Assembly: GCF_006345805.1 (NCBI RefSeq)
Contig: NC_042997.1
Coordinates: 171,926,001 to 171,990,000, forward strand
From: Octopus sinensis
Lineage: Eukaryota
DNA length: 64,000 nucleotides
Direction of reading: 5' to 3'
Shown here: in pieces, positions 1 through 64,000 of the stretch
How positions within the stretch are numbered: the stretch's first letter is position 1
How the letters are laid out: every line of letters starts with the position of its first letter
Notes under the pieces: model-generated
What the model was told of the DNA's origin: nothing
What the model saw: the letters and a program-made list of their open reading frames with translations, nothing else
Database searches by the model: none
Translations under genes and position numbers: made by a program

Positions 1-880
1 AACACGTTCAAATACTATAGAAAAAAACACCAGTACAAAAAGCAAAGTATAAAATATACAAACGTTGAAAAATCCATGTGGTCTAAACAATTTCACAGTA
101 TTTATACTTGAATAATGGCAGGAAAGGCTTCATCTTGCATTATCTCAAAGCTACGAGAATTCAATTACATGATTTGTTTATTTTTTTAATAATTTCGTAG
201 AGCAGTCTGATACGGCCGGATTTGGCCAGTTTGAACAAATACAGGGGAATTAATTTTGGCTGGTTTGAACACTTATCCTGTAACCTTCTTGTTAGGTTTA
301 TAGGCTTGAAAGTGAAAATCTTCCAATGTATACTATATTTGATGGCATAAAATAAAATTAAATAGAAGTTAACCTCAGTGGAATTTGAACGCAAAGCACT
401 GAGGTTGGAACAAATACCACAAAGCATTTTATTCAATACTCTGATGACTCTGCCGGGGAGAATAATTTAACGCGCATACCTACAAACAAACATACATATG
501 TTTTATCAATATCGTATTTGTTTTTATTTTTAACAGACTAAACTTATATGGCTTTGTTAAGAATTCCTTGCACTCTTACAAGTGGCTACTGGAAGCTGAA
601 AATGTGGTATTGCAAAGAATGTACTGATAATGAGAGAAAGCATTCTAGCTTAGATTAATAGGTTTTGACAGAAATGACAAACAAGCGTGAAAATCCACTT
701 AAAGAGAAACATTAAAAAGTAAAAAAACTTTTACTATTTTGCAAGAAATTATATCAACAGCAGCAACAGCAGCAGTGGCAGCAGCAAACAACAATATAAT
801 ACATGCTAGTAAGAGAGCTTTGCACAAATGTTTGACTATTAAGAGTAGCAAATAACTCTCTCTCTCTCTCTCTTCCTCTT

Positions 881-1179
881 AAGAGCTGTTCTTCACTCCT
901 GCTCCAGAGCGTCGGCTGCGGGGTCATTCCAAAAAGCTCTACCTGCGACGATTTCATCTCAATCGAAGGAGAGGAGCTTTCTCCATCCGGGTTGCGGATC
1001 CGTGGAACAAGCTGCCAGACGAGATGGTGAAGATGCCGACGACCGCTTTGTTCAAAGCCTCCCTTGACCTCAAGTGGCCTGAACTCTTTACATGAACACC
1101 ACCCTGTACTTAACTCCATGTCCCCCTACATGGCCTTGCTATTTGCTTTTGAGCCAAATTAACTAACTAACTAACTAAC
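881..1179 (+). mobile_element. CR1-clade LINE 3' end (5'-truncated)
   Basis: Frame 883-1095 translates ELFFTPAPERRLRGHSKKLYLRRFHLNRRRGAFSIRVADPWNKLPDEMV...*, the CR1 C-terminal RGHxxKL / FSxRVxxxWNxLP motif. A short UTR and a (TAAC)n tail follow. Confidence 0.8.
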
Positions 1180-1282
1180 ACTTTCAAGAATACTCCACCA
1201 TCTTAGAAAAGAATTCATTGGATAATCTGGTTCTGGATTCCCAACCTATGGATAAAATATGAGTTGGTCACAACTTGGAATA

Positions 1283-1615
1283 ATCATCATCATTGTTCGA
1301 CCATGGTCGAGACAATGGAATTTACCATGCTACGCCAGACTTCACGGTCCATCATAGCATTACGGAGGTCCTGTTGCTGGATGCCCGTATCCCTGGAGAT
1401 TACATCAGGGTAGGAGAGTGTGTGCCCTCTGGTATTGCGAGTAAATGGCTTCCAGAGGAGAAGAGTAGAAATTGCCTCGTTTTCAGCTCTACAACAATGT
1501 CCAGCAAACTGGACTCTCCTACCTTTCACAAGAGATGACACAGGTGGTAGTTTCCCATATATTTGCATTTTGGTTGGATGACGCTTCCACGAGAGATTTT
1601 GAGCTCTCATAAGGA
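1283..1615 (-). mobile_element. RTE-like LINE 3' end (ORF2 C-terminus)
   Basis: ORF 1290..1655(-) contains RRVQFAGHCCRA...DREVWR, typical of an RTE C-terminus, and ends in a (TGA)n tail. A near-identical shorter copy lies at 25030-25182. Confidence 0.75.
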
Positions 1616-2297
1616 GGATTAATAATGGTTTCAAATTTTTGCACAAGGCCAGCAAATTTCAGGGAGTGGGTAAGTCAATTTCATTGACTCCCCCGTGTTC
1701 AACTTGTTCTTATTTCATTGACCCTGAAAATATGAAAATGAAAGTCAACCTCGGCAAAAATAGTTGAAGACAGGTGTGGTGAATAGAATTGAACCTAAGA
1801 CCACATGATCATAAAGTAAGTTTCTCAACTGCACAGCCATATCTGCATATTAATAACAATTGTTTTTTATTGGTTTGTTGTAAAATTATAACTTTAAAAT
1901 TGAAAATTTCACATAAACTAATTATATCTGCAATCTACATGATCAAATCTGCAATTTTCTAAAGCAATTTTGAGAAAGCTGTACCCAGATAAAGAAAAAG
2001 TGACAAAAGAATAAATAATTCTAGGTAAATTGTTGGTAAAAATATGTAATGATTTGAATCATATACAAAAAAAAAAAAGCTGGAAAAAAGTGGAAATTTT
2101 CACAATTTTTTGTAAAATTTATTTCATTATCAGAGTATTGCAGTATTATGAAAATAGATTGTTAAACAGTAATATTGTTATTCATCACATATTTCTTGCA
2201 AATATACAATTGAAAAATTTGTTTTTAATCTTGTTTTGAGTTAGTCACCACCATTTCATCATCATCATCATCATCATCATCATCGTCATCGTCATCG

Positions 2298-2328
<31 letters not shown>

Positions 2329-2629
2329 TTTAACATCCACTCTTCTATGCATGCATGAATTGGATAGTTTATTGAGGCAAATTTTCTATGGCTGGATGCC
2401 CCACTTCCTGTCATCAACCCTTATTTATTCCCAAGCAAGACAATGTTTCCCTATAGCTTGACATGTTTTCTCAGAATATTTGAAATGTCATTCATTTACG
2501 ACAATTATGTGATTTCAAGGCAAGGAAACACCCACATCCATACAACGATACTTACACACATATACATGCATCTCTATCTATATCTATCTATAATTTATAT
2601 GTATATATACATACATACATACATATATA

Positions 2630-2686
<57 letters not shown>

Positions 2687-3019
2687 TGTATGTATGTATA
2701 ATCATATATACATACAAGCACATACACGTACATACACACACACGCACACACATACACAATAGGCTTCTCTGGGTTTCTGTCAATCACATCCACTGACAAA
2801 TCTGTAGTTGACCCAGGGTTATAATAGAAGACACTTTCCCGAGGTGCCCTGCAGTGGAACTGAACCTGAAACCATGTGATTGGGAATCAAACTTCTTATC
2901 AAAACTGTCACACCTGAGCAATAGTTTAAGTTAATAAAGCTTATTATTTTCAAATTTAGATTAATTTTTCTCTATATATAAACACCAGGTAACTTCAAGT
3001 AAAATTATTATTATCATAG

Positions 3020-3480
3020 CTCAGCCTGGAAGTCATTTTCCATAAGCGAGTCGAGGACCTTCTGTGATTCACACTGGATGTAGATAATGGTGTTAAAATG
3101 GTGACCTTTGAGCTGCCTTTTCAGCTTGTGGAAGAGAAGGAAGTTCACAGGTGCTAAATCAGGTGAATAGGGTGAGTGCAGAAGTGATTCCATGTTGTTT
3201 TTAGTGAGAAACTCATGAATGAGGAAAGCTCAGTGACAGGGTTCTTTATCATTGTGAAGAATTCAATTCTTCACGCACCACAGATCAAGTCACTTTTGCC
3301 AAATGTCCTCCTTCAAACACTTCAAAATATCACAGTAGAACTTTCAATTAACAGTCTGGCTCTGGGGGATGAATTCTTGATACACAATACCACGTGTCCG
3401 GGGATGATGCTAGTGGCAGGTATTCCCAATCATTCATCATTTTTCAGGGATGTTGTTCCACTTTTGAAGTGCCTGTACCT
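3020..3480 (-). mobile_element. Mariner transposase remnant
   Basis: Reverse strand encodes HSPYSPDLAPVNFLLFHKLKRQLKGHHF, the YSPDLAP motif of mariner transposases; degenerate. Confidence 0.85.
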
Positions 3481-3484
3481 CTCT

Positions 3485-3890
3485 CTCTTTTACTCTTTTA
3501 CTTGTTTCAGTCATTTGACTGTGGCCATGCTGGAGCACCACCTTTACTCAAGAAAATCGACCCCAGGACTTATTCTTTGTAAGCCTAGTGCATATTGTAT
3601 TGGTATCTTTTGCCAAACCGCTAAGTTATGGGGACATAAACACACCAGCATCGGTTGTCAAACAATGCTGTGGGGGGTGGGAACAAACACAGACACACAA
3701 ACACATGTACAAACATATATATATATACATATATACGATGAGCTTCTTTCAGTTTCTGTCTACCAAATCCACTCACAAGGCTTTGGTCAGCCCAAGGCTA
3801 TAGTAAAAGACACTCGCCCAAGGTGCCACACAGTGGGACTGAACCCGGAACCATGTGGTTGGTAAGAAAAACATTGCATACAACCCATTG
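3485..3890 (-). mobile_element. tRNA-derived CORE-type SINE (family B), full length with internal (TA/TG)n
   Basis: Head resembles ggctgtgtggtaagaagcttgct...ggttcagtccc, followed by a CORE-like tggcaccttgggcaagtg, an internal microsatellite and a tail ending gctccagcatggcc...gactgaaacaagtaaaagag. About 20 copies or fragments in the window. Confidence 0.8.
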
Positions 3891-4662
3891 CCTCATTGCT
3901 GTAAGTTTGCTGAAGCATGCTCAATGTCTCTGTAGAAGAGTTCCTGGTGGTGGTGGTGGTGATGATGATGATGATGACAATGACGGCTTTGGTGATGGTG
4001 TAATTATTATCACTGCTGTCGTTACTATTTTTGATGGATTTGTAGTTGTTGATGCTGTTGTAGTTGCAAATTTTCTCTACAGAAGTTCCCATATCTTTTA
4101 TTGCAATATCTAAACAAGATTCACTGTTTTTCTCATTTGTCATACTCCATACTTCTGTCATAACATCTGTTATGCTCACTCCTCCCCTCTCTTTGTTAAG
4201 TAATTCTCTCCTAAACATTATGACTGTACTGCTGCCATTTGCCATTTTTAGAATGGATTCAAACTCAACCCAGTGCAAGTTCAAACACAAAATTTGATTA
4301 GACTCTTCCAGATCCAGCTGGTCTTATCTATACCAAAATTTCCCAAATAACTAAACTCTTTCTTGTCAAAAGAGTTGATATTCTGTGAAGATCCTTAGAG
4401 CCAATCTTGTCTACACCCCGGCAGAATACTGGCAATAACAATAACAATGATAATAATGGTTTCAAATTTTTAACACAAGGCCAGCAATTTGGGGGAGGAG
4501 CTAAATTGACAATATGGACCCCAGGGATCAATTGGTAATTATTTTATCGACCCTGAAGGATGACAGACAAAATTGACCATGATGGAATTTGAACCCTGAA
4601 TGTAAAAATTTACACTAAGCATTTTGTTTTAAAAATTCTGCCAGCTTGCAGCCATAAAATTA

Positions 4663-4726
<64 letters not shown>

Positions 4727-4729
4727 TAA

Positions 4730-5112
4730 TAGAGGGAGAAAATGTAATGATTCTTTGGGACTTTCCAGTATGTACAGACTGCATCATCAAAGCAAATAAA
4801 TCAGATATTGTTGTGAAAGACCAAAACAATAAAGTCTGTTTATTGATTGACATGAGCAATTCCTTTAACCATAATATCTCAGCAAAAGGAATTTGATAAG
4901 CTCAGACAATATAAAGATTTGCTAATGGAAATCGAAAAGATGTGGCATCTCAAGACGGTTACAATACCGGTGATTATAGGAGCACTTAGAATGATCAAAA
5001 AAGGAACCGGAAATTACATAAGAATGATCCCTGACTTACTATCCATACAGGAAGTACAAAAGATTGTCTTAACTGGTACGTCACACATATTGCAAAGAGC
5101 ATTGTTGCTGTG
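4730..5112 (+). mobile_element. R4/Dong-type non-LTR retrotransposon remnant (restriction-like endonuclease)
   Basis: ENVMILWDFPVCTDCIIKANKSDIVV...CLLID and EIEKMWHLKTVTIPVIIGALRMI are RLE motifs. Directly preceded by (AAT)n. Confidence 0.8.
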
Positions 5113-5482
5113 AATTTTCTTTCCTTTCCCCCCCTTTATTTGTTTATTTTTTATGCCTGCCTCTTTTACTTTTTTATGTCTTCCCCTTTTTATGTCTACC
5201 AAAATTTGCCAGAACAAGCATGGGAAGACATCACACTAGCAGACCTAAGAATGCCACTCATGAAGGCTCATAAATGGAAATCCCCTGGTAAACATAGGGT
5301 ACCAAATTTTTGGCTCATATCACGCCCATGTGTACATGAAAAATCAGCTCAGCTATTCAAGACTTTTTCTATTCCTGAGCGTTATACTAATACATCTGTT
5401 TGTTTTGTACACCACCTGTCTTCATCTTTTGTTTTTTTCGTCAACTTTCCCTATATATATATATATATAAACATATACATAT

Positions 5483-5634
5483 ATAATTATAATTAAGGGC
5501 ACAGAAAAATCTAGCCTATTTGCTGAAAAGAGACACTAAATCGTCCAATTTGTGATGATTTAAAGTGGTGGATTATTTAGCATCACTTTTCAGCATATAG
5601 GCTATATTTTTTCTGTGTCCTTAATTTTAATTAT
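5483..5634. repeat. Imperfect ~150 bp palindrome
   Basis: aattaagggcacagaaaaatctagcctatttgctgaaaag is inverted as cttttcagcatataggctatattttttctgtgtccttaatt. Confidence 0.8.
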
Positions 5635-5744
5635 AAATATGATTTCACCTTAATAGGTCCATTTTTATATGCTGGCTACTGATAAAGTTTTTAAAGATTT
5701 AATCCTTTATTACATACATACATACATACATATATATGTATGTG

Positions 5745-5945
5745 TGACCTCGTGAGCACCGCCAACAATTTTTTTCCTCTGTCTTCCCTTCTCAGGATCT
5801 TTCCTTCTCCTTTGTTTCCAACGAAGAGCTCCGCTCGAAACGTTAAACCCTCCTTCCCTTTTTTCCTGAGTGTCCAATAATACTTTGTTTGTTCCACGTC
5901 CTCGTGTTGCTGTGTTTTTTTTGTGTTTTCTTGTTTGGATTAACT
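5745..5945 (+). mobile_element. Penelope/retrozyme-like repeat with degenerate hammerhead (5814-5848)
   Basis: gttt-CCAACGA-a-gagc tcc gctc-GAAA-cg-tt-aaac. Same family as the 46737-47125 dimer; flanked by (TA)n. Confidence 0.6.
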
Positions 5946-6179
5946 ATATATATATATATATATATACATGCGTATGCACACAGAGTGTTACATAACAATA
6001 TAAATCATACATATAAGAGTATCAACAATGTATACCATTAAAAGACTGTAATTGGAATTATATGAAACAATAATTACTGCTGATATATCGATAATGATAT
6101 GATGATAATTAGTACACTATTCATTATTCTCATATCAATTGATGATAACATTTTTCTTTAATATTCTTTGTTTCAGAAT

Positions 6180-6488
6180 CAAAGTTCACAGATTACTTGA
6201 TACGCGTACTCCACACTTATAAATACCCTCTTCATCTACTTGTTTTTCTTTAAGTTTCCTTCTCCTTGTGTTTGAGAAGAACAGTATCTTAGTTCAATGA
6301 CGCAAATTTCCTGTTTTAAAGTTATTGAAATTAAAACTTTCCATTAAAATTTCACGCTAATTTATGTTCCAAACACTAGATTAATAATGACTAAATTATT
6401 TTACAAAATTGTTCATTATTTTCGCAATTGCTTGAAACAAAAGCGGCGTATTTCAATTTCAACAGAAATATTGTAACAAAAGAGTTAA
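6180..6488 (+). mobile_element. Diverged piggyBac-like MITE
   Basis: Similar to 50809-51034 (aatttatgttcc..aacacta..taatgac..aa.ttattttac) and ends gtaacaaaagag-TTAA. Confidence 0.55.
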
Positions 6489-6829
6489 ATGTCCTCCAAA
6501 TGGAAGGAAATGATCATACAATGCTTTCATTGCAATCAATCAAACTGGGCCATATTTTGAACGGTTCTTCTTCCTTGATTTCCTCACTCAACAATCTGGA
6601 ATCCACTTTTCCTTCTTAAAGACTTTTGTTCGGAATAATCTTTATTTAACACACAATATTATTAAAGTCAGCAAAAACTTCTGTACCCTCCAATAAATCT
6701 TTCAATTCCTTGCTTTCCCTCTTTCTTTTCTTATCATTTTTCTTCACTAAATCATCTATCTTTTCCCCTCATTTTCATTCTCTCAATCTGCTCTCTCTTC
6801 CTTGTCTTCTCTTAATCCTATCCCTTCCC

Positions 6830-6872
6830 TCCTTTCTTTCTTTCTTCTTTCTTTCTTTCTTTCTTTCTTTTT

Positions 6873-6920
<48 letters not shown>

Positions 6921-6921
6921 T
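6830..6921. repeat. (CTTT)n microsatellite within a pyrimidine tract
   Basis: Direct reading. Confidence 0.95.
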
Positions 6922-7369
6922 GTTATTTCTGTCTTCCTTTCATCTCTCAATTATCTCCTCTCGTTATTCTTCATCTCTTGTCCCCTCTCCTTTCTCTCCC
7001 AAACAATTCTTCTCTTTGCTTTCTCTTAATCATCTCTGTCTCTCTAAATGATACGAAGTTGATAAACATCACACCCAATCTATCATCTACATCATCAATA
7101 CACTTCACAGTTCAATGGCTGTATAAGCACTAAAGGACAGCAATACAGAGCAGATATTCAGCAAGGCCAAATGATTTAACCCTCCATCAACTGAGAGAAA
7201 TTTGTTTGTCAAACTAATTATAGATGTTCATCAAAAGAATCATCACAGAAGATGTGGTTAGAGATGAAAGATACACTGCTATATCATACACATACATACA
7301 CACAATACATATATATTTATCAATATATATATTCATTAAAATATCCAAATACATAATTTATATAGTCAA

Positions 7370-7407
<38 letters not shown>

Positions 7408-7465
7408 TAGAAAAGTTTTAGAATAATATTCCCTCATATTATTATTATTAATATTATTATTATTA

Positions 7466-7527
<62 letters not shown>

Positions 7528-7591
7528 GCATACATGTATATATAAATATATACATATATTCATAAATGTATATCTATGTGTGTGTGTGTGA

Positions 7592-7637
<46 letters not shown>

Positions 7638-7675
7638 CTGTAAATATAATATGTGACAATTAATTGGTAGCCATG

Positions 7676-7734
7676 ATAAAACTCCGAGTTTCAGATGTCG
7701 AGGTGGAAACCCACACTGGCATCTCTTCAGTTAT
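7676..7734 (-). ncRNA. Type I hammerhead ribozyme-like motif
   Basis: Minus strand: AUAA-CUGAAGA-GAUG(CCAGUGUGGGUUUCCACCUCGA)CAUC-U-GAAA-CUCGGAG-UU-UUAU. Stems I, II and III can form; GUU triplet; one extra U before GAAA. Confidence 0.55.
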
Positions 7735-8063
7735 TGGGCCATCAAAAAAAAAATGTGTGTATGTGTGTATATGTATGTGGTGTGTATATGTGTGTGTGAA
7801 TGTGTGTGTATTTGTGTGTGTATGTGTGTGTCAGTTTGTATGTGTGTATGCATGTGTGTATGTTTGTATGTGTGTGTGTGTGTGTGTATATGTGCCTCCA
7901 CTCATTTCATGGCTACCGAATAATTGTCACATATATTTACAGATAAAATCCTCTATTTACATAATATCAAAGTCTCCTTCATTCTTTTGTTGTCTTGCCA
8001 TTTCTACCAATATATATATATGTATATATATTTTCATACACATTCACACACACACATACACAC

Positions 8064-8121
<58 letters not shown>

Positions 8122-9102
8122 ACACATGTATATAATCATCAAATCATCATTACTTTAATGTTTACTTTTCCATGCTTGCAAGGGTCAGAAGAGAATATGT
8201 AGAGCTTGATTTTTCTATAGACAGATGCCCATCCTGTCACCAACCTGACTTGATATTCAGTTTATTTAACAACAAACAGCCCAGATATGTTTATGTGTCA
8301 AACCAGAAACAACCAACATCATTAGTGAAGCTATTATTTACTATTAATGAGGGAACATATATGTATGTGTGTGTGTGTATGTATGTAGGCAAAGGAAATA
8401 GAAAATTACTCATACAAACTCACATATGGGCCCTTGTTATGTGTGTGTGTGTGTGTATGTGTATGTATGTGTGTATATGTGTATATGTGTGTGTGAATGT
8501 GTGTGTATTTGTGTGTGTATGTGTGTGTGTATGTTTGTATGTGTGCATGCATGCGTGTGTTTGCGTGTGTGTATCTGTGTGTGTGTGTGTGCGTGTGTGT
8601 TTGTGTGTGTGTATGTGTGTGCCTCCAGTCATTTGAGTCTGACAAGTCGCCTTTACAGCTAAGTGCTTTATAGGTGCAAAACCAATGGTCATCACTGACT
8701 GGTCATAGCAAACAACCTTCTAAACCTCTGTGTGTGTTTGTGTGTGTTTGTATATGTGTATGGGTGCGTATGTGTGTGTGTGTGTGTTTATATGTATAAG
8801 TATTTATTGTTGTGTATGCAAATGTCCTAAGGCTGATTGCTCAATTTACTGCACTACTCCAGATCAAATTTCAGTGTTTCCCCATCAGTTTTAATATCAT
8901 TTTCTACTCTGTATATCTATCTGTACATAATAGGGTACAGGCTTGACAGTTATGAATTATTGAATTCACTCAAACTGCATGATACCTTGGGCAAGTGTCT
9001 TCTACTATAGCTCTGGGCCAACCAGACCTGTGAGTGGATTTGGTAGACAAAAACTGAAAGAAGCTCATCATATATATATATATTATATATATATATAATA
9101 TA

Positions 9103-9145
<43 letters not shown>

Positions 9146-9179
9146 CATACATATATATATATATATACAACATACATAC

Positions 9180-9370
9180 ATATTCGCCATGATAGATCGC
9201 TAGCCACTACACATTCTTTATTTTCTCTCCTTGCTTCTTTCTGTGTTCCTTTCTGTGGAAGAGCGTAGGCTCAAAACGTTAAAGACTTTTTCAATTCCCG
9301 AGCGTTATACTAATACATCTATTTGTCGTCTACACCACCTGTCTTTGTCTTTTGTTTTTTGTGTTCTCCT
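9180..9370 (+). mobile_element. Penelope-LTR-like repeat with variant hammerhead (family H3)
   Basis: cttt-CTGTGGA-a-gagc gtag gctc-aaaa-cg-tt-aaag. Other copies at 14000-14185(-), 29620-29830(-), 36665-36810(+), truncated at 5360-5450; flanked by (TA)n. Confidence 0.6.
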
Positions 9371-9544
9371 ATATATATATATATATAAACATATATATAT
9401 AGAGAGAGAGAGAGAAGGACAGAGAAGCAGAGAGGCAGAGACAGAGAGACAGACAGACAGATAGGTGGCTGGATTGATGGATCGATCAATAGATAGATCA
9501 ATGGGTCAATGGATTAACAGACCAGTCAAGAGACAGATGAAAAG

Positions 9545-9788
9545 GATCAAAGATCCTTCCTGAACTCTGGGCTCATAAAGCCAGTTTCCTGGTTTCTGTA
9601 GCATACATTCCTTGGATGGGACACTGGTCTATAACAAGATTACTCATTTTTGCCAGCTGAGTGAACTGGCACAGTGTGAAAAGAAGTATTTTACTCAAGA
9701 ACACAACACATCACTCAATGCAGGAATCAAATCCACAACCTTATGACCATCAGTGCAACACCACAACCACTTACCCACATGACTCCCC
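9545..9788 (-). mobile_element. tRNA-derived SINE (family E)
   Basis: Degenerate tRNA-like head plus a central ccagttcactcagc segment shared with 16985-17312(-). Confidence 0.6.
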
Positions 9789-10342
9789 ATATATAGATAT
9801 GTATGTATCAGACTCAATGTGTATACATTGTTTATAGGCCAGTTACTATGGTTATTCTCCTGAGATAGCATCTCTTATGGACTGGCTGTGTTACAACCAC
9901 GATAAATATCAAAGGGAGATAAAAAATGCCAGCTGTATTTCAGCCTCTTTGGGCCTTTTCAATGGCACATACTCACAGCCAGTCACATGCTTGGATCAGA
10001 ATTCCTAATCTCTATAGGAACAAGTGAATAATACTGATGATGTGAATGGCCAGCTGGTTGAATACTCTTGTCAATGGTGTCATCTCTATGAAAAAGCTGC
10101 AGTGTTCTATTGATGTTAGACAGCCTGTATCATTCTGTTGTCAAGAGCACAATAATGGTATGCTTTTTTTGCTTTAGAGCAGTTGTATACTGTCAACTTA
10201 ACATGACAGTCCCATAAAGGGAATCACACCACCGCTATTTAGCCCTAGGAAGCATCAACGCTTCCTGTCGGCCTTGACACATTTCCTGTGTCCTTATGTT
10301 TACAAGGGGGAGACAAGCACCCCCCTCCAGCTAAGCCTGCAG

Positions 10343-10382
10343 CCAGAGACATGTTTCTGGGTCTTGCTCATCATCAGTCTGG
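10343..10382 (-). ncRNA. Minimal type I hammerhead ribozyme
   Basis: CCAGA-CUGAUGA-UGAG(CAAGA)CCCA-GAAA-CAUG-UC-UCUGG: perfect stem I, canonical core, palindromic ACAUGU stem III, GUC cleavage triplet, one mismatch in stem II. Confidence 0.75.
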
Positions 10383-10697
10383 AGAAGCATGGCTTGTAGC
10401 TGGCTGCAGATACCCGTCTAGACTTTGTAAGCATATATAATTTCAGTGAAGTAAATTCACTGATCACAAAAAATTATAAATATTAAATTTCTAAATATCT
10501 CAGAGAGATATAAGCAGTGGTGGTACGATAGAGCAGTTGTATACTGTCAACTTAACGTGACAGTCCCATAAAGGGAATCACACCACTGCTATTTAGCCCT
10601 AGGAAGCATCAATGCTTCCTGTCGGCCTTGACACATTTTCTGTGTCCTTATGTTTACAAGGGGGAGACAAGCACCCCCCCTCCAGCTAAGCCTGCAG

Positions 10698-10737
10698 CCA
10701 GAGACATGTTTCTGTGTCTTACTTGTCATCAGTCTGG
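10698..10737 (-). ncRNA. Minimal type I hammerhead ribozyme, second copy (stem II degenerate)
   Basis: CCAGA-CUGAUGA-CAAGUAAGACACA-GAAA-CAUG-UC-UCUGG. Confidence 0.6.
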
Positions 10738-12167
10738 AGTAGCATGGCTTGCTAGCTGGCTGCAGATACCTGTCTAGAACTTGTAAGCATATATAATTTC
10801 AGTGAAGTAAATTCACTGATCTCAAAAAAAAAAAAAAATAGAAATATTAAATTTCTAAATATCTAGAAATATAAATATTTCTTTTTTTTTTTTCTTTTGC
10901 TTTGTTTTCTATATATTGCAAACAGGAGCGGACTCTTGCTGTCTCTCTAGCGGTTGGGCATTCGTGACTAGGAATGGGCAGAAATAGCCTGAAACTAAGG
11001 TGGTCTCACAATCCTGTTATCAGCTGGAGGATGGTAGAGATTTGCTCCCTTGCTTGCAATATATACAGGGTGCTGGCTGCACCTATAACCAGCTGGCAGA
11101 TGATCTGCCTGGGGTTAAAACAGTAGTAACATCAAACAGCCATATTGATGTGGCAATTTACTTTACTTGTTAGAACCCATTATTTGCTGCAATAAAAAAA
11201 TTAGGAAGAAAAGTTAGTATTGAGGAAAAGTTACTCAACAACATGCATAATTAATTCAAGCAACCTATGGTAATTAATTAAAAGAATTGTGTTAACATTT
11301 GCATTATTTTCAGTACAACCCTTGTATATTATGTGTGTGTTTGTGTGTGTGTAGGTGTGGCTGTGTGGTTAAGTAGTTTGCTTCCCAAACACATGGTTTT
11401 GGGTTCAGTCTCACTGTGTGGTACCATCTTCAGCAAGTGTTTTTTTACAATAGCCCTGGGCTAACTACAGCCTTATGAGTGGATTTGGTTGACAGAAACT
11501 GAAAGAAGTCTGTTGTATGTGTGTGTGTGTCTATGTGTGTGTGTGCATGTGTGCGTGTGTATTTGTGTGTTTGTGTGTGCATGTTTGTTTGTGTGTGTGT
11601 GTGAGTGTATGGTGCATGTGTACTTGTGTTTGTGTGTTTGCATATGGAGGGTGTATGTGTGTGTGTGTGTGTGTATGTGTGTGTGTATGGTGCATGTGTG
11701 TATATGTGTGTGTGTGTGTGTGCTTGTGTTTGTGCGTTTGCATATGGAGTGTGTATGTGTGTGTGCTTGTGTGTGTGTTGTGTGTGTGTGTGTGTGTGTA
11801 ATTCATTTACAGTATGCTTCAAAGACACATCAGGTCTTTGACAAATATTACTGTGCTTGGAAAGAGGTAACGTTTGATGGCAGGAAGGGTATCCAGCCAT
11901 AGAAAATCTACTTCAATAAACTCTATTCAACCTACGGATATTAAAATGATAACGACAATCACAATGAAGATAATGATGATATATATGTATATATTCATAT
12001 GTATATACATATATATATATATAAACATACATACATATGAATGAGTGATCCATCGACTCCCCTTGATCAATCAGTCTTCGTTACATGAAGTCAGCATAAC
12101 TGGTTTATTATTATTATTATTATTGTTGTTGTTGTTGTTGTTGTTGTTGTTATTATTATTATTGTTA

Positions 12168-12222
<55 letters not shown>

Positions 12223-12474
12223 CATCAATAGTAATATTACACAACAATCTAAAGTACTGAAACTAATTAGTGTCTAGTTTATAGAAGCAAAGAATAGAAT
12301 TCTGTGCTAATTATTCATTGTCAGGTCATATATTGATTATGCTTATTACAAGTGACAAGATCAATAATTCATACACAGTTTCTCGGTGTTGTAAAGCAAC
12401 CTGGACTACATATCTGTTTCCTGATGGCCATAGCTCTTTCTCTGCTATGTCAGCTAGCTGAGTCAAAAGAGGCT

Positions 12475-13200
12475 GGGTTGGTTGGTTGGCTTGTTGGTTG
12501 GTTTGTTGGTTGGTTGGTTGGTTGGTTGGTTGGTTGGTTGGTTGGTTGGTTGGTTGGCCTGCTTGTTGGCTGGCTGATTGATTGATTGGTTAGCTGGCTA
12601 GTTGGTTGGTTGATTGATTGGTTGGTTAGTTGGTTGGTTAGCTGGTTGGCTTGTTAGCTGGTTGATTGGTTGGTTGGTTGGTTGGTTGGTTGATTGATTG
12701 GTTGGTTGGTTGGTTGGTTGGTTGGTTGGTTGATTGATTGGTTGGTTGGTTGGTTGGTTGGTTGGTTGGTTGGTTGACTGATTGGTTGGTTGGTTGGTTG
12801 GTTGGTTGGTTGGTTCATTGGTTGGCTTGTTGGCTGGTTGGTTTGCTGGTTGGCTTCTTGGCTGGTTGGTTGGTTGGTTGGCTTGCTGGTTGGCTGGTTG
12901 GTTGGTTGATTGGTTGGATGGTTGGCTGGTTGGATGGATGATTGGTTGGTTGTTTGGTTGCTGGTTGGTTGATTGGTTGGTTGGATGGAGGGTTGCATGG
13001 TTGGCTGGATGATTGGTCGGTTGGTTGACTTGTTGGTTTGTTGGTTGGCTGGTTGACTTGCTGGTTGGTTGGCTGGCTGGGTAGCTGTGTGACTGGCTGG
13101 TTGGTTGGCTGGTTGGTTGGTTGGTTGGTTGGTTGGTTGGTTGGTTGGTTGGTTGGTTGGTTGGCCAGCTGGTTGGTTGGCTGGCTGGTCAGTTGATTGA
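12475..13200. repeat. Long degenerate (TTGG)n microsatellite
   Basis: Direct reading; source of the LVGW/NQPT pseudo-ORFs. Confidence 0.95.
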
Positions 13201-14470
13201 TGACCAGCTGAAATCAGTTGGTGGTTCATATATTTGGTTGATAGACTTAATTTAACACCTGGGTTAACACCATGATCATCTTGAAATCATATGATCGCAA
13301 GGTTTGATATTACTGCACCGTATCTTACTGCAAGCATCTCAGTATCTTGCACAAGTGCCTGTCACCATAGACTCATATTGTGAGTGAAATTGGAAAAAGG
13401 AAAGTTGTGCAAATGTGTATCAAATGCACTGTTTCTATTCTTGAATTTCAGGACAGATTGTAAGCATTCAAACTGGTTCTCCAGTCAGAAGACATCTTTT
13501 CTCCTTTCTCACTGTAATTTTGGATGTCCTGAAAAATGTTTATTTTGGGGCACAAGTATGACTGAGTGATAAGAAGTTTGCATCCCAGCCACACAGTTTC
13601 AGGTTCAGTCCCACTATGTGGTATTTTGGGCAAGTGACTTCTACTATAGCCCTGGGATAATCAAAGCTCAAGTGCAGATGTATTTTGCTATAGCCTTGGG
13701 CTGACCAAAGCCTTGTGAGTGGATTCAGTAGAAAGAAAATTAAATACGTCTGGCGTGTAAAAAGCACCATTCAAGCGTGGTTGATACCAATATTGCCTGA
13801 CTGGCCCTCATGCCAGTGGCACGTAAAAAGTACCTATGACGTTCTTGAAGTGATTGACATTAGGAAGAGCATCCAGCTGTAGAAACCCTGTCAGATTAGA
13901 TTGGAGCCTGGTACAGCCTTCTGTCTTGCCAGTCCAATCCATGCCAGCATGGAAAGCAGATGTTTAACAACAAAGACGATGATAATGATATATATATATA
14001 GGGATAATTCACGAAAAAAACAAAAGATGAAGACAGGTGGAGTAGAAAACAAACAGATGTATTAGTATAATGCTCAGAAATTGAAAAAGTCTTTTATGTT
14101 TCGAGCCTATGCTCTTCTATGGAAAGAAACACAGAAAGAAACAAGGAGAGAAAAAAATGAAAAAATGTGTGTAGTGGCTACTGATATATATATATATAGT
14201 GTAATAAATAAAATATATGCATACATACATACATATATGTACGTACCTACATCTACATGTATATATACATGCATATATGAATATATATACGTGAGTACAG
14301 GACACCACAAATAGACGTAGAACTCAACGAGAAACGAAAACGTAAAAACAAGCATGGAACAGACATTATTTTACAACGCAAAACAGAGTACAAGACAAAC
14401 TACACAAGGAAAAATCCCCTTCATTAGCTGTCCCTAGTTCAACTCCAGCGTGTTTCGAAGGTGAGGACAG

Positions 14471-14501
<31 letters not shown>

Positions 14502-14765
14502 TATATATATACACACACATACATATATATATATATACATACGTATGTGTGTGTGTGTGCTTGTGTTTGTTTATATTCCCATAACTAACCAATTCAGCCA
14601 AAGAGATCAATGGAATAAGGGTGAGACTTTAGAAAAATAAGTACAGGAGTTGATTCCTTTGACTAATATCATTAAGGTGGTGCTCCACTGACTGAAACAA
14701 ATAAAACAAGAAAATTGCAGATACTGGTGTCAAAGGTGGCATCATACAGTTCTATATATGTGGGG

Positions 14766-15141
14766 AAAGCACTCCGTCGGTTACAACGACGAGGGTTCCG
14801 GTTGATCCGATCAACGGAACAGCCTGCTCGTGAAATTTACGTGTAAGTGGCTGAGCACTCCACAGACACGTGCACCCTTAACGTAGTTCTCGGGGATATT
14901 CAGCGTGACACAGAGAGTGACAAGGCCGGCCCTTTAAAATACAGGTACAACAGAAACAGGAAGTAAGAGTGAGAGAAAGTTGTGGTGAAAGAGTACAGCA
15001 GGGATCACCACCATCCCTGCCGGAGCCTCGTGGAGCTTTAGGTGTTTTCGCTCAATAAACACTCACAACGCCCGGTCTGGGAATCGAAACCGCGATCCAA
15101 CGACCGCGAGTCCGCTGCCCTAACCACTGGGCCATTGCGCC
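14766..15141 (-). mobile_element. tRNA-derived SINE (family C), full length and apparently young
   Basis: Head ggcgcaatggcccagtggttagggcagcggactcgcgg...ggtttcgattccc with A and B boxes and intact CpGs. Tail fragment also at 54207-54262; head shared with 20055-20330. Confidence 0.8.
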
Positions 15142-15322
15142 TTCTATGTATAAGAGATGAGGAATTATGTACATTATTTACATTATTTACATTCGACGTA
15201 TATTTGTCCTCATCTTGTTTGTTGTTAACACAACGTTTCGGCTGATATACCCTCCAGCCTTCTTCAGGTGTCTCGGGGAAATTTCGAACCTGGGTTCTCA
15301 TTCCTAAGGTATTTTTCGATGT
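15142..15322 (-). mobile_element. Penelope-LTR-like repeat with hammerhead (15227-15272)
   Basis: GACAC-CUGAAGA-A-GGCUG(GAGGGUAUAU)CAGCC-GAAA-CG-UU-GUGUU. The same repeat follows the GIY-YIG remnant, at 35449-35613. Confidence 0.7.
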
Positions 15323-15324
15323 TA

Positions 15325-15684
15325 TAAAATTTTAGGAAAATAAAAATGAGAAATAAGTGGAAATTTTACCGGTGAATGTGTTACATTATAAGGCACAAAA
15401 AGAAAATGACTCTCCCCAGACACAACAGAATATGGTAGTTATATTTTTTTGTTAACATGATAGGTTAGATAGGATGATGTCTATATTACAATATTAAAAT
15501 AACCAATAATATGTTGTGCATGTAGAGTAATATTATGATCAAGAAATTAGCATTAGCTTATCTCAGTCTTTCTTGTGGAACCCCTAGGAAGCTTTTGTGG
15601 AACCCCTAGGAAGCTTTTGTGGAACCCCTAGGAAGCTTTTGTGGAACCCTAGGGTTTCGGGGCAACCCCAGCTGAGAAACACTG
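15325..15684 (+). mobile_element. hAT/Charlie-like terminus with 22 bp tandem repeat
   Basis: Ends ...gctgagaaacactg, the reverse complement of a CAGTGTTTCTCA terminus. (ttgtggaacccctaggaagctt) repeated about 3.5 times at 15573-15652. Confidence 0.6.
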
Positions 15685-16375
15685 CGTTACACACTCACAC
15701 ACATACATTCCGCATAAAGAATCTAAGCAACAGGACAAACTAAAAACACACAACTGTCTACACAGAATCTTAGAGGAAGCCTCAACATGGTTTCTCAATC
15801 TACTAGAAATAGCAGCCATATTATTGCAATGTTACTGATCATAGTTATGCTCATTAAAACTAAAGAGAAACAAAACCACTACCAGCAGCAGCAGCAGCAG
15901 CAGCAGCACCACCACCACCACCACCACCACCACCACCGCCACCAACAACAACAACAACAGCAGCAACAACAACTCAAGTGACTCCTTGCCCCGCCCCTAC
16001 ATCTGAAATTATGCTGTTAAACATTGACTTGACCTTGCAGCATATAAATTATAGGGTAAGCCAACACTGTACAGTCTCTTCTGACATTAACAATAGCCAC
16101 AGTAATAACAAAAGAAGTGAAAATGGTGGTGGGCAGGCTGTTCCCTAAAACCACTTTTGGCAGATAGTGATCAGTTGATAATTTCCCTAAGGCTCACTTT
16201 TATTTATTGATTTATTTACTTGGGTCACCAAATTCAGGTTGCCAGTCTGCCACTTTGGCAGCTAGTCTGTTTTATTCCCTCTCCCACTCTCTCTCCCCCT
16301 CTCTCTCTCTCTCTCTCTCACATACACACACACTGTGTATATATACTTATCTATCTGTCTATGTATCATCTGCTC

Positions 16376-16423
<48 letters not shown>

Positions 16424-16478
16424 CTATCTATCTATCTATCTATCAATCTTTCTCCCCCCCTCTCTCTCTCTCTCTCTC

Positions 16479-16517
<39 letters not shown>

Positions 16518-16984
16518 ATATATTAGTCTGTCTGTCGTTCTATTTGCCTTTTGTACTTGATATCTAAAGAAATTTATATAAGTAAAATAAATGGTTTTCA
16601 GTAACAAAGAGAGGGGGGAGAGGGGAGAGCGGGGAAAGAGGAGAGAGGTAGAGAGGGGAGAGAGGGGGAAAGAGAGAATCTTATTAGTCCATCTTCAATT
16701 TTCAAACAGGAAAGAAAAAAAACATGTGCCTCGCCATGAACTGACAAAGCTAGAAGTATGTCAGAAAAATATTATTAATGAGAATCATTAGTGTGCTGAA
16801 TAAAATATCTAATAGTATTTTAGTTAAGACCCTTTAAATTCTGAATTCAAATTCTGTTGAGATCCACTTTGCATGTCATCCTTCCAGGAGCAATAAAATA
16901 TAGAAAGCACCAATCAGGTACAGGGTCCAATTTAATCAACCATAATGCAGTCTCAAAATTTGCAGCTTTGGGCCAATATTAAGG

Positions 16985-17312
16985 ACATCCTTTGGTCATG
17001 AATGACCATGGGATTGCACTGAGCAAGTTCCCCTCCAAGGCAAGGTTGTTTATAGAAGACCAGCAGTCGCCCATGCAAATCAACCTCTCCTCTCCATGCC
17101 ACCAATGTTGTCCAATACAGCTTGGACAATACACCTTGTCCAATACAGCTTGGTGCCAGTGATGTCACAACTCATTTCTACGGCTGAGTGAACTGGAGCA
17201 ACATGAAATAAAGTGACTTGCTCTAGGACACAACATACTTTCCAGTCTGGGAATTGAATTCACTACCTCATGATTGTGAGCCCAACGTTTTAACCACTAA
17301 GTCATGTGCCTT
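16985..17312 (-). mobile_element. tRNA-derived SINE (family E)
   Basis: aaggcacatgacttagtggtt A box, ttcaattccc B box, CORE-like tgtgtcctagagcaagtcactt. Confidence 0.65.
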
Positions 17313-17924
17313 CACCATACCAATATTACAAATCAATATATTCTTTTATATTCGATATCCCAAACCCACACAGTGTGTCAGCTCTGTCTTTTATCTCTCA
17401 GAGCAATACCACATCACTTCCCTTTCAACAATTGGTCTTTATGCTTTAGTAAGAAATCATTAAACTAACTCAACCAAACAGAAAGGACCATCATAAATCT
17501 TGCCATTCACAAATTCAAGATAACCACCATATAGTTCCAAAGAAGTCTTAAACATATAATGATTATTAACACAACTATTCTTTTACATCAGTCATTTCCT
17601 TGGAATCTGGATTTTACCCTTATTCTTAATCAGAATCATGTTTTCATTTTCAAGCGTGTACTTTTAATATGTCAGACTAACAGACTAATTCTCTAATCAT
17701 ATAAATTCTAGCAGGAATTTATTTGCTGAAGTCATGGAGTCATGTATACAGTTAACAAGACATTCCATAATTCCGATATTAAATTATTCCAATAGTTTTC
17801 AAATGTATTTGTGTGGTTTCTCTAGATGGCCAAGAAAACAATTAGCTTCATCCTCTTCCTTCTTCTCCTTCTTTTCCTCATTGCTGTTGATTTTATTACT
17901 ATAATAATAATAATAATAATAATG

Positions 17925-17973
<49 letters not shown>

Positions 17974-17974
17974 C

Positions 17975-18508
17975 AATGCCCTGATGCAGAACCAGGCAGT
18001 GAGTTTCCATGGTTTCTCATCTTAACTGATTGGAAGTGTTATCATGTACATTGTTTTGTCTTGGTATAAAAGATGGGCTACAGCAAATATTCTGCTCAAT
18101 ACCACAGATTTGCTTGTCAGTTGATTGACCATAATTAGCTGAGCATGTCCTTTAGTGGCTGATGATATGTACAACTCTGATCACAAGCAGAAGCAGTGGG
18201 GGAACATTGTAGCCATGTGTTGAGAGAAATTCTTAGAGGTTTGGATAATTCACCTCCGGAAACATGGGTGTTTTGTTCAACATCCTTAAACAACAATGGG
18301 ATGGGATACTTGACCTAAAAAAAATTCTAACTGGGCCTCCACCTGCACGGTCATGTGCTGTTTATGTTGATTTGAGATCACCATGTCGTGCACATGTAAT
18401 GCATGTGCCTGGTGTACCCTTATCAGATGGGTAGTCATGATGGGTATACTGAGCTTCGTTTATTTCACCCCAGTACCATTTTGATGAAATGCAGTGCGCT
18501 CTCACTCA
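17975..18508 (-). mobile_element. ~550 bp non-coding element in (AAT)n
   Basis: Inverted copy of 25428-25981; both copies have (AAT/ATT)n on both sides. Confidence 0.75.
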
Positions 18509-18519
18509 ACAACAACAAC

Positions 18520-18551
<32 letters not shown>

Positions 18552-18559
18552 TAATAATT

Positions 18560-18795
18560 AATTTTTTTATTGGCCACAAGGGCTGACAAAAATTAATTAT
18601 AACATAAAGGGACAAAACACAGGACGAAAGTTACAAAGGGTTTTGTCCGTTTGTAAAATCTGAGAAAAAACAGTTTAACAATGAAAAAACTCCGAATAAG
18701 GGGAGGTGATATAATAATAATAAACACATACTCAAGGCACACAGAGCTGCGCTCGGTAGTGAAGAGAAAGCACACTATAAAAATGAAATTACTGA
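18560..18795 (-). mobile_element. LINE 3' UTR fragment (L1/Tx1-like, tentative)
   Basis: Minus strand ends agcccttgtggccaataaaaaaaaattaattatt; similar tail at 32361-32520(+). Confidence 0.45.
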
Positions 18796-19076
18796 ATAAT
18801 AATAATAACAACAATAATCCTTCCTGCTATAGACACAAGGCCAACAATTTCAGGGAGGGAAAAAGTTGGTTACAACCTCAGTATTCAACTGGTACTTATT
18901 TTATTGAGCTCAAAAGGATGAAAGGTAAAATCAACCTTGGCAAAATTTGAATTAAAAATGTGAAGATGGACAAAATACTGCTTGCTGAGTTAACAATTCT
19001 GCCAGCTTGCCATGTTAAGCGTTTCAACTGCCTCCCCAAGGATTTTGCCAATGCACCACTCTAATAGTTGTTATGA

Positions 19077-19108
<32 letters not shown>

Positions 19109-19674
19109 CTGCTGTTGTTGTTGTTAAGCAAAACTTTGGTCGTCTTGTTGTAGTCGAGGTCTCTTCGTTGATGCCCGATACTACTGGGAGGTGGCCCTCG
19201 AAGTCACTGGAAATGGAGATCTTCAGCTCCAAGTTCTTGAACGGCTGCTGCTGCTGCTGCTGCTGGTGCTGGTGGTGCTGGTGGTGATGATGATGATAAT
19301 GATGATGATAAAAAGAGTAAAAATGATTTTAAAATCCAGTATGAATGCATGAAATCTAGTCACTGCAATGAATATCTGGGCAGTTGCAGTGGTTAGATAT
19401 AGTGCATCCATTCTCAGATGAACTGAAAATGAGAAATCAAAGTTAGATTGAAAGACAAGAAAGTTAATGACATTGTATGGGCCTTTACAATCTAAATCAA
19501 ATATAAATCTAAAGCAAATATAAATACATGAAGAGAAAAAATAGTGGCAGAGGTATCATCTGTGTGGAGTATTGTATAAAATGTGAAAGGCGAATACTTG
19601 CAGAATATTTGCTAAACAGTGATGAAGAGGTGCTGCAATATGCAAAAGAAGACATGAGTATAAATGCAGATGAA

Positions 19675-19876
19675 ATTTCGAGATGCTTTGTGTTTCTTTC
19701 AGTTATTTTAAATATAACAAATAATTCAGTAAAATAACTTAGTTATCATTAAGTTAGTGTTAGGAAGATAAACTGTGACTAAGGTTCAGTGGAAGATTTT
19801 AATTCAAAACTTATGAAAACAAGACATTTGTACTACAGATTCAGAGCTGGTTTCAGCCAGGTTGGTAATGAAAGGG
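19675..19876 (-). mobile_element. piggyBac-like MITE, one end truncated
   Basis: Reverse complement of 50809-51034; ends aaaggg-TTAA. Confidence 0.75.
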
Positions 19877-20054
19877 TTAACCAAAGAGTTGAAGAGAAGA
19901 GAAAAGATCTGAAAATGAGAATGCCTGGTCAGTGTAAAAGTGATACACAGTATATCAAGGACATGGTTTAAGCAAGTCAGTTTGAACAAGGCACTGAAAG
20001 TTTTGTAATTTCAGTACAAGACCAATACAGTGAAGTATTTTATTTATTTATTTA

Positions 20055-20330
20055 TATGCCCTTTTCAAGCCTAGCCAGGCTCATAGGCCCAGTTTCCCAG
20101 TTTCTATGGTGTATGTGTTCCCACCAGCTGGACGGGATGCCAGTAAATCACAGCATTACTCAAGAAACAGGAAGAAAGAGTGAGAGAAAGTTGGGGTGGA
20201 AGAGTACAACAGGGGTCATCACCACCCCCTGCTGGAGCTTCTTGGAGCTTTAGGTATTTTTGCTCAATAAACACACACAACGCCCAGTCTAGGAATTGAA
20301 ACCGCAATCCTCCGTCTGTGAACAATGAAG
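20055..20330 (-). mobile_element. Chimeric tRNA SINE (family C head, family E-type tail)
   Basis: 20165-20310 matches 14955-15095; 20075-20150 matches 9565-9635. Confidence 0.6.
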
Positions 20331-21210
20331 TATAACATCTATAAAATTTCTGACACCCAGAAATGCAGAACGTGGAAACTGTAACCCATTTGGTAAATGG
20401 ATGTGAAAGCCTTGCACAAAAAGAATACAAGCAACGCCATGATAAAGTTTGTTTGTACCTTCAATGGCTTTTATTTTGTAAATGCTAGTATGAAGTAACA
20501 AAGAATTGGTATGAGCAGGTGCCTAGTAATGTAATGCATGACGAAGGGAAAGCAATGATATTCTGAGATTACAATTTTCTAATTGATAGAGTAATTGCGC
20601 ATCGCTGCCTGAATGTGGTTGTGTAGAACAAGAGAGACAAATGCTGTCAAATCATTGACATAACCATGCCAAATGACATGAATATCTTTAATAAAGTGGT
20701 TTTAAAAAATCACCAAGTACTTCAAACTGAAAGTGGAATTAGAATGACAATTTGGAATACAAGAGGGTAATGAAAAGGTGATATCAGCTGTAATTGGGGT
20801 CATTAGGATCAAAACCCTTGAAACTTCAAGACTTCTTAAAGCAGTTGGGAATACTATTCAAGATTGGTGTCATACAAAAATAAGCCTTTTTAAGTACTGC
20901 ACACATTTTAAGGAAAGTATTACCTGTCTGAGGTTCTTGATGTGTCTTGACAGAAGATTAAATACTCTGGTGCATTTTGCATAATAATTCTTTATACTAT
21001 CCTTTTATTTGTTTCAGTCATTTGACTGTGGCCATGCTGGAGCACCAACTTTAGTTGAAGAAATCGACCCCAGGACTCATTCTTTGTAAGTCTAGCACTT
21101 ATTCTATCGGTCTCTTCTGCTAAGTTATGGGAATGTAAACACATCAGCATCGGTTGTCAAGCAATGGTGGGGGACAAACACAGGCACACAAACATATAAA
21201 TATATATATA

Positions 21211-24200
21211 TGCAAATAATCTTATGATTTGCAACACTAACTTCAGGAAACCTACCAGCCATCTAGTCACTTACCAATCGGGCCAACATACCAGCCAAAT
21301 TGACTACATCCTTACAAGGCAAAGGGAGAGATGGCTGCTTATAAATGCCAAAACCTTCCCAGGTGAAGAATGTACCCCACAACATAGACTGGTAGTTAGT
21401 GACTTTAGGATCAGGACTAGGAGGACAACCAGAAGACGACAAATATGGAGAAGAAGGATCTGGAAGCTTAAAGATCCTGCAAATGGACAGAGATTTAGGG
21501 ACATATTACTTGAAGCCTCTGACGAAGTAGAAGGGGATAGAGCATCACAGGGGGTAGAAGACAGCTGGACGTTTCTAAGGGACAACCTGCTGAGAGCCAC
21601 TGACCAGATCTGTGGCTGGTGCAAAGTCCCCTCTCGACCTAGAATAACGTGGTGGTGGAACAATATTGTAGACAGGGCTATTAGAGAAAAGAGACAGGCT
21701 TGGAAGGTCTGGAAAAATGGGGGTAGCAGGGGATTGTATCAGACTGCCAAAAGAGAAGCTAGGAGACAGGTTTATTTAGCCAGAGGGGAAGCAGATAAGA
21801 AAAAATTTGCCAATGTTCTGCGCCGTGAGGACCAAAGACTGGAGGTGTTTCGTGTTGCAAGACAGTGTGTGAGAGAGAATCGTGATGTGGTAGGAGAGAA
21901 GTGTGTTCGCATGGAAGATGGTTCACTTGCGCTAAATGAGGATGCAAAGAGAGAGGTTTGGAGATGCCACTATGAAAGGTTGCTGAATGAAGAAAATGAA
22001 TGGGATAAAGAGAGTCTGCCGAATGTTGACCCTACAGAGGGACCAGCTATCCGAGTTGATAGTTCCGTGGTAGCTAAGGCAATTAGAAGCATGAAGACAG
22101 GGAAAGCCCCAGGCCCATCAGGAATCACTGCAGAGATGCTCAAAATGTCTGGTAGTGTCGGCTATAGCCTAGTCACCCGTATAGTTAATCAGGTGATACA
22201 CAAAGGGGTCATACCCAATGACTGGTGTAGCAGTATAATAGTCAACTGCTACAAAGGTAAAGGTGATGCCCTAGATACAAATAACTACAGAGGTATCAAG
22301 CTGTTGGACCAGGTGATGAAGGTTACGGAGAGGGTCATAGCCCAACTAATTAGAGAGAGAGTTAGTTTAGATGAGATGCAGTTTGGGTTTGTGCCAGGGA
22401 AAAGTACTACTGATGCTATATTCCTGGTAAGGCAGCTGCAGGAGAAATACCTAGCCAAAGATAAGCCCCTGTACCTGGCTTTTGTTGACATGGAGAAAGC
22501 CTTCGACAGGGTCCCCCGATCCCTTATCTGGTGGGCAATGAGGAAACTAGGGATAGATGAATGGTTAGTGAGAGCTGTGCGGGCCATGTACAGGGACGCC
22601 GCTAGTAGGGTGAGGGTTGGAAATGTGTACAGTGAAGAATTCCGGGTAGAGGTAGGAGTCCACCAAGGCTCAGTACTCAGCCCCCTCCTATTTATCATAG
22701 TCCTCCAGGCAATAACGGAGGAATTCAAGACAGGATGCCCTTGGGAGCTCCTCTATGCTGATGACCTTGCTCTAATTGCTGAGTCGCTATCAGAACTGGA
22801 GGAGAAGTTTCAGGTGTGGAAACAAGGATTAGAATCGAAGGGCCTCAGAGTCAATCTAGCTAAAACCAAAGTCGTAATCAGTAGGAAGGTAGACAAATCA
22901 CAAACACCTTCAGGTAGATGGCCCTGCTCGATCTGTAGAAAAGGTGTAGGTAGAAACTCTATAAGATGCACCAAGTGTAAGCTATGGACACATAAGAGAT
23001 GAAGCAATGTCAAAGGAAGGCTAACTAGGAAGATGGTTTTTGTATGTGGCAGATGCTCAGGAACAATAAACACTGAAAATGCTCTGAGACCAACTTCCGT
23101 CACTTTCCAGGGAGAAAAACTAGAAATAGTTGATAGTTTCCGTTACCTAGGTGACCAAGTCAGCAGCGGGGGCGGGTGTGCTGAAAGTGTAACTGCTAGA
23201 GTAAGAATAGCTTGGGCAAAGTTCAGAGAGCTCTTACCTCTGCTGGTGACAAAAGGCCTCTCGCACAGAGTGAAAGGCAGACTGTATGATGCGTGTGTAC
23301 GAACAGCCATGCTACATGGCAGTGAAACATGGGCCGTGACTGCTGAGGATATGCGTAAGCTTGCTAGAAATGAAGCCAGTATGCTCCGATGGATGTGTAA
23401 TGCGGGTACTCACACTCGGCAGAGTGTAAGTACCTTGAGGGAAAAGCTGGACCTAAGAAGCATCAGTTGTGGTGTGCAAGAGAGACGTTTGCGCTGGTAT
23501 GGTCATGTGGCGAGAATGGATGAAGATAGTTGTGTGAAAAAGTGCCACACCCTAGCGGTTGAGGGAACCTGTGGAAGAGGCAGACCCAGGAAAACCTGGG
23601 ACGAGGTGGTGAAGCACGACCTTCGAACTTTAGGTCTCACTGAGGAAATGACTAGAGACCGAGACCTCTGGAAGTGTGCTGTGCGCGAGAAGACCCGGCA
23701 GGACAAGTGAGTCCATAACCCGTGGCCTTCTACATGGGATGGAGCCAGCCTACGTATGCATACCTTCCCTTCTTGGGACACAAAACTCTACTTGTGAAGA
23801 CGTGATGAGGCAAGTGAGGATCAGAATCGAAATCGATCAATGGAAATTGCGGATGTGCTACCAGTGCCGGTGGCATGTCAAAACTCTGCTTGTGAAGACC
23901 CGTTGAGGCAAGTGACGATCAGAATCGAAATCGATCAATGGAAATCAATCAATGGAAATTGCAGATGTGTTACCAGTGCCGGTGGCATGTAAGAGAACTT
24001 TCCGTTTCGCGACCGTTGCCAGCACCGCCCCGTTTCGTGTCCGTTGCCAGCCTCGCCTGGCACATAAAAAGCACCATCCGTTCGTGGCCGTTTGCCAGCT
24101 CTGTCTGGCACCAGTGCGGGTGGCACGTAAAAAGCACCCACTACACTCACGGAGTGGTTGGCGTTAGGAAGGGCATCCAGCCGTAGAAACACTGCCAGAT

Positions 24201-24307
24201 TTGACTGGGCCTGATGAAGCCTTCTGGCTTCACAGACCCCAGTAGAACCGTCCAACCCATGCTAGCATGGAAAACGGACGCTAAACGATGATGATGATGA
24301 TGATGAT
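21211..24307 (+). mobile_element. RTE-clade LINE, 5'-truncated, inserted in a family B SINE
   Basis: End of an APE endonuclease (SQIDYIL...QHRLV), RT domain, 3' UTR with internal repeats and a (GAT)n tail. The flanks 21000-21210 and 24320-24492 are the two halves of one minus-strand SINE. Confidence 0.95.
21224..23710 (+). pseudogene. LINE endonuclease-reverse transcriptase ORF with one in-frame stop (23000-23002)
   Basis: ORFs 21224..23002 and 23033..23710 are in the same frame. Motifs KAPGPSG, NYRGIKLL, QFGF, DMEKAFD, GVHQGSVLSPLLF, YADD, FRYLG, RRLRWYGHV, RGRPRKTW. Confidence 0.93.
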
Positions 24308-24924
24308 ATATATATATAGATAGATAGATATATATATATGATGGGCTTCTTTCAGTTTCTGTCTACCAAATCCACTCACAAGACTTTGGTCATCCTGAGG
24401 ATATAGTAGAAGACACTTGCCCAAGGTTCCATGCAGTGGGACTGAACCCAGAACCACATAGTTAGTAGCCAAGCTACTTAGCACATAGCCCCTCATGAAA
24501 TTTATTTGTAAGGGCAGGCACTATTTGATAACATTGACCCCAGTACTTGACTGGTACTTATTTCACCAACTCCAAAAAGATGAAAGGCAGTCAACCTCAG
24601 CAGAATTTGAACTCAGAACCATAAGAATGGATGAATTGCTGCCAAGCATTTTGCCCAGTTTACTAATGTTTCTGCCAGCTTGCCACCATATAATGATAAT
24701 TATTATTATTGTTGTTATTATTATTATTAATATCATTATTGTTGTTGTTGTTGTTGTTGTTGTTGTTATTATTATTATTATTCCACTGAGGTCAACTTTA
24801 CTTTTCATTCTTTCAGGATCGATAAAGTAAGAAGTACTGGGGTCGATGTAATTGATTATCCTCCCTTCCCAAATTCTAGGCCTTGTGCCTATAGTGGAAA
24901 GGATTATCATTATTGTTATTGTTA

Positions 24925-24970
<46 letters not shown>

Positions 24971-25000
24971 CATTATCATCATCATCATCATTATTATTTA

Positions 25001-25352
25001 AGGCAGCGAGCTGACAGAATCATTATCACATCATCATCATCATCATTGTTTGACCGTGGTCGAGACAATGGAATTTACCAAGCTACGCCAGACTTCACGG
25101 TCCATCATGGCATTACGGAGGTCCTGTTGCTAGATGCCTGTATCCCTGGAGATTACATCAGGGTAGGAGAGTGTGTGCCCTCCACGCCAGGCAAAATGCT
25201 TAGAGGCATTTTGTCTGTCACCACGTTCTGAGTTCAAATACTTTTCATCCTTTCGGGGTCGATAAAATAAGTACCAGTTGAGTACTGTTGTTGATGTAAT
25301 TGACTTACACCTTCCCCCAAAATTTCAGGTCTTATGCCTATAGTAGAAAGGA
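25001..25352 (+). mobile_element. tRNA SINE (family A) interrupted by an RTE 3' fragment (25030-25182, minus)
   Basis: SINE head aggcagcgagctgacagaatcattatCAC | insert | CACgccaggcaaaatgcttag. Confidence 0.75.
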
Positions 25353-25377
25353 TTATTATTATTATTATTGTTATTGA

Positions 25378-25427
<50 letters not shown>

Positions 25428-25428
<1 letters not shown>

Positions 25429-25981
25429 GTGAGAGAGCAGTGCATGCCATCAAAGTGACACTGGGGTAAAATATACAAAGCCCGGTAAACACATCATGAC
25501 TACCCGTCTGATAAGGTTACACTAGGCACATGCATCACAATCATATGTGCACGACATGGTGATCTCATATCAAGATAAACAGCACATGACCTTGCAGGTG
25601 GGGCCCAATTAGAATTTTTTTCTGGTCGAGTAACCCATCCTGCTCAAAATGTCCCTGAATAAAGGTTGTTTAAGGATGTTGAACAAAACACCCATGTTTC
25701 CAGAGGTGAATTATTCAAATCCCAAAGAATCCTTCTCAACACATGGCTATGATGCTCCCCAACTACTTCTGCTCATGATCAGAGATGCACATGTCATCAG
25801 CCACTAGGGGACATGCTCAACTGGTTAAGGCCAAACAACTGACAAGCAAATCTGTGGTATTGAGCAGAATATTTGCTGTGGCCCATCTTTTATACCAAGA
25901 TAAAACAATGTACATGATAACACTTCCAATCAGTTAAGATGAGCAGCCATGAGAGCCACTGCCTGGTACTGCATCAGGGCA
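25428..25981 (+). mobile_element. ~550 bp non-coding element in (ATT)n
   Basis: Second copy of 17975-18508. Confidence 0.75.
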
Positions 25982-26004
25982 TTTATTATTATTATTATTA
26001 TTAC

Positions 26005-26036
<32 letters not shown>

Positions 26037-26053
26037 TATTATATTATTATTAT

Positions 26054-26103
<50 letters not shown>

Positions 26104-26774
26104 TATGAAGGCATTTTTCTAGTCTCTTTAAGATATGATTTATTCAAGCATTAGCAAAGGTAATTTTCTTTGGAGTACTTGTAAGAAGACTTGTAATTAC
26201 CTAAGGAAAGCTTGTCCTTAATACCTGAAGGTAGACATTAAAAAAAATGGCTTGGTTTTGCAAACATCTAAAATTTTATTTACCCACATTATATTTTCAC
26301 ATCAAAAATGGGTATCACATATAAATAATTACTCTACACAACAGAACATTACAATGGCTTGAAAAACAACATGAAATTAAAAGACACAATTAAATGTATA
26401 AAAAAGCAGAATAAAACGAGCACTTTAGAGAACATTCAATTGAGGTAATGCCTATAAATGCCCATATAAATAATGTGGAAGACACAGACAGTAATAACAA
26501 CAATAGCAGTAGCAACTATTTGACAATACCAAACCTTACCTCAATGCAAAATGAACTGATGGAAATTTAAGATCTATTCACAGTTACAACATCAAAAATA
26601 GAAAAGGGGAAACAATGTGAAAGGGGAATTATTTTATGAAACCAAACAGCATTTCTTTACCATAGATGATAATCCAGAAGGAGAAGAGAAAAATTACATA
26701 CCTCCGCTTATGGAAAATTGGAAATGGATTTCATTTTCCCTCATGTCAACATATATTTGTTTTTTCCTTTTGTT

Positions 26775-27180
26775 CTTTTATTCTTTTACTTGTTTCAGTC
26801 ATTTGATTGTGGCCATGCTGGAGCACCACCTTAAAGGGTTTTTCAGTCGAAGAAATCGCTCCAGGATTATTCTTTGTAAGCCTAGAACTGATTCTATCAG
26901 TCTCTTTTGCTGAAACGCTAAGTTACGGGGAAATAACATGCTGACATCAGTTGTCAAGCGATGGTGGTGGGATGGACACAGACACAAAGACACACACAAA
27001 CATAAGTATATATGCATATATATATGTGTGTGCTTCTTTCAGTTTCTTCCAACCAAATCCACTCACAAGGCTTTGGTTGGCCCAAGGCTATAGTAGAGGA
27101 CACTTACTCGAGGTGCCACACAGTGAGACTGAACTCGGAATCATGTGGTTGGGAAGCAAGCTTCTTACCACACATCCACG
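26775..27180 (-). mobile_element. SINE family B
   Basis: Full head-microsatellite-tail structure as at 3485-3890. Confidence 0.8.
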
Positions 27181-28750
27181 TTTGCACCTATGTGCCATGC
27201 CTACACTTATAGCCAACTATCTGGAGAAGTTGTTTCAATTGAAAAGAAAAAGATGTGGCACTATTTTGCTATGCCTTTAAAAATAATGACAGTCAAAAAA
27301 CAGACAGAAATTGTTGGACATATCTTTGACTGTATATTTTGCACCAGCATATAGGTCAAAGAAATGCCAAAGTCTCAATAAAAGACATGGAATAAGACAT
27401 AGATCCATAGCAAGCAGTGATTTTTGTGTTGCAGTAAAGAAGAATTGTCAAATCAAGAATAATGAAAAGTGATCTGTGGCAAGGCATCAGTAAAATGGAT
27501 TTGCAAGTCTCAATAACCTCTGAATACTTCTGGAACTGTGCCAAACAGAAGGCACTGACATAAAGGTCATACAATTAAGAAGATAGAGGAGAAATCCTAC
27601 TTGCCTTGGAGTTGAATATGTAGAAGAGCTGTAAAAATTAAGTAAAAGTAAGAAAAACAAAGATGATGAAGAGCAACAGAAAAAAAAAACAGTTTCCAGA
27701 GAACCATGAGTCAAAACCATGGAAATAGTAAAGACGATATCTTTAGGTCTAGAATCATTAGTAAAAGAGCAAAAAGCACATCTAATGGTACCAACTTGTA
27801 GTGGACGGTAGTGAGGAAGAAGTAATAATTACAGATCAACATTTCTGAACAGAAGGAAAAAGAAGAAAAAAAATTGCAGAAAATGAAAATACGGCATAAA
27901 ATGAAAAAATTGCAGAAAATGCAAATATGGCATAAAACGATAAAATAAGTGAGGAGGAACAATTTCTTACAAATGATAACGAAATCCTTCTCCAGGAATA
28001 TATCAAAGAAAATGAAGAGAACAAAGATGAAGTAACATTCATTATTTTTTGAAAATCAAATACAGTTAATAGACATATTTATCTCCCCGCCCTCTCTCTC
28101 TCTCTCTCTGGTACCATGGATTTTCTGAAGAAATTGGAATGATACAACAACAATTAGGTTTAGAATATAAACAGCATGTAAACAAGAGATTACTAGTAAA
28201 ATATAAATTTAGATATAATACCAAATTTAAAAGAGAATACACTCAGGATGATAGTGTTTTCCAATCCCAAATGTCTCAGAAAATGCTCACTGGTGCATTT
28301 GATTGCACTTGAACACGATCTGAAAAATGGTTATGTGAAGGGGATTATTGAGTGACCCAACTCAATCTAGCCAGAAAATTTTCATATTTTATTTAAATTT
28401 TAGATTCTTTTATGATAATTTTTGTATATATTTCCTTGCAAATATGTGTCAGTATTATTTATGGATTTCTGTATGTGTGTGTGTATGTGTGTGTGTGTGT
28501 GTGCGTGAGTGTGTGTGTGTGTGTATGTGTGTGTGTGTATGTGTGTGTGTGTATGTGTGTGTGTGTATGTGTGTGTGTGTGTGTGTCTATAGGTGCAGGC
28601 ATAGCTATCTTGTAAAGAAGCTTGATTGTCAACCACATGGTTCTAGGTTCAGTCCCACTGTGTAACAAATTAGGCAAGTGTTTTCTACTATAGCCATGGG
28701 CTAACCAGAGCCTTGTGGGGGAATTTGGTAGAAGCCCACTCTTTCATATA

Positions 28751-29366
28751 TATATAAAATTTAAATAATGAGGGAGATAAATTGAATACTAATTTAATTA
28801 ATATCAATTTAAAACCAGTAGCCTAGCATATATAAAAAAAAAATTTAAATAATTATGTTCTCTAATTGGCAATATTAACTGCAGTAAATTATCTGCTGCA
28901 GAACTGTTTCTGGAATTTAGCGTGCCAGAACTTAGACATTTGAAAATAACTCCAATGTAATCAGTAGAACTAAGCACATGTCTAGTTTTATATGGACAAC
29001 TAGTGTTTGGTTTTGCAAATTATATTGAATTGGAACGATCGTACTGACGAGTCTGCAGATGAAAGATTACGTAAGTAATTTATTCTTGATTTTTATATAA
29101 TTTTCATGTTTTTCCCGCATATGTTCTGGTGTTCGCTGAATTTTCTCTGGAGAACATTTTTTCTTTGTAGTTAGATCCTATGTGATCTTCTTCTAGCGTA
29201 TTGGTTATCCACCTAGTGGTTTATCCCTAAATATACACATGTATTGAAATTTTTTCTGATTTTTCAGATTTTTTTTATATATGCTAGGCTACTGGTTTTA
29301 AATTGATATTAATTAAATTAATATTCAATATTCGATTTATCTCCCTCATTATATAAATTTTATATA
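28751..29366. mobile_element. ~615 bp element with ~100 bp terminal inverted repeats in (TA)n
   Basis: ataatgagggagataaat...aatatcaatttaaaaccagtagcctagcatatataaaaaa is inverted at about 29268-29366. Confidence 0.75.
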
Positions 29367-29384
29367 TATATATATATATATATA

Positions 29385-29602
29385 TTTCTTTACTACCCAC
29401 AAGGGGCTAAACACAGAGAGGACAGACAAACGGGTTGAGTCGATTACATCGACCCCAGTGTGTAACTGGTACTTAATTTATTGACCCCGAAAGGATGAAA
29501 GGCAAAGTAGACCTCGGCGGAATTTGAACCCAGAACGTAATGGCAGACGAAATACAGCTACGCATTTCGCCCGGAGCGCTAACGTTTCTGCCAGCTCGCC
29601 GT
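29385..29602 (-). mobile_element. tRNA SINE family A
   Basis: ggcgagctggcagaaacgttagc head, central ctttgcctttcatcctttcggggtc, tail tttagccccttgtgggtagtaaagaaat. Confidence 0.85.
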
Positions 29603-29923
29603 TTATGTACATATATATATAACGGGAAGCTTTATGAAAATAGACAAAAGACGAAGGCAGGTGGAAAACAAACAAACAATTGTATTAGTATGGCGCTCAG
29701 GAAATATAAATAAAATAAGTCTTTAACGTTTCGAGCCTACGCTCTTCAACAGAAAGATACACAGAGAGAAAAAAAACACAGAAAGAAGGAGAGAAAAAAA
29801 AAATGCGTGCAGTAACTAACGAATCAACATGGCGATCTGATTTCGGCCAGAAGTCAAAGATCAAACATGAGACGCGAGAGCGAAATTAGGGGAGATAATA
29901 GGGTTGAATGACCAGCTCCAACA

Positions 29924-30302
29924 TAAGGGTGTGTGTGTGTGTGTATGAGAGAGTATTAGTGCGTATGAGAGGTCTGGACGTGTGTATGTATAGGGTTGGT
30001 GTATGTATTAGTATGTATTAGTATGTATAAGGGTGTGTGTGTGTGTGTTGTATGAGAGAGTATTAGTGCATATGAGAGGTCTGGACGTGTGTATGTATAG
30101 AGTTGGTGTATGTATTAGTATGTATTAGTATGTATTAGTATGTATTAGTACGTATTAGTATGTATAAGGGTGTGTGTGTGTGTGTGTATGAGAGAGTATT
30201 AGTGCGTATGAGAGGTCTGGACGTGTGTATGTATAGGGTTGGTGTATGTATTAGTATGTATTAGTATGTATTAGTATGTATTGGTTGGTGTATGTATTAG
30301 TA
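29924..30302. repeat. Compound minisatellite, 3 units with (TG)n and (GTATTAGTAT)n
   Basis: taaggg(tg)n-atgagagagtattagtgc.tatgagaggtctggacgtgtgtatgtatag occurs three times. Confidence 0.85.
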
Positions 30303-30803
30303 TGGCACATCATATATGATGTGATGTGTAAAGTCGTGTGGTGTAGTGTGGAGAGAGGAGAAGGGGGGAGTGGAGGGGGGAGAAGAGGGGGAGGAGGGGA
30401 GGGGGAATATATATATATATATGTATATAAACGGTTAGCTGAGTTAGAGATTAAAATAACCATCTAAGGGATAGAAGTATCCATTACACTACCAGTACAT
30501 TACCTATGCTTAACCATGAGTATACATATGCAAGCATATTATGCTCATAAATTATAGGTAAAGACAAGGATAAATATAGGTTTATCAAGAATTAATATTT
30601 AAAGAAAACAGAAAATGGAGAAGTATTGAAGAACAGCGATTGGCTTACATCAATTATTATTTATTAATTCAATACAAATAGACTGCATCCTATCTAATAG
30701 CTGTTTCTGCTTCCAATGTTGTATGATATTGCCATTGATATTCTATAAATATTTATCATATTTGATAATAAAACTGATCTGAAACATGAGGCTTCATCAG
30801 AGT

Positions 30804-30900
30804 GAAGAATAAATAAAGAAGAAGAGCATAGAGAAGAAAAAGGGATAAGTTGAAAAGTTTCCCTTTTTATTCTCTATGCTCGTCTTCTTTATTTATTCTT
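30804..30900. repeat. ~95 bp hairpin
   Basis: aagaataaataaagaagaagagcatagagaagaaaaaggga / tccctttttattctctatgctcgtcttctttatttattctt. Confidence 0.85.
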
Positions 30901-30907
30901 ATATATA

Positions 30908-31332
30908 TAGGTTAAATAAAATGAGACAATAGAACCAAGGCAATGTGAAATTTCTAGGACATTGTATAATGAGAATGGTAGTCTTACAGCTGTTTCAGGG
31001 ATATAAAAGATACCCCACCATCAGATACGATATCAGAGAGTTAAATAGAAGGAAATTGTAGAGTTATTTATACCTGCACACTATCCATTTGTAATAACAA
31101 AATATGAACTCCTATCAGAACTTATATACTTTGGACAAGAAGCCTTTTTACCCAGTCTTTACTACACATTCCTTGCATAATAGAACAGCAAGTTTATCAT
31201 CCAACATATATCTTTATTTTTATTCTCATATTTCCCTTTATACCTCCTATATTGAACTCTACTATTTCCTTCTATTTAACTCTCTCATATCATCCCTGAA
31301 ACAGCTTTTGTTGTCTCATTTTATTTAATCTA
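30908..31332. mobile_element. Inverted-repeat element with degenerate hammerhead (30981-31028, minus)
   Basis: Termini ttaaataaaatgagacaa / ttgtctcattttatttaa; inner repeat gagagttaaatagaaggaaat / atttccttctatttaactctc. Minus strand CUGAUGG-UGGGGUAU(CUUUU)AUAUCCCU-GAAA-CAGCUG-UA-AGAC. Confidence 0.6.
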
Positions 31333-31464
31333 TACATGCTCACACATGACCCACATTAGACTCCTCACTCTTACTATTATCGAACCAGGAGTCTAACAGC
31401 AGTCCTTCCATAGCACTTACATAGCTTTACCTGCCTTTTGGATCTTCTGGATACCAAAACCTCT

Positions 31465-31499
<35 letters not shown>

Positions 31500-31502
31500 C
31501 AA

Positions 31503-31598
<96 letters not shown>

Positions 31599-31964
31599 AT
31601 ATGTATATATTATTTAGTAGATACAATATATGTTTTATGTGCTACTATTAGTTTCATGTGCTGAGAGCATGCCAGTCAGTATTTTTTAACACATCTAGTG
31701 TCCTAGCACAATCTTCGGTGACTGAAGATTGTAAGCACATAAAAACATATATTGTGTTTATTTAAATAATATTTATCTCTCACCAGATGGTGCGCTTTTT
31801 TGTGGATCTTACCATCATGGAACAGTATGTTATATGTGTGCCTGTGTGTGTGTGTATTTATATATGTGTATATGTATTTATATGTATGCATATTTGTATA
31901 CTTATGTATTTATAAGTGTGTGTGCATGTACCTATAAAATTCTTAATATGTCCTATATATTCTA

Positions 31965-32360
31965 CTAGCAGTATTGCCCGGCGTTGCTCGGGTTTGTAAG
32001 GGAAATAACTATATAAGCATTTTTAGAGATATAAAGTATAATAGCCATCTCAATATGGCTAACCACAAAGGGGGGGTGTTACTGTAGCATTTTACGTTCT
32101 GAGATTTAATAATACATTTTTAGAGAGTTACTTCCCTTATATAATAGCAAAAAAATGCATTAAAAATTGGAAAAAATGATGGTAAATTTTTTTTTAAATC
32201 GTAGACTCATCGTAGACATGCGCTAATACCCAGAAGGGCTCGATATGAATCACGACTATAAGATACCCGGTTTTAGTTAAACTGCCCCGCAAAATGTAGG
32301 AGTAGTTAGGAATCTAAATCGTAGGAGACAGACACACAACTTCACTTTTATATATAAAGG
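31965..32360 (-). mobile_element. Non-autonomous Helitron
   Basis: Minus strand starts (C)CTTTATATATAAAAG and ends with GC-rich hairpin CCCGAGCAACGCCGGG then CTAG; lies between A and T with no TSD. Confidence 0.8.
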
Positions 32361-32486
32361 TTATGTCTCTTAGCTCTCCCTTCATATTTGTAAATGCATT
32401 TTTTTGTTGTTGCGCTCCACATTATCCTGTCTTTCTTTGCAACCCCTTGTGAGTTCATCAAGCCCTTGTGGCTAATAAAGAAAAGC

Positions 32487-32517
<31 letters not shown>

Positions 32518-33424
32518 CATTATTGTTGTTTTTGTTGTTGTCGTTTTTATATTTTTAATTATATTCTTAATGCCCTAGTGGATTATGCATATAAATCTTC
32601 TGTGTCATCAAAGCAAACCATACTGAAAGTTTGTTTTTTCAAAGGCTGAAAATTGCATGTTTACATGTTTCTCTATATGTGCATGATTGTGTGTTATCTA
32701 CCCCCCATGTGTGAGTGTATGTGTATGGATATGTGTGCATGGATGTGTGTGTATAGATGTGTGTGTGTTTCATGCATGTCTATTATATGTGTTTATATAT
32801 ATATATATATGTGTGTGCTTGTATATTGGTGTGCAAAGTGCTTATTGATCTACTTGCCTATACTGTAGTACAAACACCAGCTCAGACTTAGGGCAACAGT
32901 TATCTATCACTTTCTAACATAAATCAGCTGAGCTAGCACCAGTGACCATCAAACAGAATTAGTTGCCTGGAGAAACACAACACAGACATACATACATACA
33001 TACAACACTTACTTGAAATGCATGGTAACCATTTGAAATATAGGAGAATATATGTAGCATCAGAGTAAAAAGAAACCAGTCAAAAAGGAACTGCAATTAA
33101 TCAGAAAATAAAGCAGCTTGGTCAAGTTTTACACCACAAAAAAAAGTACCAGGAATTTTCTCCCCTTGCATTAACCTCTTCAACTATTAGGGAACATATA
33201 TGCATTAGTCATTCTACTGTCATAAGCAGCACGTTTTTAACAATTTGTTATTGTTGTTGGTGGTGTTGCTATTCCCCCACTACCTCCATATATGTTTACT
33301 TTTACCTTTTTACATTTTCTTTCTTCTATAGTGAACATATTTCTCATATATTTACGTTGCTTAATACAGTAAACTCTCATTGCTAAATTTTCTGGATATC
33401 TGATCATCATTTTTTAGATTTCCA

Positions 33425-33750
33425 CATCATCATCATCATCATCATTGTTTAACGCCTGCTCTCCACGCTGGCATGGGTTGGATGGTTTGACTGAAGACTG
33501 GCAAGCCAGTAGGCTGCACAAGTCTCCAATCTGATCTGGCAGTGTTTCTACAGCTGGATGCCCTTCCTAATGCCAACCACTTTACAGAGTGTAGTGGGTG
33601 CTTTTTACATGCCACTGGCACAGGAGCCAGTCAGGGCATGCTGGCATCAACCACATTCACATAGTGCTTTTTATGTGCCACCTGTACAAGAGCCAGTCAG
33701 GGGCACGGGCATTGACTAAGTTCAGATGGTGCTTTTTATGTGCCACAGTA
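33425..33750 (-). mobile_element. RTE 3'-UTR-derived fragment with (GAT)n tail
   Basis: Matches 24060-24307 (ggcattaggaagggcatccagctgtagaaac). Other copies at 13745-13990, 47200-47380, 60760-61122 and 61838-62190. Confidence 0.75.
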
Positions 33751-34825
33751 TGTTACAAAACTCATTAAAAAATCTTGATATATGCATCAATATTATCATT
33801 AATAGTCTGATTATCTTTCATCTTTTATTTCTTACTTGTTTCTATCATTAGACTATGGCCATGCTGGGGCACTCCCTTGAAGAATTTTAGTTTAACAAAT
33901 CAAGCCTAGCACTTATCATTTTTTTAAAGCCTGGTTCCTTTTGCTGAACTGCTAAGTTAGGGGGATGTAAACAAACCAACACTGGTTGCCAAGTAGTGGG
34001 TAGTGAGGGAGACACTTATCTAACGTGCTGCACAGTGGGACCGAACCCAGAACCACATGGTTGGAAAGCAAGCTTCTTACCACACAGCCATGAAATGAAA
34101 TAAATAGGAAGAAATGTAAAATGTTATTTAAGTAAAGCCCAGGGCTTGAAATCGTATTATTAGGAAGCAAACTTCTCAAAGCACACAGTCATGCCTGCAC
34201 CTCAGTTTATTTAATTATCAGGAACAGGTACACCAGCTATTTGGGAATGTTATTTGAAACGAACTGGTATTATCTCCCAAGTGAGATTCATTAATCATCT
34301 GTTTAAGACTATTTATTTAAGATCAAAGACTTTTGAGTGGAGGCATAATTGCTGATTAGTCGTAGAACTTATCACAATTTTGGGAGTGGATTCCAATAAT
34401 CTTCCTACTTTCTGTTCAAATCCTTTACCGTTTCTTCAGTATGCTTCCTTTGGTATAAGTAATATAATAGTATCCATACTCTTGCTTCTCTCTCTCCCTC
34501 TCTCTCCCCCTCTCTCCCTCTCCCCTCTCTCATCCCCCCCACTCTCTCTCTCTCACACACACACACACACTAAAATTTAAATTTCTTTTAGCTCTATTTT
34601 CTGTCAAACATGACAAATATTTATTACTTTCAGAATCTTTAGAACTAGAGAAATTGTGCTGTGTTATTTGGTTTGGCCCTATATGTTCTGCATTCAGTAC
34701 AGGCTTTGCCTCTCATCTTTCTACAATCATGGAGAGCCAAGATTTTTCCTTCCTGGATTGTGGTTCCTTGCCTTATGTGGGTGGAGTGTCCTTATTTATT
34801 TCTGTATTAAATTTTTAACTCATTT

Positions 34826-35339
34826 TAATGAAACTGATAAACTGTCCACAGTCTGTCTACCCAATGTGAAAGGCCTCTCCAAAAAGATACAAAAGATATG
34901 TGGTTCATATGACATCAGGACAGTATTCAAGAGTAATACAATACTTCGCAAATATTTCCTTTGAGTAAAACCACCAATAGAAGAGAATATGACCAGGAAC
35001 TGCGTGTACCGCATCCCACGCAGCTGTGGTAGGTTATACAAAGGTGACAAAATAAGGGTAGAGGAACATCGCAAAGCTGTGACATGGGGAGATATTGATA
35101 AATCGGGTATAGCTGATTATGTATGGAAAAATATAGACCACGGCATCCTGTGGGATGAAGTTAAAATAATAGACAGAGAACACCACTGGAAAAAACAAAA
35201 ACTAAAAGAAGCAGCACATCTGCTAGGACACAACAACCTCCTAAGCAGACCGAATGCAGATATGAGCAGCATATGGGAACCGGTATTAAGGAAGGATAGG
35301 AGAATATTAGATTTATCAGCCCTAAAATTCACTCCATAA
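34826..35339 (+). pseudogene. Penelope-like element GIY-YIG endonuclease remnant
   Basis: VCLPNVKGLSKKIQKI...IRTVFKSNTILRKY*, then CVYRIPRSCGRLYKG...RVEEH...SGIADYVW...HGILWDEVKIIDREHHWKKQKLKEAAH; linker and GIY-YIG layout of Penelope elements. Confidence 0.85.
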
Positions 35340-35381
35340 TTGCCCACAGGCATATGGCGTAGTAGTGACTAGGCAGTGACT

Positions 35382-35445
<64 letters not shown>

Positions 35446-35448
35446 CAG

Positions 35449-35613
35449 CATCGAAAAATACCTTAGGAATGAGAACCCAGGTTCGAAATTTCCCAAAGAC
35501 ACCTGATGAAGGCTAGAGGGTATATAACAACAAAGAAGATGAGGACAAATATTCGTCAAATGTAAATAATGCAAATAATGTACATAATTCTTCATCTCTT
35601 TAAATATAGAACT
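35449..35613 (+). mobile_element. Penelope-LTR-like repeat, hammerhead partly deleted
   Basis: Same as 15142-15322 but lacks cagccgaaacgttgtgt. Confidence 0.7.
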
Positions 35614-36462
35614 GTATCATTTTAATATATTGCATTGTGTTTTGAATTTTACCACAAACAATATATTTTACATACAGACACACAGACACACACACACACA
35701 CACACAAACATATATTCATATATTCATACATAATTGTTATTGCTCCATCTTCACAGATGATTGCTTCCTCATTGTCAATAGCATTTCTGACTTCATATCT
35801 ATGACTTCTCAGATGACTATTCATTCTTGTTGCAGATTTTCCTGTTTTGGAGCATAGATGACAGACAAAAGTTGTAACTTACTGTGCCCTTCCACTGGTT
35901 AAGTCTGCACATGTCACCACTTTTCCATCACCATAGGATTTTCATTAAATGGAATGATGAATAAAGTCACCATAAAAGAGATATTTGTATATCATTGGAT
36001 TATAGTGATAGACACTTGTTCAAGTGAACCACTGTTTTAATCTCTGTGATTAGTTCCTAGTGATAGGCTGAAGTGAGATGACCAGTCATCACATGAAACA
36101 GCAGGTTTTACATCAGTGGCCTTTTCCTGGAAGGGTGCTGTGACAACAGCTAGGGGTCCCTCACACCCAGTAATTTTACTGCATGCCCTGACACAAACCA
36201 AAGATATCTTTGTGTCCTCATAGTCAGATGGACTGTCATTACATGTGCTAGTAAATCCATAGCTGGACCTTGACAGGTGCTACCACTTGTGGCCAGAGTA
36301 GCCCTCAGAACAATAATAGCTAAGAGATGATTTCACACTCCTTAAAACCTGGAACTCCTAAAACAGAGCCCTACCTCAAGATGCAGTTTAAAGCTATACC
36401 TAGGACATGCATGGATACATACATACATACATACATGCATGCATACGTACATACATACATAT

Positions 36463-36627
36463 ATATATATTATTCAAAGGAATTCCATCTCTGTCTGTTT
36501 TTTATGTTTTATTTATATTCTTTATAATATTAATGTAGAATATTCTATATGCTACATTAATATTATAAAGAATATATATAAAACATAAAAAACAGACAGA
36601 GTTGGAATTCCTTTGAATAATATATAT
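36463..36627. repeat. Near-perfect 165 bp palindrome
   Basis: ttattcaaaggaattccatctctgtctgttttttatgtttta...taatgtag / ctacatta...taaaacataaaaaacagacagagttggaattcctttgaataa. Confidence 0.9.
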
Positions 36628-36681
36628 CCCTCTATACACAATCATACAAACCCCTTTATATATATATTTTTTTTCTGTGTA

Positions 36682-36719
36682 TCTTTCTGTCGAAGAGCGT
36701 AGGCTCGAAACGTAAAAGA
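36682..36719 (+). ncRNA. Variant hammerhead motif (A6 to U)
   Basis: UCUUU-CUGUCGA-A-GAGC(GUAG)GCUC-GAAA-CG-UA-AAAGA. Confidence 0.5.
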
Positions 36720-36807
36720 CTTTTTCTGTTCCTGAGCGCTATACCAATACATTTGTTTGTTTGTACACCACCTGCCTTCGTCTTTTGTTTATTTTCATAA
36801 ACTTTCC

Positions 36808-36848
<41 letters not shown>

Positions 36849-37431
36849 CGTTTTGTAACCCTCTCTCATATAATGTTTTGTATTGTATGTATATACAAAA
36901 GGATTATTTTTTTCCTACAGTATTCTTGCTTTTATTCCATGCTCTCACTGTGTTATCAACACTATCAAACACAATTCTGTGCACTTTGGATATGTACAGT
37001 GTTTACATCATCTGTTGAATTAAAAGTACTCAACATATTACATATCTGGTGTGTAATACTGGAATATGAGTTAGATATTTGTTTATATGGTTTTTAATAA
37101 TTCCCAGTGCACTTACTTATTATAGGGATTGTTTTTAGCCCACACACTCTTGTTATCTCAATTTCTAAATCGTTATGTTTGGAAGATTTCTCCACTTATT
37201 TTACAGATACATCATTGCCTGTTGGCACTGGTGTTTTGATTAGGAAGCACTTTTTTCTTTTCTGGTGGTTATTGATATCAACATCCAGTCAATTATTCTT
37301 GATTTTTCATGACACCATTAGATTGATACATCCCAGAACATTACTACTTTATCATTTTCTGAGGTGCGTTCTGATATATGTTCACCACCAATTTATTTTT
37401 CCTTGATATTCCATAATGCTAACCAAACTTT

Positions 37432-37650
37432 CGAGGGTGTGCTGAAAAGTTCATGCTTTTGAGTAAAACAAAATACAGAAGAATCAGTTAATTATGATTT
37501 TATTCAGCATATTCTCCTCTTAGATTCACACACTTAGAGCAGTGGTGCTTCAGTTTTTCTAAGCCCAGTAAAAGAACTTGGAAAGTTGGGCCTCCATCCA
37601 GACCTTTCATAATACCTTTAAAGCCAGGAACTTTTCAGCATCTTCTTATA
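37432..37650. mobile_element. Mariner-type MITE
   Basis: Inverted termini gaggg.gtgctgaaaagtt / aacttttcagca; second copy at 47391-47600. Confidence 0.75.
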
Positions 37651-37708
37651 TAGTGTTTGAAATCCTGCAACTCCATCATGTATGTCAATGTATTATTTCT
37701 TGGAAAGA

Positions 37709-37937
37709 GGCGGCGAGCTGGCAGAGCCATTAGCAAGCTGGGCGAAATGCTTAGTGGTATTTCGTCTGTCACTACATTCAAAGTTCAAATTCTGCCGAAG
37801 TTGACTTTGCCTTTCATCCTTTCGGGGTTGATTAAATAAGTACCAGTTACGCACTGGGTCGATATAATCGACTTAATCTGTTTGTCTGTCCTTGATTGTC
37901 CTCTCTGTGTTTAGCCCCTTGTGGGTAGTAAAGAAAT
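37709..37937 (+). mobile_element. tRNA SINE family A with 21 bp target-site duplication
   Basis: atgtattatttcttggaaaga at 37688-37708 and 37938-37958. Confidence 0.9.
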
Positions 37938-38393
37938 ATGTATTATTTCTTGGAAAGACTGAGGGATCAGAGGCAAAGTGTTTAACCATTCCTTTCCTAA
38001 CTCCAGATATTCTACAAGTAATTAATGTAATCTTACTTACTATGTACCTAAGCATTTTACTCTCTGTGGAGCATAGACTATCAACAACTGTTCCCCACTG
38101 TTCTTGACTCTTGGCTGACATTTCTACTTCCTTTCAGCTAGATCCCTGCTTTTTCAACTCTGCCCCAGTATCCTGCCCATATGTTTTCCTGGGGGAAGGC
38201 CTTCCACTTCTAGGACTTGATTGAATTTTCATTGATGCCTTTGTAATTTTGCTTTTTTCCAGGAAGTGGTGTCAATCCCTATGCAAACCCATTTTTTACT
38301 CCTGAGAAGAAGTGGTCCATGTTAGTCTGGCCTCTGTCTTTTTAACTGTCCAGCATGGGATGGTGGAGTGGGGTCTTACTTGGTGTTTATTAA

Positions 38394-38779
38394 GTGGTGT
38401 CAAAAAGTTCCTGGACTAGTTATGTTTAACAAAAAAATAACTTATTTACCTAAATTTTAATATCATCTCCTTTGAAATAGTCGTCTTGCACAGCAACAGT
38501 TGTAGTGTTCCTACCATTTTTGGAATCCAGCCTGGAAGTCATTTTCCCTAAGTGGACAGTTGAAAAGACTGAGGCCAGACTAACATGGACCACTTCTTCC
38601 CAGGAGTAAAAAATGGGTTTACATAGGGATCAACTACCTGGAAAAAAGCAAAATTACAAAGGCATCAATGAAAATTCAACCAAGCATGAAGGTCACTGCT
38701 AGTTCTCACTGCAGATGCAGCTGTGTGTTGCCATCTGTTGGTGCACCTCAGAACTAGTTCAGGACCATTTTGATATCAC
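38394..38779. mobile_element. Internally deleted mariner element holding captured flanking DNA
   Basis: Termini gtggtgtcaaaaagttcctggactagtt / aactagttcaggaccattttgatatcac; shares cagcctggaagtcattttcc with the 3020-3480 mariner. Confidence 0.7.
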
Positions 38780-38879
38780 ATCACATACTCTGCTGGCTTA
38801 ATTCTCAGGGTCACTGAAGCACTCAAACCACCACATCATAACAAGGGCTGGACCTTGTGGTAGTCTGTTTCCTTAAATG

Positions 38880-40280
38880 TTTTTGGTGAGAAGACTTCGA
38901 TTTTGTGCTGCAATCAAGAATATTTCAGTCTCAGCTTTACATATTTTTTACATATTTTTTTGTATATCTATTTTCATTCTGTTTATTTTTTTCAGGTATT
39001 GGACACATGGTAACTTGTTTTTACAATTACTTGTGATGGCATACTGCAACTTCACTTTTAACCTTTTTACAATTTCAGTGGTTATTTCTTAATTTCTTTT
39101 TCAAAACAATCTGTCGTTTCAGTTTTTGCTTAGTATTTTTGATGTCCTTTAAAGCAGAACAGTCTTTTTGTTTTTTGTATCCTTTCTTTTTCGCAGTTTG
39201 TATGGTTTTATTGAATATTTTTTACTTAATATATTTGTCTTATAGTGGGTATTTTCTAGTTTCTGGTTGCATAAGGCCTATACCACCTTGTAATTATGAT
39301 AAATAATCTTTCAATGTCAGATTTTGGGAGAGACAGTTATGATTTTCCTTGTTTTCCTGTCTAGACTAGCTAGTTCGTTTAGCATCCAGTTCTGAATTAT
39401 AACTATAACTTATTACTCAGACATCTAGAGCATTAATGCTTATGTTATCTCTGTTTTAAATATTAATCTAATATGTATACAATATGCCTTCTTAATCTTT
39501 TCTATCATTTATATCGTTCACTGTCTAATAAAATAGGTTCTGAGCATTCGTTAGTCCTTGTTAGGTATAATTCTCTAATCCCTGTTTCTTTAATTAGTAT
39601 GAAATTAGTGTTGGTATTTTTTCTCTCTTCAAAGTGACCTTGATGCATTTTTCTCGTGTCAATCTGACATAATTTTTCATAATAAAGCCATATAGTGTTT
39701 GCAACAATAACTCTAGTTATTTAACATTTGCTGCCTACAATTCGAGGTCATCCATATACAAAAAATGATTTACTGTCCTTCCTCACGTTGTATCTGAGTA
39801 CAGACTAGTTTAACTTTTCGGTTAAAGGTGTAACTACTGGGTAGAAAAGAAATAGAGAGAGGGAGCCCTCTTGGAATATTCCATTTCTAAATGGGATGGA
39901 GGTTAGGTTTTATAATTCCTACATTTTGCAAGTATCTATACAATTATTTGCTATATATTTGATGTACCTACTTATTATTGCTGCTTACTCATGGCTAGTA
40001 ACCCCTGGATCCATTAATGGGAACACTGATAAAAGCTTTCTGGTAGTCAATTCATTCCACGCCATGCGCAGATTTTTCATTCTCCTTCATCCATCTTCAG
40101 TTTTGGCAGTGATGATCAGTAATTGATCTTCACATCTATATAAGCTTTTGCAGCATCCATTCTACACTTCAGGAAACAACAAATTCTTTTTCTAAATATT
40201 TATTCTATGTGATTTTATGGTAGCTAAGGCTTTGTAAGCTTTAAAGAATTCCTTGGAAGTCAGGCTACTTATCTGTAGTA
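38880..40280 (-). mobile_element. R4/Dong-type reverse transcriptase remnant
   Basis: Minus strand HFLYMDDLEL (about 39740-39770) and NGIFQEGSLS (about 39855-39890); heavily decayed. Confidence 0.7.
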
Positions 40281-40871
40281 CAGAAATTAACTAAGCTCAG
40301 GCCACTGGTAGAACACTTAGGACCAGATACAAACAAGGTCACCATGCTCTTCCATCAGACAATTTTGATACATTAATAAACAGAATTGCATGCTCAACCC
40401 AGGATACTCTAATTTTGGTACCAAGACAGGAAGAACAATAACAAGTATGCTGCTTCCTTCTGAGAATGGACCTTTGCACCTGAAATACAGAGGTTTTTGT
40501 AAAACTTTCTGCATTGTTGGAAACTTTCTTATTTTCCTTTTCTACTTCTGTTCACAATGCTTCAAGCAAACTACAATGCTCCTATATACAAAATTAAATT
40601 AAATTTAGCTCTTGAAGCCAAGATGAACTAAATACAGGATGAAATTATGGAATACATTGAACAATGAGGTCTATCAACAAGAAAAAGCGACTGGAGATTA
40701 TTGTGTGAAGTACAATGCTAACAAGAAAGAGAACTGGTAGTTTGACATTAGCCTTTGAACAAAGAAAGATGGAATGGAAAACAAAGTAACTTGTAGCAGG
40801 TCAGAAGTCAAAATTAAAGAAGCAGGCCCATTTAGTGGAATAGAATCCAGGGAAACCATGTAAAGGTATTA

Positions 40872-41091
40872 TGGCAGAAACATTAGCACACTGGGCGAAA
40901 TACTTAGCGGTGTTTCATCTGCCGCTACGTTCTGAGTTCAAATTCCGCCGAGGTCGACTTTGCCTTTCATCCTTTCGGGGTCGATAAATTAAGTACCAGT
41001 TATGCACTGGGGTCGATGTAATCGACTTAATCCGTTTGTCTGTCCTTGTTTGTCCTCTCTGTGTTTAGCTCCTTGTGGGTAGTAAAGAAAT
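40872..41091 (+). mobile_element. tRNA SINE family A
   Basis: Family A body; flanked by the direct repeat aggtatt. Confidence 0.85.
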
Positions 41092-42041
41092 AGGTATTGT
41101 GACAAGGTTAAGAACTGAACAGAGAAGGGGAAGAAGGAGGCTACAGCAAAAAAGAAAAGACAGGAGAGAGAAAGAAAGGTGGAGAGAGAGGGGGAGAGAG
41201 AAGACAAAGCAAGTAGAAATGGTTACTGAGAAATACAGTAATGATTTTTCTATTTGATGAAGATTATCAAAATGAAGGAAAATTAATTAAGCGTGGACTA
41301 CAGGTAAAACATATATGACAAGATATAAGAAGGTTACTATGCTCTTTCATCAGCTGTTGAGTGCATGTCAAGGCAATTTCAGCACATAAATCAACAGATC
41401 TACACACATATCCCAGCACAGCACACCAGGGTTTTGGTGTTGACAGGAAAGCAACAAGTATACAAAATTATACAAAAAATTAGCTCTTAAGATTTAGATA
41501 AACTAAATGCAAAATGATGTTACAAGACATGTTAAACAGTGGGGGGTTTCTTAACAAGAAAAAGAAAAAATATAGCCGCAAACTGGAGACGATTGTGCAA
41601 GGTGTAAGGCAGATCTTTGTGGTTATTGTCACTGCATGTCAAATTCTTTAAAAAAATTTTTTAATGTATCACATAGATGTAATTTTTGATGCTGAATCTG
41701 AATTTGTTATTGATTTATTCCAGAAAAATTTTGTGGAAATGTTACAGGTGTTCAAAGTTTCAGAATTTTCAGCCAATCAGAAAACAGAGCATTCACTGCC
41801 TCCTCCATTATCTGTCACAGGAGCAAGAGGGGTAGGAGTACCAGCATGTAAAACATTAAACTAGCTACAGTAAACAGTGAAAAACATTAAAAGATTCATG
41901 AACAAATGAAATATGTAAAAGCTACGAGCAAACCAACAGAAGTTGCAAGAAATAACAGTCAAAACATTGCTTAAAGCAGACATAAGTTTAAAAACTCAAG
42001 AATGAAAGTTTGCAATACACTCTAGGATTTTATAAAATAAA

Positions 42042-42439
42042 CTAGCAGTATCGCCCGGCGTTGCTCGGGTTTGTAAGGGAAATAACTATATAAGCATTTT
42101 TAGAGAGTTATAGCCAAAAAATAGCAAAACAATGCATTAAAAATGGAAAAAAAATTATGGTAAAGTTTTTTTTAAATCGTTGACTCATCGTAGACATTTT
42201 TAGAGAGTTACTTCCCTTATATAATAGCGAAAAAATGCATTCAAATGGAAAAAAATTATGGTAAATTTTTTTAAAAATCGTAGACTCATCGTAGATGCGT
42301 GCTAATACCCAGAAGGGCTCGATATGAATCACAACTATAAGATACCCGGTTTTGGTTAAACTGCACCGCAAAATGTGGGAGTAGTTAGGAATCTAAATCG
42401 TAGGAGACAGACGCACAACTTCACTTTTATATATAAAGA
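42042..42439 (-). mobile_element. Non-autonomous Helitron, second copy
   Basis: A|TCTTTATATATAAAAG ... CCCGAGCAACGCCGGG-cgatactg-CTAG|T, with an internal ~110 bp duplication. Confidence 0.85.
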
Positions 42440-42879
42440 TTACGTTTCCCATATCTCTTCTCCGCATAAATTCACAAAAATAAGAGTCAACCATGGAACG
42501 ATGTGTCCCACACTAGCGTTTGTTTCCATGCTTTAAAGATGCCCAGGTACTCTCAATTTGTTGATTACACTCAGTTTGGTAGTTGCACTCCTTGTGCGCA
42601 TGTACAGCATCTTTGGTTACTATAGAAATAGAGTTCTTTACAATCAGCTATGGAACACGTGGTGCTTCTTTGCTTAGTATGCTAACAGAACTTCACGGTG
42701 ATGTGTAAAATACTTGCTTCTGATTGGCTAAAATACCTGAATTTTGCAAATTTTAAAGGCTAATAACTTTTTAATTATGAATTTATAGGTAAAATGAATT
42801 TCATTTTCATAATTAGTATTCAAAACTTAATACTTATACCAAGGATATATGCAGAGATTCAATTGTGTTCAGTTGTATT

Positions 42880-43160
42880 ATTTAAGAGAGAACCTTGTAC
42901 TGGATATAGGCAGCTCTAGCAATGATATTTTTAAAACTGTGTAGAAGAATAGAAGAATTTTGAGTCCTGGTATAGCTTTTATGGCTGGTTCATGTTGTTC
43001 TTTATCATAGCCAGTTTTCCCAATTATTATTGGTACTATTTTCACCTTTAAACCCGCACATCCTGCTTATTCCAATTTCAAGATCTTTTTACTTTGACAG
43101 TTTCTCCACCTTCTTCCGGATGATGTTTTGTTCAGAAGGGATTGAGATAATTATTGGTTG
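42880..43160 (-). mobile_element. R4/Dong RLE-domain remnant
   Basis: Minus strand KDLEIG...KVKIVPIIIG-like segment. Confidence 0.5.
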
Positions 43161-43469
43161 TAGTTGTATTAAATTATGAAATAACCAACAACAGTTAATT
43201 TTTATCAAGATAACTTCAATGAAAATGTAGCAACTTTTTATACTTCCTAGCTAAATACCAGTGGCCAATTTCTGACAAAAACAAAAACAAAAAAAAAACA
43301 CAAAGGGTTTGATTTTTAATTTTTTTCATTTTCTTTTCCTTCATATTTTAATTAGCTTCTCTGTTAAATGTATTACATCCATCAAGAGTTGTTTCAATGG
43401 CATCTAATCAATAGCTTGAAAGAGGAGCATATTTTATAAATTTTCTTTCTTAATATCTAAAGATCAGAA

Positions 43470-43833
43470 CTCTGTTTCAAAACATCTGAAGTCCCTTGCT
43501 ACAAAACCCTTTTATGATATCAAAACACTTCACTATTTCAAAATAACTGAAAGTCCCTAGTTACAAATCTTTGTCACTATTTCAAAATGGCCTTAACTTC
43601 CTGACTACAGAACTCCATCACTAAATCAAAATGCTAAAAATCTTTCTACACTTCATCAAAATACATCAAGTCCCTGGTTACAAATCACTCCTTTTTATTA
43701 AAAATACTCCAGATCCCTGAGTATAAAACCTCTTGCATGTATCAAAACAGCCTAAAGTCCATAGATTATAAAAATCCTTTTTTTTTATATGAAAATAATC
43801 TAACATATTTGGTTACAAAATCCCTTCACTATA
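43470..43833. repeat. Degenerate ~45 bp minisatellite, about 8 units
   Basis: Recurring cactatttcaaaa...aagtccct.gttacaaa. Confidence 0.6.
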
Positions 43834-43837
43834 TTAA

Positions 43838-44063
43838 CCCTTTGAGCCCTGACCTGAACCAACATCAAAACAAGCCACATTCAACTCAGAAAGGCAGTGG
43901 ACACGTTTTAGCATTTTATAGTCGCAGGGTGAATGAGCAAGCTGATTGAATAAAAATAAATCATCGTACTTTAGTGCAGATGCACTCAAACAGCAAGAGG
44001 GGTGCTACGGTATAGAGAAAAATAAGCAATCCACTGGTAAACTTGTGTTATGAGCTCAAAGAG
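43838..44063. mobile_element. piggyBac-like MITE
   Basis: TTAA-CCCTTTGAGC ... GCTCAAAGAG-TAAA. Confidence 0.6.
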
Positions 44064-44277
44064 TAAAAACATCTAAAACTACAAGTCACTCTTTTAAATA
44101 ATACATTTAAAAATCTCCTTATTCTGTATAAAATATTAAAAAACCCTCATAAATCTCAAAAGCTAAAGTCTCCACTATGTCATGGTCTTACTGGGTACTA
44201 AATTTTGATTACTTTGTGAAGTGGATAATTTTTAATCTGAGTAGGAATTATCCACCCTAAGTGCATGTTTCTGCTGC

Positions 44278-44692
44278 AGGTGGCGAGCAGGCAGAAACAT
44301 TAGCATGCTGGGAGAAATCCTTAGTGGTATTTCGTCTGCCACTACGTTCTGAGTTCAGATTCTGCCGGGGTTGACTTTGCCTTTCATCTTTCGAGGTCAA
44401 TTAAATAAGTACCAGTTATGCACCGGGGTCGATGTAATCGACTTAATCCATTTGTCTGTCCTTGTTTGTCCCCCTGTGTTTAACCCCTTGTGGGTAGTAA
44501 AGAAATAGGTATTTTGTCTGCCGCTGCATTCTGAGTTCAAATTCCGCCGAGGTCGACTTTGCCTTTCATCCTTTCAGGGTCAATTAAATATGTACCAGCT
44601 ACACACTGGGGTCGATGTAATCGACTTAATTCCTTTGTCTGTCCTTGTTTGTCCCCTCTATGTTTAGCCCCTTGTGGGCAATAAAGAAATAA
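44278..44692 (+). mobile_element. SINE family A head-to-tail dimer
   Basis: A full copy is followed by a second starting at ggtattttgtctgccgc; same layout at 50100-50500. Confidence 0.85.
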
Positions 44693-45417
44693 TTAAAAAA
44701 ATGTTATAGAAGTTTTTCAATTGGCTTGAGGAATCTTTTGAGAAAATTTTGTTTTATATGATTCTGTTTAATTCAAGATTGATGATGAAAAGAGAAGATT
44801 ATCAGAAAATGAATGATTAAAAAGCAGTAAGTTAAGTCTAATAATCTCTGTCTAATGTGATATACTCAACTTTCTTTTGTGGCATAGCTACACCAAGTCA
44901 CTCGATGTTAAATTCATGCTTTTGGTAGCCAATGCAGGCAGTGGGCATTCATAATAACCATTTCAAATTTTGGCACGAGGCCAGCAATTTCAGGGGGAAG
45001 GGATTAGTCGGTTACATCAACCCCAGTGTTTGACTGGTATTTTATTTTATCAAACCCAACAGAATGAAAGGTAAAGTTGACCTCAGCAGAGTTTGAACTC
45101 AGATCATAAAGAGCTGGAAAAAATGCCGTTAAGCATTATGTTTGGCATGTTAATAGTTCTGTCAGCTTTCTGCCTTAATGAATAATGGCTTTAAGTTTTA
45201 GCACAAGGCCAGCAATTTTTCAGTGCCAAGTGATTAGTTGATTTCATGAACCTGAGTACTTGGCTGATACTTTTTATTTTATCAACTCCAATAGAATATA
45301 AGTTAAAGTGGACCTCAAAAAAGTAAACAGCCAGAAGAAATGCCATTTACCATTTTGTTTGACAAGCTAATGATTCTACCAGCTTGCCACCTTGGAATTT
45401 ATAATAATAAAATAATG

Positions 45418-45489
<72 letters not shown>

Positions 45490-45493
<4 letters not shown>

Positions 45494-45893
45494 CTGAGCA
45501 AATATAAAGATCTTGAAATAGAAATTAGCAAAATGTGGAACCTAAAGACTAAAACAATACCTGTTGTCATAGGTGCCCTGGGAATGATAGCAAAAGGGGC
45601 TGATTGCTACCTAGCTCAGATACCAGGAAACCCCAAAATGGCAGAAATTCAAAAGATAGTGCTCATGGGAACTGCTCATATCCTATGCAAAATGCTTTCT
45701 ATGTAATCTCAAGTTTTAAAACAAACAATTTTCTTATGGTGTCTTAAACATTCACTAGTACAACACTAAGTACAAAATACCAAATATATGGCACCCTAGG
45801 CATAACACCAACATGAACTTCCAACTTGTCTCTTGAGGTCTCTGGGTGAGACTTGGAGCCAACTTGTACAAATGTAAAGCAAAAGTCAAACAG
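45490..45893 (+). mobile_element. Dong/R4-type 3' end inserted in (TAA)n
   Basis: KLSKYKDLEIEISKMWNLKTKTIPVVIGALGMIAKG...IQKIVLMGTAHIL...* plus 3' UTR; (AAT)n on both sides. Confidence 0.85.
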
Positions 45894-46693
45894 AATAATA
45901 ATAATAATAATAATAATAATATTCCACCATGGAATTTATAATAATAATATTTTCTACCATAGACACAGAAATAATAATGCCAGGAAAACAACAACAGAAT
46001 TAGGAGTTGATACTCACTGAAAACTCTTTTGAACTCAGCTAACAACAACATCCAACCTACAAATGTTAGTGATTCACATTTTAACACAAGCTCACAGAAA
46101 TGCAAGCTGCCGATATTGAAGGAGTAATTAGAAGCCAATGGTTTTATACCCATATCAGATAAGCTAATGGTTTTATACCCATATCAGATAAATGTGTTCC
46201 TATGACTGCATACTTAACATAATTAATGTAATGAAGCAAAAAGATTCTTAAACAACTGAAATTATACCAGTAATGTAAATGAAAACAAAATGATATTAGT
46301 ATTAATGACAATTGTTTCTAAAGAAAGGCAAAGGAGAGAATGTTTAAATTCAAATTGATTATATATGAAATGGATACATACAATAACAATTGTGTCTAAT
46401 TTCTGATAAGTATAGTGACATTTCTGAACATGTTTTAGTCTTATTATATACACACACAAATAAAGGTTACAAGCCTTATTGAGGGACAGCAAAATCCTAT
46501 GAAAGCACTGGTTAGTTACCTATACAAAGAATGTTGAACAATTACAGTTAATACTCAACTTCAAGGTAACTATATAAACTGTGGTTTATATATATATATA
46601 TTTATTTATTATAATAAGGTAAGAAAATAGAGAGATAATTTCTAAATTATTCTTTATTAATCATCTCTCTAATTTCTTATCTTATTATAATAT

Positions 46694-46736
<43 letters not shown>

Positions 46737-46740
<4 letters not shown>

Positions 46741-46899
46741 ATCCAAACATGAAAACACAACAACACGAGGATGTGGAACAAGTATAGTGGTATTGGATGC
46801 TCAGGAAAGAAGGAAAGAAGGAGGGTTTAACGTTTCGAGCGGAGCTCTTCGTCAGAATCATAGGTAAAGGAAAGATCCAAAGAAGGGAAGACGGAGGAA

Positions 46900-46938
<39 letters not shown>

Positions 46939-47125
46939 ATCCAAACATGAAAACACAACAACACGAGGATGTGGAACAAGTATAGTGGTATTGGATGCTC
47001 AGGAAAGAAGGAAAGAAGGAGGGTTTAACGTTTCGAGCGGAGCTCTTCGTCAGAATCATAGAGTAGAAGATCATAGGTAAAGGAAAGATCCAAAGAAGGG
47101 AAGACGGAGGAAAAAATATATATAT
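46737..47125 (-). mobile_element. Tandem dimer (198 bp period) of a hammerhead-bearing repeat
   Basis: Two near-identical units separated by (TA)n. Each has CUGACGA-A-GAGC(UCC)GCUC-GAAA-CG-UU (46825-46859 and 47023-47057). Confidence 0.75.
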
Positions 47126-47346
47126 ATATATATATATACACACATCCACACACACATACATACACACACATACATAAGCACATATATATATATGTATAAT
47201 TACACTCTCAGAGTGGTTGGCGTTAGGAAGGGCATCCAGCCGTAGAAACACTGCCAGATCAGACTGGAGCCTGGTGCAGCGTTCTGGCTACCCAGACCCC
47301 AGTTGAACCGTCCAACCCGTGCTAGCATGGAAAGCGGACGTTAAAC

Positions 47347-47379
<33 letters not shown>

Positions 47380-47390
47380 ACATAGATATA

Positions 47391-47600
47391 TATGAGGGAG
47401 TGCTGAAAAGTTTCTGGTTTTGGGTAAAAGAAAATACAGGAGGATCAGTTAATTATGATTTTATTTAATATATTCCTCTCTTAGATTCACACACTTACTG
47501 CAGTTTTTCAAAGCCCTGTAAAAGAACTCTGAAGGTCGGGCCTCTAACCAGGCCTTTCACAATACCCTTAAAGCCAGGAACTTTTCAGCACCCCCCCTCA
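47391..47600. mobile_element. Mariner-type MITE
   Basis: TA-tgagggagtgctgaaaagtttctgg ... ccaggaacttttcagcaccccccctca. Confidence 0.75.
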
Positions 47601-48320
47601 CTGAACTACAAAAATGCAGATGACAGGCAGTTCTGGAGCATACTGTTTGATCTGAAGTGAGTAATATTGGAGATTTACAATAAGACATCACAACATATAA
47701 TAATGATAAAATAAGAGAGAGAGAGAGGATAAATAAACAGACAGACAGAGAGACATACAGAATCCAATGTGTTTCGTGATTGTAGAATATTTCTTATGTA
47801 TTTTGCTATTGTAGGCTATCTGCATTGTCTATTTGCCATTGTGGTCAGTGGAATAACAAGCTCAGATAGATTTAATAAAGAAGATGGATTTCATAATGCC
47901 AATGCTGGTGTCTCCTAAAACATTGACGACATAAAATGAATGTTATTAAGATCAGGTGTTTGTTAAGAAAACATGACCATTATTATATCAAAACAGAAGT
48001 TTTCAAAAGAATAAGCTCTCACCTTTTTTTCCCTTTCTCTCTCTAAATAATACAATAACTAGTGAGGTGTGCATGTAGTCAAAGCTTGCTTCACAACCAA
48101 TTGGTTCTGGGTTCAATCCTATTGTTTGGCACTTTGAGCAAGTGTCTTCTCTTAGAGACTTGGGTTGGCCAAAGCTTTGTGAGTGAATTTAGTAAATTTC
48201 AGTTAATGAAAACTGAAAGAAGCCCATCTTATATACATACATACATATACATCATTATCATCATCATCGTTTAACATCCGCTTTCCATGCTAGCATGTGT
48301 ATATATATGTATACATAAAT

Positions 48321-48352
<32 letters not shown>

Positions 48353-48399
48353 CAACATGTATAAATATATGTGTGTGTGTATAAACACATAGGTATATG

Positions 48400-49185
48400 T
48401 ATATGGCTGTGTGGTAAGAAGCTTGCTTCCCAACCACTTGGTTCCAGGTTCATTACCACTGTGTGGCACCTTGGGCAAGTGTCTTCTACTATAGCCTTGG
48501 GCTGACCAAAGCCTTGTGAGTGGATTTGGTAGACAGAAACTGAAGAAAGCCTGCCCTAGGCTTCAAAGAGAAATAACAGGGAGTAGCCATTACAACAAGA
48601 GATAAGAGAGACACAGACAGGAAAGAAAGAAATTATTTTAGTGAACACTACGGAATATGTATATATATATATGTTGTTTTGTATTATTTTTCTATTCATA
48701 TTTGTGTAATATCGTCCGTTTTTCTGTCCTTGTTTTGTAAACATTTGAAGCTTTTTTCCAAGGAATCTAATGCTTTTAGCTTAGTTTTTCCTTGGGGCTG
48801 GCCAGACTGGAGCAATCTCAAGATTAAGTCGAAATTGCGAGGATGATCCGGTTCTTGACTGAAGATTAAAGGCTTAGAATGACCCGTCCGTGTTTTTTGT
48901 ATCGTCTATCTGGATGTTTTGCGTTCTTGTCCCATTTTGTATTTTTTTATATATATGTATGTATGTATATATTTGTGTGTGTATGTGTCTGTGTTTGTCC
49001 CTCCACTATTGCTCGACAACTGAGGTTGGTTTGTTTGCATTCCCGTGACTTAGCAATTTGATAAAACAGACTGATAGAATAAGTACTAGGCTTACAAAAA
49101 ATAAGTACTGGAGTTGGTTTGTTCGACTAAAGGTGATGCTCCAGTATGGCCGCAGTCAAATAACTGAAATAAGGAATAAAAGAAT
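48400..49185 (+). mobile_element. SINE family B split by a ~400 bp insertion (48556-48950)
   Basis: Head at 48400-48555, tail at 48975-49185, unrelated sequence between. Confidence 0.6.
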
Positions 49186-49205
49186 ATATATATAAATACA
49201 CACAT

Positions 49206-49252
<47 letters not shown>

Positions 49253-49378
49253 CAGAGAGTGCAGAATTCTTTTTCAAATCCGTAGTGGCCTCACAGCTTT
49301 CTTTAATAAGTCATCTAAAAGAGTGCAAACTCTGCAGGAATCTGTTACAAGGAAATTTTTTGTGTGTGTGTGTGTGTG

Positions 49379-49429
<51 letters not shown>

Positions 49430-49447
49430 TGTGGTGTGTGTGTGTGT

Positions 49448-49483
<36 letters not shown>

Positions 49484-49569
49484 TTGGTGTCTTTTTATCT
49501 TGTCACGTTTATTATAAATGAATGTCAACTTGTAAGTTTGGGAAAGTGGATGTTAAAAGCAATGATGAA

Positions 49570-49608
<39 letters not shown>

Positions 49609-50099
49609 AATGACATATTTTATATTTGTTCTTGTTTCTAATTTTGATGTTTAGAATCATGGATCAGTAAAAGATTTCAGTTATATATTCCAGTGTGCTC
49701 CATAGTTAAGGTTGTTTCATGCATAATACTCAAACACATATATGAAGTAGAGACACATGATCACAAAGTAGAATAACATGATGGACAAACAAGGCCTGTG
49801 GAAATTCTGCATTATACAAATTTCCTTGTATCTATTTTGATTCATAGTATTATTTCATTATATTAAAGATTTCAATTCTGTCTTTGAATTCATTCCATAG
49901 TTAAAGTTGCTTAAAGCACAACAGTTGAACAGATGAATATTATGACAAATAGAATAACATAGGTTTCAAATTATGGCACAAAGCCAGCAATTTCAAGTGA
50001 GGGTATAAGTTGATTACATCAACCCCAGTGTTCAACTGGTACTTGTTTTATTGATCACAAAAGGACAAAAGGCTAAGTCAGCCTCAGTGGACAAACAGA

Positions 50100-50500
50100 A
50101 GGTGGTGAGTTGGCAGAAACGTTAGCATGCCAGGCGAAATGCTAAGTGGTATTTCGTCAGCCGTTATGTTCTGAGTTCAAATTCCACTGAGGTCAACTTT
50201 GCCTTTCATGCTTTCGGGATCGATTAAAGAAGTACCAGTTACGCACTGGGGTTGATATAATCAACTTAATCCATTTTTCTGTCCTTGTTTGTCCCCTCTG
50301 TGTTTAGCCCTTGTGGGTAGAAAAGAAATAGGTATTTCGTCAGCCGTTACATTCTGAGTTCAAATTCTGTCGAGATTGACTTTGCCTTTCATTCCTTTCG
50401 GGATCGATAATTTAAGTACGAGTTACACACTGGGGTCAATGTAATCAACTTAATTCCTTTGTCTGTCCTTGTTTGTCCCCTTGTGGTAGTAAAGAAATAA
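50100..50500 (+). mobile_element. SINE family A head-to-tail dimer
   Basis: Second unit starts at ggtatttcgtcagccgtt. Confidence 0.85.
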
Positions 50501-50512
50501 GAAGAATATTAA

Positions 50513-50732
50513 CCCTTCAGCATTCAAACCATCCATATCAGGCCCAAATATTCTACTTGTTTTGTGTGTGAACTGACCAGCTCATGCCTCTCACAACTAC
50601 CCTGCAACGTCATTCTAAAAGTAAACAAGCACATCATCAAAATACAACGTTACAAGACAATGTATGATTAATTAAAATCAATTTGTATAAATAAGCTATA
50701 TATTTGACAGACTAATCTGAATACTAAAGGAG
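50513..50732. mobile_element. piggyBac-like MITE (further family)
   Basis: TTAA-CCCTTCAGCATTCA ... TGAATACTAAAGGAG-TAA. Confidence 0.55.
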
Positions 50733-50808
50733 TAATGATTGGCTGTGTATATGTGCACAGGAAAGGAAGATTCACTGGAATATCTTATTTTCAACATTGC
50801 TAGCTTAA

Positions 50809-51034
50809 CCCTTTCGTTACCAACCCGGCTGAAACTGGCTCTGGCTCTGAGTACAAATGTCTTGTTTTTCATCAGTTTTGAATTAAAATCTTCCACCAAA
50901 CCTTAGTCACAATTTATGTTCCTAACACTAGCTTAATGACAACGAAGTTATTTTACTAAATTCTTTGTCATATTTAAAGTACTTGAAAGAAACACAGAAC
51001 ATCTCAAAATAAATATAGTAACGGTAAGAAAGGG
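50809..51034 (+). mobile_element. piggyBac-like MITE with TTAA target duplication
   Basis: TTAA-CCCTTTCGTTAC ... GTAAGAAAGGG-TTAA; the right end is locally duplicated. Confidence 0.8.
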
Positions 51035-51164
51035 TTAATATAGAAAGGGTTAATATGTTCCCTAAATGTTTTTAATGATGGTATTGAGAAATGACATGGG
51101 TCACAAAGAGACATTCTTCATCACACAACCATGTCTGTATATATTAGGTTGCTTGGAAAATACT

Positions 51165-51545
51165 CTTTTACTCTTTTACTTGGTTCAGTCATTTGACTAC
51201 AGCCATGCTGGAGCACCGCCTTTAGTCAAACAAATTGACCCTAGGGCTTATTCTTTGTAAGCTTAGTACTTATTCTATCAGTATCTTTTGCCAAACTGCT
51301 AAGTTACAGGAATGTAAACACACCAACATCAGTTGTCAAGTGATGGTGGGGGGATGAACACAAACACACAAACACATACATATATACAATGGGCTTCTTT
51401 CAGTTTCCCTCTACCAAATCCACTGACAAGGCTTTGGTTGGCCCGAGGCTATAGTAGAAAACACTTGCCCAAGGTGCCACACAGTTGACTGAACATGGAA
51501 CCATATGGTTGAGAAGCAAGCTTCTTACCACACAGCCACTCCTGT
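51165..51545 (-). mobile_element. SINE family B
   Basis: Full-length copy. Confidence 0.8.
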
Positions 51546-52772
51546 CCAACTTTATGAAAACATTTTTTCAAATTCTATTTAAGATGTTATTTTCATAGTG
51601 TTTTGGATAAAATTTTACAAGCTTAATAATTGACGTGTACTCTTTAATAAATTTTTATTGATTTCTTTCAGTATATAATTTTGAAGCTTAAAATTCTTTA
51701 ATTTCAAATATGAAAAAAAGGAGAAATATGTTTGCTTTTTTTGCATGAATTTAAGCTTTCCATAATACTTTAATTTCATTAAAATATGTTCTGTAAACAA
51801 TATATTTTAGAGGAGTTGTCTAAAATAAACCCTACCTGCCTTTTTCTTTGGAGAAGGTTATTTTAAAATTCTGAAAAATTGTTTTAAAATTTTATTTTTT
51901 CTCACAAATTTATTTTGCCAACTCTTACACTTTCCAACTTGGCATAGAGAACAAGCAGTAACATTCCCATTTCCTGCTAGAAAATTTTGGTTTAAAGTCA
52001 TGCTTAGTCTTTTGGGGTTAAGGTTAGAGTTTAAGTTTAAGGTTCAGGGTCTAGGGCTAGGTTTTAGGATCAGGACATAAAGATTAAGGTTAGAGTTACA
52101 TGGAGAAGGGAAATATTCAAAAGAAATTGGCAAAAATTGTGATTTTTTAAACTCACAATTGTAGTCTCTCCAGCAAAACCTGAAAAACATAATTTTTTCT
52201 TTCCCCAAAAAGGTTAGAGAGAAGATGTTTATTGCTCAACTCTGTCATGTCCCAATGCATGGTACCTTGGGCAAGTGTCTTCTACTATAACTTCAGGACA
52301 ACCAAAGCTTTGTGAGTGTATTTAGTAGATGGAAAGTGAAAGAAGCCCATCATATATATTTATATATTCATTTTTTTATAGTGTTAAAGAAACAATCAGT
52401 ATCACTACAAACTAATGGCAGGAATTAGTGATCACTGACTGTCCAATGTGCCATGCAAAGGCACCAACAGACCAAAGAAGAAGAATATATCTATGTCCGT
52501 GTATCTTTGTGTCTGTGTTTGTCACCCCCCCCCACTGCTTGGCAACTGCTCTTGGTTTGTTTACATCCCCATAATTTGGTTGTTTAAAAAAAAGAAACTG
52601 ATAGGATAAGCACTAAACTTTAAAAAATCCTGAGGTCAATTTGTTCAACTAAGACTCTTCAATGCAGTGCTCCAGCATGGCCGCAGTCAAATGACTGAGA
52701 TAAGTTAGAAGTAAAAGATAAAAGATTTCATATCTGTGTCTTGCAGTTCCTACTGATCATTGCCTCTTCTCC

Positions 52773-52859
52773 TTACTATGAGAAGGTGAGGCAGAGCAGG
52801 CTTCTGCTCTGCCTTACCTTCTCATAGTAATCCTAGAGGATTACTATGAAAAGGTGAGG
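52773..52859. repeat. Double fold-back hairpin
   Basis: ttactatgagaaggtgaggcagagcag-gctt-ctgctctgccttaccttctcatagtaa-tcctagagga-ttactatgaaaaggtgagg. Confidence 0.9.
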
Positions 52860-53038
52860 AGTGGCTGTGTGATAGGAGTGACTGTAAGTAAGTAGCTTGC
52901 TTGCCAACTACATGGTTCAGGGTTCAGTCCCACTGCGTGGCACCTTGGGCAAGTGTCTTCTACTATAGCCTCGGGCCAACCAAAGCCTTGTGAGTGGATT
53001 TGATAGATGGAAACTGAAAGAAGCCCATCGTATATATG

Positions 53039-53088
<50 letters not shown>

Positions 53089-53315
53089 TGTATGTGTGTA
53101 TATGTTTGTGTGTCTGTGTTTGTCCCCCCACCATCACTTGACAACTGATGCTGGTGTGTTTATGTCCCTGTAACTTAGCGGTTCAGTGAAAGGACTGATA
53201 GAATAAGTAGTAGTGCTACAAAAATAAGTCCTAGGGTCGATTTGCTCGACTAAAAGGCGGTGCTCCAGCATGGCCACAGTCAAATGACTGAAAGAAGTAA
53301 AAGAGTAAAAGAGTA
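52860..53315 (+). mobile_element. SINE family B
   Basis: Full-length copy; neighbours at 52240-52725(+), 56805-57220(+) and 58415-58807(-). Confidence 0.8.
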
Positions 53316-54262
53316 AACCCCCAAGCATGAAACTGATCCCCCTCCCCACCAGGGGTCGTAGTCCTGTAAACTGCATGGTGATTTCAATAGTACTCAATAG
53401 AACAACTGGCATGAATAAAACACCGAGTCCATGCTGTAGAATGATTGGCATTAGGAAGCAGACATTAGAGCTTGATGCAGTTCTTGAACATGCCATTTTC
53501 TGTCAAACTGTCCAACTCATGCTACTGTCGAATATGGACATTAAACGATGATGTATATACATCAAAAATACATTGACTGAGTTATCATGGTTGGAATGTG
53601 ATTGTTTCATTTCTTTTTGTTGTGGTTTATTGTAATTTGAGCAATAGTTTACAACCGGTATAACTGTGCTGTCAAAAATAATGTTATTTTACAAGAAATA
53701 ATCTGACAAAACATACATTCTATATATTTGATATAGACTTGTAATGTATGAATAATAAAGATTTTATTGAAAATACTTTGAAGGATTAGATCCAAAGAGA
53801 ACAAGAAATGAGAACTTTTACATAAATCGTTTTAGTATTTTATTGACGTTAAATCAATAAAAACATGTTTATTGTTGATTTTTTCTAACTAGTATTTTAT
53901 TAAATGACAATAAAGAAAAGCAACTGCCATTCATGCGTATTGTAAAAAGATATTAATATTCATGACTGAAAACAAGGAATGTAGAAAATTCTGTGGAATT
54001 TACTACCCACAGTTTAGTTATTCTTTTTTATTGATGACCAATAAAATCCCTTGAACATTTTCATTTCCAAAAGCAACACAGCTAACTCATAGCCTTCATC
54101 ATAAGTTCTACCAATGAAGTATATGGTAAAAAAATTATGTAAACAATAGAATATATATATGAATAATTTAGTAGGGCAGAAAAGATAACATACATATATA
54201 TTCTTGGCACTCTGTCGCTTATGACGACAAGGGTTCCAGTTGATCTGATCAACGGAACAGCC

Positions 54263-55620
54263 TTCAGCTTTCTACTTTCTGGTTTTGAGAAGCTCAATTC
54301 CTCAAGATTAGTATTTAAGCAATGTGTTACATATCCCAGAGCTCCAATAATTACAGGTATAAACCTGAACTTGTAATCTGGATAAAATAACTGCAGATTT
54401 CTTAATAGTTCAGCATAGGTGTTCTCTTTTTTTCACTGGTCCTCAGCTTTATGTTAACATCCTCTGGGCAGTTGATTTCCACAACTGTACAGTTACTCTT
54501 CTCTATCCTAAATCATTATATCAGGTCTATTGTGTTTACATTTTACAGGGATTTTCACTGGGACATTCCACCAATACTTCTTTTTATTATGAGTTGCTAT
54601 TGCTTCTACCATACTGTGGGTTCTTATTTCTTTGCCTTCGGGGTTATCTTTCTGATGGATTTCATTATATAATGTTCTAGCTACAACAGCATGTCTCATC
54701 AGTAGATAATACCATGATGACATTTTTGGACAACTGCTTATGATGTGGATAATATCTTCAGTGTTAACTCCACAAAATCTGTATCAGTTGTCACATTATG
54801 CTGCTTTTCCTGCATCTCCATCCCTTTTGTATATCAGATATTTGGTTGATATTTCCTGTTCCTGGATTGCAAACACATACCCTTCGAATGGGATGTAGTA
54901 ATCTGGTTGTTGGTCCATGATAGACTGCTTTGATGATCAATATTACTATCATCTCGGAGATTTCTAATAACATATCCATGCAAAGTCTTCTGCTCATATA
55001 CGCACATCCTTTCATTTGATTATATATTAAAGAAGTCATGCAACTTCTTTGGGCATGTATTTAAGGTTATCAGACAAGGAATGCTGTTCAAGGATGTGCC
55101 TTTCATGTTGTATGATGTTATCAGCCTTATGTATACAAACTTGGTCAAGAGATGCACTTTGACACTTGGTGGTTAAAACATGTTGCCGAAGGGATATGAT
55201 ATGACATTCAAAGGCAGTTTGAATCAATCTTAAGCCTCTGCTGACTTATTTTCTTTTTAGGTACAGGTGGTTTATATAATTGTTGATGTGGAAATTATGT
55301 GTGCTTGTTAGTATCTTCTGGGTTTTCACACCAATGGCTCAGATCTCATCAAACGTCCAGTCAAGCAGCCCAAATGTTGGTATGAGTATTGGCACTGCAA
55401 ACACATTGTGGGCCAGTTTTATTGAATGCAAAGAGTTCCGAGGTCCAAATTTTCTTTATTTGACAGCAATATTCTTTTGTAATACATGTTTTGTTACAGT
55501 ACCATTGTAAGATATGTTTTCATTCACCCCTAGATACCTGTAACATTCCATATTAGATGGAAGGGAAACTGTTAAGTCGTTGATAGAGATGTTAATAGTC
55601 TGGTTTACAGTTTTCTCCCT
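54263..55620 (-). mobile_element. R4/Dong-type retrotransposon remnant
   Basis: EDIIHIISSCPKMSSWYYLLMRHAVVARTLY (CCHC/RH), KYWWNVPVKIPVKCKHNRPDIMI (RLE PD motif), IPVIIGALG. Confidence 0.8.
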
Positions 55621-55621
55621 T

Positions 55622-55960
55622 TCGTGGACATGTTTACAAAGTCAGAAAACAGCACAGCTCACATGACTTTCGGAAACATTTTTTCACGCTAAGAGTTGCT
55701 GAAGTATGGAACAAACTGCTGGCATCAGTTGTTAGTTGTTGGAGCACTGCATCCTTCAAAACTTCCATGCTTCCTGAGATTCGGCAACACTACACCTGAT
55801 TTTCTCCATACACACGCAAGCATGTATCTGACTCGTACACTGTTTACTTCCCAGACATTTGTACATTACTGCATATGCTTTATACGCACTTTTGCCAAGT
55901 TGTGGTGCACCTGAGCACTGTATACAATAATTTCATTATTATTATTATTATTATTTTATT
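55622..55960 (+). mobile_element. CR1-clade LINE 3' end
   Basis: RGHVYKV...RKHFFTLRVAEVWNKLLASVV...SFK, then a 3' UTR and (ATT)n tail. Confidence 0.75.
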
Positions 55961-56249
55961 ATTATTATTATATTATTATTATTATATTATATTATATAGC
56001 AACATTTATCCTGACCAGACTCCAACCCTACATCCTTTGAGGATGTTGTAACCCGGTCAAGGCTGTTTTTGATCTCATGCATATTCTTTGCATATAGTTT
56101 CAAGTCATCCACAAAGAAACAGTGTGTATGTATGTATATATGTATGTATGTATATGTATGTATGTATGTATGTATGTATATGTATGTATGTAACTAAGCA
56201 TGTAGCAACTTATGTTTGTGTGTGTATATACAAGGACTGGTGCTATAAA

Positions 56250-56521
56250 ACAGAAAACTACTACACATATCAATTTAGCATTTAATCTTCTTTGAAGTCG
56301 TCCCCTTCTGATGCCGCACACTTTATTCAGCATTGTTTCCACTGATGAAAGCATTCCTAAGAACTACGTTTTTGTGATAGCAAGCTGCTGCCTTGTCCTA
56401 TTCTCTGGCAGAAAACATTTAATTGGATTTGGTTGACAGAAACTGAAAGAAGCCTATTATATATGTATATATATATATATATATATATGAATGTGTGTGT
56501 GTTTGTTGTGTGTGTGTTTGT

Positions 56522-56557
<36 letters not shown>

Positions 56558-56800
56558 AATGTGCATGTGTGTGTATGCATGTGTATGTGTGCACATGTGT
56601 GTGCTTGCCTGCATCTCTTTGTCATTATGTGATGGTTGTAAATGAGTATCACCTTCATACAAGCTGTATCACACGCTTTCAATCTTCTGTGAAAGAATGT
56701 CCAGATATTGGGAAATATATCTCTTCATCTGGAAACGAGTGAAGGTTGGCAACAGATAGGGACTCTGCCTGTAAAAAAAAAAAATCTCCTCAACAAACTT
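56250..56800 (-). mobile_element. Mariner remnant split by a SINE fragment and microsatellite
   Basis: Minus strand C-terminus ...EGDDFKED*, resembling mariner GDYFEGD*. Confidence 0.45.
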
Positions 56801-57249
56801 TTCCATGAGTGGTTGTGTGGTAAGAAGTTTGCTTACCAACCACATGGTTCCGGGTTCAGTTCCACTGCATGGCACCTTGGGCAAGTATCTTCTAGTATAG
56901 CCTCGGGCTGACCAAAGCCTTGTGAGTGGATTTTGTAGACAGAAACTGAAAGAAGCCCATTGTATATGTGTATATGTATATAATATGTGTGTGTGTGTGT
57001 TCGTCTCCCCCAACATTGCTTGACAATCAATGCTGGTGTTTTTACATCCCCGTAACTTAGCTTCCTTACCATAACCACAGCCCCAATACTTGAGTATTAG
57101 GCTTACAAAGTACTAGGCTTACAAAGAATAAGACTTGGGGTTGATTTGCTCGACTAAAAGCGGTGCTCCAGCATGGCCAAAGTCAACTGGCTGAAACAAG
57201 TAAAGGAGTGAAAGAGTAACTCATGCAAACACAGAAAAGTAGCTGTTAA

Positions 57250-57323
57250 AATGATAATGGTGATGGTGGTGGTGGTGGTGGTGACGACCACGACGATGAT
57301 GATAATGATGGTGATGACGATGG

Positions 57324-57364
<41 letters not shown>

Positions 57365-57365
57365 C

Positions 57366-57401
<36 letters not shown>

Positions 57402-57506
57402 CGATGATGATGATGATAATGATGGTGATGACGATGGTGATGATGATAATGATGGTGATGACGATGGTGATGATGATGATGATGATAATGATGGTGATGA
57501 TGATGG

Positions 57507-57539
<33 letters not shown>

Positions 57540-57575
57540 CAACGATGATGGCTATGATAAAACAATGATGATGAC
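57250..57575. repeat. (GAT)n compound microsatellite
   Basis: Direct reading. Confidence 0.95.
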
Positions 57576-57844
57576 AATTGCAGAATCAGCAACACAGAAG
57601 AGAATCCATACTTTTCCATCAGCAGTCCTAAAATCGCTGACATGTTCAGCAATTGCTGACTGAATTGAAAAATCATTTGCTGATTATCTCTGCCACAGTT
57701 TAAAACTCTACGTGTTATCTTCTTTCAGGTTCACTTCTATGCCATTATCTCATTTCTTGTGCGTGACCCTCAAATAATAAAACATTAACACAAAAGAAAT
57801 TTGTTGAACGTTATTTCTACATTTTTATATCACTGAATTTCAAG

Positions 57845-58405
57845 TCGTCGTCGTTGTTGCCGATGTCATTGTCATCATCGTCATTATCATTATCATTATC
57901 ACCATCATCATCATCATCATCAGTGGTAGTGTCAGTGGTGGAAGTGGTGGTGGCAGAGACAGAGACTGGAAGGGTGGCAGTGGCTGCAGTAGCAGAAGCG
58001 ATGGTAGTGGCAGTAGCAGTGGAAGTGGCAGAAGCAGCAGCAGTAACAATAGCAGAGGCAGCAGTGGCAGCAGCAATAGCAATGGCAGCGGTGGCAGCAG
58101 TTGCAGCAATGCAAGAACTGGCAGCGATGACTGTGGAGGCAGCAATGGAGGCAGCAGCGGAAGTGGCAGCAGAGGCAGTAGTGGTGATGGCATTGGCAGT
58201 GGTAGAAGCTGCAGCAGCAGCACTGAAAGCAGCAGTAGCAGTGGAAGCAGTGGAAGCAGCAAAAGCGGAAGCAGCAGCAGCAGAAGCAGTGGAAGCAGAA
58301 GCAGCGGAAGCAGCAGTAGCTGTCGAAGCAGCGGCAGCAGAAGTAGTGGCAGCAGTGGAAGAAGCAGCAGCAGCGACAGCATCATCATTATCATGGTCAT
58401 CATTG
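57845..58405. repeat. Cryptic (GCA/GTG/GGA) trinucleotide tract between (TCA)n blocks
   Basis: Direct reading; source of the poly-Ala and poly-Leu ORFs. Confidence 0.85.
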
Positions 58406-58974
58406 ATTTCGTACTCTTTACTCTTTTATTTGTTTCAGTCAGTTGACTGCGGCCATGCTGGAGCACCGCCTTTGGTCGAGCAACTCGACCCCAGGACTTA
58501 TTCTTTGTAAGCCCAGTACTATTCTATCAGTCTCTTTTGCCGAACCGCTAAGTGACGGGGATATAAACACACCAGCATCGGTTGTCAAGCAATGCTAGCG
58601 GGACAAGCACAAACATACATGCACACACACATATACATATATATGATGGCTTTCTTTCATTTTCCGTCTACCAAATCCACTCACAAGGCTTTGGTCGGCC
58701 CGAGGCTATAGTAGAAGACACTTGCCCAAGGTGCCACGCAGTGGGACTGAACCCAGAACCATGTGGTTGGTAAACAAGCTACTTACCACACAGCCACTCC
58801 TGCGCCTCATCTTCACATTTCCAAGCTTGTGTGGATTGAACTGAGCTGATTTTCTACAGCTGGATGCTCATCCTGTTAGCAACCCTCACTTGTTTACATA
58901 CATACATACATGCATACTTGCAAGCATGCATATATAAATACATACATGCATGTATACATACACACACACATACA

Positions 58975-59370
58975 TGATGGTCATCCACTCGTGACCGAGG
59001 AAGACCATTGCTGACCTTTAAGAATATTGTGCGCTCTAGGACATTTGCAGCTCCATTGGTGGCTAATGAGCCCTGCTCTTGACAAGCATACACAACTGCA
59101 AACATTGAAAGTCAAGCTTTCCACATTCACTATGCAAGCAATATGCTTTTGAGCAGCACGCTTAAATTCTTCATGAAGAATACATGCTCTCTCAAAGGTG
59201 TCAACTACCTCCTTAATCTGCTTCCTCCATCTGTAGTGATGACAGGCATTGCTCTCCTAGTCAGCCTCCTGCATATCACAGGCCTTTAATGAGGACTTGA
59301 CACAGTCCTTAAATTGCAGTCTTGGTTTCTGCAAGGGTCTCTTTCCACTAGCAAGTTTTCCATATAGCAT
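58975..59370 (-). mobile_element. RTE (BovB-like) LINE 3' end remnant
   Basis: MLYGKLASGKRPLQKPRLQFKDCVKSSLK and terminal CSCVCLSRAGLISHQ. Confidence 0.7.
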
Positions 59371-59609
59371 ATATACATACACACATGCATGCATACATAC
59401 ATACATACATACATACATACATACATACATACATACATACATACATACATACATACATGCATGCATACATGAATGAATGCATACATACATATATACATAC
59501 TTACGTACCTATATACCTACGTACATGCATGCACGCATACATACATGCATGCATGCATACATACATACATACATACATACATACATACATACATACATAC
59601 ATACATACA

Positions 59610-59664
<55 letters not shown>

Positions 59665-59919
59665 CAGGTTTTTTTTTTCAGTTTCCATCTACTGAATCCA
59701 CTCACAAAGTTTCGATGAACTTGGTGCTATAGTAGAAGATACTTGCATAAGATTCCATGTAGTGGGACCGAACTCAAAGCCAAGCATTTGAGTAGTAAGC
59801 TTGTTAACAACACAGTCTCACCTATACCTATGATCTCACAGAGAACATATATCTAAACACCTTATACAACAGGCTGTATACGTCTTAATAATTCTTTCAT
59901 CCAGAGGATGTTAACATAA

Positions 59920-60117
59920 GCACAAGACGTCAAATTTGGGGGAAGGTTTAAGTCAATTACATCGACCCCAGTGCGTAACTGGTACTTATTTAATCGACCC
60001 TGAAAGGATGAAAGGCAAAGTCGACCTCAGCGGAATTTGAACCCAGAACGTAGCAGCAGACAAAATACTGCTAAGCATTTCACCCGGTGTGCTAGTGATT
60101 CTGCCAGCTCGCTGCCT
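59920..60117 (-). mobile_element. tRNA SINE family A
   Basis: Family A head and central domain. Confidence 0.85.
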
Positions 60118-60759
60118 TGTATACATCTTAATAATGCTGCATATATCGAAGTAGTTAATATATTTTCAACCTGTACACACTATATTTGTAAAAGCACATG
60201 TTATTTAACCACTTTGAATTCAAGTACAACAAATATTTAAATAAGTTTACATGTCTGGTTGAATAAGAGAAATTATTATATAACTTTATTGTTCCTATAT
60301 CTGCGAATCATTGATTTTCTACTCTGTTGGGTTTAATAGATACGATACAACCTATATTATACCAATAATGGTGGTTGCTGAAGCAGTGATGATAAGGATA
60401 TTTGACCATTATTACATCAAAATAGAATCCTTTCAAAGAAAAAGTAAACCGCCAGCCTGTTTCCATTTAAAGAAATCATATTTCTCTATTTAAAAGATAT
60501 ATCAATTTTAATAAAGAACTCAAGTTTCATGGCTGATTTGTGGAATGTTTCTCTATCTCAAATGTCTTGGACAAAAAAATTTTTTAATTGACAGTAAGCA
60601 AATTTGCACAATTTTTCAAATTTAAAGGGTATTAGGAAGATATGAGGAATGGTGAGGTGGAGATGTTATCAAACACCATTCATGTGGCATATTTTATAAA
60701 TATGCCTATTCAAGTATCCTAATGGCATGTATCTATTAGTAACTATTTTTGGTTGTGTA

Positions 60760-61122
60760 TTTAAAAGCACCGTCCGTTCGTGGCCGTTTGCCAGCTCTGT
60801 CTGGCCCCGTGTCAGTGGCACGTAAAAGCACCATCCGCTCGTGTTCGTTGCCAGCCTCGGCTGGCCCCGTGCCTGTGACACGTAAAAGCACTGTCCGTTC
60901 GTGGCCGTTTGCCAGCTCTGTCTGGCACCTGTGCAGGTGGCACGTAAAAAACACCCACTACACTCGCGGAGTGGTTGGCGTTAGGAAGGGCATCCAGCCG
61001 TAGAAACACTGCCAAATCTGACTGGGCCTGATGAAGCCTTCCGGCTTCACAGACCTCAGTTAAACCGTCCAACCCATGCTAGCATGGAAAACGGACGCTA
61101 AATGATGATGATGATGATGATT
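60760..61122 (+). mobile_element. RTE 3' UTR, 5'-truncated copy of the 21211-24307 family
   Basis: Near-identical to 24030-24307, with an extra internal repeat unit. Confidence 0.85.
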
Positions 61123-61314
61123 TATCTCTCCCTTGATGAAGAACTTGTTTGTTGATTCTACCTCTGATGGATCTTTAAACTCTGTGTGTGTGTATAAGAC
61201 TCCTTTTGTCCAAGGTGCAATACAGTGAGTGAGCCTGAATGGATGTCATTGGGAAGTCACATCTGTACGTATATAAATATATGTCTGTATGTGTATGTGT
61301 GTGTGTGTGTGTGT

Positions 61315-61357
<43 letters not shown>

Positions 61358-61554
61358 TTGTGTGCATGCATGCGTGTGTCTTTGTGTCTATTTTTGTGCC
61401 CCTGCCATCACTTGGCAACTGATAATGGTGTTTACGTCTCTATAACTTAGCAGTTTGGGAAAAAAAAGCCTATGGAATAAGTACTGGGTTTACAAAGAAT
61501 AAGTCCTGGGTTTTATTTCTTCATCTAACAAAATCCTTTAAGGTGGTGCTCCAG

Positions 61555-61838
61555 CATGGCCACAGACAAATGACTGAAACAAGTAAAAGAAGAAAAAGAA
61601 CTGGAGAGTTATACTAGAAATAAACAGATACGTATAAGAGTATAAACCATGTTAAGGACTCGACTCATCAGTAGCTTACTTAAAATTCCCATCTTATTTT
61701 GTTTAACATTGAAGCACCATCCGAGTAATCAAGTCCTTCACAGGGTTTATACTCTTATATGTATCTGTTTATTTCTAGTATAACGCTCCAGTTCTTTTTC
61801 TAGCTTTTACTTGTTTCAGTCATTTGTCTGTGGCCATG
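61555..61838. repeat. Fold-back inversion, ~105 bp arms with ~70 bp spacer
   Basis: catggccacagacaaatgactgaaacaagtaaaag...taagagtataaacc...aaggact is mirrored at 61731-61838. Confidence 0.9.
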
Positions 61839-63956
61839 TTGCCAGAGTGGCTAACTGGTTTCCGTACCGGTGGCATGTAAGAGGCACCATTCGAGCAGGA
61901 TCGTTGCCAGCATCGCCTTACTAACACCTGTGCCATCGGCATGTGTAAAAAGATTCGAGTGCAGTCACTGCCAGTACTACCTGAGTGGCCCCCGTGCTGG
62001 TGGCATGTAAAAGCACCCACTACACTCTCGGAGTGGTTGGCGTTAGGAAGGGCATCCAGCTGTAGAAACTCTGCCAGATCAAGACTGGAGCCTGGTGCAG
62101 CCATCTGGTTCGCCAGCCCTCAGTCAAAACGTCCAACCCATGCTAGCATGGAAAGCGGACGTTAAACGATGATGATGATGATGATAATGATTGAAGAAAG
62201 GGATATCTTTATGCTGTTTGTTGAATTATGTAGATTTTTCTTTAAGTGGACAAGTTTCAATAAGTTTTAATTTGGAATTCTAAATTAGGTATTTTTTTTT
62301 TTTAAATTGTTATTCATTTATTATGCAAAATATGCTGATATTTGATTTAATTATTTATTTTCTATGAGGTAAATTATTCAATATTTTTCAGCATCTGGAG
62401 GTTAAATTGCAGAAAGGAAAGCGAAACAGCCAGAGGTTAGATAAAGGAAATTATCCAATAAATTCTCATAGTCAGAAGTTGAACATGAGAATTGATTTAA
62501 TTTCTTCCAATGACCGAAGGAGAAATTTGACAACACATTTTAACAGCCAGAGGTTAAATAATAGAAAATTGGGTTACTCACGGCTAAAGCACATAAGTGA
62601 ATCTCACCAACAAGTTCACAGATCGATTCAACCTTTCCCTCATGGAAATTTCCTCAGAGTTAATCTCCTCCAGTATTCTGTGTGTTAGCTTTCATTTGTC
62701 TCAATTGGAATTTTTATTCAACAAGGGAATTATTTGCAGCACCAGTGAATATTTCATTTGCTTTTTCCTATATGAGAGACATCAAATTCTCAAGGTGGTG
62801 CTCCAGCATGGTCACAGTCCAATAACTGAAACAAGTAAATGGTATAACGTTTTTATTTTATACCATTTACTTGCTTCAGTTATTGGATTAGATTGAACCA
62901 TTCCACCATGCAATCATTGAAAATATCAAGGTTCAAAAGAGTATTAGTCTTTGCATACTTGTTGTTTCATCACCATGTGATTTGCAGTGCTTCCTTTCAT
63001 AAGAAGTCTTTGGTTTTGTAATCATGAAATAATATAACGCCTTTGGTTCAAAGAGAGAGAAAGAGAGAGAGAGAGAGTCGGTCTTCAAGAATTGTTGTGA
63101 AGTGACTGTAGCAATTCAGATTCTCCTTGGCTGGGCTTGTCAGAAAATACCTTGAGGCTAATTCTTCAGAGAAAATGTTTGAGTTCTTGGCAGCTGAAAG
63201 TTAAATAATAGAATTGTGTTGTTTCTGCAATTTTGGTGGAAAGGTTGAAATCTGTTCGTAGACATTCAAAAGAATGATTTTATTTTCAAAAATAAATATA
63301 TAGATAAATAAATAAATAGATAAATAAATAAATAAAAATAAATCAGTTTGAAGGATAACCAGACTACTGTTGATAACTGCAACAGAATATTTTTTGGCTA
63401 TTTTACTCCCAGCAAAGAGATAAATCTGAATAATTTTCCTTATTACTCTATAAATAAGTTTCTATTGAATATTATCTTTAAAACTGAATATTATTCATTT
63501 TATATCAAAAAATGAAATTCCATAGATATCACTGGCCAGGGACACAGAAATCAACTTGCAGTGAGATTCAGCAACTTATTTGGTAAGAGATTTAGCCAGG
63601 AGAAATTTTCTGTTATTTTAATCTCCAGCCATAGAAAAATATTGAATAATTAACCTCACAAATATCAAAAAAAAATACATGAAGATAGAAAAATATTTTT
63701 GTACTTTACCTTGAAAAATGTTAAAATATGTTTTTTTAAAAGGGATATTTTTGTATTTTACATTATAGTTACAGTACTGGCTTGAAGTTTAGAAGCTCAC
63801 TTTGCAACCGTTTGATTTTTCCTGGATTGAATCCTTTGTGCAGCATTTTGGTCAAGTGACTTAGTGTCTTCTGCTATAGCTTCAGGTTGACTAATTCCTT
63901 GTTAGTGAAATTCAGTAGATAGAAACTGAGCAGAAGCCAACATGCCATATATATAT

Positions 63957-64000
<44 letters not shown>

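What the first reader, a model, noticed from the sequence alone, without database searches (positions are those of the whole stretch)
5814..47057. At least six dissimilar repeat contexts carry hammerhead-like cores
Seen: CUGANGA...GAAA...UH motifs with foldable stems, or decayed versions, at 5814-5848(+), 7676-7734(-), 9249-9284(+), 9927-9967(-), 10343-10382(-), 10698-10737(-), 14090-14127(-), 15227-15272(-), 29720-29757(-), 30981-31028(-), 36682-36719(+), 46825-46859(-) and 47023-47057(-). Stems I and II differ between families, but stem III is nearly always palindromic or close to it (AACGUU, ACAUGU, ACAGCUGU, ACUCGGAGU). Most sit in or near (TA)n. Inference: the genome holds a large, diverse set of dimer-dependent ribozyme elements, probably mobilised by Penelope enzymes. 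If this window is intronic, they could cut or cross-pair nascent RNA.
Basis: partly seen in the sequence, partly recalled or inferred. Interest (0 to 1): 0.75.

Follow-up and report, generated by a model that had tools for sequence, protein, structure and literature searches.

The report
Odd hammerheads in Penelope retrotransposon ends
These self-cutting-RNA motifs are the tail ends of several families of a known jumping gene (Penelope-like elements), mostly decayed; two twists stand out: the largest family counted has a fixed change in the cutting core, and another has a tRNA-like head that likely drives short copies.

Summary
All 13 motifs are present and far above chance (genome-wide 21,320 matches against 1,344 control). 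They form seven repeat families with palindromic stem III, matching the minimal, dimer-type hammerheads described in Penelope-like elements (PLEs) in 2014. Families B and D are tied directly to PLE reading frames, A more weakly; C, E, F and G are not linked. No host exon was found and RNA reads run through the family D cut site, so cutting of nascent RNA is unsupported.

Two features were not found in print. (1) Family B (over 13,600 exact copies; Neptune-type, ending in (TA)n) has the core CUGU-N-GA: U6 in 30 of 34 flank-picked copies, while positions 7 and 17 vary between subfamilies as in a working hammerhead. Family A mostly has U4C. (2) Family D's tail reads: stop codon, tRNA-like A/B-box head, (AAT)n, hammerhead; 27 of 30 copies start at that head, as expected of a polymerase III SINE-like unit moved by Penelope. 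Cleavage and the promoter are untested.

The parts
5740..5943 (+). Family A 3' end (likely Neptune-type PLE), hammerhead 5814-5848, core CCAACGA (U4C lineage plus G5A decay), ends in (TA)n
7676..7734 (-). Family E hammerhead, canonical core, long stem II, stem III ACUC-N-GAGU; element limits not mapped, no partner found
9184..9384 (+). Family B 3' end, hammerhead 9249-9284, CUGUGGA core, G12A decay
9820..10006 (-). Family F (old, about 70-80% identical copies), hammerhead 9927-9967, U3-A8 type core UUGAAAA, consensus stem III AUGCAU, decayed here
10175..10874 (-). Family C, two head-to-tail units 355 nt apart, hammerheads 10343-10382 and 10698-10737, stem III ACAUGU
13988..14180 (-). Family B 3' end, hammerhead 14090-14127, core decayed
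15142..15325 (-). Family D body (Penelope/Poseidon-type tail), intact hammerhead 15227-15272; this copy is truncated short of the tRNA-like head
29611..30405 (-). Family B copy with long CA- and CT-rich 3' untranslated region, intact U6 hammerhead 29720-29757; upstream limit approximate
30903..31351 (-). Family G with an inverted piece at its 5' side, hammerhead 30981-31028, A9G decay, stem III ACAGCUGU
34828..35614 (+).
36667..36821 (+). Family B 3' end, intact U6 hammerhead 36682-36719, ends in (TA)n
46738..47119 (-). Family A (U4 subfamily), two tandem units of 198 nt joined by (TA)n, hammerheads 46825-46859 and 47023-47057, stem I mismatched in both
5366..5464 (+). Family B tail only, truncated just 3' of the hammerhead

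Best explanation
The motifs are minimal type I hammerhead sequences in the terminal repeats of several Penelope-like retrotransposon families, predicted to fold only as dimers and likely carried along uncut when the element is copied. Shown: families B and D sit downstream of PLE reading frames on the same strand, and every sampled copy of A, B and D runs on past the cut site to a fixed 3' end. Inferred: the PLE protein nicks AT-rich DNA ((TA)n for the Neptune-type A and B), starts reverse transcription inside the RNA about 85-110 nt past the hammerhead, and usually stops early, leaving short tails that then decay. Inferred: because insertion does not need cleavage, whole lineages tolerate weakened cores (A6U in B, U4C in most of A) while selection still keeps the fold; I take these as slow, protein-assisted ribozymes or protein-binding folds rather than fast cutters. 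Inferred: in D a tRNA-derived A/B-box promoter inside the terminal repeat sets the RNA's 5' end, giving SINE-like copies of about 270 nt plus (AAT)n. C, E, F and G are likely ends or non-autonomous offshoots of other PLEs not yet found.
For: D: tRNA-like head directly after the endonuclease stop in 25 of 25 protein-picked loci, D body further on in about 20 of 25 read by eye; upstream frame has RVT_1 and atlas neighbours with HTH_animal and, in a minority of members, GIY-YIG. B: GIY-YIG frame with CX2-5CxxC linker upstream in 4 of 30 pattern-picked loci and in L236, L048, L271, L272, L287. A: frame fragment upstream in 1 of 30 (L297). Copies continue past the cut site in 90 of 90 (loose probes; also read). 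(TA)n 3' ends: B 26 of 30, A 51 of 60, D 2 of 30. Palindrome kept by double change in C: ACUAGU 18, ACAUGU 8, of 26 parsed. B core: U6 in 30 of 34 flank-picked copies, position 7 A11/U10/G7/C6, position 17 A23/U8/C3/G0; 13,604 exact matches against 140 with A6 and 87 with G17. A: 6,876 C4 against 3,060 U4, 4 label changes on a flank tree against 19.7 shuffled. D 5' ends: 27 of 30 within -21..+11 of the head, 3 run into the frame; 18 of 30 have an inverted piece there; 1,924 against 193 genome matches inside versus across the boundary. Head aligns to the genome's tRNA-Arg(TCT), 0 of 5000 shuffles as high. Literature: PMC4209133, PMC11167929.
Against: No PLE frame found within 1.5 kb for C, F, G with the three protein probes used; E not fetched. 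The link of A rests on one broken fragment. No cleavage was measured. An older B subfamily (L236, L048) shares a stem II mismatch and AUGU in stem III, a sign of relaxed selection; loop II of B is also conserved, so protein binding alone could explain conservation. Some older B-like copies have A6 (L271, L287, L416). ARAGORN and Rfam do not call the D head a tRNA and only three tRNA types were compared. The 5' pile-up coincides with a short palindrome that could itself stop reverse transcription. No full-length D element was found. RNA-seq shows no pile-up of ends at the head.
Confidence: 0.85

Rival explanations
1. Some families (C, G, perhaps E and F) are free non-LTR retrozymes: short non-coding tandem units cut by paired hammerheads, circularised and reinserted by a PLE in trans.
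For: C occurs as 355-nt tandem units with canonical core; no frame near C, F, G loci; such elements derive from PLE ends (bioRxiv 10.64898/2026.07.22.740005; PMC7229834 passages).
Against: A, B and D link to frames and are not permuted at the cut site; C and G show variable 5' lengths and inverted pieces typical of PLE insertions; stem III is the minimal PLE type.
Confidence: 0.3
2. The U6 hammerhead of family B is catalytically dead; the sequence is kept only as a stem-loop that the PLE protein binds.
For: Changes at A6 lower activity strongly (PMC3088659 section 8); catalytic mutants insert normally in vitro (PMC11167929); U6 is predicted to pair the core with the ACGU palindrome in the monomer (P 0.74 against 0.11 for natural A6 copies in a 38-nt fold; 0.32 against 0.00 with flanks); the youngest B subfamilies amplify with U6.
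Against: Positions 7 and 17, the free positions of a hammerhead, are the ones that differ between subfamilies, and no G17 subfamily was seen; U6 is kept across frames only 77-80% identical in DNA; a natural A6C ribozyme keeps low activity.
Confidence: 0.45
3. The 5' pile-up of D copies comes from reverse transcriptase stalling or folding back at the GCCCAYGGGC palindrome, and the tRNA-like head is an old SINE relic without promoter function.
For: 18 of 30 copies invert at this point; the head no longer folds as a tRNA; RNA-seq shows both read directions and no start peak.
Against: Ends spread from -21 to +11, many inside or 3' of the palindrome; A and B boxes are intact in the consensus; the drop across the boundary is about tenfold.
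Confidence: 0.3
4. The motifs act on the host: they cut or cross-pair nascent intronic RNA and so regulate genes.
For: D RNA is abundant in both read directions (8,140 of 12.9 million reads in one run); the ACGU palindrome is shared by A, B and D, so cross-pairing is possible in principle.
Against: No host exon found (a weak test); no strand bias; most copies decayed; depth unchanged across the cut site (1,652/1,719 before and 1,599/1,629 after); a double hammerhead also needs matching stem I arms and lies 6-23 kcal/mol above the best cofold in all 5 tested.
Confidence: 0.07

Closest known systems
Minimal hammerheads of PLE terminal repeats (Cervera and de la Pena 2014, PMC4209133; Lunse et al., seen only as cited in PMC6765202)
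   Same: Type I layout, extra nucleotide between 9 and 10.1, G10.1-C11.1, palindromic stem III, many families per genome, mostly single truncated copies, U3-A8 variant (family F).
   Different: Lineage-wide A6U (B) and U4C (A) cores at thousands of copies are not in the parts of that paper read, nor in the supplement passages seen.
Poseidon element of Anolis (Frangieh et al. 2024, PMC11167929)
   Same: Copies run past the cut site to a fixed 3' end; no RNA ends at the cut site; AT-rich targets.
   Different: That ribozyme has a canonical C3-G8 core; no tRNA-like head is described in the parts read.
Neptune/Nematis-type PLEs (PMC8557442)
   Same: RT then GIY-YIG with a CX2-5CxxC linker, bias for microsatellite targets (A, B).
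   Different: Clade assigned by motif only, no tree; very long CA/CT-rich 3' regions; changed hammerhead core.
Schistosoma SINE-like hammerhead repeats (Sm-alpha, as reviewed in PMC6765202)
   Same: Polymerase III-type promoter followed by a hammerhead.
   Different: In D the promoter-like head lies inside the tail of an autonomous PLE, the ribozyme is the minimal type, and copies start at the head with PLE-style inversions instead of forming tandem arrays.
Non-LTR retrozymes (PMC7229834; bioRxiv 10.64898/2026.07.22.740005)
   Same: Short non-coding hammerhead repeats related to PLE ends; tandem units in C and one A locus.
   Different: A, B and D are mostly single, 5'-variable and continuous with coding PLEs; circular RNA not tested.

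Membership tests
PLE minimal hammerhead | Stems I and II around CUGANGA / GAAA / UH | tested here: met
   Consensus of C, D, E, G and the U4 part of A; F has the known U3-A8 form
PLE minimal hammerhead | Canonical core in families B and A-C4 | tested here: not met
   U6 in 30 of 34 B copies; C4 in 6,876 of 9,936 exact A matches
PLE minimal hammerhead | Extra nucleotide between A9 and G10.1 | tested here: met
   A, B, D; C and G have a mismatch or extra pair at this place, E a bulge on the 3' side, F none
PLE minimal hammerhead | Palindromic stem III / loop 3 | tested here: met
   ACGU, ACUAGU/ACAUGU, ACAGCUGU, AUGCAU, ACUC-N-GAGU
PLE minimal hammerhead | Located in the terminal repeat next to an RT plus GIY-YIG frame | tested here: met
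   D, B; A weak; not found for C, F, G; E not tested
PLE minimal hammerhead | Self-cleavage as a dimer | not testable with these tools
   Needs in vitro assay; RNA-seq shows no ends at the D cut site
Neptune/Nematis-type PLE (A, B) | CX2-5CxxC linker before a C-terminal GIY-YIG | tested here: met
   CSRPRCHTC / CRTC motifs in L216, L202; no tree built
Penelope/Poseidon-type PLE (D) | RT then GIY-YIG without the linker motif | tested here: met
   Frames of L151, L156; no tree built, N-terminus not found
tRNA-derived SINE (D short copies) | tRNA-related head with A and B boxes | tested here: met
   Colinear match to tRNA-Arg(TCT), 0 of 5000 shuffles; not called by ARAGORN or Rfam
tRNA-derived SINE (D short copies) | Copies begin at the head | tested here: met
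   27 of 30; 1,924 against 193
tRNA-derived SINE (D short copies) | Transcription by polymerase III | tested here: inconclusive
   No T4 run in 6 of 6 complete head-to-tail copies or in 1,155 nt of frame consensus (P 0.13); RNA-seq unsuited
tRNA-derived SINE (D short copies) | 3' tail shared with, and mobilised by, a LINE | tested here: not met
   The whole unit is the 3' region of a PLE and shows PLE-type 5' inversions
tRNA-derived SINE (D short copies) | Target-site duplications | not tested
   not examined
Non-LTR retrozyme | Non-coding tandem units, each with a hammerhead | tested here: inconclusive
   Fits C and the A pair at 46.8-47.1 kb; not B or D
Non-LTR retrozyme | Circular RNA joined at the cut site | not testable with these tools

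The most novel reading that the evidence does not exclude
One Penelope lineage has captured a tRNA-derived polymerase III promoter inside its terminal repeat and spawns tRNA-headed, hammerhead-bearing SINEs that are mobilised by Penelope rather than by a LINE; and a Neptune lineage with more than 20,000 copies runs on an active hammerhead with the core CUGU-N-GA, switched on by dimer formation and the element's own protein.
Probability: 0.3. Interest if true: 0.72.

Novelty: new variant of a known kind. Interest (0 to 1): 0.45.

Why it matters
What PLE hammerheads are for is open: they are conserved, yet cleavage is dispensable for insertion in vitro (PMC11167929). Families A and B are a natural experiment, since young, very abundant lineages carry core changes expected to cut activity while keeping the signature of the fold; assaying U6 against A6 and C4 against U4 dimers with and without protein would test cleavage against binding directly. 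Family D would be a PLE with a polymerase III-type promoter and would widen SINE partners beyond LINEs. Practically, standard descriptors and Rfam miss these motifs: U6 matches (23,047) equal all canonical ACGU-type matches (21,320) in this genome.

Tried and rejected
Rfam scan of the window: no hammerhead, only microsatellite-driven miRNA hits. A strict descriptor without the extra nucleotide finds 1 site. A generic pattern with a 6-nt stem III was badly designed and gave mixed, unhelpful matches. A young Neptune-type family (L255, L401) was tested as the partner of A or B: no hammerhead within 1.5 kb downstream in the loci shown and none continuous within up to 7 kb in 20 loci; the B copy in L408 is a separate insertion. 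An alternative register restoring a canonical core in B was checked by eye and breaks stems I and II. The idea that U4C and A6U both lock an inactive hairpin holds for B only, not A. U4 copies of A are not scattered CpG decay: they cluster. B copies with A6 mostly share flanks with U6 subfamilies and look like single back-changes. T4 depletion in D is not significant. Host gene: Pfam on 150 of 152 non-repeat frames in 164 kb found only transposon domains. No holder run is on record as RNA; three raw RNA runs of one study, by species label, were laid on D only, so A and B RNA ends are untested. PDB search with the Neptune protein: none. Earlier findings: none. The Lunse paper could not be read and may hold such variants; one supplement file of PMC4209133 was not searchable; repeat libraries such as Repbase were not available.
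Full report
Setting. The window is G000:C1:171926001-171990000 in a 2.72-Gb genome, 36% GC and rich in microsatellites; about 63% of it matches other fetched loci. The animal group is not established; an octopus-like cephalopod is a recalled guess and comes from no call.

Observation. All 13 strings are present. Rfam finds no hammerhead. A strict descriptor finds 1 site, and 2 when one extra nucleotide after A9 is allowed, against 0 in 15 shuffles. A descriptor that accepts core variants and does not score stem III finds 3 window sites, all palindromic in stem III, against 0-1 non-palindromic hits in 10 shuffles; in 500 kb of unselected DNA it finds 10 (6 palindromic) against 1-7 (0-1 palindromic) in 4 shuffles. 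Genome-wide counts against reversed patterns: CTGANGA..GAAACGTH 21,320 against 1,344; CTGTNGA..GAAACGTH 23,047 against 1,439; CTGANGA..GAAACTCNGAGTH 7,071 against 4 (about a third of the 100 listed being family E, most of the rest another family). Six of 13 window sites have a canonical core, two the intact B core, five are decayed in the core. Eight of 13 lie within 100 nt of (TA)5+ (random 17% within 150 nt), namely A, B and G.

Families and pairing. Stem III is a palindrome in each consensus: ACGU (A, B, D), ACUAGU or ACAUGU (C; 18 and 8 of 26 parsed, of 31 copies), ACAGCUGU (G, 30 copies), AUGCAU (F, 18 copies, core UUGAAAA in 8 of 14 parsed), ACUC-N-GAGU with a free middle base (E). A four-base ACGU cannot close a hairpin, so pairing must be between two copies. 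Energy evaluation shows the double hammerhead can be drawn for intact copies but is never the best cofold in 5 of 5.

Link to PLEs. The window holds a broken frame at 34965-35339 whose relatives are numerous (4,340 candidates). In 25 of 25 such loci the stop is followed by a tRNA-like stretch, and in about 20 (by eye) by (AAT)n and the family D hammerhead region. Longer copies carry RT motifs and atlas neighbours with HTH_animal and GIY-YIG. For B, 4 of 30 pattern-picked loci and five others reach a GIY-YIG frame with a CX2-5CxxC linker, the mark of Neptune/Nematis elements according to passages of PMC8557442. For A, one of 30 loci shows a broken frame upstream of a CA-rich region shared by several copies. 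No frame was seen near C, F or G with three probes. All 90 tested copies of A, B and D continue past the cut site; A and B end in (TA)n in 77 of 90, D in 2 of 30.

Core changes. B: 13,604 exact matches with two free core positions (99 of the first 100 have U6), only 140 with A6. G17 occurs 87 times genome-wide. U6 is found beside frames only 77-80% identical in DNA, though that older subfamily has a stem II mismatch and AUGU. A: C4 6,876, U4 3,060; on a flank-only tree of 58 of 60 copies the label changes 4 times against 19.7 shuffled, and the shortest branches carry C4 (midpoint root only). PMC3088659 (section 8 and passages) reports A6C with low activity and U4C as a weakened viroid variant; the term A6U occurs 0 times there and in PMC7151607, and a search for it listed two papers on other RNAs, not read.

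The D head. The consensus head has intact A and B boxes and aligns colinearly with the genome's tRNA-Arg(TCT) (score 52.5, best of 5000 shuffles 40) and less well with tRNA-Lys; tRNA-Phe is not significant. ARAGORN and Rfam do not call it. Of 30 copies picked by a pattern inside the head, 27 begin within -21..+11 of its start and 3 run at least 198 nt into the frame; of 44 head hits in 50 hammerhead-picked loci, 25 begin at -18..+5, 8 further up and 11 inside the head. Genome-wide a 34-mer inside the head matches 1,924 times and one across the boundary 193 times (the patterns differ in degeneracy). 18 of 30 have an inverted piece joined there. I infer an RNA that starts at the head, either a free short transcript or the upstream repeat of a tandem element. 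Searches for a tRNA-headed or Penelope-dependent SINE found nothing matching by listing.

RNA. Three raw RNA-seq runs of one study, chosen by species label, carry D in both read directions with no place where many molecules begin or end and even depth across the cut site. Library strandedness and size selection are unknown, so this says little about short transcripts. No host exon was found.

Mechanism. Shown: anatomy, copy numbers, links, end positions. From PMC11167929 (passages and second part of the main text): a Poseidon protein nicks AT-rich DNA, starts reverse transcription inside its RNA, does not need hammerhead cleavage, and activates the ribozyme. Applied here by inference, this explains fixed 3' ends past the cut site, variable 5' ends, decay, and tolerance of weak cores. 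My odds: PLE origin 0.85 overall (about 0.95 for B and D); U6 weakly active with protein or dimer about 0.5, dead about 0.45; D head a working promoter about 0.65.

Prior knowledge. PMC4209133 (parts 1-2 of 4 read, plus supplement passages) describes exactly this class, including the extra nucleotide, palindromes, many families, U3-A8 and low activity. The 2026 preprint (parts 1-3 of 5) derives non-LTR retrozymes from PLE ends. PMC6765202 (passages) covers dimers and the schistosome polymerase III elements. PMC13282606 (passages) lists active Penelope-like families in an octopus without mention of ribozymes. The Lunse paper and repeat libraries were not seen and may reduce novelty.

Verdict. 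The finding is real and the broad reading is known. The lineage-wide core changes and the tRNA-like head make it a new variant of a known kind and give a direct test of what these ribozymes do. Interest 0.45.

Noticed in passing
window 21200-23710 (+): RTE-like LINE, 600-aa frame with RVT_1 and a second 235-aa piece.
   Followed up: partly
L401:1034-3361, L402, L403 (G000 C15, C8, C10): A young Neptune-type family (14,624 candidates, 94-96% protein identity, frames up to 776 aa) whose 3' region is a long TG/CA microsatellite-like tract with no hammerhead found within several kb.
   Followed up: partly
G000, matches listed: A very abundant further family with a tiny stem II and stem III ACUCAGAGU, often as head-to-head pairs 20-60 nt apart.
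   Followed up: no
G000:C1:257510-400170 and others: A hammerhead family in arrays with about 558-nt spacing, a good candidate for a true tandem retrozyme.
   Followed up: no
L138, L144, L332: Another repeat sits in the (AAT)n tract of family D and replaces its hammerhead part, so the tract acts as a target or junction for a second element.
   Followed up: no
L226/L298, L048, L293, L228: A and B copies lie head to tail a few hundred bases apart, apparently by insertion into each other's (TA)n ends; this places ACGU palindromes of different families on one transcript.
   Followed up: partly
L149: A D copy with its frame lies just upstream of what looks like a host exon bounded by AG and GT, in sense orientation (by eye).
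   Followed up: no
window 37719-50308 and 2728-59809: Several dispersed SINE-like families of 140-200 nt with 5-7 copies each.
   Followed up: no
L166:5063-6029, L161:2703-2945: piggyBac-like transposase pieces (DDE_Tnp_1_7) and a DUF7083 piece upstream of the window.
   Followed up: no

Follow-up and report, generated by a model that had tools for sequence, protein, structure and literature searches.

We analysed a 64,000-nt stretch of the Octopus sinensis genome (the window) that carries two head-to-tail copies of a short repeat on its minus strand, at 10175-10864. The two units (10862-10510 and 10498-10175) were 92.5% identical over 334 nt. Their period, measured between the predicted cut sites, was 355 nt, as in the original prediction of two minus-strand units of ~355 bp. 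No ORF of at least 100 aa overlapped 10175-10864, in line with the non-coding nature proposed there. The GC content of the 2-kb bin containing the locus was 39.5%. What remains at this locus is an old, partly decayed pair of units of a 355-nt non-coding repeat with a hammerhead motif, an ordinary member of its family. Its features are listed in Table 1. The short inverted arm and the possible 9-bp A-rich target duplication had not been noticed before.

Table 1. Features of the repeat locus; positions are those of the window.
Feature	Positions	Strand	Remarks
Long arm of insertion	10175..10864	-	~1.9 periods of the 355-nt unit (690 nt); terminates at 3′ site A without a tail
Upstream unit	10529..10862	-	Begins inside the tail, runs to 3′ site A
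55-nt tail	10475..10528	-	Interval separating the family's two favoured 3′ ends, site A (10529) and site B (near 10475)
Downstream unit	10175..10498	-	Terminates at site A
Hammerhead motif, upstream unit	10698..10737	-	Stem II broken, 1/4 pairs; predicted cut between 10703/10702
Hammerhead motif, downstream unit	10343..10382	-	Stem II 3/4 pairs; predicted cut between 10348/10347
Short inverted arm	10859..10899	+	41 nt; tail end (site B) in opposite orientation; unit 1-40, 87.8%, E 7e-8
Candidate 9-bp target-site duplication, left copy	10895..10903	-	A-rich, hence weak
Candidate 9-bp target-site duplication, right copy	10167..10175	-	One base in common with site A
Empty LINE target site, upstream unit	10734..10756	-	Extended stem I 5′ arm; duplicated around LINE-derived inserts elsewhere
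Empty LINE target site, downstream unit	10379..10400	-	Without insert

Both units have the same core on the minus strand, CCAGA-CUGAUGA-13 nt-GAAA-CAUG-UC-UCUGG, at the positions given in Table 1, where it had been predicted. The CUGANGA and GAAA boxes with an NUH triplet were present in both copies, together with a perfect 5-bp stem I, the ACAUGU palindrome and the GUC triplet. Stem II also followed the earlier description: it had a single mismatch in the downstream copy (U-A, G-C, A.C, G-C) and was degenerate in the upstream copy (C.A, A.C, A.A, G-C). With one stem II broken, the ribozyme pair of the window is probably weak or dead, as judged from its sequence. Inside the window, the motif was not significant alone: a loose core pattern gave 2 matches against 0.53 expected, and 9 of 100 shuffles reached 2. 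The Rfam scan that had been suggested as a check reported no hammerhead at the gathering score, nor at E values up to 10. When the isolated motifs were folded singly, they did not form the active shape (z = -0.55 to +1.58); the folding z of the 355-nt monomer was -5.8. The significance of the motif comes from the genome-wide excess of matches and from covariation across sister families.

The exact core pattern had 557 matches in the 2.72-Gb genome and its reversed control had none, so the unit is not confined to a single locus. A 35-nt motif close to the 3′ end was found 118 times, compared with 0 for the control. A whole-unit similarity search, in which the best 40 of 3464 candidates were scored, was also carried out. 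We measured conservation in 29 copies picked by similarity (30 loci minus one duplicate), the two window copies among them. Conservation was 0.983 in the 12 core columns, compared with 0.939 overall (p = 0.017). Together with the covariation described below, this argues against a core that is no more conserved than its flanks. The two window copies were each ~3% off the column majority and had three rare substitutions in common. For a protein from related loci, four homologues were found, all of them named Octopus. None of the records listed with the unit was an RNA. Among four contig sets aligned with the locus, one contig labelled as another organism crossed the 3′ junction with ~27 bases of the element, fewer than the 31 required, and was not counted.

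The ribozyme of the family is not canonical, contrary to the original prediction, because the G10.1-C11.1 closing pair is replaced by a C.A mismatch in 23 of the 29 copies and stem II is GAG/CUC. Among the remaining copies, the 10.1:11.1 pair was U-A in five and G.A in one, and G-C was never seen (0/29). That closing pair is thus lacking in the window's subfamily; G-C occurs in the sister families L253 and L263. The commonest stem II in the family was C-GAG/CUC-A, not the UGGG/CCCA that had been expected. The U and the C in stem II of the window are decay, and the U falls at a CpG site. Loop III was AU in 19 and UA in 10 of the 29 copies, never AA or UU; UU did occur in 3 of 100 among the matches listed for the exact core search, and one sister family had a GC palindrome. 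The AU/UA split may have originated from a single double change and the copies are related, hence no probability was assigned to it.

Collinear sister families could be followed from 92% down to 49% identity. Across 11 aligned sequences, two-sided changes were observed at 10 of the 15 hammerhead pairs, including a change from C3-G8 to U3-A8, and at 4 of the 5 pairs of stem I; between the ribozyme and the tail, 22 of the 46 predicted pairs covaried in 10 aligned sequences; these counts are inflated by the kinship of the copies, and the changes do fall between families. The 10.1:11.1 pair was maintained in only six of the 11 sequences. The covariation score of the hammerhead was 0.461, compared with 0.217 for shuffled and at most 0.096 for slid alignments. 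The sister families thus retain stems I and II through compensatory changes, and they also retain a palindromic stem III. Therefore, the motif was under selection at the RNA level. As for activity, one of nine predicted retrozyme dimers was cleaved in a published test (10.64898/2026.07.22.740005), and poor cleavage, even in dimer form, is described for minimal hammerheads of Penelope-like elements (PLEs) (PMC4209133; PMC6765202).

The ends of the copies were surveyed in two sets. The 3′-end set had 56 loci (L001-L060, four duplicates removed) with 81 outer 3′ ends. We found 36 ends at one position (site A), 37 at a second position 55 nt beyond it (site B) and eight elsewhere, so that 73 of the 81 fell at two sites. 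None of the 81 lay at the ribozyme cut. There were 25 two-armed loci, and in the 18 with both ends classed, the combination was A+B in 16, B+B in two and A+A in none (p = 7e-4). For the 5′ extents, loci were picked by the 3′ motif alone (67 of 70 loci, 74 anchors). Here, the alignments extended 45-426 nt upstream of site A, which means that the 5′ ends are spread, some of the stops being inserts or microsatellite breaks. The extent went beyond the cut in 42 of the 74 anchors, was within 5 nt of it in one and exceeded one period in seven; an inverted arm adjoined 34 anchors. As the cDNA reads through the ribozyme site, its template would have been uncut or re-ligated. An apparent pile-up of 5′ ends near unit position 105 was rejected: it was due to LINE inserts and alignment breaks, and it was absent in the 74-anchor set.

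The two arms of an insertion may come from one RNA. Among 36 inverted pairs, the partner arm ranked in the top 5% for 11 and in the top 20% for 22; it was below the median for two. Many insertions were flanked by (TA)n, as judged by eye without a background control. The copies have the features of PLE-type insertions, namely 5′ truncation, partial tandems, an inverted 5′ arm, a tail at one end and two fixed 3′ ends. The window locus is itself an A+B two-armed insertion, with a 690-nt arm to site A and a short inverted arm to site B. The nearest sampled relative of its upstream unit was the downstream unit (95.8%, compared with 95.4% for the best other copy). Being each other's nearest relatives, the two units originated from a single template or by local duplication.

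Hammerhead retrozymes have been described in animals before, and a PLE origin has been suggested for them: metazoan non-LTR retrozymes have been proposed to be non-autonomous PLE derivatives (PMC7229834; 10.64898/2026.07.22.740005). Like the retrozymes of those two papers, the octopus repeat has a non-coding unit of ~350 nt, a type I hammerhead, low GC, monomers and dimers, and autonomous PLEs alongside. Its size lies within 150-450 nt, the hammerheads stand in consecutive units, there is no ORF, GC is below 50% and dispersed copies are many, as in the definition of non-LTR retrozymes. It differs from them in having no long arrays in the loci examined, and from coral retrozymes, which have a canonical loop-loop hammerhead, in that its ribozyme is of the minimal, dimer-dependent PLE type. 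The link to PLEs lies in the insertion anatomy (two 3′ ends, A/B arms), not in sequence similarity to PLE pseudo-LTRs (pLTRs). The parts of the two retrozyme papers that we covered contained neither a map of such ends nor LINE targeting.

The similarity to PLE pseudo-LTRs (PMC4209133; PMC8557442) and to the anole Poseidon element PAc (PMC11167929) is extensive. It includes the 5-bp stem I, the palindromic 15.1-16.1 segment, partial tandems, inverted 5′ arms, a one-ended tail, two internal 3′ ends, the lack of ends at the cut and flanks that look AT-rich by eye; partial tandems, inverted arms and one-sided tails are also described as the general PLE insertion pattern in PMC8557442. Comparatively, the octopus unit has no ORF, its tail is ~55 nt instead of 30-40 nt, and its stem II, unlike that of the pseudo-LTRs, has 3-4 bp without G10.1-C11.1 in the window's subfamily. 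The anole PLE primes both strands at two internal RNA sites, and ribozyme cleavage is dispensable in vitro (PMC11167929). By analogy, the 55-nt tail of the octopus family would be the interval between two start sites of reverse transcription.

We therefore read the unit, with a probability of roughly 0.8, as a 355-nt non-autonomous PLE, that is, a non-LTR retrozyme of a known kind, and the window locus as an aged two-armed insertion of it. Copy number and insertion anatomy both support the original prediction in this respect, which placed a repeated, hammerhead-bearing retro-unit without coding capacity close to PLE terminal repeats and non-LTR retrozymes. Under this reading, a tandem or circular transcript of the unit would fold into the conserved set of hairpins and be bound by a PLE protein (RT/GIY-YIG) supplied in trans. 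The protein would nick both strands of AT-rich DNA and start cDNA synthesis at two internal RNA positions with a spacing of 55 nt, one for each strand. The expected outcome would be a long arm and an inverted arm, with a tail at one end only. Cutting by the minimal hammerhead would require two copies, paired with each other by means of the palindromic stem III.

The template was uncut or circular, and the end data fit both. In a circle-first model, close to the original prediction, a dimer would cleave itself twice, the 355-nt monomer would be ligated to a circle, and the circle would be the template for new loci. The read-through of the cut (42/74) and the cDNA longer than one period (7/74) fit a circle and an uncut multimer equally. 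That the two window units are mutually closest and that the 355-nt monomer folds well would both suit a circle, and retrozyme circles have been demonstrated in coral, mussel and axolotl (PMC7229834). However, we found no array of more than two units in the loci examined. The units of the dimer L013 differed at the palindrome and were 88.6% identical (rank 0.59), no closer than random copies; with such distant units and differing palindromes, L013 was not one circle copied twice. In addition, uncut RNA was the dominant in vitro template for the anole PLE (PMC11167929), and stem II is broken in the upstream unit of the window. It seems rather improbable to us that the family spreads through such circles.

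The candidate partners of the unit were surveyed among the autonomous PLEs of this genome. A scan for GIY-YIG domains, in which the best 150 of 5029 candidates were scored, led to intact RT+GIY-YIG ORFs of 781 aa and 775 aa. They may belong to the Neptune group, as the CxxC linker suggests. Such a linker is described for this group in PMC8557442. Five loci of the PLE families checked had hammerhead variants with a palindromic stem III in their 3′ UTRs, four of them with U3-A8. No DNA similarity to the unit was found in the 50 GIY-YIG loci compared with it (30 + 20), so the unit has no sequence match to the PLE families examined in its own genome, and we can only infer an autonomous partner. 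Twelve further loci, with the same stem III and another stem II, had no match to the unit or to either PLE protein.

The unit might then be a mere pLTR of an autonomous PLE that escaped these searches, with all copies being 5′-truncated fragments. Every mark of PLE insertion is present, PLE insertions are mostly 5′-truncated, and our searches scored top candidates only. However, the copies that extend upstream enter the tail and the previous unit or a LINE-derived insert, never an RT/GIY-YIG frame. The unit has also diversified as a closed 350-nt design across families that are 49-92% identical, and it resembles none of the 50 PLE loci. We consider this origin unlikely and retain the non-autonomous PLE as the better description.

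Foreign DNA lay directly upstream of the core in some members of the family. In two loci it was the same sequence, a 1.75-kb cassette with a zinc-knuckle ORF1. Among 30 loci found by the 3′ end of the cassette, most ran into a hammerhead, of the window's or another family, or into a further cassette copy. Full-length cassettes had host sequence on both sides and a target duplication. Overall, the target duplications at LINE and cassette inserts were 12-18 bp and ended 1-18 nt before the core, and the target sequences differed. In the older subfamily (L149) a 12-bp duplication stopped 12 nt short of the core; in the subfamily to which the window copies belong, it was 15 and 18 bp long (L342, L343) and stopped 1 nt short. 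A sister family with intact cassette ORFs of 457-463 aa had a 16-bp duplication ending 18 nt before the core (L211), and its empty sites were found at L207, L208 and L218. Cassettes were also stacked in tandem, with a duplication between the copies. In one locus (L215), ORF1 was fused to a truncated PLE frame. Within the window, no LINE or cassette sequence was found and both target sites were empty.

The ORF1 of the cassette is homologous to the ORF1 of complete LINEs (23%, E 2e-18). These LINEs had an intact ORF2 of 1134-1140 aa with Exo_endo_phos, RVT_1 and zf-RVT domains, and zf-CCHC in ORF1. The best solved relative of ORF2 was LINE-1 ORF2p (E 2e-61). We took 20 loci from an RT search, chosen mostly by frame length, and 18 had a locatable 3′ end. 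A hammerhead core was present within ~50 nt of 12 of the 18 ends (11 in sister units and one in a PLE-type 3′ UTR), a count inflated by re-copied composites; a LINE copy followed in two and other sequence in four. Five of the 18, including one of two tandem copies, had no hammerhead nearby. Target duplications of 16-18 bp were seen at L251-254, L263, L264 and L270, and a remnant of LINE ORF2 occurred in the window's subfamily (L341). Across the genome, the core pattern came within 18-45 nt after the LINE 3′ motif in 138 matches, compared with 3 in the control, and these represented several junction types. In the window's family and in its sisters, L1-clade LINEs and their ORF1-only derivatives sit in the 5′ arm of stem I, with target duplications.

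Not all of the composites were independent insertions. Among 19 apparently 5′-truncated cassettes, only one (L140) had a target duplication at its 5′ end, and none was added by 30 more loci. Therefore, most LINE-unit composites are passengers that were copied again. This copying would be the work of the PLE machinery.

The L1-clade LINEs appear to target the site at the 5′ arm of stem I. The share of 12/18, inflated as noted, lies above the >20% of flanks by which target preference is recognised in PMC4494074. LINEs of the Tx1 clade are known to insert in other transposons, such as Tx1 into Tx1D, and Tx1-Mar together with SINEU into Mariner-N4_AMi (PMC4494074). The octopus LINEs share with them an L1-like zinc-knuckle ORF1 and an APE-RT ORF2, a fixed site in a mobile element, target duplications, tandem stacking, non-autonomous passengers and hitchhiking on the host. 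By structure and behaviour, they would be 'Tx1-like', with no named Tx1 reference among the listed homologues. Three differences from the Tx1 LINEs described in that paper were found. A retro-unit serves as host, and within it the insertion point is the 5′ arm of a hammerhead stem I; the sequences that are duplicated vary between host families, whereas their position relative to the core is kept; and the non-autonomous form retains the whole ORF1 (457-463 aa in young copies) without ORF2.

Another view of the cassette is that the 2.1-kb form with the zinc-knuckle ORF1 was the parent, a PLE-like element with its own Gag-like gene, from which the 355-nt unit arose by deletion between short direct repeats. 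Most cassette copies do stand in unit context, L215 has an ORF1 running into a PLE RT-GIY-YIG frame, and one known PLE type combines a Gag-like ORF upstream with a hammerhead at the 3′ side (PMC8557442). However, the ORF1 is homologous to that of complete APE-RT LINEs, which have the same 3′ motif and occupy the same place in sister units. Within a single host family the duplications are not uniform in length or position (ending 12 nt or 1 nt before the core), they lie between stacked cassettes, and one flanks the 5′-truncated cassette L140. The PLE part of L215 begins at residue 149 of its relative, like a truncated insert. We thus hold this parentage to be very unlikely, and the cassettes are better regarded as LINE derivatives inserted into a non-autonomous PLE. 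A chance match in an ordinary repeat that was never a ribozyme would agree with the failed Rfam search, the non-significant loose pattern in the window and the unfavourable monomer fold of the motif, but it is practically refuted, because families that are ~50% identical retain the core and a palindromic stem III, exchange C3-G8 for U3-A8 and show two-sided changes in both stem I and stem II.

It is possible, and we suggest it tentatively, that these elements form a chain of parasites with three tiers. One L1-clade LINE lineage may have tracked the hammerhead retrozymes through their diversification, inserting at the 5′ arm of stem I in hosts with an identity of only ~50%, and also in one or more PLE 3′ UTRs. 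The LINE would profit from its host's transcription, from a 3′ end that the ribozyme cuts ~60 nt downstream and from the PLE machinery as an additional means of spreading. Its choice of site would follow the position or structure of the ribozyme, or co-transcription, and not a fixed DNA word.

In the literature that we surveyed by title and opening of the abstract, neither an octopus retrozyme nor LINEs targeting hammerhead elements were reported; the families may be catalogued in Repbase or Dfam. Motifs or families of cephalopods may also appear in the supplements of PMC4209133, PMC7229834, PMC8557442 and PMC13282606, which limits this negative result. The repeat annotation of Octopus vulgaris includes active Penelope and L1-Tx1 families, and the words 'ribozyme' and 'hammerhead' are absent from its main text, as far as it was covered (PMC13282606). 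Outside this genome, no locus with LINE-hammerhead targeting was found among the metagenome contigs searched.

What goes beyond earlier work is that the signature of two start sites and two arms, shown in vitro for one autonomous PLE, occurs in genomic retrozyme copies, with no ends at the cut. The map of ends thereby provides genomic evidence on how a protein-free retrozyme integrates, and with a 355-nt substrate the role of the hammerheads in PLEs becomes testable. The same holds for the recurrent insertion of L1-clade LINEs with intact ORFs in the arm of stem I, in hosts of differing sequence. If the ribozyme, rather than a DNA word, governs the choice of site, this would be a new kind of LINE targeting.

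A second dimer with small hammerhead-like motifs was found in the window. It was unrelated to the 355-nt pair and sat in a (TA)n tract. Each 198-nt unit carried a motif comprising CUGACGA, GAAACGUU and a palindromic ACGU, which was smaller still than the hammerhead motif of the 355-nt unit. Similar motifs were present at three loci elsewhere in the genome (L011, L121 and L126). The dimer is likely to represent another non-autonomous Penelope-like element (PLE) family.

Features in the window and at two loci elsewhere in the genome
Feature	Location	Strand	Details
Hammerhead-like dimer	window 46706-47138	minus	period 198; cores 46855-46829 and 47053-47027
Lone hammerhead-like motif, third family	window 15267-15232	minus	CUGAAGA; 5-bp stem I; palindromic ACGU
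LINE reverse transcriptase	window 21200-23710	plus	RVT_1, E 1e-31
Tandem pairs of a 183-184-nt repeat, related to each other	window 44326-44691 and 50148-50485
Tandem array of 1.71-kb ORF1-only cassettes	L201, G000:C5:62288000-62297999
Cassette ORF1 joined to a 5′-truncated PLE RT-GIY-YIG frame	L215, G000:C9:56710000-56715800

In the 3′ UTRs of PLE loci (L091, L081, L098 and L215), hammerhead variants had U3-A8 in place of C3-G8, with boxes reading UUGAUAA or UUGAAAA; these are overlooked by a standard CUGANGA pattern search. The sister units of the L211 family (L208, L207, L206 and L203) read CCGAUGA, a change of U4 to C, and their stem III was longer and almost self-complementary.

The LINE reverse transcriptase comprised two open frames (600 and 235 aa) with a single stop between them. 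We take it to be RTE-like in appearance, and it did not match the Tx1-like elements (complete LINEs related to the cassettes) at the DNA level. The 183-184-nt repeats are presumably SINE-like.

The L215 fusion could be either a chimera formed by chance or a capture of ORF1. Two more matches equalled it in score and frame length, and may be copies of it. At L201, the cassettes shared 99.6-99.7% identity, and their open frames were 457-458 aa long. No hammerhead was found near the array. This array is a young non-autonomous LINE retaining a complete ORF1.
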